Part shown: positions 1 through 64,000 of the stretch, in pieces
Position numbering within the stretch: the stretch's first letter is position 1
How the letters are laid out: every line of letters begins with the position of its first letter
Sequence record: MG655270.1
Length of the DNA: 64,000 nt
Direction: 5' to 3' (one strand)
The notes under the pieces: generated by a model
What the model saw: only the letters and a program-made list of their open reading frames with translations
Database searches by the model: none
Told to the model about the DNA's origin: nothing
Made by a program: the position numbers and the translations under genes

Positions 1-317
1 GTCAGCAGAAACTGCAGCAGCTGCTGGGTGAGTCTTTCGTCCTGAAAGCTTACTACGAGCGTGTAGTGATCAACTGGGCATTCATGGATGCTCTGCGTAA
101 AGCAATCACTGCAGCAGGCCTGATCGTGCGTCCGGAAAACACCAACATGCAGTACAACGTACAGAGCTACGGCACGCCAATGGCGCAGCTGTACGGCATG
201 CCTACCAACATCGGCAGCTCACTGCAGCAGGGCGCTTACGCAACCGACAACCAAGGTCGCGTAGTGAACATGGCAGCGTTCCGTACTGGTGGTGCATTCG
301 GTACGTTCAACGGCTAA
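1..317 (+). CDS. chmA: Chimallin (phage nuclear shell protein), C-terminal part; 5' end lies outside the window
   Basis: The frame is open from base 3 (QQKLQQLLGESFVLKAYYERVVINWAFMDALRKAITAAGLIVRPEN...GAFGTFNG). It resembles the chimallin C-terminus as I recall it and sits directly upstream of the nvRNAP beta' N-half, as phiKZ gp54 precedes gp55. Confidence 0.8.
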   Translation, partial: QQKLQQLLGESFVLKAYYERVVINWAFMDALRKAITAAGLIVRPENTNMQYNVQSYGTPMAQLYGMPTNIGSSLQQGAYATDNQGRVVNMAAFRTGGAFGTFNG

Positions 318-349
318 TCCGGCGTTGTAAGCAAGCAGTAACATGAACG

Positions 350-382
350 GGTAGGCGGGAAACCGCCTACCTTGTTTATGCC
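350..382 (+). terminator. Hairpin + TTATGCC element after chmA
   Basis: GGTAGGCGG-GAAA-CCGCCTACC, then TTGT and TTATGCC. Confidence 0.7.
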
Positions 383-422
383 CACTTTATTTTTTAGTAG
401 TACGTAAAAAGGAAAACCGGTA

Positions 423-1910
423 ATGATGCATGAAATGCAAGCAGCGCAACCGGCACTCGTGCAAGAAGGTGGTTTGACGGCCGTTGTGGGAAACCATGAC
501 CAACACTTCTTCATGTTGTCGCGTCCACCCATCATTGCTAACGACTATGACCTCTCGATCGAAGCTGACCGACAAGCCCTGAATAACCATCTGCGGGTGA
601 GTTATGATACGGACATGTTCAGTGTCAAGCCGAAGTGTCAGTGTGGGCATACCAGCGGCGGTGATAAAGTTGGAAAGCTGTGTGTAAAGTGCGGCACGAA
701 GGTCACCACTGTAACCGAAGAAGAGATTGAGTCTCAGCTCTGGTTACGCAAGCCTGAAGGTGTAAAGGGCTTCATTAACCCACAGTTATGGTTATTGTTC
801 TTTGAACCGTTTAATGTCAAAGGGTTCAATCCGATGGAGTGGTTTGCAGACCGTTCCTATACTCCAGCCAAGGGGGGTATGGATTACAAGAACAAAGATG
901 TGTACAAAGTCTGTGCGGACATGGGTATCGAACGAGGCATAAACTCCTTGTACGATAACTTTGACGCTATCGTAACAAACCTACTTAACTCTCCGGTCGT
1001 GCGTGATCAGGTCACGTCACAAGAAGTGCTGCGTCAACGTTCTGATTTGTTTATTAAATACCGTGATCGTTTCTTCTGTGAACACTTACCGATGCCCTCC
1101 AAGCTGATGTTTGTGGTGGAATCCAATGCAACCGGTCGCTATGCTGCCCCTGAGATGAAACTGGCTCTGGATGCAGCGTTGACCGTCTGTTCAGCAAAAC
1201 GCCAACTGCATACGGTGCGGGATGTGCGCTTTAATGAAAGCATTGCGATTAAAGTGGTCCGTCAGATCTCGAAGTTCTATGCGACACATGACAGTGACAA
1301 CTTTGCGGGTAAGTTAGGGTTACTGCGTAAGAATATTGCCGGGGCAAAACATCCGTGGACTGGTCGTTGTGTGATTACCTCGCATACTGGCGATCATGAC
1401 ATGGATGAAGTGATCCTACCACGTTGTTTGGCGATCCCGATGTTGAAATACCACATCATCAACAAACTGCGTCGTCGGAACTACACCCCAACACAATGCC
1501 TCAAACTGATCCAGGCGGGTATTAAGCAAACCATCCCAGTGATCGATGAGGTGTTAGATGAACTCCTCGCAGAAAGCCCTACAGCGTCGATACGGGTATA
1601 TGTGCAACGAAACCCAACCCTGCGTTGGTTATCGAACCGCCGGTTCCATTGCCGAACCATCAACCGTGATCCAAATGACATCAGTATCCGTATCAGTACC
1701 TTATCTATCAAATCCTCGAATGCGGACTTTGATGGCGATGAACTGAACGTGATGTTACAACTGGATAACGTCTCAGCGAACTATGCGGAAGCGTTCGGTT
1801 CACACAACTGTGTGCTGGACATGAACACCCCGCTGAAGATCTCTGGTGACGTGGGCCTGCCGGGTACATTGATCTCGACCATGAACCGTTGGATGTACAG
1901 TAACGACTAA
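423..1910 (+). CDS. Non-virion RNA polymerase beta' subunit, N-terminal half (phiKZ gp55-like)
   Basis: Catalytic NADFDGDE motif, N-terminal Zn finger (CQCG...CVKC), and GKLGLLRKNIAG...GRCVIT and QRNPTL motifs. Confidence 0.93.
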   Translation: MMHEMQAAQPALVQEGGLTAVVGNHDQHFFMLSRPPIIANDYDLSIEADRQALNNHLRVSYDTDMFSVKPKCQCGHTSGGDKVGKLCVKCGTKVTTVTEEEIESQLWLRKPEGVKGFINPQLWLLFFEPFNVKGFNPMEWFADRSYTPAKGGMDYKNKDVYKVCADMGIERGINSLYDNFDAIVTNLLNSPVVRDQVTSQEVLRQRSDLFIKYRDRFFCEHLPMPSKLMFVVESNATGRYAAPEMKLALDAALTVCSAKRQLHTVRDVRFNESIAIKVVRQISKFYATHDSDNFAGKLGLLRKNIAGAKHPWTGRCVITSHTGDHDMDEVILPRCLAIPMLKYHIINKLRRRNYTPTQCLKLIQAGIKQTIPVIDEVLDELLAESPTASIRVYVQRNPTLRWLSNRRFHCRTINRDPNDISIRISTLSIKSSNADFDGDELNVMLQLDNVSANYAEAFGSHNCVLDMNTPLKISGDVGLPGTLISTMNRWMYSND

Positions 1911-1916
1911 ACTTAT

Positions 1917-1938
1917 GGCCAGGGGTAATTCCCTGGCC
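1917..1938 (+). terminator. Hairpin after nvRNAP beta'N
   Basis: GGCCAGGG-GTAATT-CCCTGGCC. Confidence 0.6.
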
Positions 1939-1961
1939 TTATTACCGACGGGATATTTTTT

Positions 1962-2609
1962 ATGGATAATTTGCTCGAAAGGGGACGGTTTCTTCTTGAG
2001 AACACCGCAGCCGCCATGAACCCTTATCCTTACACGATCATTTTCGTCACCACCCCAATGGATTGGGATGCCGTGGTCACTGCCATGCATGCTAATGATC
2101 CTGCAGCAAACATCATTAAACATAAAGGACAGTTCACGACCCAACGTGATTACCAATATGTCATTTATCGAGATGAACATTGGTATATCGCTGCCGCGAA
2201 CATGGGAAGTCTACCTTACAACCATTACTACACCGGTGCGATGCTCGGCATTGCCATGGACCTGGGGCATGAGATTATTATCGATATCAGCAACCGCATC
2301 GGGAATGACGCGACTGCGGCCCCAGCGATAACGGCGATCATGCACGATTGGTTTATGGTTAACTGGCGGGAAGCTGTGTGCGTGACCCACGAGAACTACC
2401 TGGCGTTTATTCCGGACGATGATTACTTGTACTTGAGTAACAACAAAAAGATACTCGGGCAGGTGATTCGCGCACAAGAACAACTGGGATCACCTTTAGC
2501 ATTGACGTCGGCGTTACAGCGTGAGTGTCAACGTCTGATGAACACCCAGGTGGTGATCGCACCCACAGGCTGGAACGCTACTACGTATTACAGCGGAGGT
2601 GAGGTATGA
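1962..2609 (+). CDS. Hypothetical protein, degenerate HExxH-family paralog 1
   Basis: Aligns by eye with the next two ORFs (IIFVT..DWD.V, HKGQFT, L.RE...MN..VVI...GW..TTY). The motif reads HEIII. Confidence 0.75.
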   Translation: MDNLLERGRFLLENTAAAMNPYPYTIIFVTTPMDWDAVVTAMHANDPAANIIKHKGQFTTQRDYQYVIYRDEHWYIAAANMGSLPYNHYYTGAMLGIAMDLGHEIIIDISNRIGNDATAAPAITAIMHDWFMVNWREAVCVTHENYLAFIPDDDYLYLSNNKKILGQVIRAQEQLGSPLALTSALQRECQRLMNTQVVIAPTGWNATTYYSGGEV

Positions 2610-3283
2610 CGTTTGCTGAAGCTGAACAGTATATTTACAGTCTCAGTCAAGACGGCGGGGTCTATAAACAAGGGTTCATCTTTGTGTTTGATCCCGAGTC
2701 GTGGGATAAGGTGAACAGGGCGTTGGATATCCTGGACAATAACCGCGGGATCTGGGGGAAGAACGTTGGACAGTTCACCACCGCCGGCATGACGTCCTAC
2801 GGGCCGGTGTCAGCGAGGCTTAAAGGGTATATCGTTATTGCCGTCCATTTCACGGGTGAGCGTAAGCTGTTCAATCCAGGGTATCTGCAGCATGTGTTGA
2901 ATACCGCCACCCATGAGTTGGTCCATGCTGCTCAGTTCGCTGTTCGGGCGCAGAGCTACCATGATCCGTTGATTGCTGTAGAACCACTGGCTTACCTGAC
3001 CGGTTGGTTAATGGAGAAATGGATTTATGCAGTGTGGGAGAAGTTTAACGTCACCATCTCAGTAACCCCTGCTACTACCGGTCCACTGTCGTACAACATC
3101 CTGTTTGACCTGTTGTATCGGTTCAATGAACAGCGGCTGGCGCACCGGATGGGTGATCTCACCATGACACAGATTCAGAGTGCTTTAGTTAGGGAGTCGA
3201 TTAACAGCTTGAATAACGTGGCAGTGGTAAACGATATCGGTTGGTCATCAACGACGTATCTTGATGGAGTTAACAAGAAATGA
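2606..3283 (+). CDS. Putative zinc metallopeptidase-like protein, HExxH paralog 2
   Basis: ATHELVH followed by EPLAYL; ATGA overlap with the previous ORF. Confidence 0.7.
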   Translation: MTFAEAEQYIYSLSQDGGVYKQGFIFVFDPESWDKVNRALDILDNNRGIWGKNVGQFTTAGMTSYGPVSARLKGYIVIAVHFTGERKLFNPGYLQHVLNTATHELVHAAQFAVRAQSYHDPLIAVEPLAYLTGWLMEKWIYAVWEKFNVTISVTPATTGPLSYNILFDLLYRFNEQRLAHRMGDLTMTQIQSALVRESINSLNNVAVVNDIGWSSTTYLDGVNKK

Positions 3284-3906
3284 AGATGCCGGTCAGTCAG
3301 TATGTAGATAAGTTTCTATTAAGGCTGTTCCCTTATCCGCGGCATTTTATCTTTGTCACCAGTGTTGCGGATTTTGATGCGGTGGTTACCGAACTGGCAC
3401 GTCGGCAGACTGCGGCTGGGATTAGCAATAAATGGCTGAGTCACAGAGGGCATTTCAAAGGGAATGGGATTTGTGCTTCGGGGAATCAGATCTGTGTATT
3501 AGGTGCGCTTTATGATACCGGCACGCAGCTCAGCCCAGCTAACATCGCCGGGACGATCGGTACCATGCAACATGAAATCCAACACATGTTACTGCATACC
3601 TGTGCGCAGATTGGTTATAACCCGATGCGCGAACACGAACCGTTTACGTATTTAACGAAGTGGGTGTTTGAGTTGTTCCTGGCGTTTATGCGTAATTACC
3701 ACGGCGTGATGATCACCGATGTGCAGCGGCAAGATACTGGTATGCTGAGTCGGTTGCAGAAGGGAGGGGCTTTTGAGTTACTGCACGCCCTGCCCGTTGA
3801 AAATGTTCGAGATTCATTAGCAAGAGAATCCCGTGCATTATTAAACAACGCGGTGGTCGTCAGCCCTATTGGCGCATCCCGTTCCACAACCTATTTCGAA
3901 TTATAA
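3280..3906 (+). CDS. Putative zinc metallopeptidase-like protein, HExxH paralog 3
   Basis: MQHEIQH followed by EPFTYL; ATGA overlap. Confidence 0.7.
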   Translation: MKMPVSQYVDKFLLRLFPYPRHFIFVTSVADFDAVVTELARRQTAAGISNKWLSHRGHFKGNGICASGNQICVLGALYDTGTQLSPANIAGTIGTMQHEIQHMLLHTCAQIGYNPMREHEPFTYLTKWVFELFLAFMRNYHGVMITDVQRQDTGMLSRLQKGGAFELLHALPVENVRDSLARESRALLNNAVVVSPIGASRSTTYFEL

Positions 3907-3913
3907 TTAACCC

Positions 3914-3931
3914 GGCCAGGGAAACCTGGCC
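3914..3931 (+). terminator. Hairpin after the HExxH trio
   Basis: GGCCAGG-GAAA-CCTGGCC followed by TGTATG. Confidence 0.6.
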
Positions 3932-3954
3932 TGTATGTCAAAAAGGAAAGTAAC

Positions 3955-4656
3955 ATGGGTATGTATACCGGCGTCTCATTTCGTTTGAAGGTCAGAAAAA
4001 ATGCACCCTTGCCGGTGTTAGAGTTCATGGATAAGTTCTTCATGGAAGGTGAAACACTGCAAGCAGTGAAAGACCTACAGAAAGAAACGGGTATCCAGTT
4101 CCAATCCACAGCCATTGCATTACCGGGTGATCAGTTTCATTACAGTGAAATTGCCGATATGACCATGATGGTTCGCGGGCACTCTTCCAGTTTTGAAAGC
4201 TGGTACTGGCGTGTTAAAGAAGATAAGGGCGATTACTGGTTGTATGAAACCCGCGCCAATACCAAACGCCCTCACCATGACCTGGCCGCCAACCTTATCC
4301 AGGCATTATTACCATGTCTGGTTATCGAAGAAGGTGAGGTGGTGCTGCGCTCCATTTATGAAGACAGCGCCCAAGAACGCGTTCTGGCATTGGTAAATGG
4401 CAAGATTATTGAGGAACGTGGTTATGAGTACGAGGATGAATACAATAGCCCGTGGAATGAAAAGGCTCCAATAGATTATGTCAAGGGTGATTTTGGTGCA
4501 ATTGCACATATTCGCATCACCGAGGAAGAAGAGTTCACGCCACCTTGGACTTTACAGGAACTGCGGGCCGGTGAAGAAAAAGCACGGTTAGAGAAAGAAG
4601 CCGAGCATGAACGGATACGAGCAGAGGGTGGTGGTTTCGGTTTCGGTGGTTGGTAG
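3955..4656 (+). CDS. Hypothetical phage protein
   Basis: 233-aa ORF with RBS AAGGAA; acidic C-terminal third. Confidence 0.75.
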   Translation: MGMYTGVSFRLKVRKNAPLPVLEFMDKFFMEGETLQAVKDLQKETGIQFQSTAIALPGDQFHYSEIADMTMMVRGHSSSFESWYWRVKEDKGDYWLYETRANTKRPHHDLAANLIQALLPCLVIEEGEVVLRSIYEDSAQERVLALVNGKIIEERGYEYEDEYNSPWNEKAPIDYVKGDFGAIAHIRITEEEEFTPPWTLQELRAGEEKARLEKEAEHERIRAEGGGFGFGGW

Positions 4657-4721
4657 TTTTAATTAATTTAACCTGACGTACAGCACAGCAAACAATAATC
4701 CAATTTAAATAAGGGTAGTTT

Positions 4722-5423
4722 ATGAACGGTATGAAGATGATGATTGGTTCCCTGCCACTGAGCAGCATGATGGGTGGTAGTCGTTCAGACGCAGGGACTT
4801 TCAATCCTGCACCGCACGCTGCCCCTTTCCGCGCAGTTGGTGAGTACATCGCAGATGCGGCATTTGAGGATCGTGGGGTATTGGTTTCTGCAGACGGGAT
4901 CGTTGCTACTGTGCGCGCCAAAAAGATGACCTTCCAGGAAGCCGCAGATGCCCGCGGTGCAGCCACCGGACTGTATGCCATTATGTTCCCAGTCACTAAC
5001 GGGGCGAAAGACGATACTGTCGTGATCACCACTACCAGTCAGGATGTGTTGTTTAACTTACTGGCAGTTGAAGATCTCCCTGATGAACTGTTTGTGCAGT
5101 TTGGTCTGGCAACGAATGCCGCCGCGGTGAAAGCCATGACCAATGACAACAACGACCATATCCGGGTACTGTCCAATGCCGGCGGTATCGCCCCAAGCAA
5201 TACCTCACCGTCCCATTTGATTGTGGATAAGCAGCGCAATCTGATCATTGGTCATATTGTAAAAGAAGGTGATGATCAAGCAGACTTCAGTATCTTCGCC
5301 GCCTCACGTAAATCCAAATCATCACAGGACTACATTATCAACGTGAGTACCGATGATAGTGATATCATCAAGCATATCGTCCAGGCTACAGTGGAAGAGA
5401 TTGCACTGGGAGACGCGGTCTAG
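4722..5423 (+). CDS. Hypothetical protein
   Basis: 233-aa ORF with RBS AAGGG; colinear with its neighbours. Confidence 0.7.
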   Translation: MNGMKMMIGSLPLSSMMGGSRSDAGTFNPAPHAAPFRAVGEYIADAAFEDRGVLVSADGIVATVRAKKMTFQEAADARGAATGLYAIMFPVTNGAKDDTVVITTTSQDVLFNLLAVEDLPDELFVQFGLATNAAAVKAMTNDNNDHIRVLSNAGGIAPSNTSPSHLIVDKQRNLIIGHIVKEGDDQADFSIFAASRKSKSSQDYIINVSTDDSDIIKHIVQATVEEIALGDAV

Positions 5424-5491
5424 TCTGTAATTGCAGACAAAACCGGCGGATGATATAGCACCAGAAATTAACCGGAAGTAGGAGTAAAAGA

Positions 5492-6139
5492 ATGTCAGTC
5501 ATGACAGGTGGTTTTGGCGCAATCAATGCGCTAATGTCCAACGGCCGCCCGACTCAGGGTGCCATGGAGTATTTTAACAATCAGTATCAGGGCATGCTGC
5601 AAGCAGCGCAGCAAGTGGGTAGTGTGGCGATGCAGCAGATCTATCAGATCGCAACACACACCTATGAGAACCTGATGCAGACCCGTCCGTGGGAACTGGC
5701 AGAAGCAGCGTTGCGTCAAACAGTGCACATGTTTGACCCGAACACGGTTCGTCAGCTTCTCAACCTGGCTGATATGCAAACCGCCAAACCGATCATGCAG
5801 CGGTGGGTGATGGCGCAACCGGATATCCGTCAGATGTATCATCAGCAGCGCATCGATGGTTACAGCGAAACGTATGAAGATGCCCAACCAGGGATGGTAG
5901 GTACAGACCATTATGATTATCGTCGTGCAGCAAACGGCATGTTGCAGTTTGCACACACTGAAGAGGTGCCGATGGCGTCTTGGCAGGCGACGACCTATTA
6001 TGAGCGTCTGGTAGAAGGTGATAACGAACTGTCGTTCCATGAGAAGCGTGACATCCATGTAACCTGGGATGCGTGTCTGAATCTGATGAACACACAGGCG
6101 TATGATCCAACCTCCATCTTCAACATGAAGCTGGCGTAA
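5492..6139 (+). CDS. Conserved Chimalliviridae core protein (position of phiKZ gp59; possibly Imp3-like)
   Basis: Strong RBS AGGAG and 215 aa. The gp59/Imp3 equivalence is a synteny inference only. Confidence 0.6.
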   Translation: MSVMTGGFGAINALMSNGRPTQGAMEYFNNQYQGMLQAAQQVGSVAMQQIYQIATHTYENLMQTRPWELAEAALRQTVHMFDPNTVRQLLNLADMQTAKPIMQRWVMAQPDIRQMYHQQRIDGYSETYEDAQPGMVGTDHYDYRRAANGMLQFAHTEEVPMASWQATTYYERLVEGDNELSFHEKRDIHVTWDACLNLMNTQAYDPTSIFNMKLA

Positions 6140-6147
6140 GTTAATCG

Positions 6148-6175
6148 GAGGAGGGGTAGCCCTCCTCTTATGCCG
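6148..6175 (+). terminator. Hairpin + TTATGCCG element
   Basis: GAGGAGGG-GTAG-CCCTCCTC-TTATGCCG. Confidence 0.7.
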
Positions 6176-6187
6176 TTTGAGGGTAGC

Positions 6188-6412
6188 ATGGCAAAAAAGG
6201 AACTCACGATGAAGCGACTTCAGATAGACATCTCTGAACAGGGCTTTAGCAAACTTAATGCACTCAAGGTGAAAATGGAAACCACTGCCATGGGTAGCGT
6301 TGTCAGCCGCGCCTTATCGATTACCGATCGTTTGTTCACCGCCAAGGAGAAAGGCAGTAAGATCCTGATCGTGGATAAAGATGGTAATGTCACCGAAATC
6401 GAATTACTGTAG
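6188..6412 (+). CDS. Ribbon-helix-helix (CopG/Arc-like) DNA-binding protein
   Basis: KRLQIDISEQGFSKLNALK...MGSVVSRAL fits the beta-strand/helix/helix RHH pattern. Start placed at ATG 6188 after GAGGG. Confidence 0.7.
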   Translation: MAKKELTMKRLQIDISEQGFSKLNALKVKMETTAMGSVVSRALSITDRLFTAKEKGSKILIVDKDGNVTEIELL

Positions 6413-6420
6413 AGGTTAAC

Positions 6421-6648
6421 ATGGCTTGGTCCAAACGCCGTGCAAAGAAACGCATCATTCACTTACGTGGTTTTCATTATCGTGTTCAATCACGTAGTAT
6501 CGCAATCTGGGAGCAGTATCGCGAATATCATCAAAATCGACCATTTGGATCTGGCGTTGGTTTATTGATGTTACTTGACCCTGAAACTGGTTGTCCAATA
6601 GGAGCTCATCGTGGCCTTAAGCAAAACAAAAATAAAGCGTCGTACTAA
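6421..6648 (+). CDS. Small basic hypothetical protein
   Basis: RBS GAGG; Arg/Lys-rich N-terminus. Confidence 0.55.
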   Translation: MAWSKRRAKKRIIHLRGFHYRVQSRSIAIWEQYREYHQNRPFGSGVGLLMLLDPETGCPIGAHRGLKQNKNKASY

Positions 6649-6895
6649 TGCGCTGTATAACTACAAAACGCTGGTTGAACGCATTAGCTATAAATGCATG
6701 ATAGCGCACATTGATGCTCAGGGTATCAAGCTTGAATTGAACCGCACGGGTTCGTCAATTAAAAGTGAAGACATTCCTGCTGCAAAAGAAGCCCGTCTTG
6801 CATTGAAACGCGAAATCGTCCGTCTGCGGAATATCCAGGGGCGTCGTCGTATCGTGAATGCCGGTAAGATCAAAGCGGCAATCAGCCAGTATTAA
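6611..6895 (+). CDS. Small basic hypothetical protein
   Basis: 94-aa ORF ending just before a canonical terminator; start uncertain. Confidence 0.55.
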   Translation: MALSKTKIKRRTNALYNYKTLVERISYKCMIAHIDAQGIKLELNRTGSSIKSEDIPAAKEARLALKREIVRLRNIQGRRRIVNAGKIKAAISQY

Positions 6896-6898
6896 TAG

Positions 6899-6927
6899 AA
6901 GGGACTTCGGTCCCTTTATTTTTTTTT
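6899..6927 (+). terminator. Canonical intrinsic terminator
   Basis: AAGGGAC-TTCG-GTCCCTT followed by a T tract. Confidence 0.85.
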
Positions 6928-6955
6928 GTCTTGAATAATGAAATTTTTACGCTGT

Positions 6956-6988
6956 AGAAAATCTTAGACCTATATAACGGCACTGATA
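6956..6988 (+). promoter_or_regulatory. Phage (probably early, vRNAP) promoter, copy 1
   Basis: AGAAAATCTTAGACCTATATAACGGCACTGATA matches copies 2 and 3. Confidence 0.75.
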
Positions 6989-7018
6989 GAGTAATCTAAA
7001 TTAACTTGTGGAGTCGTC

Positions 7019-7549
7019 ATGAAAAACACTACTTTTCTAATTGAGACCCTGAAACGTACCTTGGAAGAGCTGGACCAGGCAACGTTATCAACTGAAGAAA
7101 AAATTGAATTAACCACCATGGTTGAGAAAGAACATTTTGCTAAGCTGTTCGGTGTCCGCGCAGAAGAAACCACTCAGTTAAGTGAGCGCGATTTCTCTAA
7201 ACTGACCGGTTATCAGTACAACAGTGTTTACGCGGGGTTAGATTTGGTTGGTAATTTTGACTGGGTGATCACGGCGGATGGCACAGTCGTAACAAGAGAA
7301 ATGCCTCATCACGGCAGTAACCATTGGTTGCCACCGCGCAGGCAATTTATATTCAGACTGATCGATGAAGGTCGTGAAATATTTAATGAAGGCACTAGAC
7401 TGCTTGTTATCAGAATTGAGAACACCATCACCAAAGAGGTCTTTTCAATTAACTTTGAAGTTGCTGATATTCAAATCGGCAGTGCGGTTGTTAAAATGGT
7501 TGAGCGTTATCTGTTCGATTATTACAGGGTCAGCGTCAAGAAACTGTAA
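7019..7549 (+). CDS. Early hypothetical protein
   Basis: Follows the promoter motif at 6956-6988; RBS GGAG. Confidence 0.75.
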   Translation: MKNTTFLIETLKRTLEELDQATLSTEEKIELTTMVEKEHFAKLFGVRAEETTQLSERDFSKLTGYQYNSVYAGLDLVGNFDWVITADGTVVTREMPHHGSNHWLPPRRQFIFRLIDEGREIFNEGTRLLVIRIENTITKEVFSINFEVADIQIGSAVVKMVERYLFDYYRVSVKKL

Positions 7550-7561
7550 AATATGAGTTGC

Positions 7562-7594
7562 AGAAAATCTCAGACCTATATGACTGTGGTGATA
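7562..7594 (+). promoter_or_regulatory. Phage (probably early) promoter, copy 2
   Basis: AGAAAATCTCAGACCTATATGACTGTGGTGATA. Confidence 0.75.
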
Positions 7595-7640
7595 AAGAGT
7601 AGTAAATACTCTTACCCTCACTCTACTTAGGAGTTTACTC

Positions 7641-7937
7641 ATGAGCACTGTCTTCGAATACCGCAACATTATTAAAGATGCTCGTGCTAAAATTGCTGAG
7701 CTTGAAGAAAAGATCGTGAAACTTCGTAAGAAGCAAACACGAGTAGATAACAAATACGGCAGTTGTAATAGCTTTGCTGAACTCTCTGCAAACCTGCGAG
7801 AGTCTACCCGGTTTGACAGAGCGATTGCTGAAATAAAAACTGAAATCGGTGAACTCGATAAATTAATTTATCGTACTGGTGAACTACTCATCGCTGCGTA
7901 TAACAAATCAACCAACATGCAACCTATTGGTTGGTAA
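7641..7937 (+). CDS. Early hypothetical coiled-coil protein
   Basis: Follows the promoter motif at 7562-7594; RBS AGGAG; heptad-like sequence. Confidence 0.75.
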   Translation: MSTVFEYRNIIKDARAKIAELEEKIVKLRKKQTRVDNKYGSCNSFAELSANLRESTRFDRAIAEIKTEIGELDKLIYRTGELLIAAYNKSTNMQPIGW

Positions 7938-7978
7938 CTAACATCAATTTAATTTAACCTATTGTAAGGATCACCATC

Positions 7979-8269
7979 ATGACTGTAACTTTCTCTCAGC
8001 AAATGCAGGTTGTCGAATCTATCGCTGTGATGCAGGAAAAAGCAATGGAACTGCAAGTTGCTACCAAAGCGTGTTACGACGAAGTCACCCGTCTGGCCAA
8101 CCGACTGGCTGACATCAACGATCCACTCGGCTTTCAGAAAGCCTATGAAGAATATCGTGCCAAGCTGGCAGAAGCGGATGTATTAGCCGATGCTACTCGC
8201 CTGGCTTACAACATGTCAGACGCTGCACTGAAAACCATCCTGGGTGAAGCTAACCCAACCTTTCATTAA
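7979..8269 (+). CDS. Early hypothetical helical protein
   Basis: RBS AAGGA; 96 aa. Confidence 0.7.
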   Translation: MTVTFSQQMQVVESIAVMQEKAMELQVATKACYDEVTRLANRLADINDPLGFQKAYEEYRAKLAEADVLADATRLAYNMSDAALKTILGEANPTFH

Positions 8270-8308
8270 TAGTTAATTACTCATCGTCATTACGCCTCGG
8301 AGAAACTC

Positions 8309-8518
8309 ATGAGCGATTTTATTAGCAACCTGTTCGAAATCGCTATTGCAGTTTTTTCTGTAGTGGCGATGGTTAAATTGATTAAATCTGATAATGCCTA
8401 TAGTGCAGAAACAGTTCGTATCATCGATGCTTGCGTTTCTTTACATGAAGGGCAAGTGATTCAGGGCGAAGTGGTTAACACCAAAGCCCACACAACCAAC
8501 TTATACATCACCCATTAA
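8309..8518 (+). CDS. Small hypothetical membrane-anchored protein
   Basis: RBS GGAG; hydrophobic N-terminal stretch (LFEIAIAVFSVVAMV). Confidence 0.65.
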   Translation: MSDFISNLFEIAIAVFSVVAMVKLIKSDNAYSAETVRIIDACVSLHEGQVIQGEVVNTKAHTTNLYITH

Positions 8519-8540
8519 TCTACTTGTAAGGAATACACCT

Positions 8541-9002
8541 ATGTCAAACTCTATGTTCATCTGCCTGTCACTGTTAGCGGTTATCTCTGTCTCTGGTGGT
8601 ATCGCCTTTGCTAAGAGCCTGTCACCGACCCATGCCATGATGACCGCCTTTGCTTACTTACGTGAGCAACTCGGTGATGACGCAGCACAGTACGAATACG
8701 ATAAACGCTCACACCTTCTTTGCATGACAAACCTGGTGGAAACTAACTATGCCCTGGTCTGCGGTAAGCACTTTGAACGCGCAGAACAAAAACGTGCATG
8801 GTTAGTTAAGGAAGCAGAAGAGATCCAGCTCACCCCGCGTCAACAACTGATGCTACTGGACTCCTTACTGAACCTGAACACCCGTCCTGAACAAGCAAAG
8901 AAAATTGTTAAAGTACGTTCAACCAAAGAGATCGTTGACTTGGCTGCGCAGTATGCGAGCGACAACCGTCGTATCGAAGCTCCGCTGGCCTTGTTCCGCT
9001 AA
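8541..9002 (+). CDS. Hypothetical protein with N-terminal TM/signal segment
   Basis: RBS AAGGAA; hydrophobic MFICLSLLAVISVSGGIAFA. Confidence 0.7.
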   Translation: MSNSMFICLSLLAVISVSGGIAFAKSLSPTHAMMTAFAYLREQLGDDAAQYEYDKRSHLLCMTNLVETNYALVCGKHFERAEQKRAWLVKEAEEIQLTPRQQLMLLDSLLNLNTRPEQAKKIVKVRSTKEIVDLAAQYASDNRRIEAPLALFR

Positions 9003-9036
9003 TGTAAGCTGTAGTGTATTGGTCACCTCATGACCG

Positions 9037-9069
9037 GAGCTCACCCTAACCGGTGGGCTCTTTTTTTTT
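9037..9069 (+). terminator. Canonical intrinsic terminator closing the early cassette
   Basis: GAGCTCACC-CTAACC-GGTGGGCTC followed by T9. Confidence 0.85.
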
Positions 9070-9127
9070 GTCTTCTTTTTTTTTTGTTCGGGGATTATAT
9101 GTAGTCCATATTAGCTAAGAGGACATT

Positions 9128-9532
9128 ATGGCAGAGCGTGTAGTTCCAACCATGTCCGTAACCGGGTACGTAACCGGCGTGACTGAAACCATTGACCGGA
9201 TGTTTGCCTACTGGCTGACCGCACAATACTCTCAAACGTATCTTGCGCGCGGTAACATCCACTCCCTTCAATATTTGATCCAGCAGTATGACGGTAACCC
9301 AGAGCGTCTGTGTGATGCGGTGGTGAAAGACCTCAAGAACTATTTTACGGGTCCGTTTGATGCCGCCACGGTTACCTGTAATCCACGCTATGCAACCAGT
9401 GAGCGTGATGAGAAGTTCTATATGCTGGAGATCGATATCAAAGTCTCCAATGGCGATATCGGTTATGATGTTGGTCGCCGTCTGCTAGAGATTGAAGACG
9501 GTATCTTTAAACGCATTGTAGGTACTCTGTAA
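9128..9532 (+). CDS. Conserved jumbo-phage protein, possibly T4 gp25-like baseplate protein
   Basis: RBS AGAGGA; size and alpha/beta pattern are gp25-like (inference); core-block position upstream of sbcD. Confidence 0.5.
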   Translation: MAERVVPTMSVTGYVTGVTETIDRMFAYWLTAQYSQTYLARGNIHSLQYLIQQYDGNPERLCDAVVKDLKNYFTGPFDAATVTCNPRYATSERDEKFYMLEIDIKVSNGDIGYDVGRRLLEIEDGIFKRIVGTL

Positions 9533-10134
9533 TGGCACAAACCGAACACGATAAAATGATGCACCAGCGGGCAGGGTCGATTGAGCGCCGCCTGGCACAG
9601 GCCGCCCAGCATGAACGTAATCCCCAGATCCAGGAAGCGGAGTTCACGCGGGTATTCCTGCCGATGTTTGTTGGTGGGGGTGAATACATTAATCAGGATG
9701 CCTGGGTAGCGGTTGCCGGCTCTGTTAATAATGAAGTCGATGTCTTCCGCGGGCAAGAGTACCTTTATACCCTGCCAGCCTTAGCCATCCCGATTCGCTC
9801 TGAGATCTCCAGTCGTAGCCAAAATGGTCGCATGGGTGATAACTGGATGGGCACAGGCTTAAACGCCGCAGACGATCCAGGCTCAATTGAGAGCGTGATG
9901 TCGATCGATGCCAAGGGTAAGCAGGTTGCGTTAGCCAGTACTGCTGAGGAGCACATGGCACGCTGGGATGAGGTGTTCAAACGTTACGGGCTGGACTACC
10001 GCGTAATCCGTGCTGACCTCCATGAACGTAAAACAGGTCAGAAAGTTAATCCCAACATTATCGATCAATCAGATAAGGCATTAGCGACTAAACAGGTTGA
10101 GCTCGATGACAACGGTGATTACGAAGACTACTAA
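9532..10134 (+). CDS. Conserved hypothetical jumbo-phage protein
   Basis: TAATG overlap with the previous gene; 200 aa. Confidence 0.7.
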   Translation: MAQTEHDKMMHQRAGSIERRLAQAAQHERNPQIQEAEFTRVFLPMFVGGGEYINQDAWVAVAGSVNNEVDVFRGQEYLYTLPALAIPIRSEISSRSQNGRMGDNWMGTGLNAADDPGSIESVMSIDAKGKQVALASTAEEHMARWDEVFKRYGLDYRVIRADLHERKTGQKVNPNIIDQSDKALATKQVELDDNGDYEDY

Positions 10135-10144
10135 AAAACCTGGC

Positions 10145-11251
10145 ATGGTACGGATTATTCAGACAGGCGATATTCACCTCTGTCATAAGCGCACCCCAAC
10201 GGCGAACATTATCCGTACCCTGAACTACATCTTCTATGAAAACGAATCCTTGGCTGAAACCGACCTTATCATCCTTGCCGGGGATGTCTGGGATACTTTG
10301 GTAACCATGCCTAATGACGATGCATTATTAGCTCGTCAATGGATTCGTAAGTTTGTCGAAGATTGTGCATACCACAATGTGATCTTAGATGTGTTAGAAG
10401 GCACTCCTGATCATGATTGGGAGCAGTCTTCTGAATTCACCCTCTTTGAAACCAGCTGTGAAGTGCGCTACATCAAAACCCTGCAGATTGTCCGTCATGA
10501 GCACTTGGATTTAAATATCCTTTATGTGCCCGATGAATGGCGCCCAACCATCGAAGCGATCTGGGAAGATGTGTGTGTGGCGATGACTGAAGCCGGACTG
10601 GATAAGGTAGATGTCGCAGTAGTGCACGGGGGATTTGATTTTAACTTCCCGCCGGAGTACAACATCAAAGGCCACAGCGCTGAGCGCTTTAGCAGCATTG
10701 TCAAACATGCGGTGTTTGCTAACCACATCCACAAAGCCCAGAGCTTTATGAAAGTGCACGGTCCAGGTTCACCGGATCGATTAGCCCAGGGTGAGGAAGG
10801 GGACAAAGGTTACCATCGGGTGGTGATTGATCAGAAGACCGATCAGATGCGCATCCAGTGGATTAAGAACCCACACGCCTGGACCCATATCGCAATCAAC
10901 GTTGCAGATATGTCGGTTGAGGAGATCGTCGCCAAAGCCAAAGCGATCGCAGCACCACTAAGAGCCGGCAGTTATCTGCGTTTTGATAACGGTGATCCCT
11001 TAGTGGTGAAAGCGGTACTGTGGGCATTGAAAGCAGAAATCCCGCATGTGATCTTGGAGTACAAAAACAAGAAGCAAGCAGGGATCACGCAAACGCACCA
11101 AACTTATGCCAAGAAGTTTTCTGGCACCCACATTAACCGCAACAATGCCAAAGAGTCGATCGTCGGCTGGTTGCAGGGTAAAGGGTTAACGGACGACTCA
11201 CAGGGTCAGTATTTAAGTGATATCTTACAGCGCGCCATGGCGCTGAAGTAG
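10145..11251 (+). CDS. sbcD: SbcD/Mre11-like metallophosphoesterase nuclease (phiKZ gp65-like)
   Basis: Motifs GDIH, GDVWD, GTPDHD, HG, NHIH and GSPDR; start placed at ATG 10145. Confidence 0.85.
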   Translation: MVRIIQTGDIHLCHKRTPTANIIRTLNYIFYENESLAETDLIILAGDVWDTLVTMPNDDALLARQWIRKFVEDCAYHNVILDVLEGTPDHDWEQSSEFTLFETSCEVRYIKTLQIVRHEHLDLNILYVPDEWRPTIEAIWEDVCVAMTEAGLDKVDVAVVHGGFDFNFPPEYNIKGHSAERFSSIVKHAVFANHIHKAQSFMKVHGPGSPDRLAQGEEGDKGYHRVVIDQKTDQMRIQWIKNPHAWTHIAINVADMSVEEIVAKAKAIAAPLRAGSYLRFDNGDPLVVKAVLWALKAEIPHVILEYKNKKQAGITQTHQTYAKKFSGTHINRNNAKESIVGWLQGKGLTDDSQGQYLSDILQRAMALK

Positions 11252-11261
11252 TGAGGGTGTT

Positions 11262-12062
11262 ATGGCTGACAGGACCATGGGGATCTTGCCGATGTCAGTC
11301 GGCACCTCCCTTTCATTTGAAGCATTAATGGCAAAACCAGTTGAACCGATTGAAACCTTAGTGCTGAACATCGGGACCATCTTTCGTAATGTCTATCAGG
11401 CGTATGATACCGATGACCGCGATCGCTTAGGGATTGATAAGTTGCATGACGATATGATTGCAGATATGTCAGCGATTTACGACATCTTAAAAGACATCGG
11501 GAAAGCGGGTGTGCCAGATTACAAACTGTATCACGGGCGCTATGAACGGTTAGCTTCCGCCTTTCCACTGGCGAAGATCTGGGAGCCTTCTTCGGATATT
11601 CAGAAGACGTACGCACGACTTGAACGTAACGTCCTGGAGAAGGTGATCAAGACAATGCGGGGGTTGGTACAAGAGGTGGATCACACCTTACCGATTTCCG
11701 TAAAGAATACCTATGTGATGACCCATCACATCGTAGACCTGGTTGTGCCGGCTGGTTACGGTGAAATTACGTTGGTGGAATCCCATACAGGTGCCTTGAA
11801 GAAGAAACCGTTATGGCACACCAAACTCACCAACGGGCGTTCGCTTGAGCGTATTCCGTTTAACCGACTGACCTTGCAGGTGTTCGGTGATAACTCTGTA
11901 AACTTCAAAGCCAACAGCTTTAAATACAAAGCGGCACTGATGAAGCTTGCAGAGGAGAACAAGTGGACACCCATGGCAACCCGTGATCGTATCAAGCTTG
12001 GCATTGAAACGTTAAAGGACGCGCAGCTGAAAGCGGACTTGTCAAAAATGCTCAGTGTATAA
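11262..12062 (+). CDS. Conserved core protein, possible PIN/FEN-like 5'-3' exonuclease
   Basis: LNIGTIFRN, THHIVD and LTLQVFGD segments resemble a flap-nuclease/RNase H fold; function is inferred. Confidence 0.45.
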   Translation: MADRTMGILPMSVGTSLSFEALMAKPVEPIETLVLNIGTIFRNVYQAYDTDDRDRLGIDKLHDDMIADMSAIYDILKDIGKAGVPDYKLYHGRYERLASAFPLAKIWEPSSDIQKTYARLERNVLEKVIKTMRGLVQEVDHTLPISVKNTYVMTHHIVDLVVPAGYGEITLVESHTGALKKKPLWHTKLTNGRSLERIPFNRLTLQVFGDNSVNFKANSFKYKAALMKLAEENKWTPMATRDRIKLGIETLKDAQLKADLSKMLSV

Positions 12063-12125
12063 ATCAACATAACTGCTCTAACTTTATAGAGCAGTATAAC
12101 TAATTAGTCCTAAAAGGAGCAACAC

Positions 12126-12896
12126 ATGGCTGGTCCACAGCGTCAATTTAAAGCTCGTGAAAAATCTTACTTGAGCGAGTACTCGATGAACCTTCAGGGC
12201 CCGGTGCAAGCTGGCGCTCAGTTCCCTGCTGAATTCCGCATGGCCTTTGCAGCCAACAAAGTGGCCATTCAGGTTGAAACCAAAAACCGTGATAACAAAA
12301 ATAACGGTCGCTTTGAAATCGTTGTTCCTTATCTGGGCGCTATCGGTGTGCTGAATACGATCGACAAGCTTATTCAGGACAAAGCACGCAGTAAGCTGCA
12401 ATACAAAGTGAAAGACTTCGTTTACTTCGGTAAAGGTAACAAGTCTGACTCACCAATGATCAAAGGCACCCTGACTGTAGGGCGTGATAACGAAGGCTGT
12501 CTCTATATCGGCATGTCCGGTAAAGACATCACCCCAATCAAATTCATCTTCGCCCTGCCGGCGCATGATGAACTGTGCGATGACTCAGGTCAGCGTCTGG
12601 GTGATGCTGAGCACTCTGAGTTTGCTGCGAAGAACTTCGTGGTCGGTTACCTGGGCCTGCTGCCAGTGGTGATGGGTATTCACTATACCCCACCTGAACC
12701 GAAGAACCCAGATGGCGGTAATGGCGGTGGCGGTGGTCAAGGTGGTGGCGGCTGGGGCGGTAATGGCGGCGGGAACCGTGGCGGTGGTAATGGCGGGGGA
12801 AACCAGTACAGCCAAGGCGGCAATCAGGGCGGCGGGAACGCCTCTGGTTCTGGTAGCAGCGGCGGCGGTGACTTCGCAGATGACCTGCCTTTCTAA
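12126..12896 (+). CDS. chmC: Nucleic-acid-binding protein with Gly/Asn-rich tail; probable ChmC (phiKZ gp67-like)
   Basis: About 190-aa folded domain plus a G/N/Q low-complexity tail ending DFADDLPF; lies just upstream of the sigma-like and picA genes, where ChmC is expected. Confidence 0.65.
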   Translation: MAGPQRQFKAREKSYLSEYSMNLQGPVQAGAQFPAEFRMAFAANKVAIQVETKNRDNKNNGRFEIVVPYLGAIGVLNTIDKLIQDKARSKLQYKVKDFVYFGKGNKSDSPMIKGTLTVGRDNEGCLYIGMSGKDITPIKFIFALPAHDELCDDSGQRLGDAEHSEFAAKNFVVGYLGLLPVVMGIHYTPPEPKNPDGGNGGGGGQGGGGWGGNGGGNRGGGNGGGNQYSQGGNQGGGNASGSGSSGGGDFADDLPF

Positions 12897-12948
12897 ATAG
12901 ACAGGACGATGAATTCAGCATAAGTCATTGTCTGGGTTCATCCACAAC

Positions 12949-12979
12949 AGAGGAGGGTGAAAACCCTCCTCTTGTGCCG
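12949..12979 (+). terminator. Hairpin + TTGTGCCG variant after chmC
   Basis: AGAGGAGGGT-GAAA-ACCCTCCTCT-TGTGCCG. Confidence 0.65.
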
Positions 12980-13297
12980 TCCACGGACTGGGCTATAGCT
13001 CACGCTTACTCCCCAGGGTATGGGCGATTCAAACGCCGACATTTCAGGAAGAATACGCGCAAGCGACCCCCACGGCCATGTAAGAATAAAAGTAAGTTGA
13101 TGAAGGTGGCTCAGAGTAAGTTGGGTTATGCGATCATGACAGGCAGGGTAATTAGGCAGGCGGTATGTGATGAGTGTGAGGCGGATGAACGTATCGAGCC
13201 TTTGCAAGTCAATTATGCTAAGCCGTATATCGTGCTGTGGCTTTGTCCACGTTGTCATGCTGACTGGTACCTGACAAATGAGCCGGCGTACAGCTGA
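12974..13297 (+). CDS. Degenerate HNH-like zinc-binding protein
   Basis: AIMTGRVIRQAVCDEC...EPLQVNYAKPYIVLWLCPRCHADW follows the small phage HNH pattern C..C..EAHHxDYSKPLxVxWLCxxCH, but HH is replaced by LQ. Start uncertain. Confidence 0.55.
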   Translation: MPSTDWAIAHAYSPGYGRFKRRHFRKNTRKRPPRPCKNKSKLMKVAQSKLGYAIMTGRVIRQAVCDECEADERIEPLQVNYAKPYIVLWLCPRCHADWYLTNEPAYS

Positions 13298-13328
13298 GGG
13301 TTTCGGCCCTCCTTTATGATACCAAGAG

Positions 13329-13727
13329 GTGACAATGTTTGAAGAACCGACACATGTTCGTTATGCATTGGTAACCCGCCCTCAACACGATGAGAAGGTA
13401 ACACTGACACCCTGTGATAATCTGATCGAAGCGGTACACAAACAAGACCGTTACGATTCGATTGCTTCTGTGGTGATCTGTGATGACTTCAAAGCGCAGG
13501 CGGTGGATGTCCGGTTACACTTTATCACGGGTCCGGATGACTCGGCGTACCGTGCAAAGGAAATGTTACTGGGTTCTTTTATACACCAGAACAATGGTTG
13601 GATTCCCCGTCATGTTACGGGTTGTATGATAGACGCTTTTGATGACGAGACCCTTATCTTCATCCAAAGCCTACTATCTTTCTTTGATTCACACAGAACC
13701 AATTTTGCTCGTTCGCTTGCTTCGTAA
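13329..13727 (+). CDS. Hypothetical protein
   Basis: RBS AGAGG; 132 aa. Confidence 0.65.
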   Translation: MTMFEEPTHVRYALVTRPQHDEKVTLTPCDNLIEAVHKQDRYDSIASVVICDDFKAQAVDVRLHFITGPDDSAYRAKEMLLGSFIHQNNGWIPRHVTGCMIDAFDDETLIFIQSLLSFFDSHRTNFARSLAS

Positions 13728-13832
13728 TTTTTATTGCTGGATGCGGTAAACCCGCTCCAGCCCTTATGCCGCCTGTAATATCGTACATTATTCTACTATC
13801 TATTAGAGGAACAAATAATCTTAAATATTTAC

Positions 13833-13846
13833 AAGCCTACATTATC
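13833..13846 (+). promoter_or_regulatory. Variant phage promoter upstream of the nvRNAP sigma-like gene
   Basis: AAGCCTACATTATC; similar to 18974 and 37739. Confidence 0.55.
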
Positions 13847-13904
13847 AACATGTCATAGCAGTATGTGATTTAACCTACCGTGTGATCACCGGGAGCAGCC
13901 ACCA

Positions 13905-15449
13905 ATGATGTTTAAGTACACCACCAAATCGACCTCTGAGAAGGTATGGTTAAACACAATCATAGTTGTCAGTCGTCATGGCGAAGAGATTGTGTTTAAC
14001 GAAAACAACTTCTTCAAGTCGGAAGAGAAGGACCACAAAGGAACCTTCGACGAACTGAATCTCTATCTCTTGCGTTGCCTGAGTAACGAGCAACGTGATC
14101 GGATGTTTGAGTTCTATAAGCAAATCAGTTATATCCTGAAAACGGAACTGTCGGTCACGAAGGTCCTTCTGCCAAAGTTGCAGCCTTTGGTTAAAGGGAT
14201 CTACGACCTGGTTAGCTTAAGCGACCTGAACGTCTTCATGTATGAAAACAAACTGACGCACATCCCGAACAGCGTACTGGATACCATCCCGTCCTCGAAA
14301 GAGTACCCGACGATGACCACGTATGTGAAAGCGGATTACGTCAAGCTGGTTAACCTGTCGGTATTGTTGCATCTGATGGCGCCGATCATTGCGGACTATG
14401 TCAGCAAGGTCAGTGAGTCAACCGGCAAGCAGTTTAAAGAACACGCCGCCTTACCGTTACTGGAATACACCAACATCATGTATTCTGATGAGATGGTCAA
14501 GCTGCGTAACTTCGTGACCGCCAACTGCAGTAAAAAGCCAGTGCCGTTATCAGCCACCTTAGAAGGGATGTCAGAAGAGTCGTTCCCGGATTGGATGCTG
14601 GCTTCGGTCATTGCACGTAAGCTGTGTATCAACCATGTACGGCGTGGGGATGAAAACGGACACCTGGTTGCTGCGGTGTTTGCGTACATCAACTACAACA
14701 TCAAACTGGATGGTAAGTTTGGTGGTGGGGTCATGCCAAAGAAAGAGCGTCGGGGTCTGGGAGAAGATGAGCGCGAGAAAGCGGTCATTGATAACTGGAA
14801 GATGAAAGAGGATGTGGACAAGATCGATATCTTAGCCTGTGCTGTTGGCTTTGATGATCCGGTTGCCGCGGCCAAGTTCATTGAGCCTGACATCGATCCA
14901 AACATGGTGATCCGTTGCCTGAATGCGATTCCACAAGCCTGGAACTTCAGCATGACTCGTCATCAGAGCATTCTGTTGCAATGGGTAGTGGGTGAGCTTC
15001 TGCCGCATATCGGTGATACGTATGTGCCGCCGTTGACCGTTGAGTATTACGATTACGATGTCTGCGTGAAGTTGGTCGGGATTGCACAAGCGGTACTGTG
15101 GCATCGGGGTTATCCGAAGCTTGCAGTGTTTGCTGCGACTTATCCGTCTGAAGTAGATGCCGGCGGGATGCCGAATGCCGTGATGCCATTAGAACTGAAA
15201 GTGATGGCAGAGCTGGAAGCGTATTACGGTAATGTGCGTCTGGGTAAACGTCAGGACAGCAGCGATGGCTTGGTGCATAAAACCATCAACACCATGGTTA
15301 CCTCATTGTTAGAAGATGATTATCAGGTCGTAGGCCCTGATGAATTGTTAGCGTTATCTGGGGTGGTAGATTTCGAACGTCGAATCGTCATTCCTGAAAG
15401 CCTATATTACGATATTGCTGGCTACATTCGTTTCTTAGCCACTCGTTAA
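13905..15449 (+). CDS. nvRNAP sigma-like specificity subunit (phiKZ gp68-like)
   Basis: 514-aa helical protein in the core position two genes before the Q-rich gene and the beta C-half; assigned by size and synteny. Confidence 0.7.
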   Translation: MMFKYTTKSTSEKVWLNTIIVVSRHGEEIVFNENNFFKSEEKDHKGTFDELNLYLLRCLSNEQRDRMFEFYKQISYILKTELSVTKVLLPKLQPLVKGIYDLVSLSDLNVFMYENKLTHIPNSVLDTIPSSKEYPTMTTYVKADYVKLVNLSVLLHLMAPIIADYVSKVSESTGKQFKEHAALPLLEYTNIMYSDEMVKLRNFVTANCSKKPVPLSATLEGMSEESFPDWMLASVIARKLCINHVRRGDENGHLVAAVFAYINYNIKLDGKFGGGVMPKKERRGLGEDEREKAVIDNWKMKEDVDKIDILACAVGFDDPVAAAKFIEPDIDPNMVIRCLNAIPQAWNFSMTRHQSILLQWVVGELLPHIGDTYVPPLTVEYYDYDVCVKLVGIAQAVLWHRGYPKLAVFAATYPSEVDAGGMPNAVMPLELKVMAELEAYYGNVRLGKRQDSSDGLVHKTINTMVTSLLEDDYQVVGPDELLALSGVVDFERRIVIPESLYYDIAGYIRFLATR

Positions 15450-15484
15450 CTTAATTTAATCTACACCGTTAGGAGTCACCCAAG

Positions 15485-17002
15485 ATGTTACCTACCCAAA
15501 ACATTCAGTTCGAAGGCTATGTTGAGAAAGCTGCTATCTGCCGTACACCAGCTTATCAGGACATGTACCGTCGACCGTACAGCATGAATATCAGTCAGGA
15601 CACCGCATCCGTTATTGGTAACATGAGTGCCGGTGTGGATTATTCTCGTGAGCGTTTAGCGCCGATTGCCGCATCGGTCATTGCGCCACAGACTTACGTT
15701 GAATCGGTTTGTAACGTACCAGAGGGCTGGGGTTCTGAGCGTTGTCTCTTCATTCTGAAGATCGTTCACGGTCGTCCGGGTGACCAGGGTCTGAACAAAC
15801 GTGTGCAGTATCTGACCGGCTACACCAGTCACATGGGCATGATGCCAAGTCAGATGCGTGCGAATGATGTTGTTGTTGATGACAACATGCGTCTGTTCTT
15901 TAACACCAGTATGCTGTTTAACGAAACCAGCCATATCGATGGTTATGGTCGTAAGCTCGTCACCGCCATGCCGTTGATGGCAAGTCAGTTGGTAATGGGT
16001 CAGCACGGTGGGGTGCATGGTCATAACGATCGTACGTTGCGTCCTGAAGATGTTTACTCAGCAATCAATGTTGGACAGCTGATTCAGCAGAACAACCAGT
16101 ATGATCAAAGCCGTGGTACCAATGGTCCGATTGGTCAGCTGTATGATGGTCGTACTGCTTTCCAACCTGGTCAGCCGTATAAGCTTTCTCAGCTGAATAA
16201 CCTGGTGCCTTCAAACTACCTCAGTAAAGTGCTGACCGGTGCAGCCACCGAACAGCTGACCTTAGGTGGTCAACGTGCAAACCCAGCGGATACCAGCAAT
16301 CAGATCGCAACTGGCCTGAACGAAGGTTATCTGTCTAACGACCTGACCCTGCAGCACATCCTGGATCGCACCGGTCTGCGTGAAAACTGCTCAATCACAT
16401 TTGGTGAATTGCGTCGTATTCTGCCGAACATTGATGCACCGGGTATTTTGACCAAAGCGGGTATGGAAGGTGTCGGTACTGGTCAGGTTGCCGGTGCAGT
16501 AGGTGGTGCTGGTTCTGAACATCATCAGGGTTCGAACTATGAAACCGTGATTGCCAACATGCTGAACAATGTGACCACTGCACTGATGATGGATCTGATG
16601 ATCGGTGAGATTCATTGTAATGGCGGTAACATGACCGTAGCCGATGTGGCGACTGGTACAATGAGCGGTCAGTTCCTGTTGAACACGCCGTACGCAACTT
16701 CCTTCGTGGATGGTCGTGATGCGGTGGCGCTGTGTGAATCGTTTAAGCTGCGTCTGGTGCGTGAGTTCCTGTCAAGCTTTACCGGCCACAACCACGTGCC
16801 AATCGGTTTTGCAATCCATGCAAGTCTGATGGCCGAAACGGTTATTGATGTCTCTTACAATAACCAACCGAAGATTCGCTTCGTGTTCCCGGTCTTTGCG
16901 AACGCGTCGTATACCCCGATTATCACTGGCGATCAGAACACTCTGAACTCCATTGCCGTACACACACGTGAACTGGTCCAGCAGCTGACCAACGTCTTTT
17001 AA
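15485..17002 (+). CDS. picA: Probable phage-nucleus protein importer PicA/Imp1 (phiKZ gp69-like)
   Basis: 505 aa, immediately after the gp68-like gene; assigned mainly by synteny. Confidence 0.65.
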   Translation: MLPTQNIQFEGYVEKAAICRTPAYQDMYRRPYSMNISQDTASVIGNMSAGVDYSRERLAPIAASVIAPQTYVESVCNVPEGWGSERCLFILKIVHGRPGDQGLNKRVQYLTGYTSHMGMMPSQMRANDVVVDDNMRLFFNTSMLFNETSHIDGYGRKLVTAMPLMASQLVMGQHGGVHGHNDRTLRPEDVYSAINVGQLIQQNNQYDQSRGTNGPIGQLYDGRTAFQPGQPYKLSQLNNLVPSNYLSKVLTGAATEQLTLGGQRANPADTSNQIATGLNEGYLSNDLTLQHILDRTGLRENCSITFGELRRILPNIDAPGILTKAGMEGVGTGQVAGAVGGAGSEHHQGSNYETVIANMLNNVTTALMMDLMIGEIHCNGGNMTVADVATGTMSGQFLLNTPYATSFVDGRDAVALCESFKLRLVREFLSSFTGHNHVPIGFAIHASLMAETVIDVSYNNQPKIRFVFPVFANASYTPIITGDQNTLNSIAVHTRELVQQLTNVF

Positions 17003-17016
17003 GGAAAAGATAAACC

Positions 17017-18561
17017 ATGACAACTCCACTTATTAACTATTACACGGGCTTCCTGGAATCGACGGGCGCTGTGATTGATCAGTCCACCGGTGTGGTGAGC
17101 TATGAACGTTCCACCGGTTTAAAGCCGGTGTTAATCGATGGCAAAGAGCTGATCCTGCCCATCCGTGCGTTTCAGGATAAGCCGGACTGGACGCGTTATG
17201 TGCCATTCCATCCGCTGTCTGAATCGATTGCTCGTGGTGAATCGGAAGTGCTGCAGAAAGCCAAAGAGCTGATCAGTCTGAAGCTGTTCCTGAAATATGC
17301 GGAACTGTCTGAAGCGCTGCTGATGCTGGCAGTGAACTCTGAATCGCAGGCGAAGCTCACCCCTACCCAGATGAAGTTCCTGGAAGGGCTGGGTGATGCG
17401 GATGAGAAAACGGTTGAGAACTTCTCAAAGATCCTGGCGAAATCCAAAGCGACCTTTGAAGGTGGTGAGAACCGTTGTCTGGTATCGTTGTTCCTGAAAC
17501 GTGGCGGTACACTCAACGGGCAGAAGTTTGCCCGTCTGTGTGTCGTGGCGTTCCCGTACTACGAAGCGTTGTGTAAGATCGAAAACGAACCTGCGGATAA
17601 GCGCGTGGTGTTTGGTGTGCCATTGCGTGCCAAAGACATCAAAGTGCTGAAGCGTCTGCATGAAGTGATCGTACCGAACAGCGATGACGGGATCTACTCG
17701 ATCGGGACTAACGTACAGACTGCGCCGTACTGGGGTGCGTTGATGATGACTTACGTCAACATCCTGAACCAGTTCAACAGCGTAATCAAACCGTTCTCGA
17801 AAGTGATCAAATCGCTGAAGGCGGTTGATACCTCGTGGGATGTGGGCGATGAGTTGCAGCAGTTCCGTGCTGAGATTCCACCGATGCCGTATAATGAAGG
17901 TGCGGATTCCAGCAAACCAGCTGAAACAACCCAGCCTCTGCAGACCCAACAGCAGCCTGTTGCGACGCAGCCACAAACCATCCCACAACCAACCGGTAAT
18001 CTGGTGCAGCAACCAGCAACCATCCAGCAGGCGCCGAGCTTTAACGGTAATCAGAACCAGTCCAACACAGTCACCCATCCGCCAGCTCACAACGTTAAAC
18101 CATCTAACGGTGGCGGTGTGAACTTCGCTGATGCGATGAACAAGTCGGGCATGGGGATGATGCCACAAATGCAGATGCCAGGGATGATGCCACAGATGTA
18201 TCCTCAGCAGGGCTACCCACAGCAGCAGATGCCAATGTATCCGCAACAGCAAATGTATCCTCAGATGCAAATGCAAATGCCGATGCAGCAGCTTCCAATG
18301 CCACCGGTCTCTCAGCCGCAGGGTCAGCAGCAATTCCCGCAGCAGATGTATTATCAAAATGGTCAGTTGCCAATGCCGCCGGTTAGCCAGCAGCAACAGC
18401 AAGGTTACCCACAGCAGGGCATGTATCCTCAGCAGCAGATGATGCAGCCTCAAATGTACCCGCAGATGCAAATGCCTGGCATGATGCCACAAATGCAGAT
18501 GCCGGGTATGATGCAGCAGGGTTACCCGCAACAGCCACAGATGTTCCAGTTCGGGCGTTAA
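17017..18561 (+). CDS. Conserved core protein (phiKZ gp70-like) with Q/M/P-rich low-complexity C-terminus
   Basis: About 290-aa folded N-terminal domain, then Q/P/T and MMPQMQMPG/YPQQ repeats. Confidence 0.75.
   Translation: MTTPLINYYTGFLESTGAVIDQSTGVVSYERSTGLKPVLIDGKELILPIRAFQDKPDWTRYVPFHPLSESIARGESEVLQKAKELISLKLFLKYAELSEALLMLAVNSESQAKLTPTQMKFLEGLGDADEKTVENFSKILAKSKATFEGGENRCLVSLFLKRGGTLNGQKFARLCVVAFPYYEALCKIENEPADKRVVFGVPLRAKDIKVLKRLHEVIVPNSDDGIYSIGTNVQTAPYWGALMMTYVNILNQFNSVIKPFSKVIKSLKAVDTSWDVGDELQQFRAEIPPMPYNEGADSSKPAETTQPLQTQQQPVATQPQTIPQPTGNLVQQPATIQQAPSFNGNQNQSNTVTHPPAHNVKPSNGGGVNFADAMNKSGMGMMPQMQMPGMMPQMYPQQGYPQQQMPMYPQQQMYPQMQMQMPMQQLPMPPVSQPQGQQQFPQQMYYQNGQLPMPPVSQQQQQGYPQQGMYPQQQMMQPQMYPQMQMPGMMPQMQMPGMMQQGYPQQPQMFQFGR
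18140..18540 (+). repeat. Imperfect coding repeats (MMPQMQMPG, YPQQ, LPMPPVSQ)
   Basis: atgatgccacaaatgcagatgcc occurs twice and LPMPPVSQ occurs twice in the translation. Confidence 0.8.
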
Positions 18562-18575
18562 TCTATAAATCTGAT

Positions 18576-18603
18576 CGGCATAAGGAGAGGCTACGGCCTC
18601 TCC
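18576..18603. terminator. Bidirectional hairpin with TTATGCCG on the minus strand
   Basis: CGGCATAA-GGAGAGGC-TACG-GCCTCTCC at a convergent junction. Confidence 0.75.
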
Positions 18604-18613
18604 TCTTTCAGAG

Positions 18614-18949
18614 TCATTTTTTATTTGAGTTGTAGAGATCTCTAATAGATGACAGAAGTGAACTGTTTTCATCTATTAGAAGAATGTCCGTTGTAATGAC
18701 ATCCCATTTAAAGGGATTCATGATGTTGTTGATTCGCATAGTTAACCAATGCATGTGATAAGGAACGCCGTATTCCAGTAGTAGCATGCGAAAGTCACCA
18801 CGTTCTTCGTACTGTTCAAGAGGGGTAGGGGGAGTAAACTTAGTTGCATTCGCCCGAAGCAAATCGAGATGATGCACCAGGACCTGACGAAAGCCGTGAT
18901 CTTGAAACAGCTTATCGGTCGGGTGTTTGATTTCGTTGCTGACTCGCAT
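18614..18949 (-). CDS. Conserved small protein, possibly LysM/gpX-like baseplate component
   Basis: GDFRMLLLEYGVPYHMHWLTMRINNIMNP...ILLID resembles LysM-like tail X proteins (inference); followed on the minus strand by a hairpin + TTATGCCG element. Confidence 0.55.
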   Translation of the reverse strand: MRVSNEIKHPTDKLFQDHGFRQVLVHHLDLLRANATKFTPPTPLEQYEERGDFRMLLLEYGVPYHMHWLTMRINNIMNPFKWDVITTDILLIDENSSLLSSIRDLYNSNKK

Positions 18950-18973
18950 ATGCGTAAATACCTATACTTGTTT

Positions 18974-18987
18974 AAGCCTATATTATC
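18974..18987 (+). promoter_or_regulatory. Variant phage promoter upstream of the nvRNAP beta gene
   Basis: AAGCCTATATTATC, which resembles the phiKZ early consensus TATATTAC. Confidence 0.55.
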
Positions 18988-19019
18988 TCTTGGCAGTTAG
19001 GTTGATAAAAGGAATCATA

Positions 19020-21131
19020 ATGAGTCATATTACCGAGGCAAGTGAACTCTCTGCAGAGTTGTTAGGCAGTGTGTTATGTTTGAACCCAACCGTACATGGC
19101 GATAGCAGCCCACGTTCTGCTATGTTCGGAGGTCATGCAGGACAGGCCGTGACAATCGAGGGTAGCACGCCACGTATGTTAAAAACCGGGATCGAGTATG
19201 AGTACGGTCAACGGACCTTCAAGATTGAAGCGCCGTGTCAGATGCTCGTGATCGGTGTGATTAACCGTTTCGTCACCAACCACGTTGGTACTGGGGGTGT
19301 GAAAGAGAACCCTGAGAAATATGTGATCTATCAGAACTTAAGTGTAAATACGCCTACACCGACGTTTGGCATTCTGTGTATTCCGACCTATCACACACGC
19401 AACCACGCATTAGGGTTTAAGTATGTGATGGACAAGAAAGCAATTAACCGTTTGTACAGTGTTGATGGTAAGGCGTATATCGAAAAGGGTGTGATCTTTG
19501 CCCGTTCCCCTAACTTGACCGAAGGTGGCGATTATAAGTACGGTCGTGAAACCAACGTAGCATTTATGTCATTACCGGAAGTCGAACAGGACGGAATGGT
19601 GGTAACAGAAAGCTTCGCACAAGCCATGGCCTGTACCAAGATCGAAAGCCGTATCGCACAGTGGGGCGATGATCAGGTGTTGTTGAACCTGTATGGCGAC
19701 GATGAGAACTACAAAGCGTTTCCGGATATCGGCGATAAGATTCGTGAAGATGGGATGTTGTTTGCGGTACGTAAGATCATGCCAGGTACTGGCATTGTCA
19801 ATCTGACCCCAAAAGCCCTTCGTACTTACGATCCGAACTTCGACTATCCGCAGTATGCTGAAGCCGGTGCCACGGTAGTGAACGTCCAGGTGAACTCGGA
19901 CCGCATGCGTACAGGACGTACTGATGTGCAGTTCTATGATAAACAAGCTGAACGGTATGAACGTGCAGCGCGTGAGTTCTCCAAGTCTCTGCGTAAGATC
20001 TACGACGACCTCTATCGTACGTATGGTCACGGTATGATTCTGGAACCTGAACTCAACCGGATGGTCACGGATGCCATCTCAGATACCGGTGGCATGGATC
20101 GCAAGATGAATAATCAAGGACAGATTATCAGCGTGGACAAAGGCACACAGGTCTATAACAAAGTCCCGATTGGTGACTGGCGTGTGAAGATCACCTTTGT
20201 TAAACGGATTGAAGCCGGCGTGCGCTTTAAGATCACCGATACCCATGGCGGTAAAGGCGTTATCGTAAACGTGATTCCTGACGCCGATGCGCCGACCGAT
20301 GATTACGGTAACCGGGCGGATGTGATCATGGATGATGTGTCGATCACCAAACGTATGAACCTGGGTAAGCCAACCGAGCAGTATATCAACGGTGCATCAG
20401 TATATGCAGCGAAGATTGCACGCCAGATGGCAACCAGCGGGGATCTGGATGGTGCCTGGAATCACCTCATGAGCTATTACCATGCGGCCGCGTATGAGCA
20501 ATGGGAAATGATGCAATCACCGACGTACCTGGATAACAAACCGAATCGCGATCATCATGTGCGTTGGGTGTGTGATCATGGTATTGAGTTGTTTGCACCA
20601 ACTGACCGTCGCTACTTCGGGGCCGAGCAGGTACGGCGTATCATGAAGGAGCATGACTTCCCGGTTACACCCGTGACGTATCGTGCACCTGATGGGCGTA
20701 TGGTCCGTACGCGTGATCCGGTGGTGATTGCACCGATCTATATCATCCTGCTGGAAAAGATGGGCGAATACTGGGCGTCGTGTGCGATTCCAAAACTCAC
20801 ACACTTCGGTACACTCTCATCCTTAACACAGGCGGATAAGTTTGCGTTGCCGTGGCGTAACACTCCAACCCGTTTCGGTGAGTCTGAGTTGCGTCTGTTC
20901 TTAGCAGCGTGTCGTGGCTATTATGCGAACCGTTTGCAAAGCATGGCTAACACTCCGGCGATGCAGAAGGAAGCTGCATTGATGTTCTTGCGTCACGATA
21001 CACCAATGAACATCCCGAACGTGATTGATGAAACGAAGACACCACTGGGGCGTGCACGTCCACTGCAGATGTATAAGCATAACCAGGGCTGTCGTGGTAT
21101 TGAATTTGAAACAACCGTGTTAAATAAATAA
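19020..21131 (+). CDS. Non-virion RNA polymerase beta subunit, C-terminal half (phiKZ gp71-73-like)
   Basis: DSSPRSAMFGGHAGQA, QDG-like EQDG, KITDTHGGKGV (RHGNKG-like), RMNLG and RFGESE motifs. Start at ATG 19020 after AAGGAA. Confidence 0.92.
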   Translation: MSHITEASELSAELLGSVLCLNPTVHGDSSPRSAMFGGHAGQAVTIEGSTPRMLKTGIEYEYGQRTFKIEAPCQMLVIGVINRFVTNHVGTGGVKENPEKYVIYQNLSVNTPTPTFGILCIPTYHTRNHALGFKYVMDKKAINRLYSVDGKAYIEKGVIFARSPNLTEGGDYKYGRETNVAFMSLPEVEQDGMVVTESFAQAMACTKIESRIAQWGDDQVLLNLYGDDENYKAFPDIGDKIREDGMLFAVRKIMPGTGIVNLTPKALRTYDPNFDYPQYAEAGATVVNVQVNSDRMRTGRTDVQFYDKQAERYERAAREFSKSLRKIYDDLYRTYGHGMILEPELNRMVTDAISDTGGMDRKMNNQGQIISVDKGTQVYNKVPIGDWRVKITFVKRIEAGVRFKITDTHGGKGVIVNVIPDADAPTDDYGNRADVIMDDVSITKRMNLGKPTEQYINGASVYAAKIARQMATSGDLDGAWNHLMSYYHAAAYEQWEMMQSPTYLDNKPNRDHHVRWVCDHGIELFAPTDRRYFGAEQVRRIMKEHDFPVTPVTYRAPDGRMVRTRDPVVIAPIYIILLEKMGEYWASCAIPKLTHFGTLSSLTQADKFALPWRNTPTRFGESELRLFLAACRGYYANRLQSMANTPAMQKEAALMFLRHDTPMNIPNVIDETKTPLGRARPLQMYKHNQGCRGIEFETTVLNK

Positions 21132-21138
21132 GGGGTGT

Positions 21139-23109
21139 GTGATGCAAAGCTATCATTGGCGTGATCTGTTGTCGATGTCTGAGGAGCAGATTTGGCAACT
21201 TGATCCTGCAATCAACAACCCAATCATTGAAGTGGTGGCAGAGGATGCCACCTTCAAGATTCCTGCCCGGCAGGTTATCGGTAGCTGGTATTGCTGGCCG
21301 TTTCAAAAGCTCTATCGCAACATGGTGTTGTGTAAGCGTCATTTCATCACAGCGTTTCGTCTGTCGAACAAAACCATCCTGGGGATCATGACCAACGGCT
21401 ATCGTGATTATGATGCGATGATGAACGGCACTATCTTAGATGTCGTGGCATTAAACAGCTTGATTGCGAAAACGGCGAACCGCATTAACAATGCGTTTGT
21501 TACCAAGATCCCGGAGTATGTCACGACCTCGGGCATGAAGCAGTATATTGAAATCGTGGATGACCCTGAGTTTAAAGCGATTCGTGATGCAATGGAACCT
21601 AACCAGAACTCGATTCGTGATGGTTATGATGCGTCACTAAAACTGCTGATGGACCCGAAGAAGTATGTCGGTAATCAGGTGGCGGAGTATGTGAAGCAAG
21701 GATCAGCATCAGCAGGTCAGGCATTACAATGTCTGGTGGTGCGTGGTTATCTGACTGACCATAACTCGCGTATCTTTGTTAAGCCGGTCATGGGTAACTA
21801 TGTCGAAGGGCTGGGTAAGTTCTACGACTCGTTCGTGGAATCACGCTCAGCAACCAAAGCGGCGTTGTTTACCAAGAAACCCCTGGAAGACTCCGAATGG
21901 TTTAACCGTAAAATGCAGTTGGTTGCACAAGCGGTGCAGAAGATCCATCTGGGGGAAGATTGTGGGTCGACGATAACAGTGCCTATTGTTATGCGTCGTG
22001 GCTGGGCAAGTGCGATGGCCGGTACGTATTATCTGGATGATGATGGATCGTACAAAATGATCACGGAAGAGGACAAGCATCTGGAGAACCGGTTACTCAA
22101 TATCCGCTCTCCGATGTATTGTAATCATCCTGACCGTACCGGTATCTGTGAGCGGTGTTATGGGAAGTTAGCGGTATCCATTCCGTACTTCAATGTCGAA
22201 GGGAAAGTTGGGGATAACCAGGTGATCGTGGGGCACGTCAGTGCAACAGAAATCGGTGAGGATCTCTCACAGAAGATGCTGTCAACCAAACACCTTGACA
22301 CGTCCTCGACGGTAGACCCGTTTGCTATTCGTCGTGCCGATGCGTTGTATGTGAAACCAGGCTTGCGTGAAAACGCCATTCGCCTGAATCCACGTCTGCG
22401 TAATGAAAAGGTCACGATGAAGGTATCTTTCGACAAAACTACCGCATTATCTGATATCGCAGTTGCCGAAAACTTAGATGAAGTAGCAACGCGTGTTTCC
22501 GGTTTCAATGAGATCGTGCTGGAGTTTGAGCGTGAAGATGGGGGTAAAGAGTCTATCCCAATCAACACCACCCAGGGTTCTCGTCAGGGTCAGTTCACTG
22601 TCGACTTCCTGCGTTACTTGCAGCGCGTAAGCTGGACGAGTGCGGACAAAGATTATATCTCTATCCGTCTGGATCAATTTGAATATGATTGCGATGTGGT
22701 TGAATTGCCGTTAGTGCATGAAGACATGATGGCGTATCAGAAGCAGATTGAATCCTACATCCGTTTCAGTAAGGAATCAGCGAACTGGAAAAACAAGTTT
22801 GTCACGCCGGATGAAGTGGGTGTGGTGCTGGATGAGTTCTTCTCGTTACTGCGTCAGCGTTTGGGTGTGAACATTGTTCATGCACAGATCATGCTGTATT
22901 CAGTGATGACCATGGACCCAGCCAAAGGCGACTATCGTCTTCCGCGGGCGTATGAACCACGGCAGTTCTCTTCCTATCACGAATGTATCGAGTACCGTTC
23001 TCTCTCGGTCCAGCTCGTGTATCAGGAACAGGCTGCGGTGATGCTGAAGCCGTCCACTTTCCTTAATGACAAACGACAACCGCACCCGATGGATGAAATC
23101 TTCAAATAA
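21139..23109 (+). CDS. Non-virion RNA polymerase beta' subunit, C-terminal half (phiKZ gp74-like)
   Basis: Bridge-helix-like ESRSATKAALFTK..., EDCG, C..PD..GIC..CYG Zn site and trigger-loop-like QKMLSTKH. Confidence 0.92.
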   Translation: MMQSYHWRDLLSMSEEQIWQLDPAINNPIIEVVAEDATFKIPARQVIGSWYCWPFQKLYRNMVLCKRHFITAFRLSNKTILGIMTNGYRDYDAMMNGTILDVVALNSLIAKTANRINNAFVTKIPEYVTTSGMKQYIEIVDDPEFKAIRDAMEPNQNSIRDGYDASLKLLMDPKKYVGNQVAEYVKQGSASAGQALQCLVVRGYLTDHNSRIFVKPVMGNYVEGLGKFYDSFVESRSATKAALFTKKPLEDSEWFNRKMQLVAQAVQKIHLGEDCGSTITVPIVMRRGWASAMAGTYYLDDDGSYKMITEEDKHLENRLLNIRSPMYCNHPDRTGICERCYGKLAVSIPYFNVEGKVGDNQVIVGHVSATEIGEDLSQKMLSTKHLDTSSTVDPFAIRRADALYVKPGLRENAIRLNPRLRNEKVTMKVSFDKTTALSDIAVAENLDEVATRVSGFNEIVLEFEREDGGKESIPINTTQGSRQGQFTVDFLRYLQRVSWTSADKDYISIRLDQFEYDCDVVELPLVHEDMMAYQKQIESYIRFSKESANWKNKFVTPDEVGVVLDEFFSLLRQRLGVNIVHAQIMLYSVMTMDPAKGDYRLPRAYEPRQFSSYHECIEYRSLSVQLVYQEQAAVMLKPSTFLNDKRQPHPMDEIFK

Positions 23110-23117
23110 GTAAGAGG

Positions 23118-24671
23118 TTGGCGATGCGCAATACTGCGACAATCACTATCAATAGTCACGGCTTTACAGTCTCTGATTATAATAGTGAGTTCTACGAGAA
23201 GTTGAAGTTGTATTGCGCTCGTTTTGTCAAAACAAAAATGGTCTCTAAGGTCGTCCATGGACGGAGGATCTTGGCTAAAGAAAATGACCGTGTTTTTGCG
23301 AGCGCTCTAAGCAACCGTCGAGAGATCCGCTTTCACATCAACTGCTATGAAGAGTTCAAACGTCATATGCAGCAGTGGGGATATAATGTCTCCCGCTTTA
23401 AGGAAGTGCGAACACCAATTCCAGAAGGCAAAGATGCTAACTTCGAATTCAAGTTCGAAGGTGTGCAGCCCCGTGAGCATCAAGTGGAATGGTTGGAGTA
23501 CCAGTTAAATAAAGACCAGGGTGAAGTCACCACAAAGATCAATACCTTGCAAACCGGTAAGGGAAAGAGCTTCTGCGGTATTTACAACATGGTCAAGCTG
23601 GGAAAAGTAACGGTCATTGTCATCATGCCAAAATACATCAATACGTGGATTGTGGCGCTGAATGACTTTGTCAAGTTAGGTGAGAAAGATATCATGGTGG
23701 TGCAAGGCTCGGGTGAACTCAACGGCTGCATGAAGTTGGCTGAAGAAGGTAAGCTTGAATCCCGCATCATTATCATCAGTCTCCCCACCTTCCAATATTA
23801 CATGTCGGAGTATGAAGATAACAACGGCGTGATGACGCATTACAACTACACACCTGATCAATTCTGGGCGATGATCCAACCCGGGTTTCTCATTGTCGAT
23901 GAAGGCCATGAGTCAATCCACGCGCTGTTCAAGTTCGACCTTTACACCCATGTCAAAAATAAACTGGTACTCTCGGCCACCCTTGAGGCGGATGACCAGT
24001 TTATTAACGACATGTACTTTGTCATCTACCCGAATAAAATCAGGTTCCGTGGCGGCGAGTATGATAAGTACATCGAAGCGATTGCCTTGATGTATGGACT
24101 GGTGAGTAATAAGAAGGTCAAGACCAAAGGCTTCGGCGGGACGTATAACCACGTCAAGTTTGAGCAAAGCATCATGAAAGACAAGCAGCTGTTGAAGACG
24201 TACCTTACGCTCATCAACAAAGTGTTCTCCTTCTTCTTTATTAAAGTGAAGGAACCCGAACAACGCTGCCTCATTTATTGTGCCACGGTCGAGATGTGTT
24301 TGTACGTGACGGATTATCTGAGCAGTATTCATGATACCCTGATCGTGCGTAAGTATACCCAGGAAGACCCGAAAGAATCGTTGTATGAATCTGACGTGAG
24401 TGTTTCGACACTGAAGTCAGCCGGTACCGGTGTGGATATCCCAGGACTCCGCACTTGCATCATGACGATCGCGATTGGGTCACGGCAAGCCAGTGATCAG
24501 GCATTGGGACGACTGCGGCGGTTGAAAGACTACCCGGACACCATCCCGACGTTTGTTTACTTCGCCTGCACGGGTATCGAAGCACACATGAAATACCACA
24601 GCAAGAAACTCGAACTCTTCCCAGTGAAGACGTTGAGTCTGCGTGAGGTGAACAGCGGCTTCTCGTTATAA
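23118..24671 (+). CDS. Superfamily 2 (DExH) helicase (phiKZ gp75-like)
   Basis: Motif I QTGKGKS, II DEGH, III SAT, V GTGVDIP and VI QALGRLRR. Confidence 0.92.
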   Translation: MAMRNTATITINSHGFTVSDYNSEFYEKLKLYCARFVKTKMVSKVVHGRRILAKENDRVFASALSNRREIRFHINCYEEFKRHMQQWGYNVSRFKEVRTPIPEGKDANFEFKFEGVQPREHQVEWLEYQLNKDQGEVTTKINTLQTGKGKSFCGIYNMVKLGKVTVIVIMPKYINTWIVALNDFVKLGEKDIMVVQGSGELNGCMKLAEEGKLESRIIIISLPTFQYYMSEYEDNNGVMTHYNYTPDQFWAMIQPGFLIVDEGHESIHALFKFDLYTHVKNKLVLSATLEADDQFINDMYFVIYPNKIRFRGGEYDKYIEAIALMYGLVSNKKVKTKGFGGTYNHVKFEQSIMKDKQLLKTYLTLINKVFSFFFIKVKEPEQRCLIYCATVEMCLYVTDYLSSIHDTLIVRKYTQEDPKESLYESDVSVSTLKSAGTGVDIPGLRTCIMTIAIGSRQASDQALGRLRRLKDYPDTIPTFVYFACTGIEAHMKYHSKKLELFPVKTLSLREVNSGFSL

Positions 24672-24755
24672 ACTGACTGTGTAAAAGACCAGGGGGCTTA
24701 CTCCTTGGTCTTTTATGCTTTCTTTCCTTTTCTTTTTGTTAAGGATACACAGCTT

Positions 24756-25082
24756 ATGAATGGTAACCGGCCAGTAATGGTGATTGGCGGCATGGGGTTG
24801 AGTCCTGCATTGATTGAGCGCTTACGACAGTTAGACGACCTGGAGATCAAATTGGTGGCCGATGTGGCAATCAGCGATATCCTGGAGTTTGAACCGGGTT
24901 ATGCTCGCGGATTGGTTCAGGCGATTCAGCATCAGCAACAACGTGAGTGGAATCCCTTCCGGGAAAGCTACTGGGATAACTTCATTACCCTGCGACGTAA
25001 AGAAGTCAACGGACATACCCGCATTCCTCCCAAGAAAGCCACCTGCAGCTCCCGTCGTAAGGGACGGAGGTTCAAGGGATGA
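24756..25082 (+). CDS. Hypothetical protein with basic C-terminus
   Basis: RBS AAGGA; ends RRKGRRFKG. Confidence 0.65.
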   Translation: MNGNRPVMVIGGMGLSPALIERLRQLDDLEIKLVADVAISDILEFEPGYARGLVQAIQHQQQREWNPFRESYWDNFITLRRKEVNGHTRIPPKKATCSSRRKGRRFKG

Positions 25083-25402
25083 GTGAGATCGATTATCGTG
25101 CATTGAAGTATTGTGTTACCAAGGTTAGTCGGCGTATCCGCGACGGGGATTCCCGTAACGCGTCACGTTGCCTCTTCCAGTATGTTGAGACGCACGCCGC
25201 ATTACAAGACATGGCCGCCATTGATCGTCTTTTAGCACAGTGCCGAGAAAATAAGGTACCCCTAAAAGAGATCAACAAAGTCTCGTTACTGCGTGCATGC
25301 TCATGTTTACGCCCCCACCTTACAGAGTATCAGTCGTGCATGGACCTGTGGCGCCAGGACATTAAAGCGGCGGGTATGGAAAACTTATTAATAGGATTGT
25401 GA
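25079..25402 (+). CDS. Hypothetical protein
   Basis: ATGA overlap; 107 aa. Confidence 0.65.
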   Translation: MSEIDYRALKYCVTKVSRRIRDGDSRNASRCLFQYVETHAALQDMAAIDRLLAQCRENKVPLKEINKVSLLRACSCLRPHLTEYQSCMDLWRQDIKAAGMENLLIGL

Positions 25403-25403
25403 T

Positions 25404-25766
25404 ATGTCTGATTATTGTGCGGATATCTTTAAAGCGATCAGTTGCAAAACCCCCACCAAAGGCAGTGAACTCTACATCGATGATTTCGGTGATCTGTGGA
25501 TGTTGATTCCCAAGCTTAACCGCTTCGGTGAGCAGTCAGTGTTTCGTCAGTATGCTGGTAACCTTGCGTTGATGGCTGACCGCGGGCAGATGTATCAGGG
25601 TCAGTTATATGTGTGTGAGTTGATCCCGGGATATCACTTGGTGTTAACCAACCAAGCCGTGATGGTCAACCAATACAGCCTGGTGCAGTATGTGAAGACC
25701 CGTGCTGCGAAAGTGGAAGCGCGCTACCGTAAGAAACCCAAGCCGATGAGCCGAGCTTACGCGTAA
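25404..25766 (+). CDS. Hypothetical protein
   Basis: RBS AGGA; 120 aa; basic tail. Confidence 0.65.
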   Translation: MSDYCADIFKAISCKTPTKGSELYIDDFGDLWMLIPKLNRFGEQSVFRQYAGNLALMADRGQMYQGQLYVCELIPGYHLVLTNQAVMVNQYSLVQYVKTRAAKVEARYRKKPKPMSRAYA

Positions 25767-25796
25767 GCAACCTGACTGACAAGAAAGGATAGACCT

Positions 25797-26306
25797 ATGT
25801 TCGAATGGTTCTCTGTGTTATTGATGAAGTGGTTGACCCGAAAGGAAAAGAAACACAACAGGGCAGTGCGGGTAGAACCGGTGGTGTTTGAACCGCAACT
25901 CAAACCCACCCCGCAGCCGTTGAGTAACGCGTTAAAAGAAGAAGCGCAGCAGATTCGGGACACCCTGCTGTTTGAGTCGCCGTTGAATAAATCCCGACCG
26001 ATCCCGACCAAACCCACCTTACGGGTAGTAAGACCCAGTACAAGCTCATCACGCCCACACGGTAAGGCGAACGATGACAGCATGCTAACACATGCCTTAT
26101 TGATGCAGCAGGTGTTAGCAGACGATACAGCGCCGTCTGATCGTCATCATCGTACCCATGCCCCTCAGGATAACCACCGCCATGAAGACCGACCCTCGTA
26201 CCATTCCACGCCCACTCATCATAGCAGCCCTGGTAGTAGTCGCGATGATGATAACGGGAGTAATGATTACAGTAGCGGACCTAGTGACAGCGGTTCGTCT
26301 GATTAA
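25797..26306 (+). CDS. Hypothetical protein with His/Ser/Asp-rich disordered tail
   Basis: RBS AAGGA; a short hydrophobic helix (MLTHALLMQQVL) followed by an S/D-rich tail. Confidence 0.7.
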   Translation: MFEWFSVLLMKWLTRKEKKHNRAVRVEPVVFEPQLKPTPQPLSNALKEEAQQIRDTLLFESPLNKSRPIPTKPTLRVVRPSTSSSRPHGKANDDSMLTHALLMQQVLADDTAPSDRHHRTHAPQDNHRHEDRPSYHSTPTHHSSPGSSRDDDNGSNDYSSGPSDSGSSD

Positions 26307-26345
26307 CACCTTCGATTAACCTTACGTAATAAGGAACGCCTCACC

Positions 26346-26585
26346 ATGACAGATCCCCACCCCATTCTCGCCGCAGCCATCGGAGAGCCCCAGGATGACG
26401 ATTACTGGGACTTTCCGGGCGAGACTGTTGTTGGTCACGGTGATCTGATGTACACCAATATCCATAAACCCCAAGCATTATGGAACGGTGTTATTCGGTC
26501 ACTGCAAAAACGTTTCCTTACCGAACCACCGAACACCCAAAAGGAACAGCATCATGTCGCACAAGAACCGCGCCCCTCAAATTAA
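26346..26585 (+). CDS. Hypothetical protein
   Basis: RBS AAGGAA; 79 aa. Confidence 0.55.
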   Translation: MTDPHPILAAAIGEPQDDDYWDFPGETVVGHGDLMYTNIHKPQALWNGVIRSLQKRFLTEPPNTQKEQHHVAQEPRPSN

Positions 26586-27348
26586 GTTAACCGGCATCAG
26601 AGATGGCGAAAATGACGTCTATATCCCCGTGGCTGGATTAGGTATTGCTAATGCCGCTGGAATTACGTACGACCCCACCGCAATTAGTAGTGCGCTGGAT
26701 AAGCTTCGAACTGACAGGCGTTATTTCGATAATTTGCAAAGCCATCCGTATTATCAGCAGAACCTGTTTACGAAATACATTGGTCTGATACCTGATGACG
26801 CTGATTATCGCGGCACACCTGTTCAACGCCATCCGTTCATGCGTGAGATGGCATTGCGGTTTGGCATCGCGCTGGAATCAGTCAGACTCAACTCCCATCG
26901 TCAGACCGGTAAATCGAATTTCATGTACTACCGCATGGTGCAGTTCCACAACCATTATCTGCAGGAAATGACCGATATAAAGGCAAGCAAGCCGATCCCT
27001 ATTGACCTTACCCGTTACCTGAAATTAATAACCGGTAAGGATTTCTGGGAGAAGCCTGGCGTGGGTGCATGGGGTAGTGAGTTTACCGAACTCTATTTTC
27101 ATAGACACCAGGCAGGTAGTGGTGGTAAGTCAATGTTCTACAACATGCTGCCGAGAATCAAACTGCATCTGGCTGGTATTCACGCAACTCTCGGTGGTCG
27201 ACCGTGGATCTACCACAATGTTGTCAGTCGTGGTCCTGCAGGTTTCTGGCCAGCCACAATAGAGTACGGTATGGCAAGCAACGGCCCGGCTATGACTGCT
27301 CAGCTTAACCGTGAGCGTATGATCAAACCTAAGAAAGGGAGAGCATAA
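26554..27348 (+). CDS. Hypothetical protein with P-loop-like motifs
   Basis: Start at ATG 26554 after AAGGAA; contains HRQTGKS and AGSGGKS. Confidence 0.65.
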   Translation: MSHKNRAPQIKLTGIRDGENDVYIPVAGLGIANAAGITYDPTAISSALDKLRTDRRYFDNLQSHPYYQQNLFTKYIGLIPDDADYRGTPVQRHPFMREMALRFGIALESVRLNSHRQTGKSNFMYYRMVQFHNHYLQEMTDIKASKPIPIDLTRYLKLITGKDFWEKPGVGAWGSEFTELYFHRHQAGSGGKSMFYNMLPRIKLHLAGIHATLGGRPWIYHNVVSRGPAGFWPATIEYGMASNGPAMTAQLNRERMIKPKKGRA

Positions 27349-28250
27349 TGGCTTTAGATCAAGAGTATTACGAAAAGGCATTAGCGGTGCTCGCTTCCAA
27401 AGGTTTCCCTGATAAGGAAGCAGACGAAATTGCCACAACCCTTTCTGTCTATCTGCCTATGCGATTCATCAAGGCTGGTGAATGGGCGCTGTTGTCACAG
27501 GACGTGACACCCGTTAACTCGTTGGCGCTCAAGCACCTGGAGTTACTCGAAAGAATTCCTGAGTTAAAGAAGCCCATGATTCTTAAGATGCCGACCGATT
27601 TCACCTACACAACCTACGGTCAGGAGTATTGTCCAGGTGCCGATGCACCCGTATACAAAACTGGCCCTGATGGTTACACACATCACCCGGTAGGCTGGGA
27701 AAGTGGAATTACTGGTGTGACGGGTATTTCTGGCGAGGATGGTGTTGAAATTGGCGGTGTTAAACCTGTACGTCATGATTTCAAATACGCGTTACCACCC
27801 GAGCTCGGTTTACCGAAGGGTGTAACACCGGAACAAGCTAATTATCTGAAGCTTCATGACCTCAGTGATATCGAGGGGATCAAGCGGGCTTATCCAGATA
27901 TAGATGAAGAGACTGCTCAAAGTCTGTCGGCTATGCAGCGTAAGATCGACCAACGTTTAGGGCGTGCACATCGTGAAACACGCAACTCTGAAATGCTTGG
28001 TCAGCGGGCTCAGCAGCAGTATCGTGGTAGCTTGTTTGAGAAGTTCTTGATTGACGAACCGATCGGTGAACCTAAAGGCATGACCGTCAAGATCATGACG
28101 CACTCCATTCGCAACTTCGGCCACGGGTTACAAATCAGCACACCGTTGTTTGGCCAGAGTCATAAATCTCCAACGGGCCCACAAACTATGCCGGGTCTTG
28201 AAAAGGGACGTAATGGCCACGGCAAGCGTAAAAAGAAAGGTAAACGATGA
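27348..28250 (+). CDS. Hypothetical protein with basic C-terminus
   Basis: TAATG overlap; RBS GGGAG; ends GKRKKKGKR. Confidence 0.75.
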   Translation: MALDQEYYEKALAVLASKGFPDKEADEIATTLSVYLPMRFIKAGEWALLSQDVTPVNSLALKHLELLERIPELKKPMILKMPTDFTYTTYGQEYCPGADAPVYKTGPDGYTHHPVGWESGITGVTGISGEDGVEIGGVKPVRHDFKYALPPELGLPKGVTPEQANYLKLHDLSDIEGIKRAYPDIDEETAQSLSAMQRKIDQRLGRAHRETRNSEMLGQRAQQQYRGSLFEKFLIDEPIGEPKGMTVKIMTHSIRNFGHGLQISTPLFGQSHKSPTGPQTMPGLEKGRNGHGKRKKKGKR

Positions 28251-29029
28251 TTAACGGTAACACTGAGGGGTCATGGGAATCCCTCCTTAAATGGCATTGG
28301 TTTGAAGAGCGGTCAGCCCGACGGGAGCCAATGCATTTCGTGGTTGTCGATTACGATACGGGTAGTGAAGCCAAGGCGTTTCAGCAGCTGACTGAACTGG
28401 CAGAGAAATTGGACTATGTCTCTGTTGAACGTATTGCGGCGGCTGACTTCACCCCTGCTCGTACCAGAGCGCTGAACGAGCGTGAAGGCGGGTGGCATTA
28501 TTGTCATCTGATGGGGGAGTGTCGGTATGGCCGAGGTGGGATCATCATTGGTGAGGGTGGTGGTTGGACAGGCGCGCACGGTGGTGCCGGTGATGTCGGG
28601 ATGGCTGCAACCCCTAATGATGGATCGATACTATACCAAACCGATTGCAATGATCCTGTGGTTGGCAGGCGTAAGTTTAAGACGGTGCGGGATGTCATGG
28701 AAAAGGCCAGTCCTTACGATTGGCCGGTAGAAATCTGTGTAGTGGGTAACCGGCGTGACCCAGAAGTCGTGGCATTATCCCAAGCTGTGTTCAAATCGGT
28801 GGGTAGTCGCAATATCAAAGTCACTGCCAAAACCCATCAGGAAATGATGTTTAACCAGCGCACACACCAGGTGGTTAATATCACGCCGGCGAAGTATCAA
28901 GCGGAGTTTGAAGCGGCTTACCAGGAAGCTTACATCAACGCTAACACGGTCTCGACCATGCCGGTACGCCTTGGCCCACGTGGACCGTTGCATTCGGTCT
29001 TGGCAACCCAACGCAAGAAACACTTTTAA
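28247..29029 (+). CDS. Hypothetical protein with internal Gly-rich segment
   Basis: ATGA overlap; contains GRGGIIIGEGGGWTGAHGGAG. Confidence 0.7.
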   Translation: MINGNTEGSWESLLKWHWFEERSARREPMHFVVVDYDTGSEAKAFQQLTELAEKLDYVSVERIAAADFTPARTRALNEREGGWHYCHLMGECRYGRGGIIIGEGGGWTGAHGGAGDVGMAATPNDGSILYQTDCNDPVVGRRKFKTVRDVMEKASPYDWPVEICVVGNRRDPEVVALSQAVFKSVGSRNIKVTAKTHQEMMFNQRTHQVVNITPAKYQAEFEAAYQEAYINANTVSTMPVRLGPRGPLHSVLATQRKKHF

Positions 29030-29056
29030 TCAGTTCCCCTCAACAGGAGAGTAACC

Positions 29057-29362
29057 ATGTGTAACATGCGATCGGATTGGTTTGTAGAAGACGAACCATC
29101 CATGCAGGAAAGTGATCCGCATTTCGATAACCACGCGATGGATGGCTTGATGGCAAAGATCCGTGACTTTGTTAAAGAGAGCGATGCAGCGACGTATGTG
29201 CCTCAGGCACTGTTTGGCGAAGCGGGTAAAGTCAACTTATCCAAAGTGGCAGCAGTAACCCGTCCGGTCGATCACCTCATTACCCTGAACCCAGTGGCCA
29301 ATGACGGTGATGTGTATCTGGACTTCGCGCGAGGGAAGCGGCGTGGATACAAACCCCACTGA
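29057..29362 (+). CDS. Hypothetical protein
   Basis: RBS AGGAG; ends RGKRRGYKPH. Confidence 0.65.
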   Translation: MCNMRSDWFVEDEPSMQESDPHFDNHAMDGLMAKIRDFVKESDAATYVPQALFGEAGKVNLSKVAAVTRPVDHLITLNPVANDGDVYLDFARGKRRGYKPH

Positions 29363-29573
29363 AGTTAACATCGAGCAGGCCAATCGTTATGAGGGGTCTA
29401 CCGATGATTTGGTCCAGCAAGCTAATGATCGTGGTTTTCTCCAGGGGATTCGTATCACTTCTGGCGAGGACATCGATCCAAGCATTTGGACACCTGAGAA
29501 GATCGAAAAGTTGAAAGCTGCACTTCGACATATTCGTGACTCAGAACAACGCATCAAAGGTAGCCAGGGGTAA
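29301..29573 (+). CDS. Hypothetical protein (true start probably GTG 29343)
   Basis: Ends at the hairpin 29562-29591; GAGGG lies upstream of GTG 29343. Confidence 0.55.
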   Translation: MTVMCIWTSREGSGVDTNPTEVNIEQANRYEGSTDDLVQQANDRGFLQGIRITSGEDIDPSIWTPEKIEKLKAALRHIRDSEQRIKGSQG

Positions 29574-29591
29574 CACCCTGGCTTTATGCCG
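29562..29591 (+). terminator. Hairpin + TTATGCCG element
   Basis: AGCCAGGG-GTAACA-CCCTGGCT-TTATGCCG. Confidence 0.7.
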
Positions 29592-29611
29592 GTTTAACGA
29601 GGACGTGTAAC

Positions 29612-30067
29612 ATGGAATCGAGCGGTTTGATTACGCTGGCAATGGTCTTTTTAACCTTCGTCATTGGGTTATGTTGTTGGCTGACGCGTTTCATACGCTA
29701 TCACACCAACCGCTACACCGTTGACACCAAGAAGGCGTTAAAGCAATTTGCCTGTAAGCTTGAAAGAGTACTGGATGTCCCGCAGCCGTATTCGCTGGCA
29801 CAAAGCGAAATGACAAGGCTGGATAATGAACTGAACGCTTCTCTCTTCCTCTTTGAAGAGATCACAGGGAAGATCCACGATGAAACCAGTCGACTGTACC
29901 TGGAGTCAAGTTTCATGGTGGTGCGCGGCACTCAACACGATACCCCGATTCGTATCTGTGTGGCGAACACAATCTTCAGCCTGTCAACGACTAACCACAA
30001 TCACCACAGCGTCATGAAGGTCATCAACGACTTTAATAACCGCTTGGCTAAAATTGTAGAAAGTTAA
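29612..30067 (+). CDS. Hypothetical membrane-anchored protein
   Basis: RBS GAGGA; N-terminal TM (LITLAMVFLTFVIGLCCWL). Confidence 0.7.
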   Translation: MESSGLITLAMVFLTFVIGLCCWLTRFIRYHTNRYTVDTKKALKQFACKLERVLDVPQPYSLAQSEMTRLDNELNASLFLFEEITGKIHDETSRLYLESSFMVVRGTQHDTPIRICVANTIFSLSTTNHNHHSVMKVINDFNNRLAKIVES

Positions 30068-30071
30068 GCAC

Positions 30072-30104
30072 AGAAAAACTCAGACCTATATCACGCCCGT
30101 GATA
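30072..30104 (+). promoter_or_regulatory. Phage (probably early) promoter, copy 3
   Basis: AGAAAAACTCAGACCTATATCACGCCCGTGATA. Confidence 0.75.
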
Positions 30105-30142
30105 GACCCCTCAACCCCCATTAATCTTAAGTGAGTTCAATC

Positions 30143-30583
30143 ATGAAATACGTTTACACTATTATCGCTGTTCTTGGTTTCTCTTTTGTGTCTGTTGCAG
30201 TTGCTGCAGATCAAACCAAAGTGGTGAAAGGCTGGTACGCCGAATACAACACGGCTTCGGTCCTGTATTCTGCTGGGCCAAAGAAAGGACAAGAATTGAC
30301 TATGGAATGTGTATTAGGTGGTTGGACGTTTGCGTATGCAGACAAGATGGGCGAGGAAGTAAACTCGGTCGATGATGACATGACAATCCTGGTCGACGGT
30401 GCAGCGTTTGCTGTGCCGAAGACGCAGAGTCAACGTGAGAAGTTATACGCCGCCATTCAGCATGCTAAGAGTGGTATTCAATACAAAACCCACGCCTATG
30501 GTGCGTCGGTAGTATTCCCAGTGGATGGCTTGGCCGAGATGTTTCGTGACCTGCCGTTTGAAGTCAGCCCGTGCATGAGCTAA
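30143..30583 (+). CDS. Predicted secreted/periplasmic protein
   Basis: Sec-type signal MKYVYTIIAVLGFSFVSVAVAA|DQ; directly downstream of the promoter motif at 30072-30104. Confidence 0.7.
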   Translation: MKYVYTIIAVLGFSFVSVAVAADQTKVVKGWYAEYNTASVLYSAGPKKGQELTMECVLGGWTFAYADKMGEEVNSVDDDMTILVDGAAFAVPKTQSQREKLYAAIQHAKSGIQYKTHAYGASVVFPVDGLAEMFRDLPFEVSPCMS

Positions 30584-30596
30584 AAGGAAAACAATT

Positions 30597-31298
30597 GTGA
30601 TGGCCCCTACCAAACAAATTAAACGCAGCTACCGTCTGATCAAAGTGACTGCCGATGTAACACGGGATAACTGGGTCGGGAAAGATATCGACTTCATTGT
30701 TCAGCCCAATAAAGACATGATCGATGACACCACACGTGGTGGGCCTAATCGCCTGCTCGCGACATACAGCGTGCTGGGCAACCGCATACCTGTAACCGTT
30801 AACAGCCATGCGACCATTACCCGGGAAGAAGGCTTGCAGGATCTGCAGGTTAGTATCGTCGATGGTCAGTCAAACTACATTGACATCAGTAATGTGCGTT
30901 ACGTTGTGTCGTGTGAGTTAGAAGAGCACTTCACCTACACCCCACCAAAAGAACCTTCGCTACTTGATCAGCTGGTTGGCGGACCAATGGGTGACCCAAC
31001 CCATATGTTCATTATCGATGAAAACTATAACGTCTTTGTCGGCACAACGAACGATTCACAGGAAGATTATACCTTGGCTGGTCGTCTGGTCAGTAACCTC
31101 GGTTCTCATGATGCTGAAGCTAATGATTTGGAGATTATCGGCAGTTATCCTGATGACCAAGGTGACCACTACTACGTCTCCATTGACTGGAACAAGTCAT
31201 TTATTTCCGGGATTTCCAACAACGAGAAATGCGAATGGTTTAACCAACTCGATGCACTGGTAGCAATGTTGCTGGAAAAGATTAAAGTTACAGTGTAA
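30597..31298 (+). CDS. Hypothetical protein
   Basis: RBS AAGGA; 233 aa. Confidence 0.7.
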   Translation: MMAPTKQIKRSYRLIKVTADVTRDNWVGKDIDFIVQPNKDMIDDTTRGGPNRLLATYSVLGNRIPVTVNSHATITREEGLQDLQVSIVDGQSNYIDISNVRYVVSCELEEHFTYTPPKEPSLLDQLVGGPMGDPTHMFIIDENYNVFVGTTNDSQEDYTLAGRLVSNLGSHDAEANDLEIIGSYPDDQGDHYYVSIDWNKSFISGISNNEKCEWFNQLDALVAMLLEKIKVTV

Positions 31299-31410
31299 GT
31301 AATATCAGGCAGGGGGACTACTCTCTGCCTTTATTTTTTGTGGTATTCTGCCACAGAAAACTACTGGCCATACTACCAGTGGTATTCACTCAATAGACTG
31401 CGAGGAATAA

Positions 31411-31971
31411 ATGATGTTTGATAAAATTGAAGGATTGGCTGATGTGATCGAGCTGAAGTACGGCTTGCTTGATATCACCTATCACCGCGATAACGACAAA
31501 GACCTCTATGTCGATGTCTTTTATAAAGACACACGCTTGTCAAGCCGGCGTGACCTGACCGATGCCCTGGACTACGCTTATATCGGTGTGCGGTTGTGTA
31601 ACCCTCAGTTCGGTGCCTGGTGTTATGGTGCTGAGCGTGAGTTGGTCATGTCGCATTTAATGGACGCATTGAGAATGGTGGGTAAGCCTGCACCCAGGGC
31701 GGTTGAAGACTCACGGTTAAAGACAGGGATTCATCGTACCATTCAGCTGCTTGCCGAGAACGGTAACCTGCATCCGAAAGAGGATGATATCCGCATCACG
31801 ATCCATCGTGCAGCACGAGTGGACTACGGTTCAACAGATACCATCGAAACAACCATCAGCATGACCAACCACGATATTACTATTAGTAAGCGACGGATTG
31901 AGTGTGTCAGTGGTGAGATGCGGGATTTACAAGCATGGGCGCGTAAGTTATATGCGAGACACTTTGAATAA
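31411..31971 (+). CDS. Hypothetical protein
   Basis: RBS GAGGA; 186 aa. Confidence 0.7.
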   Translation: MMFDKIEGLADVIELKYGLLDITYHRDNDKDLYVDVFYKDTRLSSRRDLTDALDYAYIGVRLCNPQFGAWCYGAERELVMSHLMDALRMVGKPAPRAVEDSRLKTGIHRTIQLLAENGNLHPKEDDIRITIHRAARVDYGSTDTIETTISMTNHDITISKRRIECVSGEMRDLQAWARKLYARHFE

Positions 31972-31981
31972 CGAGGTAGCT

Positions 31982-32383
31982 ATGGGTAGTGCGTACTGTA
32001 AGGTTGTGGCAATCCACAGCATCTATGTACACAGTGCAGCGATGGAAGCGGTATCCGCTAAATACAGGAGCTGTTTTCGTTTGGCGTATAACTTCGTGAA
32101 TGCTACGCAGTTAGCCCAACAGCTACGGCTTGCCGTGAAGAACAGCGAAATCCTGATTGTCGATACCAGTGACTTTACTCGCCGGGCACTTAACAATCTT
32201 AATGAGCAGTTCTACTGCATCTATCCGGGTGAGGAACAACATTCCGATATGTCAGTCAAGCATCAGCGTAACTGTCGCATGACGCCTGACTGTATTCATA
32301 TCGAAATTCAAAACCTCAGCGACTTTGAGCGCTTAAACTGGGAAGTTCGACCCGATGCAGGGTTAAGGATATCACGCCGTTAG
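31982..32383 (+). CDS. Hypothetical protein
   Basis: Start at ATG 31982 after GAGG; ends before the bidirectional hairpin. Confidence 0.6.
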   Translation: MGSAYCKVVAIHSIYVHSAAMEAVSAKYRSCFRLAYNFVNATQLAQQLRLAVKNSEILIVDTSDFTRRALNNLNEQFYCIYPGEEQHSDMSVKHQRNCRMTPDCIHIEIQNLSDFERLNWEVRPDAGLRISRR

Positions 32384-32385
32384 AA

Positions 32386-32436
32386 CGGCATATAGGCCCT
32401 CCATTACGGAGGGCCTTTTATGACATCTTTTTTTTT
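32386..32436. terminator. Bidirectional hairpin at a convergent junction
   Basis: CGGCATAT-AGGCCCTCC-ATTAC-GGAGGGCCT-TTTATGAC followed by a T tract. Confidence 0.75.
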
Positions 32437-32447
32437 GGTTTACAGCG

Positions 32448-32825
32448 TTATACCAGGCGCTGAGTTAGCTGCGAACTATATTGAATAGCGTGATAGGTCG
32501 CAGGTTTCTCAAGCTGCTCGGTGCAGCGGTAGACCGGGGTCTTCATAAAAGGACAACCGGCATTCATTAATGCCTCACGGTTGCTGGGCGACTCATCAAC
32601 GCGAATCACCACATCCGTGGACTGGAAGCCAAAGACTTCCCGCTTCGTTGCAGTATATTCTGCATCCAGCACCACGATCTTACGGTTGATCACCAGCTTC
32701 ACGGCCACCGGGTATTTGATTACCAGGTCTGACCCTAAGCCCGCCAAGACAAACTTAATGACAAACTTCTTAAGTCCATTTAGCAACTGACTCTCACTGG
32801 CCCAACTTTTAACAATCTGCAGCAT
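32448..32825 (-). CDS. Hypothetical protein
   Basis: Last gene of the minus-strand operon; start taken at ATG 32825. Confidence 0.55.
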   Translation of the reverse strand: MLQIVKSWASESQLLNGLKKFVIKFVLAGLGSDLVIKYPVAVKLVINRKIVVLDAEYTATKREVFGFQSTDVVIRVDESPSNREALMNAGCPFMKTPVYRCTEQLEKPATYHAIQYSSQLTQRLV

Positions 32826-32900
32826 GTGTGTATTTCCACTCATATAAGGGGAAGTTAAGAAAAGCAACCTGAGGGCCCGTCCGTGATCCCTCATAATGTA

Positions 32901-33365
32901 TTACTTCATACCGTCCAACTGCTTTTGAAGTTCCTTTAACTGACGGCTTGCATCCGGCGTCTCGGCGTCATGATCTCTGATCGCTTCAATAAACGACTTC
33001 CGTTTGCAATAAGGATACTTCATCCATTTATCAAATGACAAACCAAATTTGCCCAAGATATCCGCACGCAGATATTCGAGCTCATACTTTCGATACCCAA
33101 CTAACGCCAGCGAGTCTTCCTGCTCGACCTGTAAGATTAACGAGAGCGGCGAGGTTTCCACGTTATGGTCAATAATCCCAAACGTGTCATCGTAAAGCTC
33201 TGTTAATCGAATTAGTGGATACTCCCAGTTCTCGGTAAGAAACGTGGGGTTTTCTAACGCGACATCCCAGGCATCGGACCGATCACTTTCGGACAGACCG
33301 AAATCCCAATGGATTAGATGTCGGCTTGATCGAACGTCTGATTCAGTGTATTCGTCATTAGGGTA
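32901..33365 (-). CDS. C-terminal extension frame reached by predicted -1 frameshift from the upstream gene (TAC-T/T4 gp51-like)
   Basis: The frame is open from 33413 to the stop at 32901 with no ATG before the last ~35 codons. It overlaps the U8 slippery site and contains ILGKFGLSFDKWMKYP. Confidence 0.6.
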   Translation of the reverse strand, partial: YPNDEYTESDVRSSRHLIHWDFGLSESDRSDAWDVALENPTFLTENWEYPLIRLTELYDDTFGIIDHNVETSPLSLILQVEQEDSLALVGYRKYELEYLRADILGKFGLSFDKWMKYPYCKRKSFIEAIRDHDAETPDASRQLKELQKQLDGMK

Positions 33366-34933
33366 AAAAAAACCCGTGCTACGTTCAGCGGGGTGTACGC
33401 AGGGAAGGTGTTGCTAACTAGCGGTTGACGCGCCTGGCAGTTCGGGCATTTCCAACGCGGTACTGCGACTACACCGACCGTTACCCGGTTGATGAACTTG
33501 TTCAGCTCTTCAAAGAACGGTTTACGCATATCCGGGGTTGCACTGAATTGCTTCAGCAGCAATGCCACGTCATCGGCCGACTCAACATAGTTGCCATCGT
33601 TGAACTCGATCTTAGTCACCCAGTGGGCGTAACCGCGCATGGAGGACAGCGCTGCCTGTTTGTTGATGTGCTGCTCACGCTGCTCGCGCGTCATGCTGTC
33701 GTTGAAGCTGTCGGTGATCGCTTGTTGAATGCCGTTGATCCAGGCATAACCCGCTGCATTCTTATCTTCGAGTGATGGCACCCGCAGATAGAACTTCACA
33801 TCTTTCACAGTGATGACATTGTCTTTCATCACTTCAAAGCCGGTCTGATAGGCAACGACCTGCTCAACGGTACGGCCGCTGAAGTGAGACATGTGCGCAC
33901 GCTGGGTTGGTGACAGACGATTGTTGTCAATGATCGACAGACGAGAGACGTTAACTTTCGCTGCTTCAACATGCACACACTTCTTCGGATCGGCGGCACA
34001 GGCAGTAACCATGTGGTAGCCAGACTTAAAGCGTGCGCCCAGGTAGGCGTTAGCGATCAGATCAAGATCCTGCTCTTTGATTAACGGCAGCAGGGTTTTC
34101 TTATCGGAGACACCGATGCTGCTGTCAGTGACCATACCCAGCAGGAAGTCAGTCATGTGCTTACGCACCACGACATCCAGGTTGTTAAACACCAGACCGT
34201 TGGTACGACGACCGAGGATCGCTTTCTCAGCCATGATGGCGGTTTGCATATCCACAAACTCATCATCACCGGCAATCAGCAACGTAACCCAGATACCAGA
34301 ATGTGGCAGCGGCAGATGGACATAGTCGCCCATGTTCATCACGCCACGAGCACGCATCACTGCCTGTGGACCGGTCAGCAGTTTAGTGCCTTCGGTACTG
34401 CGCTTCACTGGCGGGCGAGAAACACCCTGCACTTTGTTATTGTCGAGCAGAATACCCTGCAGCCACTGCGCACCATCTTGACGAATGGTCAGGTTCAGAC
34501 CAGAACGGTACGACAGGTTGGTGATGGCGTTACTGGCCAGGGATAGCCAGATCATCGCTTTATCAGCACCGTACAGACTGACGATCTCTTTTAAGATCTT
34601 CTTGTCTTCGGTGTTGGTGTCGATCTCATTGATCAACGCCGTCGCTGCATCGTAATCCTGATGCATGATAGACAGCACACCTTCCGTGCCGACATCCTCC
34701 ATGGAGTTCAGCTTTTCAATGATCGGGTTCTGATAGAGCGGATCGAACGCCTGCTCAACGGCTTCAGCTTCAGGTGCTTCAGCTTCGCCCTGTTGGCCGG
34801 TTTCTGCTGGCTCGGGATCGGTGCCAATAGTACCAGTAGTCGCCGGACGGCCTGGATCAACTTCAGGAATACCAGAGTGGTTTTCTTCAACAGGCTCTTG
34901 CTGTGACAGAATGGATGGGTTATCACCGGACAT
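33314..34933 (-). CDS. Baseplate hub/tail assembly chaperone-like protein (T4 gp26-like; phiKZ gp77-like)
   Basis: Acidic N-terminal extension; Cys pairs (CAADPKKC, WKCPNC); FYLRVPSL segment. Function is inferred. Confidence 0.55.
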   Translation of the reverse strand: MSGDNPSILSQQEPVEENHSGIPEVDPGRPATTGTIGTDPEPAETGQQGEAEAPEAEAVEQAFDPLYQNPIIEKLNSMEDVGTEGVLSIMHQDYDAATALINEIDTNTEDKKILKEIVSLYGADKAMIWLSLASNAITNLSYRSGLNLTIRQDGAQWLQGILLDNNKVQGVSRPPVKRSTEGTKLLTGPQAVMRARGVMNMGDYVHLPLPHSGIWVTLLIAGDDEFVDMQTAIMAEKAILGRRTNGLVFNNLDVVVRKHMTDFLLGMVTDSSIGVSDKKTLLPLIKEQDLDLIANAYLGARFKSGYHMVTACAADPKKCVHVEAAKVNVSRLSIIDNNRLSPTQRAHMSHFSGRTVEQVVAYQTGFEVMKDNVITVKDVKFYLRVPSLEDKNAAGYAWINGIQQAITDSFNDSMTREQREQHINKQAALSSMRGYAHWVTKIEFNDGNYVESADDVALLLKQFSATPDMRKPFFEELNKFINRVTVGVVAVPRWKCPNCQARQPLVSNTFPAYTPLNVARVFFTLMTNTLNQTFDQADI

Positions 34934-34950
34934 TATGCTTATCCTTACCT

Positions 34951-35418
34951 TTACTTTTTAGTGGGGTCGACCTGAACCGGGTCATTGAGTTTGCTTGCTG
35001 CGCCAGCGGCAACCGCGTTAGCATGGGCGCTGTCTGACATGGTCAGAATGGCAGCACCGTGACGTTGCATCGCATCCAGCAATTTACTCTGCAGGACGAT
35101 GTATTGTTCGTGCACACTGAGGAAGTCAGCGATGGTGCTGTCATGCAAGGCATAACCGGTTTTGCCTTGATGCTGCTGCTTGATCATCGGCAGTGTTTCA
35201 TCGATCTCTTTGACTACAGCCAGCGCCGCTTCGATGTGCGAGCTTAACGCAGAGGGGTTTGGCTGAAAGCGAATGATGTTGGTGTTGACGGCCATGAGGC
35301 AAGTGTTGCTCAGCTCATTGCGCAAATTAATCGTATAAGTTGCCGCAGAATCCAGGTACTCCCAGAACTGATCGGGCTGATGGACCTCTGGTGCGAGAGG
35401 CGGTTCATTGGTTGACAT
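34951..35418 (-). CDS. Conserved hypothetical protein
   Basis: RBS AAGGA; 155 aa; first gene of the minus-strand operon. Confidence 0.7.
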   Translation of the reverse strand: MSTNEPPLAPEVHQPDQFWEYLDSAATYTINLRNELSNTCLMAVNTNIIRFQPNPSALSSHIEAALAVVKEIDETLPMIKQQHQGKTGYALHDSTIADFLSVHEQYIVLQSKLLDAMQRHGAAILTMSDSAHANAVAAGAASKLNDPVQVDPTKK

Positions 35419-35510
35419 AACGGGTCCTTGAGGTGATTTATCTTGTGGCTTACATATATTGACACTACTAATGTCAACAATTACAACGTTTATACGGAAA
35501 AGGCACGGTC

Positions 35511-36422
35511 ATGAGTGATTTTACTGACTTAACGAAATTGAAGACCGAATTACCACAAAACATCCAAAAGATTGATGAGCAGGATGATGTGGGTGACTTC
35601 AGCGATCTTAACGACTACCTCATGACCATCATTCCGGATGAACGGCGTGAGCGCTTGATCGCGATCTGTCAAAACTTGAGCACCCTGCAATATCATCAAG
35701 TCCAGCCCGATGTGGATCGGTTACTGATGATGGCCAACGACGGTGAAGCGCCGTCGGTACTCGATGACTTGACCCGGTTGTTATTTGAACACGCTTATGA
35801 CTTAACGAAAAACATGGGCTTTAACTGGGCTGATGAGATTGAGTTTGATCAGCTGTTCCTGCTCGGTGATGTAATCGAAGGTGCCATGTTGATTGATGGC
35901 ATGGAAGACTACGGCGACCTCTCAGCGATCCTGGATGGGGATGACTCAGTTGAAGAGAAGGTGGTGGATATCTGGGGCCTGGTGCTCGACAAAGACATGC
36001 ACCATCTCTTTGAACAGATCCAGTCCATCGAACCGGCGGTGATCAGCGGGATCAAGCAAGTCACGACCCGACCGTATGCCGAAGACGATTATGCAGATGT
36101 GCAGCGCCCACTTGAGTTCGTGGTTGAGCGGTTGGTGAAAGTCCGTGAAATGATGAAGACCGATGGCATTGCTTACCAGCATGTGGCCAAGGGCGGGGCA
36201 TTAGGCGTTGAGCTCGATTCACTGATCACGCTCTACACCCCTGAGTTGAATGCCGTGACCGATCCGATCGAACTGACCGACCTGCTGGTTGCCTTTACCC
36301 TGATCAGCAACACCCCGGATGGGTTGGTGAAATCCACCGCATCCCGGTTGGCAGAAAAATGGATTGATGATATCGAAGTCATCAATGTGGTAGGTAAACA
36401 TATCGACAGGTATCCCGTGTGA
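35511..36422 (+). CDS. Conserved acidic protein (phiKZ gp79-like)
   Basis: 303 aa; overlaps the start of the vRNAP gene; synteny. Confidence 0.7.
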   Translation: MSDFTDLTKLKTELPQNIQKIDEQDDVGDFSDLNDYLMTIIPDERRERLIAICQNLSTLQYHQVQPDVDRLLMMANDGEAPSVLDDLTRLLFEHAYDLTKNMGFNWADEIEFDQLFLLGDVIEGAMLIDGMEDYGDLSAILDGDDSVEEKVVDIWGLVLDKDMHHLFEQIQSIEPAVISGIKQVTTRPYAEDDYADVQRPLEFVVERLVKVREMMKTDGIAYQHVAKGGALGVELDSLITLYTPELNAVTDPIELTDLLVAFTLISNTPDGLVKSTASRLAEKWIDDIEVINVVGKHIDRYPV

Positions 36423-37729
36423 ATATTCGCGACTATTTAATCATGGCCTTTCGGGCAGGGGCTTACAAGCAACGCCAGTGGGTGTTGAGTGTCATGAGTA
36501 TCACCCAGACCCCGGATGGTAAATCCGTAGCAGACAGTATGATCCCGTATCAGGCACACCGCATCAACATCGGTGCGACACTCGATTGGGCTTACTGGGA
36601 CGACTTCAACAAAACCTTTGTGCCGATCGAGGGAGTGGATGTTAACTTCCCGTTGTTTCGACCCGAGGATCAATACACACTACAACCTGGGGATTTCGCC
36701 AATGTCACTGAAGAAGTTACTACTACTTTCGGCCGTATTCTGGCTAACCATTATTATTTTATCGATGTGGTCGGTGAACGTGTCCCCTTTCAGAACGTAG
36801 AATTCAACCGCGGGATGCTGGAGAAGATCTACAAGGCCCGGGTATTAGAAGACGCCCAGGACTTGCGGCGTTCTGATCCGTTCTACCTGACCGTCGATGA
36901 ATTCAAACGCTCAGTGGATAATGGTTTTGCCTTGGGTGGGTTGTCGAAACTTTGTGTACCGACTGCTTGTCCGGAAACCATGTATCCGCCGAAGTTCATC
37001 ATCGAGATGCGTGACCGTCTGTTTGAAGAACACAAGGATGAGCTCAACAATCCGGTCGTCATGGGACGTATTCAGGATGAGCTGTTAAAGCACTACCGTG
37101 AGTTCCTAATGTCCACCCCGTCAGCCAAGTTCTTTGTGATCAAGAAGACCATCGACCAGGCCTTCAACAACATGTTCTTGACCGGTGGTATTGCGGGGGC
37201 TTTTGGCGGTAACACTGTTATTACCAACTCGCTGTACGAAGGCTGGAACCTGAAGAACTTCCCGGCGTTAGTGAATGGCTCTATCGAAGCTTCCTTTGAC
37301 CGTGGTGCAGCTACAGCTGATGGCGGCGAGAAAGTGAAGATGTTGATCCGTGCCACGCAGAACATCCGTATCACCGATGATGATTGTGGAACTCAGCTTG
37401 GGGTGCCGTGGGTGATTGAAGATGCCGGCAAGGCACGCTTCATTAACTCTTACATACTGGATAAGGGTGTGACGATTCTGTTAACTCCGGAGAACATTGA
37501 TAAGTTCGTCGGTAAACCAGTCATGACCCGTTCACCCAGCTTCTGTAAGAAATCCCATGGCGACTCCTGTAAGTTCTGCGTCGGTGCGCATAACGCCACC
37601 AACCCACGCGGGATGTCTTCTGGTACCTCGAAGATCGGTTCTACCCTGATGTTGTTATCGATGAAAGCGATGCATAAAGGCAGTAAGATCGATCTGATCG
37701 AGTATAACCTTGATGAGGTCTTTAACTGA
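36419..37729 (+). CDS. Virion RNA polymerase beta' subunit, C-terminal part (phiKZ gp80-like)
   Basis: SFDRGAATADGG bridge helix, DDCG, RSPSFC...C..CVG Zn site and SMKAMH trigger loop. Confidence 0.88.
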   Translation: MNIRDYLIMAFRAGAYKQRQWVLSVMSITQTPDGKSVADSMIPYQAHRINIGATLDWAYWDDFNKTFVPIEGVDVNFPLFRPEDQYTLQPGDFANVTEEVTTTFGRILANHYYFIDVVGERVPFQNVEFNRGMLEKIYKARVLEDAQDLRRSDPFYLTVDEFKRSVDNGFALGGLSKLCVPTACPETMYPPKFIIEMRDRLFEEHKDELNNPVVMGRIQDELLKHYREFLMSTPSAKFFVIKKTIDQAFNNMFLTGGIAGAFGGNTVITNSLYEGWNLKNFPALVNGSIEASFDRGAATADGGEKVKMLIRATQNIRITDDDCGTQLGVPWVIEDAGKARFINSYILDKGVTILLTPENIDKFVGKPVMTRSPSFCKKSHGDSCKFCVGAHNATNPRGMSSGTSKIGSTLMLLSMKAMHKGSKIDLIEYNLDEVFN

Positions 37730-37738
37730 GGATATCTG

Positions 37739-37752
37739 AAACCTACATTATA
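37739..37752 (+). promoter_or_regulatory. Variant phage promoter upstream of the 37.8-42.8 kb accessory island
   Basis: AAACCTACATTATA. Confidence 0.45.
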
Positions 37753-37784
37753 AAAAGGATATGATTTAATAAAAGGAGTTCCCG

Positions 37785-38492
37785 ATGTATGGTCTATTGA
37801 TCTTAGCACTACCCCGGTCACCGTACGTCCACATGAGTGCGATGACTGCGGACAGGTTTACTGAACTGCTCCCACAACTCCAGAAAGAGCTCGATGCAGA
37901 TATCTTTCCCAACGTCTGCTTCCAAGGTGCGTTTAACGTCAGCAACACGCGTACTGTAACACCCTTGTTCATTCCGTGTAATGGTTTGGTGTCAGCACGG
38001 GAACTGGGGTATGAGCAGATTCGTAACATTCTCGCTAACCCGGAGAAAGAGATCCAACATCTCACCAACATCGGTGACTGGTTAGGTCGTCCTGGCAGGC
38101 TGATGTTTGGTGATGATGATCAAGGTGTGTTGGTCACTGATATGTATAAGTGGCTACTGCAGGCAGGAAAGGTTCGTCTGTCATTTCGTTTCCAGCCGAT
38201 CTATCTGGCCGACGTAGCAGGCGAAGTAATTCCTACCCACACCTATCCGCGTGATCATTTCTACGACCAGGTCTACCTCGATAAAGACGGTGAGCGTGCT
38301 TTCCTGTCTTACGGCTCGTGTGGTGAAGAAGGCTGTGTCATAGAACCCAGAGAAGAGAAACCCGTGCAAGTGTACGGCGTTACCTACTCGTCACTGGATG
38401 AAGTGGCCCGATGCTATAACCTGCCTGAACAGTACGTGAAAGAACGCGTTGAGTCTGACAGCCTTGAATGGCTGGAGTGGTCATATTTGTAA
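37785..38492 (+). CDS. Hypothetical protein with C-terminal NUMOD1/HTH-like module; paralog of 42041-42823
   Basis: Shares LTNIGDWL and PV...G..YSS..E.A with the 42041 ORF. Confidence 0.7.
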   Translation: MYGLLILALPRSPYVHMSAMTADRFTELLPQLQKELDADIFPNVCFQGAFNVSNTRTVTPLFIPCNGLVSARELGYEQIRNILANPEKEIQHLTNIGDWLGRPGRLMFGDDDQGVLVTDMYKWLLQAGKVRLSFRFQPIYLADVAGEVIPTHTYPRDHFYDQVYLDKDGERAFLSYGSCGEEGCVIEPREEKPVQVYGVTYSSLDEVARCYNLPEQYVKERVESDSLEWLEWSYL

Positions 38493-38620
38493 AAGTATTT
38501 GGGGATGAGACGCAGAGCTGATTCCCATCTACGGTAAGTTGTTCAAGGAAGCAGCAAACCGGTTATAAAAAATGAAAGGGTTTTCGTAAGATAGTCAGTG
38601 CTCCGTACCCGAGACAATAC

Positions 38621-38818
38621 ATGACCACAAACCCGCAGTTTATTTTCGTGGCTCAGAATTCTGATGCTACACACAGCGTAGAGAAACTGGAAGTAGGACG
38701 CGATACCGATACCCAGAAGAACCTCACGGAACTTCGTAAAGGTTTGCCGTTCGACTTCTCGTTTATCATGTCTGAAGAGGCGATCTATCAACTTCGACAG
38801 GCAGGGCACATCAACTAA
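38621..38818 (+). CDS. Small hypothetical protein
   Basis: 65-aa ORF filling the gap before tad2. Confidence 0.55.
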   Translation: MTTNPQFIFVAQNSDATHSVEKLEVGRDTDTQKNLTELRKGLPFDFSFIMSEEAIYQLRQAGHIN

Positions 38819-38833
38819 ACTGCTGAGGTAGTC

Positions 38834-39286
38834 ATGACGAACAAATCGGAGATCTCACACGGTGGTGGTGATCAGCCTATGGAAAAAGAGCAAAGCAACT
38901 TATCCGTATTGGTGAACTACTCCACAGGTGTGATGGAAGGTGACCGTTTTAATTACTCGGTTGCATTGGCGCTGTTGAAAGACGGTATCAAAGTGAAACG
39001 CGAAGACTGGAAGAACGCTTTCCTGGTGTTCGTCCCGGGTAGTCAGAATGTTGAACTGCCAAAAGGGTCGCCGTATGAAGTCGCACTCCACGGTAAGAAG
39101 TCCGTTGCCAATATTCGTCCGCACATCGATCTGTACACGGAGTACGGTGAATTCGAAGTCGGTTGGACCGCCAACCAGGAAGACACCAACGCCGATGACT
39201 GGATGATTGTCTTAGACAAGAACACCAATCAAGACGACAGTGCCGACGAAGAGAAAGAGTCCTCAAACGACGACTCGAAGTCATAA
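38834..39286 (+). CDS. tad2: DUF2829 / Tad2-like anti-defence nucleotide sponge
   Basis: FNYSVALALLKDGIKVKREDWK...FLVFVPG...PHIDLYT...GWTANQEDTNADDWMIV matches the DUF2829 pattern F..AL.ALK.GKKV.R..W...W.ASQ.DML..DW. Confidence 0.8.
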   Translation: MTNKSEISHGGGDQPMEKEQSNLSVLVNYSTGVMEGDRFNYSVALALLKDGIKVKREDWKNAFLVFVPGSQNVELPKGSPYEVALHGKKSVANIRPHIDLYTEYGEFEVGWTANQEDTNADDWMIVLDKNTNQDDSADEEKESSNDDSKS

Positions 39287-39291
39287 ACCCC

Positions 39292-39319
39292 AGGAGAGCT
39301 TCGGCTCTCCTTTTATGCC
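39292..39319 (+). terminator. Hairpin + TTATGCC after tad2
   Basis: AGGAGAGC-TTCG-GCTCTCCT-TTTATGCC. Confidence 0.7.
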
Positions 39320-39335
39320 CATTAAGGAACATGTC

Positions 39336-39695
39336 ATGAGTGAAAAGAAAGCGTTTGAAGTGGTATTGGATAGCCGTCATGAACCGTACGAGGCTTACCA
39401 GTTATTAGTGGCTCGCATCAATACCTTATTGCGCACCGGTCAAGGCTACCATGAAGTGAAACTCACGAAGTGGCAGCTTTACGATAACGGTCTTCTTATC
39501 AAGGGAGATGATGATGTGCATATCTCCTTGTTGCGTCATTTCTATTACGATAAGCAACGCAATACGTTTGGTGGTGGCTTCATGGCCTTTGAGATCCTGG
39601 AAGATTTGGGTCGTTACTACAAGGTGCCCGATATCACAGAAGGGATGAGCGAGAACGTTGGCCTCGTCTTCACGGTCACGGTAACCACACCATAA
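39336..39695 (+). CDS. Hypothetical protein, TAW-family paralog A1
   Basis: Start at ATG 39336; motifs EVKLTKW and GDD..ISLL..F.YD. Confidence 0.7.
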   Translation: MSEKKAFEVVLDSRHEPYEAYQLLVARINTLLRTGQGYHEVKLTKWQLYDNGLLIKGDDDVHISLLRHFYYDKQRNTFGGGFMAFEILEDLGRYYKVPDITEGMSENVGLVFTVTVTTP

Positions 39696-39701
39696 GAGGT
39701 T

Positions 39702-40070
39702 GTGATGAAACCACTCTTCGCCATGAAGTTCGATACCCGGGATGCGGGATTAGGGGATCAGCTCGATCTGCTGCAATCACGGGTGAAGGCTTACTCTAAA
39801 CACGGCACCATGATCAAGGACGTGGCGGTGACGGCCTGGTTGGTCTGTTCGGATAACATGCCAGTTGCCGGTGATGACCCTGCTTATGCCAGCATTATCC
39901 ACCGTTACCGTTACGACATCGAACAGCAGTGTGTGGTCGGTGGGGTCAGTGCCATGGATGCTCTGCGTGAGATCTGGTCGGCGTATGGTCCTGACTCTAC
40001 CCTCCCACCGTTCAGCCGGATACCCGGTGCTGTCGATATGCAATTTACCTTAACTGTGTTCACTATTTAA
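39702..40070 (+). CDS. Hypothetical protein, TAW-family paralog A2
   Basis: Motifs DVAVTAW and GDD...SII..Y.YD. Confidence 0.7.
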   Translation: MMKPLFAMKFDTRDAGLGDQLDLLQSRVKAYSKHGTMIKDVAVTAWLVCSDNMPVAGDDPAYASIIHRYRYDIEQQCVVGGVSAMDALREIWSAYGPDSTLPPFSRIPGAVDMQFTLTVFTI

Positions 40071-40083
40071 AGGAGATGCCCTC

Positions 40084-40476
40084 ATGGGAGTTTCTACTGC
40101 TGCTGCTCGTCGTTCTAAAGAAGGGGTGTTTACCCGGAGTATTGAAGTGCGTCACGATCACTGGAAACGGGATATCACTGATTTAGGACTGGATGTCCAT
40201 AACCTGGTGTTGTGCAAGCAGGAGATCGTGTCCGTTACCCTCACCGCCTGGCGGGCGTATGATGAGTGCGGTGTATTGCGTGGCAGTGCCAAAGAGTTGA
40301 AGTTAGACATTACGGAATGGTTCCTCGGTGACAAAGGCCCGGTCATTAATGATGCGATCAAACCTCTCACGTTTGCCTTCATCATTAATCAACAACGCAG
40401 CCAACGCACGCCCTGGGTAAAAGATGTCCGCTTAGGGCTTAACCTGTCCATTGTCTACAAGAGGATTCAGCAATAA
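40084..40476 (+). CDS. Hypothetical protein, TAW-family paralog B1
   Basis: RBS AAGGAG; motifs SVTLTAW and RGSAKELKLDIT. Confidence 0.7.
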   Translation: MGVSTAAARRSKEGVFTRSIEVRHDHWKRDITDLGLDVHNLVLCKQEIVSVTLTAWRAYDECGVLRGSAKELKLDITEWFLGDKGPVINDAIKPLTFAFIINQQRSQRTPWVKDVRLGLNLSIVYKRIQQ

Positions 40477-40820
40477 TGGAAATTGTCCACCAACTCGATC
40501 TTAGCCACGGCTGGGAACCCTTCAACCGCCTGAAAGCCGCCTTTGCCAAGAAACCCCCGGAGGCGATCTACATCACTGCCTGGGTAGCTCATGGTTATAA
40601 AGGAAACCTCATCGGTGATGAGCAAGTGGTGAAAGGGTCGTGTCAGGAGTGCCGGATTGATGTGACCCACATCTTCTTTCCCAGTCGACCTGAGATCTTG
40701 ATTGGTTTGTCGAGCTTCATTAACACCATTAATCGTGACGGGCCGGTGAAGATCCCGGCCTGGACCGGATCGATTACTCTTTGTCTTGAATTAGCGATAA
40801 GTTATACGGATAGAATTTAA
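40476..40820 (+). CDS. Hypothetical protein, TAW-family paralog B2
   Basis: TAATG overlap; motifs AIYITAW and KGSCQECRIDVT. Confidence 0.7.
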   Translation: MEIVHQLDLSHGWEPFNRLKAAFAKKPPEAIYITAWVAHGYKGNLIGDEQVVKGSCQECRIDVTHIFFPSRPEILIGLSSFINTINRDGPVKIPAWTGSITLCLELAISYTDRI

Positions 40821-40927
40821 TCGGCATATATTCTGTCTCGTTAGCGTAAGCTCGCTAAAAACCCTTTTAAAGTTTTGTATAACAAACTATCAACTTTGTA
40901 GAAAGAAACAAATAGGAAATTAATCTC

Positions 40928-41638
40928 ATGTTGCATGAAAACTTTGAAGCCTTAGTGGCGAACATCGCCAACCAAATCAATCAGCTGGAGCCAGAGGATC
41001 TGTCGTCACTGATCCTGACCAAGAGCGGGGTCTACATCAACGACAAGCGACACGATCGCACGCGTCTGCTGCTGAACCTGTTTACCCCACAACCCGGGCA
41101 CACGCATGACGTGACCTTCGATCAAGAGCTGCAGGATGCTTTCGCTCACAACAACCTAGAGTTTATCAAAGTCGGTGAAGGGATCGCCTACGGACTACTG
41201 CGTACCAGTATCGTTAACAACGAACCCGCGGTGTTCTGGATTCACGCCGATGTCTCCGATGATGCATCATTACTGAAGCAAGCCTGGGATATCATCACCG
41301 ACCTGAAGAAGAATGCGGGTTACCCCCAGGCGTTTAACATTGACGTGCTCGACGTAAGCTGGCATGCGTTAAGCTGGGCACAACTGCTGGGGACTTTGCT
41401 TGACCGCACTGACCCGACCCGCCGGTTCCGCTTGGCAACTAACGCCGACTACGATTTTGTGTTATCCCAGAAAGCCATCACGTACTACCAGGAGACGTTG
41501 AGTAAACGTCCGATGGCACCGGTTGCTTACCTCGATGACACTAACTTGTTTAACGGTGGCGACTTTAACGACAGTGATCGCAACTGGGCAATCGCCCCGA
41601 ACGACAGCACCCGCCCTATCGTGAAGGTGTATGTTTAA
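40928..41638 (+). CDS. Hypothetical protein
   Basis: RBS AGGA; 236 aa. Confidence 0.7.
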   Translation: MLHENFEALVANIANQINQLEPEDLSSLILTKSGVYINDKRHDRTRLLLNLFTPQPGHTHDVTFDQELQDAFAHNNLEFIKVGEGIAYGLLRTSIVNNEPAVFWIHADVSDDASLLKQAWDIITDLKKNAGYPQAFNIDVLDVSWHALSWAQLLGTLLDRTDPTRRFRLATNADYDFVLSQKAITYYQETLSKRPMAPVAYLDDTNLFNGGDFNDSDRNWAIAPNDSTRPIVKVYV

Positions 41639-41696
41639 ATAAACACAAGCTCCAGATGGTATACTTGGAAACATTTATTGATCTGGAGCCCCAGCC

Positions 41697-41996
41697 ATGC
41701 AAAACAATGACGATGTGGTGCCGATGCACTATAACCACAACGTGGACATGAATAATCCGCTCGACGTGGATGAAGAGGCGTTAAAGGTTCGCTTCGCTGC
41801 GCGCCTGTGCAGCTTCCTTGATCTTGCCGAGCAACTGAATAAGGATGACTTAACCCAAAACGATATCAGTCAGTTCACCGTCGGTATCGTAAACTTAGTG
41901 TGTGACTCAATGGGCAGTAGTCCCAAACGAGACCTTTACAGGAGACAGATGGTTGACAAACTTGAACCTGTTCTGTCGAGGCATCTGATTAAATAG
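41697..41996 (+). CDS. Hypothetical protein
   Basis: RBS GGAG; 99 aa. Confidence 0.65.
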   Translation: MQNNDDVVPMHYNHNVDMNNPLDVDEEALKVRFAARLCSFLDLAEQLNKDDLTQNDISQFTVGIVNLVCDSMGSSPKRDLYRRQMVDKLEPVLSRHLIK

Positions 41997-42040
41997 TCGG
42001 AGGCGTGACGGAACGCGACTACATTGCAGTATAAAAGGAT

Positions 42041-42823
42041 ATGGCTATGACGTTCGAAAAAGAAGGGGACACGTTGCACATTGTGCGACTGAGAACCAAA
42101 GGCTGGTACCACATGACGGTAACCAGCGATCCTGATGCGAGTATGGATATCGTTAACACGAACTTACGTCAGGGCACTTTTACTGATCCACTTTTACAAC
42201 ACCAGTACGACATCTGTAAAAAAGAGATGGGACAAGATCCCAATCCAAATGACATCGTTTTCCACCAGTTCGTGACCACGCCAGACCAGACCGGGTATCA
42301 GTCTGGCCACTGGATGATTCGTGATCACATTCGCCACGGCTATTCACTGAAGTGCCTGACTAACATCGGTGACTGGCTTTCGACCGCAGCCTATCTTTAT
42401 ATCCCAGACCCTGATGATAAAGAGGGCGGTGAGAGAAAATACAAAGTAACTGACTTAGGTAAGTATCTCGACAAGGAAGAGTTATTGGGTCATTCTGACC
42501 ACCTGCCGATGTATTTCTTGCCTGATGAGGAACCGGGTGACAGCTATGATGAGTTGATTGAAACCCATCGTCTCCCGCAACCTGACAAAGGTTACTCTTG
42601 TGTGGCCATCAAGAACGGTATGTCGTTTAGTTTGCTGACGTACAACAACTCCAAGCGGGTGCTTTCAGAAGAGGAAGAACTGCAAACCACAACCGTCCCA
42701 GTCAGGGCAGATGGTTTGCTGTACAGCTCCGTCTTAGAGTTGGCTATGGCTAAGAACGCCCCAGTCTGGTTTGTCTTGGAGATGTTAACCTCCGAAACGG
42801 ACCCGAACTGGCATTTCGTCTAA
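42041..42823 (+). CDS. Hypothetical protein with C-terminal NUMOD1/HTH-like module; paralog of 37785-38492
   Basis: LTNIGDWL and PVRADGLLYSSVLELA motifs. Confidence 0.7.
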   Translation: MAMTFEKEGDTLHIVRLRTKGWYHMTVTSDPDASMDIVNTNLRQGTFTDPLLQHQYDICKKEMGQDPNPNDIVFHQFVTTPDQTGYQSGHWMIRDHIRHGYSLKCLTNIGDWLSTAAYLYIPDPDDKEGGERKYKVTDLGKYLDKEELLGHSDHLPMYFLPDEEPGDSYDELIETHRLPQPDKGYSCVAIKNGMSFSLLTYNNSKRVLSEEEELQTTTVPVRADGLLYSSVLELAMAKNAPVWFVLEMLTSETDPNWHFV

Positions 42824-42911
42824 CCGAGATTGGCTGTGGGGAATCCTATGCAATTGCAAAGTGTAGAGAGAACCACGGCCAATCGTAAGCTGTATCATAA
42901 GGAGAGAGATT

Positions 42912-44492
42912 GTGAGTGAAGCTAACCAGAACATCGTAGAAAGCTACGACGACCTGCCGAAGAACGCGCAGAAAGGTGATCGCTATACCGTGCGTGAAGA
43001 CGCGATCGTTTACGAACTCCAGGAAGATGGTTCTTGGAAAGACGTAGACATCAACGAACAGGTTGATCAGGAAAACGAAGAGCAGGCGCAGACCGAAGAT
43101 GGTCAGCAGTCTGACACCGGTGCAACTGATCAACCAGCCTCTGATGAAGAGGGCGATGCTGATTCGTCTAAAACGGCAGCTACCGATGAAGAAAACCAGG
43201 TAGATGACAACGGCAATGACAAGCAGACTCCGGCTGAAGAGAAGCAGGAAGAAGCAGCGCAGGCGGTTGATGAAACCCAGCCACGTGATGACCCTTACGT
43301 ACGAGGAGCGAACAGCGATGCCAATCCGGCACAACCTGAAGATGCGAATCAAACGCAAGATCAGACTGACGAAGCAGGACAAACTCCTGATTCTTCTGAC
43401 GATGCCAACGCGCAGCAGGAAAGCACTGATGGCGTTGCGACGCAGGATGCGAAAGAGCAGGCTAACATCCCGGAAGGGGTAGATCCTGAAGAAGCGCAAC
43501 CTGACAACCAGCCACTGGCGGTAGCGCCGGTTGAACAACCCCCTGTCCAGCACGAAGCGGTCGCGGTTGATCCTAACGCCGACCAACCATCACCTGAAGC
43601 GCGTCCAGACAGCAAGATCGAAGAAGCAGCTGAACTGAACGCACAGAAAGAAGATGCGGCTCGTGATGAGATCGCTGAAGCCGGTGCCGATGCACAAGCT
43701 GCGACCTCTGCTGAGCAGACTGACGCTGGCAAAGCCAAAGAAGACGCACAGGCTGAAGGCCAGTTGCCGAACGATGGTGCTGCTGATGATGTCGCCGCTG
43801 GTAAACCACGTAATGACCAGACCTACACCGAAGATCAGAAAGCGGCGAACACGCCAGCGCCTGAAATCGTGCAGGCTCAGGAAAACCATACGTCAGAGCC
43901 AGACCCGGTAGTCAGCCAGGAAGAGACCCATGTGCAGAACGCCACGGACCCTGACCAGCCGACTATCATCCCGCAGGAAGCGAAGTCTGAATCACTGGCG
44001 CATCAAGCGGCTGATCCAACGCAGGAAACTGTGTTTGTTAAGCAGGATGAAAACCTGGACCCGGAAGTGCGCGTGCTGCAACAGCGCATTGAAGAGTACA
44101 TCGGCAACATGGGTGTGAACGGTAAGCACGATCGCCGTGACGGTCCGAAGTATCAGGCTCGCCTGTACAAAGACCTGCACTCCATCATGGCGCTGGAGCC
44201 AGTGAAGTTCAAGCAAGTGATGGACTACCTGCTGAACCGTGTGTATGAAGAACGTGCCGGTGCTTTCTCCGACACCTATACGCGCCGTTACTTCGATCAG
44301 CTGTCACCGATGCACATGCAGACCGATCGCGTGCGTGAGTTTGACAACATCCTGTCGCTGGTAACCACTGTGGGTCATTCCAAAAACCGCAGTCGTGCCC
44401 TGCAGCAGGTTGATCTGCAACGCGCCCTGAAGAACATTCAGGATGCCGGTAAGCAGCAGCGTATGGCAGCGTACTTTGATGCTCTGCGTTAA
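42912..44492 (+). CDS. Large acidic disordered protein with helical C-terminal domain
   Basis: RBS AAGGAG; about 380 aa rich in E/D/Q/A/P, then an ordered ~140-aa domain. Confidence 0.8.
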   Translation: MSEANQNIVESYDDLPKNAQKGDRYTVREDAIVYELQEDGSWKDVDINEQVDQENEEQAQTEDGQQSDTGATDQPASDEEGDADSSKTAATDEENQVDDNGNDKQTPAEEKQEEAAQAVDETQPRDDPYVRGANSDANPAQPEDANQTQDQTDEAGQTPDSSDDANAQQESTDGVATQDAKEQANIPEGVDPEEAQPDNQPLAVAPVEQPPVQHEAVAVDPNADQPSPEARPDSKIEEAAELNAQKEDAARDEIAEAGADAQAATSAEQTDAGKAKEDAQAEGQLPNDGAADDVAAGKPRNDQTYTEDQKAANTPAPEIVQAQENHTSEPDPVVSQEETHVQNATDPDQPTIIPQEAKSESLAHQAADPTQETVFVKQDENLDPEVRVLQQRIEEYIGNMGVNGKHDRRDGPKYQARLYKDLHSIMALEPVKFKQVMDYLLNRVYEERAGAFSDTYTRRYFDQLSPMHMQTDRVREFDNILSLVTTVGHSKNRSRALQQVDLQRALKNIQDAGKQQRMAAYFDALR

Positions 44493-44505
44493 TTGATCAT
44501 TTGAT

Positions 44506-44557
44506 CAGCATAAGGAGAGGCCTCGCGCCTCTCCTGTTTATGCCGTCTTTTTTTTTT
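44506..44557. terminator. Bidirectional hairpin flanked by TTATGC(C/T)G on both strands
   Basis: CAGCATAA-GGAGAGGC-CTCGC-GCCTCTCC-TGT-TTATGCCG followed by a T tract. Confidence 0.75.
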
Positions 44558-45059
44558 ACACTAAAATACCGTTAAAAGCCACCGGGTCATTACCCAGGAA
44601 TGGGTTGTACCGAACCACAGACCCTAATGTGTAATCGTAGTAGATAAAGTCCAAGCATTGCGCACCCTGGTAGGTAGTCCATGACTTTGATAGATAACCA
44701 TTGCGGTCTAACGCAACGTAAGCTGGGCGGCTTGACAACGGAGTAAACTTCATCAACACTTGTGGTTGGTTGTTGAGGTTGTTTGTAAATACAGGCAAGG
44801 AAGGATGCGCATGCCTTGCAATCGAACACAACCAAGAGTCGTAGGTAAACCACTCTTTATACGACGTACCGTACATGTTGTTGGATGTGTTCAATGTAGT
44901 ATTAACATATTTACCGGCAGTAGCAGACATACTGGTACTTGCGTTCGCTACCTTTGTATATTTAGCGGTATTAGCTGCAAGCCACTCCTGGAATTGCGCA
45001 TAGGTCATTTTGGTACCTATCTGCGGCTGTGACTTACTACCCATTAACATCTCTAACAT
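44556..45059 (-). CDS. Putative virion/tail-associated protein; paralog of 45072-45581
   Basis: MLEMLM start; shared IARHA.P, Y..LxRNGY.S, LDFIYYD and FNGIL. Confidence 0.7.
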   Translation of the reverse strand: MLEMLMGSKSQPQIGTKMTYAQFQEWLAANTAKYTKVANASTSMSATAGKYVNTTLNTSNNMYGTSYKEWFTYDSWLCSIARHAHPSLPVFTNNLNNQPQVLMKFTPLSSRPAYVALDRNGYLSKSWTTYQGAQCLDFIYYDYTLGSVVRYNPFLGNDPVAFNGILV

Positions 45060-45071
45060 GGTAACTCCTGA

Positions 45072-45581
45072 TTAGATCAACACCCCGTTAAACGGTACCG
45101 GTGTGCCGCCATTTAACGGAGTCCACCGCATCACAACACCCTGGGTATTGTCGTAGTAAATAAAGTCAAGCACAGTACGACCGTTAAATGATCCGTAAGA
45201 CAAGCTGGTGTAACCGTTACGATTGAGGCCTGAATAGGCACTTTTGGTAACATAAGGTCCAAGCTTCATTAAACAAAACTGTTTATTCGCCAACATGTAA
45301 TCAAACATCGTTTGTGCCGGACACGCATGTCGTGCGATCCTGGCCCAGGTTGAATCGTGAGTACAGGAGTTTAAATAGGGCGTACCCCACATGTTACCGC
45401 CATCACCCGTCATGGAGATCCTGGCATAGCCGTTCGTAAACGTGGTGGACGAAGGGGTGCCTGTATTCGACGCTGCACTGACCGCACTGTACTTAGTGGT
45501 ATTGGTATTTAACCAAGTAACAAAATCCGCATAGCTCATCTTTACAGTTTTCTTGCCAGCGTACATTAATAACTCGAGCAT
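45072..45581 (-). CDS. Putative virion/tail-associated protein; paralog of 44556-45059
   Basis: MLELLM start; same motifs as its neighbour. Confidence 0.7.
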   Translation of the reverse strand: MLELLMYAGKKTVKMSYADFVTWLNTNTTKYSAVSAASNTGTPSSTTFTNGYARISMTGDGGNMWGTPYLNSCTHDSTWARIARHACPAQTMFDYMLANKQFCLMKLGPYVTKSAYSGLNRNGYTSLSYGSFNGRTVLDFIYYDNTQGVVMRWTPLNGGTPVPFNGVLI

Positions 45582-45652
45582 AACTCCACCTCAAAATAAA
45601 ATCCCGTTAGCAAGGGTTCTGGTTCTCTAATACATGACTTATAGGATTTAGC

Positions 45653-45682
45653 CGGCATAACGGAGCAGGCAACGCCTACTCC
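45653..45682 (-). terminator. Minus-strand hairpin + TTATGCCG
   Basis: On the minus strand: GGAGTAGGC-GTT-GCCTGCTCC-G-TTATGCCG. Confidence 0.65.
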
Positions 45683-45722
45683 TGAATCCTGGTGTGAATA
45701 ACGGTTGGTCGATTGGGGTATT

Positions 45723-46700
45723 TTAACCCGCTGTAGTTTGATCTGGGTAACCTCGACCTGTCCCCCAGACAATACGAACAATACCATCAGCACCACTACC
45801 TAACAAACTGGTGCCGTCACTCTTGTACTGACTTGCCCCGCCGCCTCCTGCGCCCCCGCCTGGAATCGCGGTAGGTATCCCCGCCCCTGATCCTGGCATA
45901 TCCTTGATACGTCCTGTCGATTTAATTCCCCCACCACCTCGACCAGTATAGATCTTGGTAGTGCCTTGGGTCGTCAGGGTAACATTCCCACCATAACCCG
46001 CTCCCGTATCCGCAGGGTTAGTGGGGGTTGCGCCATAAGCACATCCTGCGCCGCCATCGCCCATGTAACCGCCTGCACCGCCACCGCCGACCGCACGTGT
46101 CGTTAATGACCCGGTGCCACCCTTTCCACCTGTACCACCCCCAACAATAGGTTTGGTAGCAGGGTTCTGGATAGGGTTGTTCGCGATCCCGGCTAACACA
46201 CCGCCGACGACATTTAACAGCCCGCCGACCAAACCGCCTACTAATCCCCCTACTATATCCACCAATACCAGATCCAGGAGATTACCGGAAAGTCCATTCG
46301 ACTGCGGCATGACGGTAACTGCCGTGTTACCGGATGCGTCCTCCCCGCCACCCACTGCTTTTAACAGATAGGTGCCATTACGCGCTATCCCGGAGAAAGA
46401 CCCTTTATTCGCCGTGAAGGCGGTTTTAACGGGTGTTGGTGTACCAATCCCACCTTGCCCTACCACAACCGTCATCTTCTCACCAGGAGTCACAGGGATC
46501 GCATTACGATAACGTAACGTCCCGCCATTCCCGCCGGTGTGTACAAGGGTAGTGCTACTGGCTGATTGCCCACCCCCTACTGCGACGGCACTCATGCTCG
46601 TTGCCCCTTCTGGCACAATCAGTTCATACACCCCCGCCTTTGTGAAGAGCGTCTCTAGGGGTAACTTAATGTGTGTCTTGTTTAACAATAACCCAATCAT
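45723..46700 (-). CDS. Glycine-rich tail-fibre-like virion protein
   Basis: Y...VPEG...AVAVGGG...GG.GG...VTPG...VVVG.GG and C-terminal GADG.VRI.W glycine-rich domain pattern. Confidence 0.72.
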   Translation of the reverse strand: MIGLLLNKTHIKLPLETLFTKAGVYELIVPEGATSMSAVAVGGGQSASSTTLVHTGGNGGTLRYRNAIPVTPGEKMTVVVGQGGIGTPTPVKTAFTANKGSFSGIARNGTYLLKAVGGGEDASGNTAVTVMPQSNGLSGNLLDLVLVDIVGGLVGGLVGGLLNVVGGVLAGIANNPIQNPATKPIVGGGTGGKGGTGSLTTRAVGGGGAGGYMGDGGAGCAYGATPTNPADTGAGYGGNVTLTTQGTTKIYTGRGGGGIKSTGRIKDMPGSGAGIPTAIPGGGAGGGGASQYKSDGTSLLGSGADGIVRIVWGTGRGYPDQTTAG

Positions 46701-46757
46701 GCATCATCCTTCTAGAATGAGTACCTTGACGACCTACTCGCGTCATAGCATTCCAGC

Positions 46758-46801
46758 CGGCATAAGGGAGTGGATACCCTGACCGTAGCCAAGGTATCCA
46801 C
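46758..46801 (-). terminator. Minus-strand hairpin + TTATGCCG after the DNA polymerase gene
   Basis: GTGGATACC...GGTATCCAC stem with CGGCATAA at 46758-46765. Confidence 0.65.
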
Positions 46802-46809
46802 GTGGTGCG

Positions 46810-48531
46810 TCAAGCCGCAGCCATGAAATCGATCTCGATATGTTTTTCTACCATGAAGTCTTTCAGTAACGTAATGGTCTCAGGTGCTTTGTACAACTTA
46901 CGCGCAAGTTCACCGGCATTGTTCATACCACCGGCTGCCAGGTTAACTGCTACCTGACGATACTCCGTATCATCCAATCCTTCGATCTGGGTCATCTCAA
47001 TCCAGGTGGTTTGTTTCCCCACATTCATGATGACCGTACCGGTCGGATATGCCCCTTCTACGTCGATGTCGTTCGTACCTGTACGGACATAGGACTTGAC
47101 GTTCGGCAGTTCTTTAAACATCGCTTTGCCGTTTAAGGCAACCAGCTCTGTTGGGAGCATAACGATCCAGCCACCGAGACCCTGAATGTGATCATCCAGT
47201 TCGGTACGCATCTGATCCGATGTGGTACCCCAGATATACCCTTCTTTCATCACATCGTAATGCATCGCCTCAGCGATACGTGTCGGCTGCGATATAAAGT
47301 TACGGTAGTCTGACACCCCGCAGAACGTTGGAACCGCTACAGAGAGATCTGAGGTCTTCTCGTCCATCATTTCAACCACGATACAGTCGAAGATGTTATA
47401 CATCACATATTCGTACTTGTAGTTGCTCTGCATGAACTCATGCCAGTCCGCCCCGTGGTACCCTTCGGCTTCACTGAACTTCATCTTGGTCACACCGAGT
47501 ATTTTCTCAGCGATGTTATCCAGTTTGTAGTTCAGCTCTTTACCGTTCATGGTGCGCAGGTAGTAATAGGCTGACATCGATTCAGCCCAACGGAACGACG
47601 CAGGGGCATTGACGTAAGGCCACTTCTCATAGTTAGCTAATGATGTCTTGGTGACTTCTTTGCCATCATTTTTTACTTTGTGGGTTTTGCCCTCGTAGTA
47701 ATAAACGTTACGGTACTCTTGTGGTACCGAGGGATCGCAAATAACGTCAGCAGGGTTGATGCCGGCATTAGTTAATGTTTGGGTAAGGACCTTGTAGTCG
47801 AACTCGAGTACGTTCCAACCAGTGATAAAATCAGGCATCCACTCATGGGCGCGTTCAAACAGTTTGACAAAGCCATCCGCCGCACTGTCAACCAACACGA
47901 ACTCTGGGTTGGTGATGCTGCGTTTGGTTGCCCAGTCACCCAGGTATTTATCCCAGGCCAGTTTCAGCTTCTGATGAATACGCTCATCCGCTTCCCCGCC
48001 AAAGTAGCGACGGATCACAAAGGTAAAGGTGCGTTCTTTAAAGGTTAAGGATGCCATGATCGGCTCACCCTTATACCGCTCGTCTACCATTTCGGTTTCG
48101 ATATCGAACACACTGATTTTGTACGGTGTAAAGGTATCAGGAAACTTCGCTTCATACATCGCTTTGACAATCGAAGAGGGTTCGATGTCAGCGCCATACA
48201 CGTACGGACTGCGACACACCCGACGCAACTGCTGATCAGTAGCGCCTTTTCCCAGCATCTTTGAGATGTGGTTAGGAAGATCCCACTGCGGGCAACTGAA
48301 CTTCTGCAGCTTGGATAGCTCTTCGTAATCTTTCTTATCCTGGTGATTGCGGTACGCCGGTTTGGTGAGGTAGTAATCACGCTTCATGTCTTTGATGATG
48401 CGGGTGTGGGGTTTGCTGTTCCCGTTCTCGTCAATGACATTCTCTTTCACGAAGATGATGTCTGATTTGCCGCGCAGAGAAAGGGTATAGATCGCGTGCT
48501 TGCATTCGAAACGAAGGTTATTGCTGCTCAT
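46810..48531 (-). CDS. Family B DNA polymerase, N-terminal/3'-5' exonuclease half of a split enzyme (phiKZ gp82-like)
   Basis: ExoI FDIET, ExoII GWNVLEFD, YKLDNIA, ExoIII YNIFDC and pol motif A DIDVEGAYP near the end; motifs B and C are absent. Confidence 0.9.
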   Translation of the reverse strand: MSSNNLRFECKHAIYTLSLRGKSDIIFVKENVIDENGNSKPHTRIIKDMKRDYYLTKPAYRNHQDKKDYEELSKLQKFSCPQWDLPNHISKMLGKGATDQQLRRVCRSPYVYGADIEPSSIVKAMYEAKFPDTFTPYKISVFDIETEMVDERYKGEPIMASLTFKERTFTFVIRRYFGGEADERIHQKLKLAWDKYLGDWATKRSITNPEFVLVDSAADGFVKLFERAHEWMPDFITGWNVLEFDYKVLTQTLTNAGINPADVICDPSVPQEYRNVYYYEGKTHKVKNDGKEVTKTSLANYEKWPYVNAPASFRWAESMSAYYYLRTMNGKELNYKLDNIAEKILGVTKMKFSEAEGYHGADWHEFMQSNYKYEYVMYNIFDCIVVEMMDEKTSDLSVAVPTFCGVSDYRNFISQPTRIAEAMHYDVMKEGYIWGTTSDQMRTELDDHIQGLGGWIVMLPTELVALNGKAMFKELPNVKSYVRTGTNDIDVEGAYPTGTVIMNVGKQTTWIEMTQIEGLDDTEYRQVAVNLAAGGMNNAGELARKLYKAPETITLLKDFMVEKHIEIDFMAAA

Positions 48532-48631
48532 GATGAATGATAATCCTATGTCAAAACACTACAAAGTGCACCAGTGTTTAATACGCGTTATAACATCAGG
48601 CGTGCAACTACATTTATACAAAGGAGATCAC

Positions 48632-49894
48632 ATGATCCTATCTAGCGGTCTGGAAGCGATTAGCTTTCAAAAGAATCCGCTCTTTTACAAACAGCTGGTT
48701 GTCGAATTCGGCCGTCTGATGGAACTTGCTAAAGCCAACGGTAAGAAGCGCCTGACCGAAGAGATGATGGCGCAATCTAATCTGGCGAAGATCACCATGG
48801 CGAACACCGGTATCAAAGTCTCGCCTGGGGTGGATACCCGCATGCAGTGTAATGCGTACGTTATGATCCCAAGTATCAACTCCTATCACGTCTTCAATGA
48901 CCGCATGCGTCAGATCTTCTCAGGTTATGCCGAATCGTTTGAGCAGTTTCGTAAAGCCAACGACGTGCTGATTGGGTTGGTTGATCTGCAGAACTCCAAA
49001 GTGGGCGGGGTCTTCTCGACTATTGATCACCGCATCTGTCTGTCGTACGACATGATGACCGACTACGACATGACTCCGGGTGAAGTCGCCGCCATCTACA
49101 TGCATGAAGTCGGCCATGCTTTTACCTTCCTGGAGATGCTGCATTATACCGCTACCACTAACCTGGTGCTGACGGCCGGCATTGAAGCGATCATCAAATC
49201 AGAAACTTCTCGTAAGCATGTCATCTTAAGTGATATCGAAAACTCCTTAGGGATTAAGATCGATAATAAAGATGAACTGGTCGCTTACGACAAGTATGAA
49301 GATTATGCTGTCACGATCCTGTCGAAGTACAACCGCACCCTAGCGGCAGCCCTGGGTTCACCGGCACACGATGAATCGATGTCTGAGCAGATGGCGGATA
49401 TGTTTGCCACCCGACATGGCGCGGGATTGGATCTGGCGCGCGGATTGTCCCGTATTCACAAATATTACAATTCACCGAAGTTTAAGTTTGCCCGCTATCT
49501 GGAGATCTTTGTTGGCATCCTGCAGACCATGGGTTTGTCCCTGGTGTTCGATGTGCTGGGAGTGATCGTTGTCCTGACTGTCGGTAACTTCTTTGGTGGG
49601 ACGTATGACCGGGCGAAAGACCGTTTCATCCGCATGCGTAATGAGATCGTGGTCGGCCTGAAAGATGAAGAGATCAGTGCAGCTGACCGCAAACTCTTGA
49701 TCAGTCATATCGCCGAGCTGGACAAGATCATTGCCCAGGCCAAAAACGAAAGCTCCTTTGTCGAGCAGCTGTCCCTGGTGGTGCGCGCCAGCCAGCGTGA
49801 GCGTTATGCCAGCAAGTACCTGCAAAAGGATCTTGAAGCCCTTCTTAATAATCCGCTCTATGTCAGTGCGGCCAAACTGAAAACATTGCAATAA
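48632..49894 (+). CDS. Virion structural protein with HExxH zincin-like motif (phiKZ gp83-like)
   Basis: Start after AAGGAG; SGLE site at the N-terminus; MHEVGH...EQMADMFA. Confidence 0.7.
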   Translation: MILSSGLEAISFQKNPLFYKQLVVEFGRLMELAKANGKKRLTEEMMAQSNLAKITMANTGIKVSPGVDTRMQCNAYVMIPSINSYHVFNDRMRQIFSGYAESFEQFRKANDVLIGLVDLQNSKVGGVFSTIDHRICLSYDMMTDYDMTPGEVAAIYMHEVGHAFTFLEMLHYTATTNLVLTAGIEAIIKSETSRKHVILSDIENSLGIKIDNKDELVAYDKYEDYAVTILSKYNRTLAAALGSPAHDESMSEQMADMFATRHGAGLDLARGLSRIHKYYNSPKFKFARYLEIFVGILQTMGLSLVFDVLGVIVVLTVGNFFGGTYDRAKDRFIRMRNEIVVGLKDEEISAADRKLLISHIAELDKIIAQAKNESSFVEQLSLVVRASQRERYASKYLQKDLEALLNNPLYVSAAKLKTLQ

Positions 49895-49907
49895 GGATTC
49901 ATCAGAA

Positions 49908-50414
49908 ATGATTATTGACGTAGCAGAATTAAAGAAACAGATCGTGTCGGTGCGTTCTATTGCAGAGATCCCAACTACCCTGCGTACTAAACTGATTGAA
50001 ACCGGTCTGGCCCGTGCGGTAGCGTATGGTGTTGATCTGCCAAAAGAGCTGGTCGGTAACCCGGTCTCCTATTTCGCCAGCAACGCCACTGATGCTAAGC
50101 AGGCACTGGCGGTGATCAACGAAACTAACGTGATCAACATCTCCCGTATCCTGTCACTCGCCACCATCATCTGGCAGGCACGCTACAACATGGTTTATCT
50201 GCCGGCCACTCGCGAGTCCATGGAGTTGACTCATCAGGTATTGTCCGATCAACGCGAATGGTTGTTCGATGCAGAGCAGCAGGATTTCCTGTCAGCGACC
50301 ATTGGCGACGGTACTGTGCAAGACAGCCTGAAGCTGGCCCTGTTAAACTTCACCTGCCCGGCTGTGATCAACCCTAACCAGGTAGCACCAGTCACCACCG
50401 CTGACGAGGAGTAA
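49908..50414 (+). CDS. Putative virion structural protein
   Basis: RBS AAGGA; within the late structural operon. Confidence 0.7.
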   Translation: MIIDVAELKKQIVSVRSIAEIPTTLRTKLIETGLARAVAYGVDLPKELVGNPVSYFASNATDAKQALAVINETNVINISRILSLATIIWQARYNMVYLPATRESMELTHQVLSDQREWLFDAEQQDFLSATIGDGTVQDSLKLALLNFTCPAVINPNQVAPVTTADEE

Positions 50415-50416
50415 TC

Positions 50417-51883
50417 ATGTCTATTGATCTGATCGCTTCCTTTATCGACGATTCGGGCAATGTCCCGATGACGGCGCTGACCGTGGTAAAGAAAGAGAAC
50501 GACGAAGCCAACGCACAACTGCCGAAACAGGTAGCGATGCTGAAAGCCTCTAACGAACGTATCGTTGAACTTCAGTCTGTGATTGAACGTGTGCGCCGTG
50601 AAGGCATGAGCCGTGAAGTCGCCGCGATCGTTGCCTCGATTGCACCCGAAGCGTTGCCGGTTGGCTACGGTGCTGAAGGTTTCACTGAGCAACCCTCAAA
50701 GCTTGGGATGGCTGCTGGTCTGGAATCGATCACCGCCTACGTGATTGATGGTATCAAACGTCTGATTGCGTTCCTGATCGATAAGGCCAAGAAAGCCGCT
50801 GCCTTTATTGTGGATCAGTATCGTCGTCTGACGGGCATTGCTCCCACTGCGTACAAGATCGATCGTCGTGCTGCGTACCTTACGGCGATGTCTGCCCGGT
50901 TTGCTCAGCACTTCGGTACGGATCTGGCGACCCTGTTAGAGCAGGATATCAATGCCGGCTTTACCAGTATCGAAAGCACCCGCATGGTATTGAGCGGTAT
51001 GTTTGCTGATGCGGAAGTGCTGCAGGCGGATCTGTCTAAATATGGCAAGCACATCAATGTCATGTCCAAACAGATCGAAGCGTTACTGGCAGATGCGCCA
51101 GCACGTGTGGTGCGGGTCAATGCGATTGTTAATGATGTCACGGTATCGCGCAATGGCAGCAACGATCGCAGTGCAGAGATCCTGCGTCTGATCGACACCC
51201 GTAACCTCGATGCCCTGGTCAGTACGTTGCGCAGCGTCAGTAAGTTACTGGTCAGCAGCCCGATGTACAAATCCACTGGCACCGGTAAAGACGGCAAAAT
51301 CAAACAGACTATCCTTGAGCAGTTAAACAGCGATGGTTTCCGTGAGATGATGTCCGGCCTTTCCATGGCGGCTAATGCTGGCATGACCCACACCATGGAC
51401 ATGACCGATGCCTCGGCGATCATTCGTTCACGTAATCTGGCTGAGGCTGTTAAAGAGCTCACCAATTACGAAGAAGTGAAGAAGCGTTCACTGGACGACC
51501 TCAAGTCTGCTACTGGTTCGATCAACAGCAACAAATATGTGCAGGCCGCTGAACAGTCACCGGGTGATGACCCGACCATGGCAGCTGTGGTGCAGTTTAA
51601 CCAATACTGGGATGATGTCACGACCGCCGTAAAAGTGGCACAGGACATCACCACCGCCTACGCGGAGACGGTATTCAAACTGCAGCTGTTCTCGGTGCGT
51701 TGTCAAGACCTGGCGCTGGTACAGTGGTCCGCTAACCCAGCCAATGCCGGTCTGGCAGAAGCCAATGCCGCGACTGAACGTCTGCAGGCGGTGGTCAAGC
51801 AGTATCTGGATAAGGTCGTGAAGAACACCACGGGCTTGAAAGGTGCGCTGGATGACCTCGGCAAACTGGTCAATCAACTGTAA
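50417..51883 (+). CDS. Putative head/inner-body (ejection) protein
   Basis: Propeptide-like N-terminus with AGLES followed by IxxLIAFL; typical of phiKZ-like head proteins. Confidence 0.7.
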   Translation: MSIDLIASFIDDSGNVPMTALTVVKKENDEANAQLPKQVAMLKASNERIVELQSVIERVRREGMSREVAAIVASIAPEALPVGYGAEGFTEQPSKLGMAAGLESITAYVIDGIKRLIAFLIDKAKKAAAFIVDQYRRLTGIAPTAYKIDRRAAYLTAMSARFAQHFGTDLATLLEQDINAGFTSIESTRMVLSGMFADAEVLQADLSKYGKHINVMSKQIEALLADAPARVVRVNAIVNDVTVSRNGSNDRSAEILRLIDTRNLDALVSTLRSVSKLLVSSPMYKSTGTGKDGKIKQTILEQLNSDGFREMMSGLSMAANAGMTHTMDMTDASAIIRSRNLAEAVKELTNYEEVKKRSLDDLKSATGSINSNKYVQAAEQSPGDDPTMAAVVQFNQYWDDVTTAVKVAQDITTAYAETVFKLQLFSVRCQDLALVQWSANPANAGLAEANAATERLQAVVKQYLDKVVKNTTGLKGALDDLGKLVNQL

Positions 51884-51892
51884 GGAAATCGC

Positions 51893-53149
51893 ATGGAATC
51901 CACATTACTTCAAACGATCAATGAAACCACGGAGTTGTGTGACTCTTTGATTTCGTTGTCACAACGTCTTGAGATGTTGGGTCCCATTGCTGCTGAGTCT
52001 GTTAACTTCGCAAAGATCCATGAATCGATTAACCTGAAGGTGGCGAAGATTGCCGCTTCGATGGAGTCGATTGAAGCTAACGGCATCAACCAGGAGGCAG
52101 TGTTAGAAATCAATACTGCCATGCCTGGTATCATTCCCAACACCATCCCTCTTAATGGATACACCAAAGCCCGCAGTCAGATGAATGTGGGGTTTGCCTT
52201 AGAGTCGTTGGAGTCAGGTAAAGCAGCAATGATCTCCGGTTCAGTAACAGGGATCGTGGCCGTGATCGTCAAACTGTTTCGTTGGGTTGTCATGACCATC
52301 AAGCAGTATGTCAAATCACGCCGTGATGCGAATCGTCTCGGTGTCTCTGTGACACAAGCGCTGCAACGTGCGGGAACGATCAACGAATACCTGTTAGAGC
52401 AGTTGGCGAAAACCCCTGAAGCCAAAGCCGCCCGTCCGGGCTTTGAATGGTTGGTATCGATCTGGCGTCCGCAGGCTGGGATCTTTAAGTTCAATGAAGA
52501 TGCACTGGTGCAGTGGTGGCCAGAACTCGTCAATGAACTGGAGTACGAATACAACCAGATCAGCAAGGCGTTTGAAACACTGCGTAGCGGTGGGTCGTTT
52601 GTCCCGAACATTGCGAAAGCACATCAGTCGCCCTCCATGAAGCGTTTCTTTGAAGCCTTACCGCAAGGGACGGATCGTCAAGGGAACATCGTTGAGGTAG
52701 AGCTGGCTAAGAAGCAGTTCCAGGAGAACCCACAGCGTGCGTTGTTCCAACTGGCTGAGCGTCTGCGCTACATGATCATGCGCGAGCCTAAATCAAAAGG
52801 TACTGACTTTGGGCAAGAGCTGATTTCAGTAGGTCGCAGTATTGAAGCCTACACCAATGTGGATCGTCTGGTGTTTGATCAGCTGAATACCTACGATACC
52901 AACAATCGATTAGGGAAACTGGAAGAGGCGTTTGGTGCGTTGTATAAGCAAGTACAAGCCACACGCTACACTGCAGACAAAGCCCTGGTTGATGAGTTCG
53001 TGGGTTACCTGAACCGTTATTCAGAAAAGCTTAACTGTTTCGTGCAACTGATCACCATTGTGAGTTACCTGGATAGCTGTAGTTTCCAGATCCTTGACAA
53101 TGTCTCCAAAGCCACCATGAAGTACGTTGATATTGCTGCCAGTAATTAA
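51893..53149 (+). CDS. Putative head/inner-body protein, paralog of the previous gene
   Basis: Shared SIE.xG...E....I....P..IP....GFT/YT...S...ALES architecture. Confidence 0.7.
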   Translation: MESTLLQTINETTELCDSLISLSQRLEMLGPIAAESVNFAKIHESINLKVAKIAASMESIEANGINQEAVLEINTAMPGIIPNTIPLNGYTKARSQMNVGFALESLESGKAAMISGSVTGIVAVIVKLFRWVVMTIKQYVKSRRDANRLGVSVTQALQRAGTINEYLLEQLAKTPEAKAARPGFEWLVSIWRPQAGIFKFNEDALVQWWPELVNELEYEYNQISKAFETLRSGGSFVPNIAKAHQSPSMKRFFEALPQGTDRQGNIVEVELAKKQFQENPQRALFQLAERLRYMIMREPKSKGTDFGQELISVGRSIEAYTNVDRLVFDQLNTYDTNNRLGKLEEAFGALYKQVQATRYTADKALVDEFVGYLNRYSEKLNCFVQLITIVSYLDSCSFQILDNVSKATMKYVDIAASN

Positions 53150-53151
53150 AT

Positions 53152-53203
53152 CGGCATAAAGGCCTGGCCTTCCTTGCGGAGGGCCAGAGCCTTGCTTATG
53201 CCG
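53152..53203. terminator. Bidirectional hairpin bracketed by the perfect inverted pair CGGCATAA...TTATGCCG
   Basis: Lies at the convergent junction of the head operon and the baseplate gene. Confidence 0.75.
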
Positions 53204-56153
53204 TTAAGCTTGACTTCGCTGAGGTATGTTTCAGGAAGGTAATGGAGATGTCTTCTTTCACCGTTAAGGTTTCATCCGACGCCACATCTACCCGTTTCTT
53301 GATGGCACACCGCATGGTGTCATCTAATGCGGTCATGACTTTGATGTCACCGTTCACCCCGAGTGCTTTAAACTCGATATCAACCACATCAGACGTTCGA
53401 TACGGTTTCAGCGCATCAACCAGATCTGTTAGACCAAAGGTTGCCCGGGCAATCACTGCGGCAATAGCTGGACTCACTTTCGCTGACAGGTTGTCACGCA
53501 ATGAGGTGTTCTTGTAACCGTTGTCGGTCATGTAGAAGGTTACGTCAAAACCAATCGCGGCGGAGATCTGACGAGACTCTCGTGCATTGGCAATCACATC
53601 GATCAAGCCCAGGGTTTGTTTCGGTCGTAACGACACCGTGGTCTTCTCAAGCAACTGCCGCTTCACCGTGACCATGTCTTGCGTCACCCAGTCAACCAGA
53701 TCAGAGATCACATCAGTGATGTATGTCTTATCCAGCGGGTTACCGGTAAAGTAGTAGACACCATCCAGACCCACCACATCGATCTCACGCACCACCACAC
53801 GTTCATTAAGCGGGATAGGGTTACCTTGCTCATCCGACTTAATGTCACCCACCCGATAACGATAGATGATGTTGTTATCAGCGTCATACATGATGTCGCC
53901 TTTGGCATGCAGGATGATCGGTTGGTTGTTGCTGTCAAACACCAATTGGTTAGTGACCGCATCACGTTGATACACCGTCTCTGCATAACGCCACGGCACA
54001 TCGACATCATACTTCTGATACTCGATGTCAGACACCACTGAACGTGACCGCTGATACAGATAGGTCAGGGCTTTGCCCATCACCACATCGTAGGACTGCT
54101 CCGTCACCACCACGAACTGCTGATCCAGGTAGAAACTCCCCAGCTTCTTATCACTGTCGCTGTACACCACGTCGTTCGGTGATTTGGCCACAGCAATACA
54201 GTTTAGCAGGATGAAGTTCTTTTCCAGTACCGAGCGCAACTTAGACGGCGCATTACCAAACTGACCAAAGGAGGTCAGGATGATCTCGTCCTCATTGGTG
54301 ATGTCGAGATTACTGTCAATATCAAACTGCCAGACACGTTCGCGGGTTGCTGTCCGACCGATCATCACGCCATTGAGGTAGCCATAGTTGCTTTCCCCTT
54401 CCGGCATGAACAGTAACTGACACGCCACATCGCTGTCTGCCAGGTCTTTGTAGTAATCACCTGAACTCGTTACCACGGTTGCTCTAAAGCCATTGGTGGT
54501 TTTGGTAAAGGTAAAACTGTCCGCCACAAGTTCAACACCGATGGAGTTGTTCTCATAGCTGAATACCCGACCTGCTACAGAAGGACGATCCAGATCATAG
54601 ACCCGAGTGGTAAACGCATCGTTATTCGCATCCAGCACCATGTAGAAAGGTGAGAACATGAACACGTTGTTGTTGACCGTCAAGGCACGACTGTCTAATC
54701 CCGCGCCGTTGATCGTGGCCAGTTCCGCATCTGATACCATGTTGTAGATACCGTTGACCAAGCGGTATAAGGCTGTCGGAGTGATGGTGATGCGATTGCC
54801 GTTATCACGCACTGCGGTATTACTGACTAACTGCAACATCGATGACTGCAGGGTAATAATCCCGGTACCGGCCGGTGTATTGATGCCAGACTTGTTGGTC
54901 TGCGGATTCAGTGACCGGGTCGCATGGTAAATACGTTGCGTCACTGTGTCTTCTGATTTCAATGCCCCGTAGCCTAAATCAACCAGGGTTTGTGAGACCT
55001 GCGCTTCAGTAATCGGTAAGACCGTTTTGTTGGCCGAATAGATCACCGCTTCACGCAACGCTTCAACACTGAGGCCGTTCACCCCACCGCTGACACCGCT
55101 GCTGATCGACATGGTCTTTTCATTAAAGACGGTCAATGGGGTAGAGTACTTATCCAACACCCGATCTTCGTAATTGAAGTCACGGTAGACCGCACTGATC
55201 GAAGAAGACTGCAGCGCCAGCGTTTCGATAACCAGGTTACCTTTACTGGTGTAGACATCTGCCCGCACCTGACGACCCACTGCCAGATTGTTGGAGATGT
55301 AGATTTCCGGTAGCACAACCTTCACTGAGTCTTCTAACACCTGGGCGACGAAGGTCAGCTTGGTGTTGTCATAGACCAGGTCATCATGGGTGACGTACGC
55401 CTCTTCCCACTCATCAGTCACATTCGCCCGTGTAAAGACACGCAGGTAATAGAACTGGTCACCTTTTAATGGATAGGTATTGCGATACCCACTCATGCTG
55501 GTAATCTGACCGTAATAAGGCTGGGCTTTGAACTGACGTAAAGGTACCGTGATGTAGAGCAGTTCAACCCCGTTGAAGATCGCAGTCCGCCAGGTTAACT
55601 GGTTGGTTTCAACCGTCAGTAACGGGCTGGGTTGCGACACATCGTACACCACCACAAAGCCGCCATGTTTCATCACCCGGATTTCAATCGGATACTCCAG
55701 ACTGAAGGTGACATCCATCACCGTGATTTCCGTGTTGCGCGGAATCACCATCTTCGAGTAGATGCTGTCGATGTCATCGCTACCACTGCTGTCGAGTTGC
55801 ACCGCTCGTGCCCGAATCTCATCGGCATTGAAAATGAAGTTGGTGGTGATACGTGACGGAGTACAGAAACGGTTCTTGTAATCCTCATCACTCATGTTGC
55901 GATACAGATCTTCATACGTCCGCGCCATCTTCGGGTAGTACGCCGTATAAAGGTCTTCATGGTTTTGCATCACCGCTGAACCGGTCAGGGCAACCAGCTC
56001 AAAAGCAAACATCGCAGGGTTGGTGGCATTCATGATATCAATCGTGCCGTCCATGTTTTGGTCTAACAGATCGAGTGTGTAGTCCATCATCAACGATGGA
56101 TCATTACGCAGGTCGATCATTTTCTGTTTACGTACGTCGATGCTGTCGCTCAT
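53196..56153 (-). CDS. Large baseplate wedge-like virion protein (phiKZ gp87-like)
   Basis: 985 aa; SGG.NG..VEALR..V and PIT..Q segments reminiscent of gp6/J-like wedge proteins; synteny. Confidence 0.6.
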   Translation of the reverse strand: MSDSIDVRKQKMIDLRNDPSLMMDYTLDLLDQNMDGTIDIMNATNPAMFAFELVALTGSAVMQNHEDLYTAYYPKMARTYEDLYRNMSDEDYKNRFCTPSRITTNFIFNADEIRARAVQLDSSGSDDIDSIYSKMVIPRNTEITVMDVTFSLEYPIEIRVMKHGGFVVVYDVSQPSPLLTVETNQLTWRTAIFNGVELLYITVPLRQFKAQPYYGQITSMSGYRNTYPLKGDQFYYLRVFTRANVTDEWEEAYVTHDDLVYDNTKLTFVAQVLEDSVKVVLPEIYISNNLAVGRQVRADVYTSKGNLVIETLALQSSSISAVYRDFNYEDRVLDKYSTPLTVFNEKTMSISSGVSGGVNGLSVEALREAVIYSANKTVLPITEAQVSQTLVDLGYGALKSEDTVTQRIYHATRSLNPQTNKSGINTPAGTGIITLQSSMLQLVSNTAVRDNGNRITITPTALYRLVNGIYNMVSDAELATINGAGLDSRALTVNNNVFMFSPFYMVLDANNDAFTTRVYDLDRPSVAGRVFSYENNSIGVELVADSFTFTKTTNGFRATVVTSSGDYYKDLADSDVACQLLFMPEGESNYGYLNGVMIGRTATRERVWQFDIDSNLDITNEDEIILTSFGQFGNAPSKLRSVLEKNFILLNCIAVAKSPNDVVYSDSDKKLGSFYLDQQFVVVTEQSYDVVMGKALTYLYQRSRSVVSDIEYQKYDVDVPWRYAETVYQRDAVTNQLVFDSNNQPIILHAKGDIMYDADNNIIYRYRVGDIKSDEQGNPIPLNERVVVREIDVVGLDGVYYFTGNPLDKTYITDVISDLVDWVTQDMVTVKRQLLEKTTVSLRPKQTLGLIDVIANARESRQISAAIGFDVTFYMTDNGYKNTSLRDNLSAKVSPAIAAVIARATFGLTDLVDALKPYRTSDVVDIEFKALGVNGDIKVMTALDDTMRCAIKKRVDVASDETLTVKEDISITFLKHTSAKSSLTA

Positions 56154-56162
56154 CGTAGCCTC

Positions 56163-57188
56163 TTATTTTTGATCCTTCGGAACCCACCACTGGAATTCGT
56201 TCGTCATCACGTCGATATAAGGATAACCAATAAAGTTGTAGCGCTGCATTTCACCCGGGGAGATTTTGCGGAAGAACGTGTTACGGTTTGCGGCTTTCAT
56301 CTGCGGGTTAAATAACTCGACACAACTGTTGAAATCCAGGATCAGGGATTGCGTGTTATAGCGCCAGCCCACACACTGCCAGTTACAGCTGATTTGGTTA
56401 TTGTTCTTGATCAGTGGGGTGTCTTTGGTGGTGCCAAAGTCAAACGCATTACCAATCGGGTTGGTGGTGCAGATTGCTGCGTAGGGTGCACCGATCTTCG
56501 TCACATAGCGTGAAGTCTGATCCAGGATGATGCGATAGAAGCGCATGGTGTAATCAATATAGTTGTTAACAATGGCGTCCCAATAGGGAACCATGTCGCC
56601 AAGGTATACCGATGAGCTGTACGTTTGCAGCAGATCCAGGATCATGGTGATCGGGTCACCTGAGATGTTGGTGTGCGTTGATGTCACCTGATAGGCTTCA
56701 TTAAACTCCGACTGACCATCAACCATCGACCAGGTTTCTTTACGTGAGCCTGGTGGTGCAGTAAAGGTATCGATCACGATATCGGGAAAACCGGTCATCG
56801 ATTCCAGGGTGTTTGATAAAATGGACACGAAGGCCTGTTGGTTATCAAACAGTCTGGAGTAGCTTTTTCGATCAATTGTGCCGGTCGCATCAAACATCGA
56901 ACGGATCGCACCTGGGATCGTATCGGCGTTGTTTGAAGCAAGCGAAAGCAGCTTTTCTTGTCGATTCAGATTATCGTATGACAGGTTAAGGATTGGGCGT
57001 GTGAAAAAGGTATACCCCATGACGTCTTTGTTGATGGGTAGAAAGGCGCTACGGTTACTGAATTTGTTCAAACCCCAATAGTTATGCGCAAGCGATGAGG
57101 TTACACTACCATACCCGGACTCCCTTGCAGCCGAGTCAATACTCTCGGTCCACAACCCAGGATTGTAGTCGTCATTGTCATTGGCCAT
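56163..57188 (-). CDS. Tail-tube-fold/baseplate virion protein (phiKZ gp88-like)
   Basis: GYTFFTRP.LNLS motif; synteny. Confidence 0.55.
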   Translation of the reverse strand: MANDNDDYNPGLWTESIDSAARESGYGSVTSSLAHNYWGLNKFSNRSAFLPINKDVMGYTFFTRPILNLSYDNLNRQEKLLSLASNNADTIPGAIRSMFDATGTIDRKSYSRLFDNQQAFVSILSNTLESMTGFPDIVIDTFTAPPGSRKETWSMVDGQSEFNEAYQVTSTHTNISGDPITMILDLLQTYSSSVYLGDMVPYWDAIVNNYIDYTMRFYRIILDQTSRYVTKIGAPYAAICTTNPIGNAFDFGTTKDTPLIKNNNQISCNWQCVGWRYNTQSLILDFNSCVELFNPQMKAANRNTFFRKISPGEMQRYNFIGYPYIDVMTNEFQWWVPKDQK

Positions 57189-57241
57189 TACTCATCACCT
57201 CTTTGAAATAGAATATCCGTTGAATCCATAGGAGTACTTTT

Positions 57242-58408
57242 ATGTTACCATTAGTTACGGGGGCGATTACACTGGCCAGTTCGCTTGCGCTTGTCGCCGA
57301 ACGTATTCTGGCAGCCAAGAAAGCTGCTGGTGAAGTCGCTGGTACTGTTGACAATACGTTGGCCACGTTAGGCCAGATGGGCACACGTGATTTGGTAACC
57401 TTTACCAAAGTGACCCGCATGGAGCCTCTGGTGTTGTTAGATGATCGTTTGAAGTTTGATCCTTCGACCCCGGAGATCCTGCAAGTACTGACCAGTTTGA
57501 TTGCCGGCTACTATACCCAGGCGTTTGCCCTGCTGGGCCAGGTCGACGGTATTGACGTCATTGGCACCCTGGATAAGCTGAACCCGTCACGTACTGGTAT
57601 TGGCCTGAACAACTTTGAAGGTGATCTTGAGAAAGACGGCCTCCATAAATTTAGTAACCAGTCAAATACCCCTCTCTATAGTATCGGGCTGGAAGCACTG
57701 ACTGAAGTGCAGAGCGCCGAGAACAAGCCGGTTAAAATCCAGACCGATAAAAATGTCGTGGCTGATATTTCGGCACCGACTAACCTGGCGCTGGGTAAGA
57801 TGATCAAGGTGACCTTGTCAGCTAATGGCAACACCATTGAGATCCCAATCACCATCCGTGTGAAACCTGTCACTACCGGTAGCGATGCCGTTACGGCGAT
57901 TCTGGCTATTGGTACCACGAAGAACACCGTGGCTGAGCGCTGGAACCGTTTCAAAGCCGGTGAGCTGACCTTCACTAACCTGGCTACTGGTGATGACGTG
58001 ATTCGTCAACACAAGAAGATCCTGGTGCAGGATACCTCGGGCTTCTATGCCGAGATCACCCGTCGTGCCCGTGGTAATGCGAAGAAAGGTGCCCTGTCCG
58101 GTAACCTGTCGCTGGCTACGGATTCTAACGTGGTAATGATCTCTTCAGCCACGGCGCTGGATGTGGGTCGCGAGCTCGGTGGTGAACTGTCCAACTTCCG
58201 TATCCGTGAAGCGATGTTCGCCAAGGTGTACTCTAACATGCTGATCATCGTGGATGACCTGCGTGGCATGGTCTCCTTCTACTACCGCGGTGAGTCATTA
58301 CCAAACGTGCTGTCGCTGCAGGATATCAAACTGTATAACAAAGGCAGCGGTCCAGACATCATGTCGATCTTCAGTGCGTTTGCTGAAAACAAAATCCCTT
58401 CCCTTTAA
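57242..58408 (+). CDS. Virion structural protein (phiKZ gp89-like)
   Basis: RBS AGGAG; internal IGLEA site; synteny. Confidence 0.65.
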   Translation: MLPLVTGAITLASSLALVAERILAAKKAAGEVAGTVDNTLATLGQMGTRDLVTFTKVTRMEPLVLLDDRLKFDPSTPEILQVLTSLIAGYYTQAFALLGQVDGIDVIGTLDKLNPSRTGIGLNNFEGDLEKDGLHKFSNQSNTPLYSIGLEALTEVQSAENKPVKIQTDKNVVADISAPTNLALGKMIKVTLSANGNTIEIPITIRVKPVTTGSDAVTAILAIGTTKNTVAERWNRFKAGELTFTNLATGDDVIRQHKKILVQDTSGFYAEITRRARGNAKKGALSGNLSLATDSNVVMISSATALDVGRELGGELSNFRIREAMFAKVYSNMLIIVDDLRGMVSFYYRGESLPNVLSLQDIKLYNKGSGPDIMSIFSAFAENKIPSL

Positions 58409-58420
58409 GGATCTCGTTCG

Positions 58421-59314
58421 ATGAACATTTTTAACTACGTCAAAGGCCTGATTGGTACGGTTGACAAACGCGATGTCCTAAGCGAGATCGATGCCCTGCG
58501 TGATGAGCTCACCCGGTTCACCATTAACAACTATGCGAAAGCCATGGATGTTAATGTCAACACCGACGGCAGTAATTACTACGTAAAACAGATCAGCCGT
58601 GAATTCGCGAAAGTGAAACAGGTTGAAGGTTTACGTGGTCAGAACCTGATCGCTCAAACGTACATCTCCTTAAAGCAGCTGACCCTGACCCTGGAGTGGA
58701 TGCGCAAACAGGTTGAGCGTGAGTACGGCGGTCGTATTGCCCGTGAAGCCGTTGACTTTAAACAAGCCAACTTCCTGCGCTATATCGACTCGATCGACTT
58801 CTACCTGCGTTACGCTCGCTCCATGCTGCTCGTGGTGACGTCCCTGAATGCTAACCCATCAGCGGATATCACTAAAGGCTTCACGGTGCATGAGATCCGT
58901 TTCCTGACCGATACTGCTGTGCACTTCATCTACCTGACCTCGCTGTTCTCACAGCCGGTGAGTGTGACTGAGAAAGTGTTCGATGCGGTGCCATCGGTTG
59001 TGGTCTCCGATGCGGATCAGCAAGCGATCGAAGCAGTACTGGGTAACAAGACTGATGTGGCGAGGTCTAACTTCATCCCATTGGGTTACAACCCGTTCTT
59101 CCTGATTGGTCGTCTGCGTGCTGAACGTCGTGTGAAACGCCTGCGGGCAGCTGAAGCGGCAGCCATTGCCACTGAGCTGACCTTGAGCAAGCTCATGGAC
59201 AAACAAGCAGGCGGGTCAGAAGACCCCACCATTCAGAAACAAATTGATCATTATCAGAATCAGTTGAACCGACTGAACTTTGAGATCGATCAGATCAAAT
59301 CCGAAGTCGAGTAA
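58421..59314 (+). CDS. Virion structural protein (phiKZ gp90-like)
   Basis: RBS AAGGA; helical with coiled-coil C-terminus; synteny. Confidence 0.65.
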   Translation: MNIFNYVKGLIGTVDKRDVLSEIDALRDELTRFTINNYAKAMDVNVNTDGSNYYVKQISREFAKVKQVEGLRGQNLIAQTYISLKQLTLTLEWMRKQVEREYGGRIAREAVDFKQANFLRYIDSIDFYLRYARSMLLVVTSLNANPSADITKGFTVHEIRFLTDTAVHFIYLTSLFSQPVSVTEKVFDAVPSVVVSDADQQAIEAVLGNKTDVARSNFIPLGYNPFFLIGRLRAERRVKRLRAAEAAAIATELTLSKLMDKQAGGSEDPTIQKQIDHYQNQLNRLNFEIDQIKSEVE

Positions 59315-59324
59315 GGAGTCCGTC

Positions 59325-59864
59325 ATGGCAGATCGTGTTAGTACTGGTGCAGAGATTATCTACGGCACCGGCTTTACCTCCCATGGCGGCCCAGGACAGC
59401 AAGGCGTAAAGATCAACGTCGACAACAACGTCATTGATCTTTACCAGCGTTTGGCAGGCAACATCACGCTCGCCGGTAACTTTAACTTCCGAAAAGAAGT
59501 GTGTGTTACTGCTGCACGACTGTTACTGCCATTGCCAAACTGGCTCCTGGCCACCCGTAGTAATTACCTGCACTCCAAACACGCGCTGTTGTTCGCCCGT
59601 GACCTGGGGTTGATTGCGATGGGTAAGAGTCCGGACATGAGTGTGATGACGCGCATGCGTCTGTTTTCACCCAGTTCTGTGAAGTCCAACCCGGGTGAGC
59701 TGAATGCGTCGAATTACGATGCACTCTCGTTGATCCCTAATAAGTTCATTGATGAGCTGCGCACCTATTCCAATGGTGCACAGCTGGCTAACCTGACCCG
59801 CGACGCACAGCATGTGAAAGACCTGGTCACGTCATTATATGTCATGTTTGGTTCTGTTGAATAA
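59325..59864 (+). CDS. Conserved hypothetical/virion protein
   Basis: Start at ATG 59325 after AAGGAG. Confidence 0.65.
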   Translation: MADRVSTGAEIIYGTGFTSHGGPGQQGVKINVDNNVIDLYQRLAGNITLAGNFNFRKEVCVTAARLLLPLPNWLLATRSNYLHSKHALLFARDLGLIAMGKSPDMSVMTRMRLFSPSSVKSNPGELNASNYDALSLIPNKFIDELRTYSNGAQLANLTRDAQHVKDLVTSLYVMFGSVE

Positions 59865-59901
59865 CAGGCCTCAAAATCGGAATGTAGAGGATACGTAAAA
59901 A

Positions 59902-61491
59902 ATGAGTAAAGCATACCTCCATACCCTGCTGACTGCAGGTAATGAAGCGTTTGATGCAGCCGGCGAACCAGTGGGTGTGACTGTGGTTGATGCCCCGATC
60001 GAAGTGCCTGTTGTTGCAGACCCAGCAGTTGAGCCAGAAGCCCCAGCGGTAACTGATGCGCCAGTGGTTACGCAGGACCCGGTTGAGCCTGATCCAGAAC
60101 CAGCAGCGGTCGTCGTTGCCATCAACGAAGATGAGAAAGAGCTGGTCATTGCGTCTACTGAAGCGGCTGCGGCCGAAGTGGTTGTGATCGAATCTGATTG
60201 CGCGCTGGAAGAAGTCGAAGACCTGCTGGACGACCAGATCCAGGTTGTGGCGGAAACTGAAAACATCGTCGCCTCTATGGAATCGTTCGTCGGTTCTGCG
60301 ATGACCATGCAGGATGCGCAAGCCCTGCAGCAGTGGGTGCATAACGCCACCCGTGGTCAGTATGATCAAGCTAAAGTTGTCGGCTCTCTGGAAGCGTTCG
60401 GTAACGACGTCTCTACCGATGATGCGCTGAACGCTGGCCTGGAAGGGATCGGCGAGTTCCTGAAAGCTGCCCGTAATAAAGCAGCTGATCTGCGTAAAGT
60501 CATGGTTGCGCGCTGGAACGCTTTCTTCAAAGATGTGTTCGTGGGCTTTGATAAAGTTGCACGTCGTGCTGATGCGCTGGGTAAACTGGCGAAAGGTACT
60601 TCAGGCGAATCCAACTCCTCTACTATTCAGCTGCCGCTGGATACGGCCTGGCGTCTGGTGAAAGATGGTAAGGTTTCTCAGAACCTGCCGAAAGATCTGG
60701 GTGACCTGGGTAAATTTGCCAAGGCGGTCTTTAAAGACAACCCGGAAGCGCTGCTGGTGCATCGTAAGAAACTGGTTGACATCGCTGTTCGTCTGTCTAC
60801 TGCTGACTATGACGACGCACTGAAGATCGGCAAAGAGCTGGTGAACTTCGAACTGCCAAGCGTTGGCGTGTGCAAAACCAAAGTGGTCAACAACTCCAAC
60901 ACGGTTGATGTGTATCGCTCTGATGAGTTCCTGGGTGCGCTGTCTATTTTCTATTGCAAGCCTGTTGACAAAATCAATGCGCAGTTACCACTGCCGCGTC
61001 AGCTGTCTGACAAGTTCAACTCCATCATCGCGATCGATGTGAGCGTGTCTGAAACCGGTAAGAAAACACCGAAGCTGGATGTCTCTATTGATACCCTGCA
61101 ACCGGCTGAAATCGCCAAAGTGGCTGATGATGTCAACGCTATCCTGGGCGACATCCGTCAGTACCGCACCAACTACGGTGAGTGGTATGCGGCGAACAGC
61201 GATCTGGATCGTGTGATCGGTATCCTGGCGAACGTACCGTGGTCTGGCGATGCTGGCACCACTACTGTCGACAGCACCACTGATGCCGAGGGTAATACCT
61301 CAACCATCGTGAACATCATCGGTCTGAACCGCGACCTGGCGGATGTGATTGAAGGCATGCATGACATGTATAGCTACCTGTCTGTAAGCCCGATCCGTGT
61401 CCTGTCTGCCGAACTACTGCCAATCCTGAACCGTGCACTGGAAGTGGGTGAGCGTTCTCTGGCAACCTACAGCGACAACAACCTGGCGTAA
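59902..61491 (+). CDS. Inner head protein, phiKZ gp93-family paralog
   Basis: Acidic propeptide with AGNE, SME, SLE and AGLE sites, then EGIGEFLK. Confidence 0.72.
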   Translation: MSKAYLHTLLTAGNEAFDAAGEPVGVTVVDAPIEVPVVADPAVEPEAPAVTDAPVVTQDPVEPDPEPAAVVVAINEDEKELVIASTEAAAAEVVVIESDCALEEVEDLLDDQIQVVAETENIVASMESFVGSAMTMQDAQALQQWVHNATRGQYDQAKVVGSLEAFGNDVSTDDALNAGLEGIGEFLKAARNKAADLRKVMVARWNAFFKDVFVGFDKVARRADALGKLAKGTSGESNSSTIQLPLDTAWRLVKDGKVSQNLPKDLGDLGKFAKAVFKDNPEALLVHRKKLVDIAVRLSTADYDDALKIGKELVNFELPSVGVCKTKVVNNSNTVDVYRSDEFLGALSIFYCKPVDKINAQLPLPRQLSDKFNSIIAIDVSVSETGKKTPKLDVSIDTLQPAEIAKVADDVNAILGDIRQYRTNYGEWYAANSDLDRVIGILANVPWSGDAGTTTVDSTTDAEGNTSTIVNIIGLNRDLADVIEGMHDMYSYLSVSPIRVLSAELLPILNRALEVGERSLATYSDNNLA

Positions 61492-61509
61492 CCGTCATAA
61501 GGCAAAGAG

Positions 61510-62895
61510 ATGTCTTTACACCAAAAGCTCCTCTCTGCCGGGCTGGAGGCGTTTGATGCGCCTCCGGCTGCTCCGGTAGTAGCGGCAGTAGTACCTGCTC
61601 CATTTGATAACAACGCCCCGGTTAGCGAAGACCCGGAACTGATTCGTGAAGAGACTGCCGCTCGTTTAGCGCTCGTGTCGATCATCGAAGCGGAACGTGA
61701 CGAAGAAGACTCGCGGTCAGCGGTTTACGAACTGCGTCGTCTGTCTGATGGTTTGGAAGGGTTGATGGTTGAGATTCAAAACGTCAACAACCCAGAAGAA
61801 CCGACTGAAGACGAAATGGCGATGTTGAAAGCCACCGCCCAGCAAGTACGTAAAGAGCTGCTGGAAGATGGTGAGCAAGAACTCGTCATCAATGTCGAAA
61901 ACGGCATTCTGGTTGGTTCACAGGAAGGTCTGGCTGATGCCCTCAGTAATGTGGCGAAGAAGATCGGTTTTGCATTAGGTAATGCAGCGAAAGGTTTACT
62001 GAGCAAAGGCGAGCAGGCGAAAGCGCCGTTGTCTTATAACCGTAAACTGGCAGCTGAACTGAAAGCGAAAATCGATAAGCTCGGCACGACAGAATTTGAC
62101 TTTACCATGCCAGCTGATCTGGTCCGTCAGATTCGTGTGAGCGATACCGGTCCGGTTGATGCACTCAAAGCAGTAGCAGACTTCCCGGCAGCACTTGATG
62201 CCTGGTATCTGACCCCTGCTGATGCAGCAATGAACCTGTTTGAAAAACACGCCAACATCGTGCAGGCGATTGCCGGTAGCAAGACTCTCGAAGAGTTCAA
62301 CACGAACTATGCGAAACTGAGCTCACTGGCACCACCGCTGCCTGCAGGCGCTAAACGCCTTGATCCGATTAACACGCGGGATTATATCTTCGATGTTAAT
62401 GAACATCACCCAAGTATGGGTCGTGTGGCTCGCTACTATTATGTTGCGCGTCCGGATGTGGGTAAAACGCCTGAAGATAAAGCGCTGGATAATGTCATTG
62501 CTTTGGCGCAGTATTCGACCGGGATCTATCCGTTCGATAAGATCTCTAAACGCAAAGCAACTGATGAGCAGGTGAAGTTCAGCGCGGCTGAAGTCAAAGG
62601 CTTGCTGGATGACATGCTGAAAGCGTGTGACGTGGTTGATAAGTACCTTTCACGTCTTGCAGTCGCCAGCACAATGGATAAGCGCTACAACGCTCTGGTT
62701 GATTTACTCAACAGCGACTTGCGTAAACAAGAGTGGTGTTCCACAGAAGTCAACCGCATGGCACGCGTTGCGTTGATCTCAATGGATGCGTATTATTCAT
62801 ACGGGTTTGCTTATACCAGTCGTGCTTACGAGCTGATGGACGTGATCGTCAAGTTGGTGAAGAAAGCCGTGTATAAATCTGACCTCAGTAAGTAA
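61510..62895 (+). CDS. Inner head protein, phiKZ gp93-family paralog
   Basis: MSLHQKLLSAGLEAF start like its neighbour; GSQEGL...KKI junction. Confidence 0.72.
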   Translation: MSLHQKLLSAGLEAFDAPPAAPVVAAVVPAPFDNNAPVSEDPELIREETAARLALVSIIEAERDEEDSRSAVYELRRLSDGLEGLMVEIQNVNNPEEPTEDEMAMLKATAQQVRKELLEDGEQELVINVENGILVGSQEGLADALSNVAKKIGFALGNAAKGLLSKGEQAKAPLSYNRKLAAELKAKIDKLGTTEFDFTMPADLVRQIRVSDTGPVDALKAVADFPAALDAWYLTPADAAMNLFEKHANIVQAIAGSKTLEEFNTNYAKLSSLAPPLPAGAKRLDPINTRDYIFDVNEHHPSMGRVARYYYVARPDVGKTPEDKALDNVIALAQYSTGIYPFDKISKRKATDEQVKFSAAEVKGLLDDMLKACDVVDKYLSRLAVASTMDKRYNALVDLLNSDLRKQEWCSTEVNRMARVALISMDAYYSYGFAYTSRAYELMDVIVKLVKKAVYKSDLSK

Positions 62896-62906
62896 ACGGA
62901 GAAAAC

Positions 62907-64000
62907 ATGTCCGCGATTAATGACTTTCTATTTACTGCGGGCATGGAGGGGTTTAACGACCCCTCCTCTATACCGCCCGTTGGTATAGTTGTGCCCTTTT
63001 TTGGTGTTGAAGAGTTCGCCGAAGCGGATGCTGAACAATCTGTACGTATGACAGAGATGAACCAGCAAGCCGAAGCAATTCAACGCCTGCAACAAACGCT
63101 GGTCTACATCAACGCTCACCGTCCGACCTTTGACCGTGAGAATGCTGCCGTCGTGCAGCAAGCACTGGGTGAAGTGCAGGTACTGATGCCCGACATGGAA
63201 GACCCGGTCACCATCATGGGGTCGCTGGAGCATTATACGCCGGCTTACACCAACCACCTGCTTGCGCACGGTATTGAAGGCATTGGTGATAAGATCCTGA
63301 GCGTGGTCAAGAAGATCATCGAACTCTTGAAGAAAGGTTATACCTTCTTGAGTAAAGCCATCCAGGCAAAGGGTGTGGTCTTCGGTAAACAGAAGCGCGA
63401 ACTCGATGACCTCAATGCGTGGTTTAAAGAGCAACGCAAAAGCAACGATAAGCCCGCTACCACCACCGGCAATGAACCTAAGGTTGTTACGGTCACTGCC
63501 CCGACCTATCTGTACACCGTCGACAGTAACAAACCGTTAGCGGCAGATCGTCTAGCAAGCGAAGTGGCAAAGTACAACAAATTCCTGCAGGCCTTCTCGG
63601 TTGATTTCATCCGGGCGCATATTACCCTGGGTGATCTCTATATTCGTGCACTGGGTAGTCTGGATATTGCCAGTACCAGTAACGAAGAGTTGTTCACCAA
63701 GATGTTTAAGGGTCAGTTTAAATACCAGGCCTCGGGTGCATCGCTGTACACCAAACGCAATGGCGAAATGTGTGATATCGAAACAGTTGGGTTGATTGGC
63801 GGGATTGGCTTTAAAGCCTCCATCGCGAATATCCTGGTCGCACCGCTTGAGATGACTGCAGACGGTTCTAACCAGCGTAAGTTCTTCAAGCAGATGAACG
63901 GGTTATACAACTACAGTTTTGTCTCCAAAATAAAAATGGATGGCAGTACGGTGGGCAATACCCCAATCTATGCTTGCAGTCTCGCTGACGCTGAGCGGTT
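62907..64000 (+). CDS. Inner head protein, third paralog; truncated by the window end and absent from the ORF track
   Basis: ATG 62907 after GGAG: MSAINDFLFTAGMEGF...GSLEH...HGIEGIGDKI. No stop seen in the stretches I translated, which run to 64000. Confidence 0.75.
   Translation, partial: MSAINDFLFTAGMEGFNDPSSIPPVGIVVPFFGVEEFAEADAEQSVRMTEMNQQAEAIQRLQQTLVYINAHRPTFDRENAAVVQQALGEVQVLMPDMEDPVTIMGSLEHYTPAYTNHLLAHGIEGIGDKILSVVKKIIELLKKGYTFLSKAIQAKGVVFGKQKRELDDLNAWFKEQRKSNDKPATTTGNEPKVVTVTAPTYLYTVDSNKPLAADRLASEVAKYNKFLQAFSVDFIRAHITLGDLYIRALGSLDIASTSNEELFTKMFKGQFKYQASGASLYTKRNGEMCDIETVGLIGGIGFKASIANILVAPLEMTADGSNQRKFFKQMNGLYNYSFVSKIKMDGSTVGNTPIYACSLADAER

Follow-up and report, generated by a model that had tools for sequence, protein, structure and literature searches.

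Introduction

The transcription terminators of phage phiKZ, 61 of which were mapped by ONT-cappable-seq, share the consensus 5'-BCCYCCCCHWWDGGGRRGGBYTTATKYYGT-3' (Putzeys et al. 2024, microLife, PMC10914365). In phage 201phi2-1, motif A (n = 59) resembles the phiKZ terminator consensus, and eight terminators were all active in a terminator-trap reporter in uninfected Pseudomonas chlororaphis, in which only the host RNAP is available (PMC11512511). The late promoters of phiKZ are conserved in 5'-TATG-3' only, with the G as +1, and do not require a hairpin (Yakunina et al. 2015, PMC4666361); initiation by the phiKZ nvRNAP requires TATG with G as +1, but TATG does not suffice for it (PMC4666361). 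The beta-like subunit of the phiKZ polymerase recognizes this TATG in the non-template strand, and the reference late promoter P119L has TATG followed by TAGAC and no hairpin.

Erwinia phage vB_EamM_Mortimer (MG655270; Agricanvirus) is a phiKZ-like jumbo phage. The window analyzed here, a stretch of 64,000 nucleotides, matches bases 186001-250000 of that record at 100%. RNAP beta/beta' subunits are annotated in it at gp228, gp254, gp255 and gp277, and a search with the gp254 protein returned genes for RNAP beta from phiKZ-like phages, with identities of about 30%. Mortimer falls within the phiKZ-like lineage with virion and non-virion multisubunit RNAPs and, like phiKZ, encodes two split-subunit RNAPs. 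The genome paper of its phage family dismissed MEME/FIMO motifs as non-significant, and a hairpin + TTATGCCG element appears to be unreported for Agricanvirus in the literature searched. The original prediction for this window had been that GC hairpins followed by TTATGCC(G) recur between genes, either as termination or 3'-end signals specific for phage RNAP or as TATG late promoters licensed by the hairpin.

Results

The recurrent unit in the window is indeed a GC hairpin with TTATGCC(G) in place of a U-tract. Every coordinate of the original prediction read back correctly, and at each site listed a hairpin of -16 to -30 kcal/mol ends 0-6 nt upstream of the motif. The window contains 10 copies of TTATGCCG where 1.58 +/- 1.13 are expected, a number that was reached in 0 of 100 shuffles, and the whole genome contains 42 copies where 7.4 +/- 2.2 are expected. 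A stable GC hairpin was found 0-9 nt upstream of about 37 of the 42 genomic copies (29 scored automatically and 8 by eye), compared with 10 of the 377 occurrences (2.7%) of 40 letter-permuted 8-mers. Both the enrichment over shuffled controls and the enrichment 3' of hairpins bear out the prediction. Exact TTATGCCG begins at 6168, 13764, 29584, 44538 and 53196 on the plus strand and at 18576, 45653, 46758 and 53152 on the minus strand (Table 1); the tenth copy, at 48925, is intragenic, has no hairpin and agrees with the chance frequency. TTATGCCC occurs at 376 and 39313, and variants occur at 12972 (TTGTGCCG), 24713 (TTATGCT), 32386 (ATATGCCG, minus strand) and 44506 (TTATGCTG, minus strand). 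A further site that had gone unlisted, at 32418, has TTATGACA followed by T9. An Rfam search of the window gave no match.

To describe the anatomy of the element, a logo was built from 54 intergenic copies with TATGC as the search anchor. The 3' stem arm is pyrimidine-rich, position -1 is T in 45 of the 54 copies, and TATGC is followed by C (39 copies) or T (13 copies) and then by G in 39. TTATGCCG, TTATGCCC and TTATGCTG all conform to TTAT-K-Y-Y-G after the stem. Among 32 intergenic hairpins with the motif (at most one mismatch), a U-tract was also scored in 2 only. Immediately 3' of the hairpin, where a canonical terminator has its U-tract, the motif-only sites carry UUAUGCCG; a U-tract in this place was found only in extended-stem versions with T8-10 and at 6898 and 9036. 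The motif is indeed missing from the U-tract terminators that the original prediction had placed at 6899 and 9037. Cassettes identical over about 40 bp were seen at several loci, for example at genome positions 27537, 156863 and 254486.

Table 1. Hairpin elements and related features of the window (window coordinates; a dot marks elements on both strands).
Feature	Position	Strand	Context and remarks
Hairpin 349-372 + TTATGCCC 376-383	349..383	+	After gp227, 43 nt before gp228 start; -22 kcal/mol
Hairpin 3914-3931 + variant TGTATGTC (3932)	3914..3939	+	Between gp231 and gp232; missing from the original prediction
Hairpin 6148-6167 + TTATGCCG 6168-6175	6148..6175	+	After gp234
Canonical terminator: hairpin, A, T9	6898..6927	+	No motif; contrast case
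Canonical terminator: hairpin, T9, then T10	9036..9085	+	No motif; conserved in AH06
Hairpin, then TTGTGCCG	12949..12979	+	Within reading frame conserved with AH06_261; terminator role doubtful
Hairpin, CCC, TTATGCCG 13764-13771	13737..13771	+	After gp248; in AH06 motif conserved, stem changed
Promoter-like CCTACATTA	13837		Separate from the putative terminator at 13737-13771
Hairpin 18582-18605 + TTATGCCG 18576-18583	18576..18605	-	After gp252 (-), convergent with gp251 (+); U-rich tract follows on + side
Long hairpin including TTATGC (24713), then U-rich tract	24679..24745	+	After helicase gp256
Hairpin + TTATGCCG 29584-29591	29562..29591	+	After gp266, 24 nt before gp267 start
Hairpin + TTATTTTTTG (31331), TTAT-plus-U-run variant	31307..31340	+	After gp269; missing from the original prediction
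Putative bidirectional terminator, hairpin 32394-32416	32386..32436	.	Convergent gp271 (+)/gp272 (-); ATATGCCG on - side 32386-32393; + side TTTATGACA, then T9 at 32428-32436
Hairpin + TTATGCCC 39313-39320	39292..39320	+	After gp280, 19 nt before gp281 start; conserved in AH06
Putative bidirectional terminator, hairpin 44513-44535	44506..44557	.	gp288 (+)/gp289 (-); TTATGCTG on - side 44506-44513; + side TTATGCCG 44538-44545, then T10 at 44548-44557
Hairpin 45662-45682 + TTATGCCG	45653..45682	-	Between gp291 (-) and gp290 (-)
Hairpin 46770-46801 + TTATGCCG	46758..46801	-	Between DNA polymerase gp292 (-) and gp291 (-)
Putative bidirectional terminator, hairpin 53164-53187	53152..53203	.	gp296 (+)/gp297 (-); perfect inverted pair CGGCATAA / TTATGCCG around the hairpin

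The position of the element relative to genes was analyzed with ORF calling constrained by the annotated minus-strand blocks of the record; the start codons called are approximate. The element lies 3' of stop codons and is oriented with the transcription of the upstream gene. At tandem junctions, 23 sites were co-oriented with the upstream gene, 3 had the opposite orientation and 2 had both (one-sided binomial, about 4e-5). At convergent junctions with a hairpin (18 loci), the motif was present on both sides of the hairpin in 8 cases, on one side in 7 and on neither in 3, giving 15/18 loci with the motif; the copies at 53152 and 53196 form a perfect inverted pair around one hairpin, as had been predicted. 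All 18 divergent junctions were checked and had 0 hairpins and 0 TTATGCC, the sole near match being one TATGCCC. The distribution of the element is that of a terminator: 3' of genes, co-oriented with them and, at convergent pairs, bidirectional. A few copies are oriented against local transcription, for example genome positions 11338 (-) and 121697 (+). The intergenic location given in the original prediction fails for the variant at 12972, which lies within an ORF conserved at the protein level with AH06_261 and is therefore no clean intergenic terminator.

At the orthologous sites of phage AH06, the motif is kept and the flanks have diverged. In AH06, the stem at 32394 differs by a compensatory C-G to T-A change and that at 39292 by an A-U to G-U change. 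The variant at 24713 is present in Mortimer as predicted, but its motif part is not conserved in AH06, which has TTACACA and then a U-rich tract. Scans of phage DNA found the same architecture in phiKZ, 201phi2-1, Goslar, EL, RisingSun and AH06. In PCH45, in a Seoulvirus (SPFM16) and in Vibrio phage Aphrodite1, the G-Y-Y-G part is absent, and U-rich or TTAT + U tracts are found instead. The motif is widespread, not universal, among the scanned phages. The hairpin + TTATG signal occurs in phage genera that infect three host genera, span 37-49% GC and have stems of opposite polarity, which argues for a heteropolymeric tract read by conserved machinery and not merely a weak U-tract.

Compared with the phiKZ terminators, the Mortimer elements have the same GC-rich stem-loop followed by TTAT-K-Y-Y-G, TTATGCCG fitting TTATKYYG exactly, and the same intergenic location 3' of genes with bidirectional copies at convergent pairs. 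The stem polarity is reversed: the 5' arm is purine-rich in Mortimer (AGGAGAGG...CCTCTCCT) and pyrimidine-rich in phiKZ (GCCCTCCC...GGGAGGGC), and consequently the G(-10) context of phiKZ and 201phi2-1 is absent in Mortimer. K is nearly always G and YY mostly CC in Mortimer, whereas phiKZ (37% GC) often has TGTY or TGTT, and the T that ends the phiKZ consensus is only weakly conserved in Mortimer (20/54); the phiKZ terminators were mapped on transcripts, and the Mortimer ones are predicted from sequence. Motif A and the A/B combinations of 201phi2-1 likewise consist of a hairpin and (T)TTATGYYG, with a second inverted copy upstream that lengthens the stem at convergent sites. At the eight termination sites whose coordinates are printed in the text of the 201phi2-1 paper (PMC11512511), 8/8 have a hairpin + TTATG-Y-[Y]-G, and the RNA ends at the second Y, 8 nt past the stem. 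Mortimer and 201phi2-1 differ in the loop and in the stem sequence families, and the 201phi2-1 terminators are those tested with a reporter in the uninfected host, the Mortimer ones being putative. Like a canonical intrinsic (Rho-independent) terminator, the Mortimer element has a GC hairpin, an AU-rich hybrid segment adjoining the stem and an expected release 7-9 nt past it, and its extended versions continue into genuine T8-10 runs; unlike it, the motif-only form replaces the U-tract with the fixed heteropolymer described above, the distal half of which is GC-rich.

Discussion

The hairpin + TTATGCCG sites are very probably transcription terminators of Mortimer, of the type shared with phiKZ-like nucleus-forming jumbo phages in which a GC-rich hairpin is followed by (U)UUAUGYYG in place of the U-tract. 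The signal is real and its annotation is sound; its type is known from phiKZ and 201phi2-1, and it is not a new kind of element. We infer termination at the Mortimer sites because the signal is homologous to the mapped terminators of these relatives. By the same comparison, RNA 3' ends in Mortimer would fall between TTATGCC and the G that follows, and one or more polymerases would respond to the signal by pausing. The predicted terminator or 3'-end function is supported by the terminator-like distribution, the phiKZ consensus and the eight 201phi2-1 3' ends. The further claim of specificity for phage RNAP is unsupported, since the 201phi2-1 versions terminate in an uninfected host with the host RNAP only.

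In the proposed mechanism, the hairpin in the nascent RNA would form just behind the polymerase, and the AU-rich proximal UUAU would give a weak upstream RNA:DNA hybrid, like the proximal U-tract of ordinary intrinsic terminators. The conserved G-Y-Y and the G after it would then halt the enzyme 7-9 nt past the stem, so that the RNA would end in a pyrimidine and the next base to be templated would be G, in agreement with the Y(-1)G(+1) signature at which multisubunit RNAPs pause. RNAs ending in ...UUAUGCC-3' would be released. Where a hairpin at a convergent pair is flanked by the motif on either side, the copies pair with each other and lengthen the stem; at many of these sites the longer stem abuts a T8-10 run on its plus side and makes a canonical terminator as well. 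The T8-10 runs had also been considered as an independent strand-biased element, and they are largely explained by their position against the outer stem that the inverted motif pair extends.

The TATG core of the motif is identical to the late-promoter consensus of the phiKZ nvRNAP, and the motif may have more than a terminator role. One rather unlikely form of this idea is that the pocket under the beta-lobe of the phage polymerase, which takes the non-template TATG at promoters, re-engages the motif during elongation and causes a sequence-specific pause that the hairpin converts into termination, sometimes with re-initiation there. If true, the polymerase's own site for promoter recognition would define this class of terminator, the TATG in the motif would be no coincidence, and the conservation of the motif across Pseudomonas, Escherichia and Erwinia phages despite their large differences in GC content would be explained.

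We consider it unlikely that the TATG of the motif also serves as a late (nvRNAP) promoter, at which a terminated or newly recruited polymerase would start at the G of TATG. Such a dual element would be expected to form coupled terminator-promoter units at tandem junctions and, with the same low probability, to produce antisense RNAs at convergent ones. The requirement of phiKZ nvRNAP for TATG with G as +1, and the fact that the beta-like subunit reads this tetranucleotide in the non-template strand, are in its favor. So are the distances at tandem junctions, which by the record annotation are 19-175 nt from the motif G to the next start codon downstream and, in about half of the cases, 19-47 nt, and the gp322/gp323 junction, homologous to that of phiKZ P119L, which has TATGCCCC 25 nt before the start codon. 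However, TATG alone is insufficient for phiKZ initiation (PMC4666361), and P119L itself has a different downstream sequence and no hairpin. Conservation in phiKZ late promoters is limited to TATG, whereas the Mortimer element has TATG extended by a fixed T on one side and CCG on the other, an obligatory upstream hairpin and a terminator-like distribution. The motif is just as strong at convergent junctions, which have no need of a promoter, and absent from 18/18 divergent junctions, which need promoters only; a late promoter would be hairpin-free and upstream of late genes, divergent regions included, and hairpin + TTATGCC is not placed in this way. Six divergent junctions do have TATG 30-39 nt upstream of minus-strand starts, but without a hairpin and with T, G or A next and not CC. 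Several of the minus-strand genes at these six junctions are virion-structural. Separate promoter-like CCTAYATTAYC motifs lie downstream of several terminators, and the available text of the phiKZ and 201phi2-1 transcriptome papers reports no start sites at the terminator motif. The alternative in the original prediction, a TATG late promoter licensed by the hairpin, is accordingly disfavored by the conservation at convergent sites, the absence at the 18 divergent junctions and the hairpin-free P119L.

It is still less probable that the element is an RNA processing or stabilization site, at which the polymerase reads through, an endoribonuclease cuts between UUAUGCC and G beside the hairpin, and the hairpin shields the new 3' end. 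Endonuclease sites are typically a conserved single-stranded AU-rich sequence beside a stem, and the conserved G beyond the mapped 3' end would fit a cleavage site with sequence on both sides of the cut. Neither 3'-end sequencing, such as ONT-cappable-seq, nor read-through of two-color reporters separates true termination from rapid endonucleolytic processing. Against this, a 3' end 7-9 nt past the stem is the canonical geometry of hairpin-dependent termination, and a pyrimidine 3' end with G next is the pause signature of RNAP. The 201phi2-1 motif is active in uninfected cells of a different host, so that a phage nuclease is not needed, and the signal is common to Pseudomonas, Escherichia and Erwinia phages, whose host RNases differ. 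A DNA-level element unrelated to transcription (a protein-binding palindrome, a recombination or packaging signal, or a small mobile repeat) would agree with the identical cassettes and with the SbcCD-like hairpin nucleases encoded by the phage, but is extremely improbable given that the stem sequences mostly differ yet always pair and covary with AH06, that the motif is strand-specific relative to gene direction, that the elements follow stop codons exclusively and are missing from divergent junctions, and that RNA 3' ends lie at the motif in relatives.

As terminators, the approximately 60 strand-specific copies mark the ends of transcription units in a 274-kb genome in which about 80% of the genes are 'hypothetical'. 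Programs that search for a hairpin and a T-run would miss the motif-only sites. The elements are compact and often bidirectional, and could serve in enterobacterial constructs. A translation start or re-initiation signal, suggested by the ATG in the motif and an AGGAG in the stem, was rejected because the stem sequesters the SD-like arm, which in addition is more than 20 nt away from the ATG, and because convergent sites have no ORF downstream. Several annotated start codons coincide with this ATG of the motif and are probably wrong.

Distribution of the motif in the Mortimer genome

At 100% identity, the window matches record bases 186001-250000 of Erwinia phage vB_EamM_Mortimer (MG655270.1), a jumbo phage of the Ea35-70/RAY-like type in the genus Agricanvirus. 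Several genes in the window carry annotations as split beta/beta' subunits of RNA polymerase, which are also a trait of the phiKZ-like lineage. The original prediction proposed that GC hairpins in this DNA are followed by a fixed motif in place of a U-tract. All its coordinates were correct when read back, and on the 5' side of each listed copy lay a hairpin (-16 to -30 kcal/mol) ending 0-6 nt before the motif. The 8-nt motif, TTATGCCG, exceeded shuffled controls in the window (10 copies vs 1.58 +/- 1.13 expected from dinucleotide shuffles) and in the whole 273,914-bp genome from the public record (42 copies vs 7.4 +/- 2.2 expected). Automatic scoring found a hairpin before 29 of the 42 genomic copies, and inspection by eye added a further eight where the scanner had merged or missed the stem; 40 letter-permuted 8-mers used as a control were hairpin-preceded in only 10 of 377 occurrences (2.7%). 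When TATGC adjoining a hairpin was used as the anchor, about 60 strand-specific copies were found genome-wide, with a consensus of pyrimidine-rich stem arm, T, TATGC, C/T, and G.

We then grouped the hairpin loci between genes according to whether the neighbouring genes were tandem, convergent or divergent. Of the tandem loci with the motif, 23 had it on the transcription-downstream side of the hairpin, 3 had it solely on the opposite side, and 2 had it on both. At convergent junctions (18 hairpin loci) it was on both sides in 8, on one side in 7, and on neither in 3; one such junction, window 18576, is truly convergent, since the minus-strand gene gp252 is annotated in the relative phage AH06 too. 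The 18 divergent junctions had no hairpin and no TTATGCC, the sole near match being one TATGCCC between gp322 and gp323. Thus, the motif occurs at junctions that need termination alone and is missing from those that need initiation alone, as expected for a terminator.

In AH06 (about 82% DNA identity) the motif was retained while the coding flanks diverged. In the stem at 32394 a C-G pair was replaced by T-A, a compensatory change; at 39292 A-U became G-U in the stem; and at 13737 the stem was rebuilt with pairing retained. The variant at 24713 was correctly placed, but its motif is not kept in AH06.

Relation to known terminators and the RNA 3' end

Transcript ends of phiKZ have been mapped with ONT-cappable-seq, and the 61 terminators reported share a conserved stem-loop with a TTAT region after it, consensus ...GGGRRGGBYTTATKYYGT (Putzeys et al. 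2024, PMC10914365). The TTATKYYG of this consensus is matched exactly by TTATGCCG. For the related phage 201phi2-1, the transcriptome paper gives 59 terminators whose motif is strongly similar, a stem lengthened by a second motif, and eight printed termination-site coordinates also validated in uninfected P. chlororaphis with a terminator-trap reporter (PMC11512511). At these coordinates, all eight sites had a hairpin plus (T)TTATG-Y-[Y]-G on the + strand, and the mapped 3' end was the second Y, 8 nt past the stem, with the conserved G next. By homology, the expected 3' end of Mortimer RNAs is ...UUAUGCC-3'. The 8-nt distance agrees with the 7-9 nt from the stem at which ordinary intrinsic terminators release RNA. 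A 3'-terminal pyrimidine with G as the next base, as at the motif, also fits the elemental-pause signature of multisubunit polymerases. Because the 201phi2-1 terminators functioned with host polymerase alone, the proposal that the element is phage-RNAP-specific is unsupported. The terminator alternative, on the other hand, was supported by the junction distribution, the match to the phiKZ consensus and these eight 201phi2-1 3' ends.

The same hairpin scan found hairpin plus motif in phiKZ, 201phi2-1, Goslar, EL, RisingSun and AH06, and gave a mixed outcome in RSL2. In Serratia phage PCH45, Salmonella phage SPFM16 (Seoulvirus) and Vibrio phage Aphrodite1, TTATGYYG was replaced; hairpins of these RNAP-encoding jumbo phages end in YTTTTATT, TTAT plus a T run, or plain U-tracts. 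It appears from these sequences that the TTAT part is older or wider in spread than the G-Y-Y-G part. The Mortimer element is very probably the Agricanvirus form of the terminators known from phiKZ and 201phi2-1. Our literature search on Agricanvirus found no paper describing it, and the genome paper on Mortimer's phage family dismissed its own MEME motifs.

The Mortimer genome has 24 runs of at least 7 T, 19 on the + strand and most 10-14 nt past a GC stem. When folded, many of these sites show the motif and its inverted copy (CGGCATAA ... TTATGCTG, including a G-U wobble) pairing into an outer stem that reaches the T run; such sites are therefore both motif and canonical terminators. The T-run sites checked lie after non-structural + strand genes, and the terminators of virion genes, checked on both strands, carry the motif alone. 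This contrast may reflect temporal class or polymerase.

Promoter-like sequences

In the Mortimer element the U-tract gives way to a fixed sequence containing TATG, the phiKZ late-promoter consensus with G as +1 (Yakunina et al. 2015, PMC4666361), so the terminator could double as a promoter. Nothing seen requires this, and we consider it improbable. The reference phiKZ late promoter P119L lies at a divergent junction without a hairpin, and its TATG is followed by TAGAC. Six Mortimer divergent junctions have TATG 30-39 nt before a minus-strand gene start, with neither hairpin nor CC after TATG, and several of the genes behind them are virion-structural. These hairpin-free TATGs are better late-promoter candidates than the terminator TATG. 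A seventh candidate is 25 nt upstream of gp323, which holds the position of phiKZ gp119.

Moreover, a different promoter-like motif, (A-rich)CCTAYATTAYC, occurs 17-19 nt past several terminators. Its sequence is similar to the phiKZ middle-promoter element AAanTTACc. All 19 copies are on the + strand; copies lie upstream of genes and in divergent junctions, and 13 are non-coding, where non-coding DNA is 6.5% of the genome. At genome 66064, 87571 and 273814, TTATGCCG and this motif form terminator-promoter modules.

Coordinates of promoter candidates, T runs, cassettes and motif start codons
Feature	Genome	Window	Strand or remark
Candidate nvRNAP late promoters, hairpin-free	18191, 109587, 112879, 221453, 243227, 259001, 269898	35453 (=221453), 57227 (=243227)	divergent junctions
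CCTAYATTAYC		13837, 37743, ~18990	+
CCTAYATTAYC	32720, 66089, 66954, 80318, 87595, 91298, 100721, 118638, 142274, 159782, 163919, 273840		+
T8-11 runs, C before, G/A after		6919, 9061, 9076, 32428, 44548	19 sites genome-wide
Near-identical terminator cassettes	27537, 156863, 254486 (also 120838)
Near-identical terminator cassettes	97625, 173579, ~273001
Start codon on motif ATG	46553 (gp51), 50034 (gp57), 53551 (gp63)	ORF 6170-6412

Repeated cassettes and gene starts

Almost the same terminator cassette, about 40 bp with stem, loop and both flanking motifs, occurs at separate, mostly convergent junctions, which suggests that whole modules were duplicated or gene-converted. At four places the ATG of TTATGCC right past the hairpin is an annotated or ORF-finder start codon; a Shine-Dalgarno sequence and an ATG lie a few codons downstream, so these start assignments are probably incorrect. 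The variant at 12972 was also correctly placed, but its hairpin falls within an open reading frame conserved at the protein level with AH06_261, a 138-aa protein annotated as a restriction endonuclease. The frame is open across window 12884-13297, through the hairpin at 12949-12979, and Mortimer gp247 is annotated from 13100 only; gp247 is thus probably longer than annotated, with this GC hairpin inside its coding sequence.

Follow-up and report, generated by a model that had tools for sequence, protein, structure and literature searches.

A conserved slippery heptamer and a start-less downstream frame suggest programmed −1 frameshifting in core gene cg18 of phiKZ-like phages

A core gene of the Chimalliviridae, cg18, probably undergoes programmed −1 ribosomal frameshifting, by which one gene would give rise to a short and a long product; this reading rests on comparative sequence evidence. 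We analyzed a window of 64,000 nucleotides (sequence record MG655270.1) from Erwinia phage Mortimer (Agricanvirus), in which the cg18 gene is annotated as gp274; its orthologues are phiKZ gp077, PhiPA3 gp074, 201phi2-1 gp136, and RAY gp267. The core of the original prediction, that a −1 shift joins this 539-aa gene to a start-less frame, received strong comparative support in the phiKZ-like group and beyond. The features concerned are as follows, in coordinates of the window.

33314–34933, minus strand: zero-frame gene gp274 (GenBank), 539 aa plus stop.
33365–33372, minus strand: T8 run containing the slippery heptamer, with a Phe-Phe pair that is invariant in the alignments.
32901–33365, minus strand: start-less −1 extension, 154 codons and a TAA, with dN far below dS.
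33314–33365, minus strand: dual-frame overlap of 52 nt, comprising the 16-residue zero-frame tail and its stop, and the first 17 extension codons.
32901–33161, minus strand: annotated CDS gp273, 86 aa from a GTG, covering the tail of the −1 extension only.

On the minus strand, gp274 reads CGG GTT TTT TTT ACC at positions 33376–33362, and the heptamer T_TTT_TTT (33371–33365) lies in the X_XXY_YYZ phase of its zero frame, followed by 16 sense codons and then the TAA at 33316–33314. After a stop at 33416–33414, the −1 frame remains open until the TAA at 32903–32901, which leaves 154 codons past the slip position and a predicted long product of 523 + 154 = 677 aa. The earliest start codon of any type in this frame is the GTG at 33161 (codon 68 of 154), whereas the earliest ATG occurs only at codon 114. 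Both the ORF lister and GenBank called just the last 86 aa of the frame (gp273), the start of which falls past a conserved Y-D-D-T-F-G motif. Within the window, the T8 run is the sole A/T homopolymer of at least 7 bases located inside a long stop-free stretch. The sequence statements made previously about the heptamer, its phase, and the 16 codons to the stop were thus all correct, as were those on the −1 frame, closed at 33416–33414 and then open to TAA 32901 (154 codons when counted after the slip), and the late ATG, the 86-aa call from GTG, and the product of ~677 aa each matched the Mortimer sequence. The suggestion that GGGT and ACCC pair across the run held in part: these flanks are present in Mortimer and AH06, but they are lost in other lineages.

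In the proposed mechanism, most ribosomes would stay in the zero frame, terminate at 33316–33314, and produce the 539-aa short form. A minority would slip back by one base with the Phe-tRNAs on the UUU codons at 33370–33365, re-pairing perfectly on U_UUU_UUU, such that base 33365 would be read twice. The slipped ribosomes would then read 154 further codons in the −1 frame to yield the long form of ~677 aa. Residues 1–523 would be common to both forms; beyond them, the long form would carry a linker and a conserved domain of ~115 residues in place of the 16-residue tail of the short form.

When orthologous loci were aligned, as had been proposed as a check, both the slippery run and the open −1 frame were retained. 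The same frame arrangement was found in 32 distinct loci, among which the identity of the part upstream of the shift (the N-part) was as low as ~18–25%. The loci compared include phiKZ gp077, PhiPA3 gp074, 201phi2-1 gp136, and SPN3US-like phages; their hosts are Erwinia, Salmonella, Proteus, Pseudomonas, Ralstonia, Klebsiella, Serratia, Cronobacter, Vibrio, and Bacillus, and one sea-squirt phage and metagenomic phages are also represented. The heptamer was U_UUU_UUU at 19 loci, U_UUU_UUC at 6, G_UUU_UUU at 5, and U_UUU_UUA and A_CUU_UUU at one locus each, and it was located at the same Phe-Phe (or Leu-Phe or Phe-Leu) pair in all 32. The zero-frame stop occurs 8–36 codons past the heptamer, while the −1 frame is open for ~150–180 codons, and at none of the 32 loci does a stop separate the T run from the conserved domain. 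Furthermore, the T8 run is identical in 16 of 16 Agricanvirus ray-type records, which correspond to 10 phages sequenced by several depositing laboratories, and the 52-nt overlap geometry recurs in SA002, pEa_SNUABM_37, and Proteus phage 10. Across loci, the zero-frame tail likewise keeps its length and character.

A sequencing error in the homopolymer, or a fixed frameshift mutation that left the downstream frame as a dying remnant, can hardly account for these observations. Homopolymers are indeed error-prone, and in the SEGD1 record the N-part and the extension lie within one 795-aa ORF. However, this explanation is contradicted by an identical frame relation at 32 loci determined by many laboratories on various platforms and from metagenomes, by the unchanged T8 in 16 records, and by the strong purifying selection on the downstream frame described below; the conservation of the zero-frame tail also argues against it. 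The single ORF of SEGD1 indicates instead that both parts can share one polypeptide.

The extension consists of a variable linker followed by a conserved domain of ~110–120 residues (PHROG 13274/12109, function unknown). In the 40 codons past the zero-frame stop, dN was much lower than dS in all 13 pairs (for example, 0.13 versus 0.69 and 0.10 versus 1.19), and in the overlap, synonymous divergence was suppressed in each of them, with dS falling to 0–0.44. These results indicate that the start-less −1 frame is under protein-level purifying selection from the zero-frame stop onward and that the overlap is under dual-coding constraint. Codon usage at the site is also unusual. Elsewhere in these genes, TTC is the dominant Phe codon and TTT accounts for only 36% (204/565); six loci use TTT for 7–12% of Phe elsewhere, yet they carry TTT TTT at the site.

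It might be argued that the extension is a separate small gene, translated from an internal or non-canonical start or by termination-reinitiation, and that the T run merely reflects conserved Phe-Phe codons. Annotators have called the downstream frame in relatives as separate CDSs of 45–150 aa, RP12 has an ATG that overlaps the zero-frame stop, and PhiPA3-type loci have an ATG ~34 codons into the −1 frame. In addition, the phiKZ RNA-seq tables give PHIKZ076.4 a normalized level ~5 times that of PHIKZ077, which could reflect a separate transcript. Nevertheless, the earliest start codon of the −1 frame has no conserved position but is scattered from codon 8 to codon 101, and in many lineages, every candidate start lies past conserved motifs; in Mortimer, AH06, phiKZ, and AgentSmith, for example, the first start comes after the Y-D-D-T-F-G-type motif. 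The unbroken −1 frame from the run to the domain at 32 loci, the purifying selection that begins right at the zero-frame stop, the frozen synonymous sites of the overlap, and the retention of TTT TTT against codon preference are likewise poorly explained by independent initiation. The protein databases point the same way. All 13 relatives of the extension found among 1.84 billion representatives were fragments (72–186 aa) with ragged starts, and a further word-indexed search, run with an alignment, recovered these 13 again and no others. The 33 relatives of the N-part found among 5.8 billion proteins were all 485–633 aa in length, and none was fused. We therefore regard independent translation as very unlikely.

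The shift into the −1 frame could be made by the ribosome or by RNA polymerase. In the latter case, the polymerase, probably the phage non-virion enzyme, would add an extra U in a fraction of the transcripts, and standard translation of these would give the same long protein. The sites are pure homopolymers whose length ranges from T5 to T8 at a fixed codon phase, and a one-base insertion yields exactly the −1 frame. The runs are short, however: slippage sites of bacterial polymerases are typically homopolymers of 9 or more, whereas five loci and several of the T_TTT_TTC loci have T6, and Vibrio phage pVa-21 has T5. The T6 loci also forgo a synonymous change in the preceding codon that would lengthen the run. 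Moreover, the run is extended in the 5′ direction at 26 of 32 loci and in the 3′ direction only once, which better fits re-pairing in the P site, and the U_UUU_UUY and U_UUU_UUA variants are classical ribosomal heptamers. Transcriptional slippage is therefore unlikely, though less so than independent translation, and the shift is inferred to be ribosomal. In E. coli, heptamers of the form H_HH.U_UU.Y belong to the most efficient group of −1 motifs, and the tetramers U_UU.C and U_UU.U also rank near the top (PMC4066793). UUUUUUU is under-represented in genes, and polymerase slippage may be part of the reason (PMC4066793), a point in favor of the transcriptional explanation. A_AAA_AAG is far more shift-prone in E. 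coli than U_UUU_UUU (PMC5009743).

No stimulatory element was found near the site. Downstream RNA structure was not conserved in 45- or 70-nt windows (median folding percentile ~0.55 for the 32 loci against the gene background), single folds downstream of the site were no better than those of shuffled sequences, and RNAalifold produced just a weak hairpin 40 nt downstream that lacked real covariation. An upstream Shine-Dalgarno-like element was not found either, the upstream sequences not being conserved, and a promoter and terminator scan gave nothing exceeding the shuffle expectation. Because no stimulator was detected, the frameshift efficiency may be low. Since U-only heptamers are, in addition, only moderately shifty in E. 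coli, the long form is presumably the minor product.

The original prediction had placed gp274 in a tail module as a baseplate-hub or chaperone gene. The placement is contradicted by the annotated neighbors, which are RNA-polymerase subunits, a helicase, a DNA polymerase, and hypothetical proteins. The functional label is at most tentative: it draws on a weak to moderate structural likeness and a few database names, and it has no sequence-family match. The gp274 protein belongs to PHROG 4585 (function unknown), no Pfam, NCBIfam, or functional PHROG match was obtained for the N-part (14 orthologues) or the extension, and profiles of both parts matched nothing in a sequence search of the PDB. 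An AF2 model of the N-part built from a 31-sequence alignment had a pLDDT of 75.9 and a pTM of 0.77 (with only 12 aligned sequences, the pLDDT was 42.9, too low for use). When searched against BFVD with Foldseek, the 31-sequence model resembled T4-type “baseplate hub assembly” proteins with a probability of 1.0 and E-values of 2e−6 to 7e−4; the likeness is moderate, with target TM scores of 0.44–0.56 and about half of the protein covered. Chaperone matches in BFVD appeared only at E > 0.7, and a PDB fold search with the model matched no solved structure. As for the virion, the orthologue in phage Churi appears among the non-virion proteins at 15 min post infection, and neither the text of the phiKZ virion atlas nor the PDB sequences include gp77. 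The Churi proteomics at this time point detected the N-part, the only part given in the published tables; the search database contained only a 45-aa tail of the extension. Antisense oligomers against PHIKZ077 have been flagged as toxic to the host (PMC12571901) and are thus uninformative on function.

The comparison with lambda G/GT made in the original prediction stands as an analogy, in that a single gene would yield two apparently non-virion products of which the longer is presumably rare, but it does not extend to homology or genomic position. As in lambda G/GT, P2 E/E+E′, and Mu-type systems, the −1 slip would take place close to the 3′ end of a gene of the phage morphogenesis type, the short product would result from ordinary termination, and the longer one would share its N-terminus and add a start-less C-terminal domain; the arrangement rather than the sequence is conserved across very divergent phages. 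On the other hand, cg18 has no Pfam tail-chaperone match or sequence relationship to G/GT, and it does not lie between the tail tube and tape-measure genes. Its upstream part, at 539 aa, is far larger than lambda G, which has roughly 140 aa, and its U_UUU_UUY site differs from the G_GGA_AAG of lambda. By homology and position, cg18 is not a lambda-type tail assembly chaperone. The lambda G/GT products are not found in the virion (PMC5009743), and by the Churi listing and the phiKZ virion atlas text, the same apparently holds for the cg18 products.

The predicted fold of the N-part bears some likeness to proteins named as of the T4 gp51/gp26 kind, although 14 orthologues had no sequence-profile match in Pfam, NCBIfam, or PHROGs. 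T4 gp51, a non-virion assembly catalyst, agrees in this respect with the phiKZ-type orthologue, which is reported to be absent from the virion. To our knowledge, the T4 gp51/gp26 proteins carry no extension made by frameshifting. The E. coli dnaX gene (tau/gamma) provides a further parallel: slipping by −1 at a homopolymeric heptamer within the gene determines the proportion of two proteins with a common N-terminus. In dnaX, however, slipping yields the shorter protein, at a site flanked by strong stimulators, whereas in cg18 the shifted product would be longer and no stimulator was detected.

By analogy with lambda G/GT, the short and long forms may act as a non-virion assembly factor pair kept at a fixed ratio. 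In such a scheme, the N-part, with its predicted T4 gp51/gp26-like fold, would be tethered to a partner by the extension. One tentative and still rather doubtful proposal is that cg18 is the jumbo-phage counterpart of G/GT: a hub-assembly factor that resembles T4 gp51, stays out of the virion, and is switched by recoding throughout the family, its rare long form tethering it to a structural partner and thereby fixing the stoichiometry needed for baseplate or tail initiation. Because no cis-acting stimulator is visible, phage ribosome-binding proteins might, under this proposal, tune the efficiency in trans. If the proposal is true, cg18 would offer the first described case of recoding in a nucleus-forming phage.

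The putative frameshift has been overlooked in genome annotations, including that of phiKZ. No published description of a −1 frameshift was found in the literature on phiKZ, the Chimalliviridae, SPN3US, or gp77/gp077, which contained only unrelated mutational frameshifts; for 201phi2-1 gp136, the only literature match was a PhiPA3 capsid protein of identical number. If the shift is real, a protein of ~650–840 aa is missing from the annotation of every phiKZ-like genome, and the 221 phage records matched by the N-part are affected, including those of the models phiKZ, PhiPA3, 201phi2-1, RAY, and SPN3US. PHIKZ076.4, Mortimer gp273, and Churi gp257 would then be spurious small CDSs that arose from start-codon guessing, and knock-down and localization studies of cg18 would have to reckon with two products. 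Furthermore, the conserved, ratio-setting frameshifts known from phage assembly factors would be extended to a new gene family, in the jumbo myophages.

The window matched Erwinia phage vB_EamM_Mortimer (MG655270.1, genus Agricanvirus) at 100% identity, with record coordinates equal to window coordinates plus 186000. The predicted slippery heptamer, T_TTT_TTT in gp274, was found in X_XXY_YYZ phase: gp274 reads CGG GTT TTT TTT ACC at 33376–33362 (minus strand), with sixteen sense codons between the T8 run and its stop. The features of the locus are as follows.

Features of the Mortimer locus (window coordinates)
34933..33314, minus strand: gp274, 539 aa, zero frame
33372–33365, minus strand: T8 run, holding the heptamer
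33416–33414, minus strand: stop closing the -1 frame, which is then open to TAA 32903–32901, 154 codons past the slip position
32448–32894, minus strand: next gene downstream, 148 aa open from ATG; GenBank gp272 starts later (125 aa)

The closed and then open -1 frame was thus as originally described. Because its start codons come so late (no start codon of any kind precedes the GTG at codon 68, and no ATG precedes codon 114), GenBank and the ORF lister call just the 86-aa gp273 from that GTG. In the 64-kb window, the T8 run is the sole A/T homopolymer of at least 7 bases within a long stop-free stretch, the other five being intergenic. T9–T10 runs occur outside long open frames at 6919–6927, 9061–9069, 9076–9085, 32428–32436, and 44548–44557; these are probably terminator tails, because at least two are situated between the ends of annotated genes. 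For the next downstream gene, the PHROG match covers residues 24–148.

When the 154-aa extension (the -1 frame past the slip position) was used as the sole tblastn query, its identity was 99–100% in Agricanvirus ray-type records, 80% in AH06, 49% in Erwinia pEa_SNUABM_37 and 48, 44% in Salmonella SA002, and 40% in Proteus phage 10. The match started exactly 52 nt ahead of the upstream gene's stop in all three distant groups, as in Mortimer, and T8 was without change or indel in 16/16 Agricanvirus ray-type records. The 539-aa protein had tblastn matches in 221 phage records, comprising phiKZ-like phages and some relatives; its orthologues, according to the PhiPA3 record and the core-genome paper, are phiKZ gp077, PhiPA3 gp074, 201phi2-1 gp136, EL gp47, and RAY gp267, a group entered as core gene cg18, “hypothetical protein.” GenBank records and contigs of IMG/VR supplied 32 distinct loci, in each of which the site was tabulated by script; the two frames were analyzed apart throughout.

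Heptamers at the site in 32 distinct loci
U_UUU_UUU: 19/32, phiKZ itself among them
U_UUU_UUC: 6/32 (SPN3US-like, Wellingtonvirus, CR5, two Vibrio phages, one metagenomic)
G_UUU_UUU: 5/32 (PhiPA3 and 201phi2-1 types)
U_UUU_UUA: 1/32 (Bacillus phage AgentSmith)
A_CUU_UUU: 1/32 (Vibrio pVa-21)

Both the slippery run and the open -1 frame were kept at every locus, with the zero-frame stop 8–36 codons past the site and the -1 frame open for approximately 150–180 codons (32/32 each). The extensions formed a single alignable family, with a variable linker followed by shared motifs, and the Phe-Phe pair at the site was invariant in protein alignments. Enterobacteria phage SEGD1 (KU726251.1) carries its counterpart of the 539-aa protein and the extension within a single 795-aa ORF. 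In its congener SPFM16 these parts are split as usual, with T_TTT_TTC, and upstream of the T run the reading registers of the two phages differ. The single SEGD1 ORF stems either from an error in sequencing or from a constitutive fusion that occurs naturally.

Phe is encoded by TTT at 204/565 positions (36%) elsewhere in the same genes, and at 7–12% in six loci that nevertheless carry TTT TTT at the site. The earliest possible -1 frame start varies from codon 8 to codon 101 across loci; a conserved Y-D-D-T-F-G-type motif precedes it in Mortimer, AH06, phiKZ, AgentSmith, and others. dN was far below dS in 13/13 pairs over the 40 codons directly past the zero-frame stop, and the rest of the extension behaved alike; in the overlap, dS fell to 0–0.44, as expected of two coding frames. 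Protein databases held 33 relatives of the 539-aa part, all of 485–633 aa and none fused to the extension, and an exhaustive HMMER scan gave 13 representative extension relatives of 72–186 aa, whose ragged N-termini are a signature of start guessing by gene callers. A joined CDS was absent from all of approximately 25 annotated records, and the phiKZ RefSeq record has a 218-nt unannotated gap between PHIKZ077 and the 80-aa PHIKZ076.4. Codon choice, start scatter, selection, and database forms together speak against independent initiation of the extension, which is unlikely as a general mechanism. Possible exceptions are RP12, where an ATG overlaps the zero-frame stop; PhiPA3-type loci, with an ATG approximately 34 codons into the -1 frame; and phiKZ (NC_004629.1, locus 71442–73504), where published expression tables show PHIKZ076.4 co-varying with PHIKZ077 across samples at an approximately five times higher level, so that the distal part may have its own transcript there. 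PHIKZ076.4 is the annotated tail of the phiKZ -1 frame, and an internal promoter or a 3' fragment may account for its higher level. The same four lines of evidence together excluded sequencing error and decay as the origin of the split arrangement.

A second CDS is annotated under the T-run region in the near-identical genomes of RAY, Desertfox, Simmy50, Deimos-Minion, Bosolaphorus, and MadMel; the open -1 frame of RAY reaches further upstream than Mortimer's, and these longer calls (PHROG 13274, 182 positions) probably rest on a non-conserved upstream start. A hairpin and T-rich tract lie directly past the extension stop, not after the zero-frame stop, at window ~32858–32891 (minus strand) and AH06 ~4743–4790. 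The AH06 stem has another sequence with pairing kept, and a block of >20 nt after the hairpin is identical in both phages. This region looks like a terminator or promoter, which would fit co-transcription of the extension. In Churi (OM718002.1, 3191–3334, minus-strand locus), a 47-aa opposite-strand CDS immediately beyond the extension bears the annotation “baseplate hub protein,” a name that is probably spurious.

Transcriptional slippage at the T run would give the same long protein as ribosomal slippage. Three points favor the ribosome as the slipping machine: the T run varies from T5 to T8, yet its codon phase is constant; in 26/32 loci the preceding codon ends in T, whatever the amino acid, and so lengthens the run, with 3' lengthening once only; and the variants at the site are classical heptamers, E. 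coli data placing H_HH.U_UU.Y heptamers in the most efficient group and U_UU.C and U_UU.U with the best tetramers (PMC4066793). Against efficient slippage, A_AAA_AAG is far more shifty in E. coli than U-only heptamers (PMC5009743). The 100 nt past the site folded no better than shuffles, the sole RNAalifold result was a weak hairpin near the zero-frame stop that had no real covariation behind it, and downstream windows in the 32 loci lay at the median of the gene background. Because no stimulator was detectable and U-only heptamers are much less shifty, the long form is probably a minor product.

The 539-aa part and the extension had no Pfam, NCBIfam, or functional PHROG match and no PDB sequence relative. 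An AF2 model of the 539-aa part (31-sequence alignment; pLDDT 75.9, pTM 0.77) had no PDB fold match; in BFVD, orthologues aside, it matched proteins named “baseplate hub assembly protein, T4-like,” “baseplate hub subunit,” and “baseplate hub assembly chaperone” (E 2e-6 to 7e-4, target TM 0.44–0.56). The baseplate-hub/chaperone label of the original prediction thus has fold matches behind it and no family match, and these BFVD folds are the one pointer to a possible T4 gp51/gp26-like assembly role. The tail-module setting was not borne out: gp274 lies among genes for RNA-polymerase subunits, a helicase, and DNA polymerase, with no tail genes among its neighbors. Mass spectrometry at 15 min post infection detected the orthologue in Churi, gp256, which was classed as non-structural, and the phiKZ virion atlas does not mention gp77 in its text. 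Four cysteines of the 539-aa protein, C312, C319, C496, and C499, are fully or almost fully conserved among orthologues, which suggests a putative Cys4 metal site; they include a CxxC pair just ahead of the slip site, and RP12-type proteins are without this pair. The slip position falls within the last helix of the model (residues 518–536), so that the short and long forms would differ in that helix, and we infer that this may affect function.

Lambda G/GT yields two products at about 30:1, neither in the virion (PMC5009743). The proposed two-product arrangement of gp274 would work alike, but gp274 lies outside the G/GT family by homology and by position; the G/GT likeness is an analogy of arrangement, not membership. 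No programmed frameshift tied to phiKZ, Chimalliviridae, or SPN3US was found in the mainly non-subscription literature searched. We regard the gp274 site as a probable recoding site of the standard -1 kind, in a gene that is new and family-wide.

Follow-up and report, generated by a model that had tools for sequence, protein, structure and literature searches.

Four adjacent small genes of Erwinia phage vB_EamM_Mortimer: very probable ancient copies of one small fold

The window analysed here is a stretch of 64,000 nt from record MG655270.1, which belongs to Erwinia phage vB_EamM_Mortimer (Agricanvirus), a nucleus-forming jumbo phage conspecific with phage RAY, which also forms a nucleus. It contains an array of four small genes, gp281-284 in the GenBank annotation of Mortimer and g1-g4 below. 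The virion RNA polymerase β' gene lies shortly upstream of this locus in all phages that have it. A preliminary description had reported four adjacent ORFs of 114-130 aa at this place; they exist as claimed, and the annotation agrees with them. The array and the features around it are as follows.

37785..38492, + strand: gp278, phrog_6749 paralog (PHROG E 1.7e-124), left bracket of a variable block
38834..39286, + strand: gp280, Tad2-like (DUF2829) gene, the upstream neighbour (Pfam PF11195, E 4.6e-14)
39292..39319, + strand: predicted intrinsic terminator of phage type in the tad2-g1 gap, hairpin plus TTTATGCC box
39336-39695, + strand: g1 (gp281), 119 aa, family A, phrog_6658
39705-40070, + strand: g2 (gp282), 121 aa, family A', phrog_6658, g1 paralog
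39746..39876, strand not given: the part of g2 with the greatest divergence (roughly residues 15-57), where recombination has replaced the allele
40084-40476, + strand: g3 (gp283), 130 aa, pI 9.5, family B, phrog_11644
40476-40820, + strand: g4 (gp284), 114 aa, family B', phrog_11536, g3 paralog
42041..42823, + strand: gp287, phrog_6749 paralog (PHROG E 1.9e-121), right bracket of the variable block

The genes are tightly packed: 9 nt separate g1 from g2 and 13 nt separate g2 from g3, and the start of g4 shares one nucleotide with the stop of g3 (TAATG), an overlap also present in phage AH06. Ribosome-binding sites were found for the array genes. For g2, the annotated ATG at 39705 with its GAGG site was taken as the start, and the GTG at 39702 was rejected as a merely mechanical ORF start. 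Judged by dN/dS ratios of 0.08-0.28 (0.08-0.26 for g1 alone), all four are real genes that are held as coding sequence by purifying selection. The proteins are small, soluble and mostly acidic; g3 is basic, and the other three are acidic or neutral.

The first hint of a relationship among the four proteins was a short motif, [VI].[LVI]T[AK]W, that had been noticed at similar positions in each of them. It was found exactly four times in six frames of the whole window, once per array gene (VKLTKW, VAVTAW, VTLTAW and IYITAW). About 0.06 matches would be expected by chance from the composition of all ORFs of at least 100 aa; the pattern was chosen post hoc, yet the observed excess is large. The pair-specific motifs of the preliminary description are present as well, GDD...S[LI][LI]..[FY].YD in g1 and g2 and [RK]GS.[KQ]E.[KR][LI]D[IV]T..F in g3 and g4. 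Paralogy within the pairs is readily detected by BLASTP: g1 and g2 are 26% identical (E 4e-12), as are g3 and g4 (E 7e-8). Both g1 (E 5.6e-60) and g2 (E 8.7e-65) match the phrog_6658 HMM over its full length (positions 1-121 of 121), and full-length matches were also obtained for g3 with phrog_11644 (E 4.7e-91) and for g4 with phrog_11536 (E 2.6e-80), while the cross-matches between these last two profiles reach only E 0.06-0.08. The residues common to both pairs are limited to T, W and G.

The relation between the two pairs was examined by profile alignment. Aligned with hhalign, A and B gave a score of 35.7 (E 1.4e-5) over 55 columns. Of 200 column shuffles (11.6±2.2), the highest-scoring reached 20.4, so that none attained the observed value (z ~11), and the negative controls from neighbouring gene families scored 9-13, plus one 13-column match at 22.6. 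The global alignment of A with B is collinear, and the secondary-structure elements coincide. In a six-frame search of the 294-kb genome of phage pEa_SNUABM_37, the B profile returned a g1-like gene as its second match (E 0.019). Comparison by hhalign excluded gp279, tad2, gp285, gp286 and gp278/287 as members of the fold family, and no further paralogs outside the array were found in the whole RAY record.

Predicted structures agree with the profile result. The AlphaFold model of g1 (pLDDT 89, pTM 0.81) has the elements β4-12, α18-33, β40-50, β53-64, β69-72, β77-80, α84-94 and β108-118. The g3 model is of moderate confidence (pLDDT 76, pTM 0.67) and shows the same order, β-α-β-β-(ββ)-α-β, in which the parenthesis denotes a predicted β-hairpin. 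The T-x-W motif, T44 and W46 in g1, is placed in the middle of strand β2, which according to the sequences is hydrophobic on both faces, and the alternating hydrophobic C-terminal stretch that had been described for the four proteins, and is present in all of them, forms the C-terminal strand in the models. In Foldseek comparisons, which superpose predicted rather than solved structures throughout, the g1 model matched the BFVD model of RAY g2 with a TM of 0.89, that of g3 with 0.69/0.64 and that of Simmy50 g4 with 0.59/0.62. The g3 model matched the same Simmy50 model with 0.60/0.67, BFVD g1 with 0.66/0.71 and BFVD g2 with 0.61/0.65. The two models thus reciprocally retrieve independent BFVD models of all four genes at TM 0.59-0.89 (0.59-0.71 between the pairs). 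Behind the array genes and four entries that are probably proteins of Salmonella phage vB_SalM_SA002 (below), TM in the BFVD ranking falls to 0.36 or less.

The preliminary description had proposed an ancient duplication array (A, A', B, B') of one small fold, and had named non-significant profile alignments and different predicted folds as the outcome that would speak against it. The profile alignment is significant and the predicted folds agree. A competing explanation is that A and B are not homologous, and that the T-x-W motif and the topology reflect convergence on a common α+β superfold. This gains something from the reach of the profile signal, which covers ~55 N-terminal residues only; for the C-terminal halves hhalign gave 9.2, no more than shuffles did (9.0±1.7). 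A HMMER search of the RAY genome with the A profile did not find g3 or g4 at E <=1, and the ferredoxin-like topology is very widespread. However, convergence does not readily account for a score so far above shuffles and natural controls, for the collinear alignment, or for a BFVD set that is closed, reciprocal and followed by a sharp gap; the genes are, moreover, adjacent, and a genome-wide search of another phage with the B profile finds a g1-like gene. Convergence is therefore considered very unlikely. In structural and evolutionary terms, gp281-284 are very probably four anciently duplicated and strongly diverged copies of one small fold.

Searches for relatives of known function were negative. 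Foldseek over the whole PDB gave no convincing match (best E 0.067), and a wide VIA-align search of the PDB reached a best Z of 5.2 for g1 and 4.8 for g3, where the tool's stated typical noise is ~7-8; these structure searches with the g1 and g3 models returned no structural relative of known function. A sequence-profile search of the PDB gave E >=0.19, none of g1-g4 matched Pfam at E <=1, NCBIfam and PADLOC returned no family for any of the four at E <=1, and nothing was found in the ESM Atlas. By these searches, the four do not look like enzymes of a known kind. The models predict a small soluble α+β domain that is ferredoxin-like by the order of its elements along the chain: with β4-β5 taken as a hairpin insertion, the predicted order is that of the β1-α1-β2-β3-α2-β4 plait. 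This main-element order is common to ribosomal protein S6, the little finger of Y-family polymerases and ACT/dodecin, which were weak matches (Z 3.4-4.4). Higher scores were obtained by both models for one domain that occurs in acetone carboxylase β, acetophenone carboxylase and caprolactamase, with 97-108 residues aligned (Z 4.5-5.2). All of these ferredoxin-like PDB matches lie below the noise level of the tool. Two hairpins, an additional one formed by β4-β5 and a long one formed by β2-β3, set the phage proteins apart from the known domains, with which they have no functional residues in common.

The family is confined to a few related Erwinia and Salmonella jumbo phages. A complete HMM search over 1.8 billion representatives yielded only three clusters for family A, IMG/VR scans returned RAY only, and the family is missing from most chimalliviruses of the phage collection; Proteus phage 10 has no member despite its flanking phrog_6749-like gene. 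The distant relatives were found in SA002 and in pEa_SNUABM_37/48. In SA002, three adjacent small genes, MGA_286-288 (103, 115 and 108 aa), also form a tandem array, and they and their pEa_SNUABM_37/48 orthologues occupy the same position, where the virion RNA polymerase β' gene and a phrog_6749-like gene precede them. Four BFVD entries of 103, 115, 108 and 156 aa have the fold of g1 and g3 (TM 0.52-0.70, probability 1.00); their UniProt accessions are A0A7D3UGG0, A0A7D3UVU1, A0A7D3UHT3 and A0A7D3UG68. These are probably the SA002 proteins, since three of the four lengths fit SA002 genes and the synteny agrees. The B profile retrieves the 115/124-aa gene of SA002/pEa_SNUABM_37 genome-wide (E 0.002-0.007), with sequence similarity of these relatives to the array near or below detection. 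Their motif has lost the T, and the W position is occupied by W or F. The locus in these phages differs from the Agricanvirus array in having no tad2. PHROGs treats phrog_6658, phrog_11644 and phrog_11536 as three unrelated families, all of 'unknown function', and nothing on these genes was found in the literature on SA002 and pEa_SNUABM_37. Here, the three PHROG families and the unlinked SA002/pEa_SNUABM_37 genes are joined into one fold family.

A comparison of copy number across related phages, which had been suggested as a check, revealed that copies are gained and lost independently. Relative L020 carries g2 and lacks g1, L010 and pEa_SNUABM_37 have a lone g1-like gene and no g2, and g3 occurs without g4 in L002, L003, L018 and L019, of which L002 and L018 have g4 replaced by unrelated genes. 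Partner genes thus do not strictly co-occur within either pair. This bears on the suggestion that the proteins are heteromeric, in its strong form as obligate hetero-oligomers of A with A' and B with B', or of all four. The tight packing and the conserved g3/g4 overlap might be read in that way, paralog pairs often heterodimerise, and a β2 strand with two hydrophobic faces could suggest sheet-mediated association. However, overlapping starts are commonplace in phage genomes, the g2 allele has been swapped (74% identity) while g1 remained 98% identical, and the independent coming and going of copies argues against obligate partners. The suggestion is therefore not supported, and obligate heteromers are judged unlikely.

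The array lies in a recombination-prone, plastic accessory block, in which individual copies are lost, replaced or allele-swapped independently, as g2 illustrates. Between Mortimer and Ea35-70, protein identity is 74% for g2 and 98-100% for its neighbours. In contigs of four metagenomes, 39746..39876 is the sole part of 38800-41000 with less than 80% identity. Since dS is 1.19 in g2 (0.03-0.09 in the neighbours) with a dN/dS of 0.15, g2 has been exchanged for an old allele by recombination rather than changed by rapid adaptation; positive selection on g2 was ruled out by the same values. The bracketing gene gp278, which has weak matches to a homing-endonuclease DNA-binding domain, is itself mosaic (84.5% identity to RAY). 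Quick turnover of this kind is typical of many jumbo-phage accessory genes and is no specific pointer to host binding.

The adjacent Tad2-like gene had been taken as a pointer to an anti-defence function of the array. The identity of gp280 is clear (53 bits against PF11195, cut-off 25). However, the guilt by association is weakened, because a terminator intervenes between tad2 and g1, and because the distant phages that carry the fold have no tad2 at the locus, so that the adjacency is limited to Agricanvirus-like phages. The element at 39292..39319 is predicted to be a conserved phiKZ-type terminator. Its hairpin has an 8-bp stem and a UUCG loop (-16.9 kcal/mol, z -3.0), the stem is maintained in L002 through compensatory changes, TTTATGCC has 6 occurrences in the window, where 1.5 are expected, and the pattern of hairpin and box recurs in other intergenic regions. 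It ends ~16 nt before the start codon of g1. No promoter of its own was found for the array; the ACCTAYAT motif, whose four matches are all intergenic, is found ahead of gp278 but not of g1, and its count alone is within chance. Transcripts of the array would probably arise through read-through of the tad2-g1 terminator, at a level below that of tad2. In RAY, the lysate proteome list obtained by mass spectrometry (PMC6690015) includes the tad2 orthologue gp273 and lacks gp274-277, although little can be concluded from a protein missing in a crude-lysate proteome. Two papers on RAY do not mention gp274-277, and a search for RNA-seq runs that contain the region found none.

The proximity of tad2 also raises the idea that g1-g4 are small-molecule sponges, that is, homo-oligomers that would trap the nucleotides used in immune signalling and add to the Tad2-like function. 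The Tad2/DUF2829, Tad1 and Acb2 sponges are small acidic phage accessory proteins, as are most of g1-g4, the aromatic W is invariant in g1-g4, and ACT and dodecin are among the weak structural matches. Small ferredoxin-like domains such as these two often bind ligands at oligomer interfaces. However, the array proteins resemble neither Tad2 (no PF11195 match; hhalign of A and B against a local tad2 alignment ~10, which is background) nor, in Foldseek over the whole PDB, any solved sponge. Because the T is lost and W and F are exchanged in the SA002/pEa_SNUABM_37 relatives, the W is more plausibly a core residue than a ligand contact. With the adjacency restricted and the terminator in between, a sponge function seems decidedly improbable.

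Alternatively, the four may serve the phage's own programme as accessory factors in transcription, RNA handling, the nucleus or assembly. The constant position behind the RNA polymerase β' gene, the basic g3 and the weak resemblance to the RNA- or DNA-associated S6 and little-finger domains would fit such a role. However, that resemblance is below the noise of the tool and RNP-type motifs are absent, three of the four proteins are acidic or neutral, copy number varies, and the family is missing from most chimalliviruses of the collection, among them Proteus phage 10, whose flanking genes are the same. Such a role is thus also unlikely.

The reading preferred here is that each copy would work by itself in the cytoplasm, binding a target of the host or of its defences without enzymatic activity. 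Nucleus-forming jumbo phages shield their DNA from DNA-targeting immunity, which leaves cytoplasmic defences and host takeover to be dealt with, and their accessory genes are mostly unannotated. That g1-g4 are independent host- or defence-binding modules is a tentative proposal, held at somewhat below even chances. The complete explanation, comprising the fold family, the accessory locus and the independent binding modules, is about evenly balanced between right and wrong. A more specific and rather doubtful version holds that the array is a set of counter-defence proteins from a family not recognised before, in which each paralog acts against a different cytoplasmic immune component. If this were true, its targets would lie beyond the shielding by the phage nucleus, e.g., abortive-infection sensors, translation- or RNA-targeting effectors and signalling systems, the array and the Tad2-like gene would form an exchangeable anti-defence island of nucleus-forming phages, and the old g2 alleles would match different host genotypes. 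For now, this fold family, with its confident g1 model, is one more orphan family. It nevertheless yields four to eight compact proteins as candidates for binding host or defence factors, and its locus, a hot spot where genes are gained and lost and alleles exchanged, offers a delimited variable region for comparative work on fire-blight phages.

The four adjacent small reading frames singled out in the preliminary description are present, and their coordinates and lengths match gp281-284 of Erwinia phage vB_EamM_Mortimer (MG655270; adding 186000 to a window coordinate gives the record coordinate), which GenBank annotates as hypothetical proteins. They are called g1 to g4 here.

38834-39286: tad2 (gp280), Tad2-like/DUF2829 by Pfam (E 4.6e-14), upstream of g1
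39336-39695: g1, 119 aa
39705-40070: g2, 121 aa
40084-40476: g3, 130 aa
40476-40820: g4, 114 aa

All four genes are preceded by a Shine-Dalgarno-like sequence. g1 and g2 lie 9 nt apart, g2 and g3 13 nt, and the start of g4 shares one base with the stop of g3. Over 38800-41000, identity is 100% to Mortimer, which is assigned to the species Agricanvirus ray, and 94-98% to the other E. amylovora Agricanvirus phages, including RAY, Ea35-70, Special G, Deimos-Minion, Simmy50 and MadMel. RAY was shown experimentally to be a nucleus-forming chimallivirus (PMC10299810).

The motif [VI]x[LVI]T[AK]W, which had been noticed in each gene, occurs once in each of g1-g4 and nowhere else in six frames of the 64-kb window, where about 0.06 matches would be expected by chance over all long ORFs. 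The motifs said to be specific to g1/g2 and to g3/g4 were both found in the sequences, as was the hydrophobic C-terminal strand. By BLASTP, g1 and g2 are 26% identical (E 4e-12), and so are g3 and g4 (E 7e-8). Both g1 and g2 match phrog_6658 end to end, while g3 matches phrog_11644 and g4 matches phrog_11536.

The relation between the pairs was assessed with alignments of family A (g1/g2, 10 sequences) and family B (g3/g4, 7 sequences) drawn from the window, RAY, the related phage AH06 and metagenomic relatives. The two families align by hhalign with a score of 35.7 (E 1.4e-5) over 55 columns spanning β1, α1, β2 with its T-x-W and the turn into β3. By comparison, 200 column shuffles of B scored 11.6±2.2 (maximum 20.4), the reversed profile 10.1, and profiles of five neighbouring gene families 9-13, except for one 13-column match at 22.6. 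The C-terminal halves alone gave no hhalign signal above background, so support at the sequence level for A-B homology does not extend beyond the N-terminal half. Searched against all six frames of the whole genome of the related phage pEa_SNUABM_37 (294 kb), the B profile found two matches: one B-like gene, and a g1-like gene (E 0.019).

The AlphaFold2 model of g1, built on the family A alignment, is confident (pLDDT 89, pTM 0.81) and consists of β4-12, α18-33, β40-50, β53-64, β69-72, β77-80, α84-94 and β108-118. The g3 model, of moderate confidence (pLDDT 76, pTM 0.67), has the same element order. The elements of the two models coincide under hhalign global alignment, and T-x-W lies in mid-β2 of both. 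Among the independently predicted viral protein models of BFVD, the g1 model matched those of g2 (TM 0.89), g3 (E 3.7e-4, TM 0.69/0.64) and g4 (TM 0.59/0.62). Reciprocally, the g3 model matched g1 (TM 0.66/0.71), g4 (0.60/0.67) and g2 (0.61/0.65). Both models also found four unnamed entries (156, 115, 103 and 108 aa), beyond which TM drops to ≤0.36. The profiles are thus significant and the predicted folds agree, so that the reading of g1-g4 as one fold stands, on predicted structures.

A Foldseek search of the models over the whole PDB gave no match (best E 0.067), and in a Foldseek-independent scan the best Z of 5.2 (g1) and 4.8 (g3) were both under the tool's stated noise level. The weak top matches common to both models were to a domain found in acetone or acetophenone carboxylase and in caprolactamase; ribosomal protein S6, Y-polymerase little fingers, ACT and dodecin ranked lower, again weakly. 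As the predicted order of elements fits a ferredoxin-like plait into which a hairpin has been inserted, no new fold is claimed; what is claimed is a family for which no characterised relative is detectable.

Orthologues cluster by position (g1 of Mortimer and AH06 are 58% identical, against 26% for g1/g2), which places the duplications before the genus. Together with the BLASTP pairs, the A-B alignment and the predicted folds, this supports the proposed ancient array A, A', B, B'. The array is under purifying selection, with dN/dS of 0.08-0.28 wherever dS is measurable. Between phages otherwise 98-100% identical, g2 reaches only 74% identity, and its Ea35-70 allele lies nearer to AH06 (88%). 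Of the 2.2 kb, only positions 39746-39876, in g2, fell under 80% identity in four independent metagenomes (plant, phyllosphere and soil). The dS of 1.19 and dN/dS of 0.15 of the divergent allele rule out positive selection on g2 and identify the change as an exchange of old alleles.

The array is also lineage-restricted. A full HMMER pass of the family A profile over 1.8 billion representative proteins found three clusters, and word-indexed searches gave matches in Agricanvirus-like phages only. Genes at the locus are gained, lost and exchanged independently.

Gene content at the locus
E. amylovora Agricanvirus phages and AH06: tad2, g1, g2, g3, g4
L020 (AH06-like contig): tad2, g2, g3, g4; g1 cleanly absent
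Contigs L002 and L003: tad2, g1, g2, g3; in place of g4 an unrelated Cys-rich 143-aa gene, with a remnant of a 162-aa gene
Contigs L018 and L019: tad2, g1, g2, g3; g4 replaced by an intact 162-aa gene and the Cys-rich 143-aa gene
pEa_SNUABM_37/48 and metagenome contig L010: single g1-like gene, without tad2
pEa_SNUABM_37 and Salmonella phage SA002: nearby trio of 103, 115-124 and 108 aa

From lengths and synteny, we infer that the trio represents three of the four unnamed BFVD entries. The cassette replacing g4 (L002 7319-7750; L018 5399-6315) encodes the 162-aa protein and a zinc-finger-like Cys-rich 143-aa protein that has an acidic tail; of the former, L002 keeps only a C-terminal remnant, within a 170-nt gap.

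The variable block gp279-gp286 is flanked by the phrog_6749 paralogs gp278 (37785-38492) and gp287 (42041-42823). Mortimer and RAY share only 84.5% identity in gp278. The C-terminus of gp278 has a weak similarity to the DNA-binding domain of homing endonucleases (Pfam I-TevI_DNA-bd E 0.06; PADLOC HEase E 0.07), and a gp278-like protein in L010 (733-2085) carries a true GIY-YIG domain (E 2e-6). The mosaic make-up of the locus may be driven by relics of homing endonucleases. In other relatives (L018 2922-3542; L016 8276-8902), an HD_4-domain protein (PF13328, RelA/SpoT-type HD hydrolase class) replaces gp278 or sits inside the block, and is another candidate nucleotide-signal-degrading accessory gene. 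A conserved gene of ~300 aa (window 35511-36422; L015, Proteus phage 10, 2681-3514) directly precedes the virion RNAP β' gene. Its label in Proteus phage 10, 'putative anti-crispr protein', looks doubtful, as it has no Pfam support and the position is conserved and core-like.

The array had been tied to tad2, which does adjoin g1. The link is weaker than assumed, because distant relatives have no tad2 at the locus and a terminator intervenes. In the gap, a GC-rich hairpin with an 8-bp stem and a UUCG loop lies ahead of TTTATGCC (-16.9 kcal/mol, z -3.0); compensatory changes in L002 keep the stem. Intergenic TTTATGCC after hairpins occurs six times in the window (1.5 expected):

39292-39319, 375, 29583 and 44537: + strand
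936 and 53153: - strand

This pattern is the phiKZ-type terminator class of the phage. Since the g1 start codon comes only about 16 nt after the box, transcription of g1-g4 probably depends on read-through. Proteomics of RAY lysates, in which gp273 (tad2) was detected and gp274-277 were not listed (PMC6690015), agrees weakly with this. None of the public RNA runs searched contained the region. Separately, ACCTAYAT occurs at 6968, 7574, 30084 and 37741 (+), each time between genes and ahead of a + strand gene, in one case gp278. Its count alone is not above chance (reached in 32 of 100 shuffles), and the exclusively intergenic placement is suggestive of a candidate promoter element.

The observation of the array is confirmed and its evolutionary reading supported: g1-g4 are a genuine array of four paralogs with one predicted fold. 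That members are present or missing independently of one another speaks against obligate A/A' or B/B' heteromers. Residue conservation likewise disfavours a catalytic or ligand site common to the family, as the two pairs have just T, W and one Gly in common, and SA002-type relatives have lost the T and carry W or F at the W position. The simplest reading of T-x-W is that it marks the structure of β2. The four proteins would be separate binding modules, with putative targets most plausibly in the host or its defences. Three orphan PHROG families are newly linked, and g1-g4 offer, if not yet a mechanism, a small set of good candidates for experiment.
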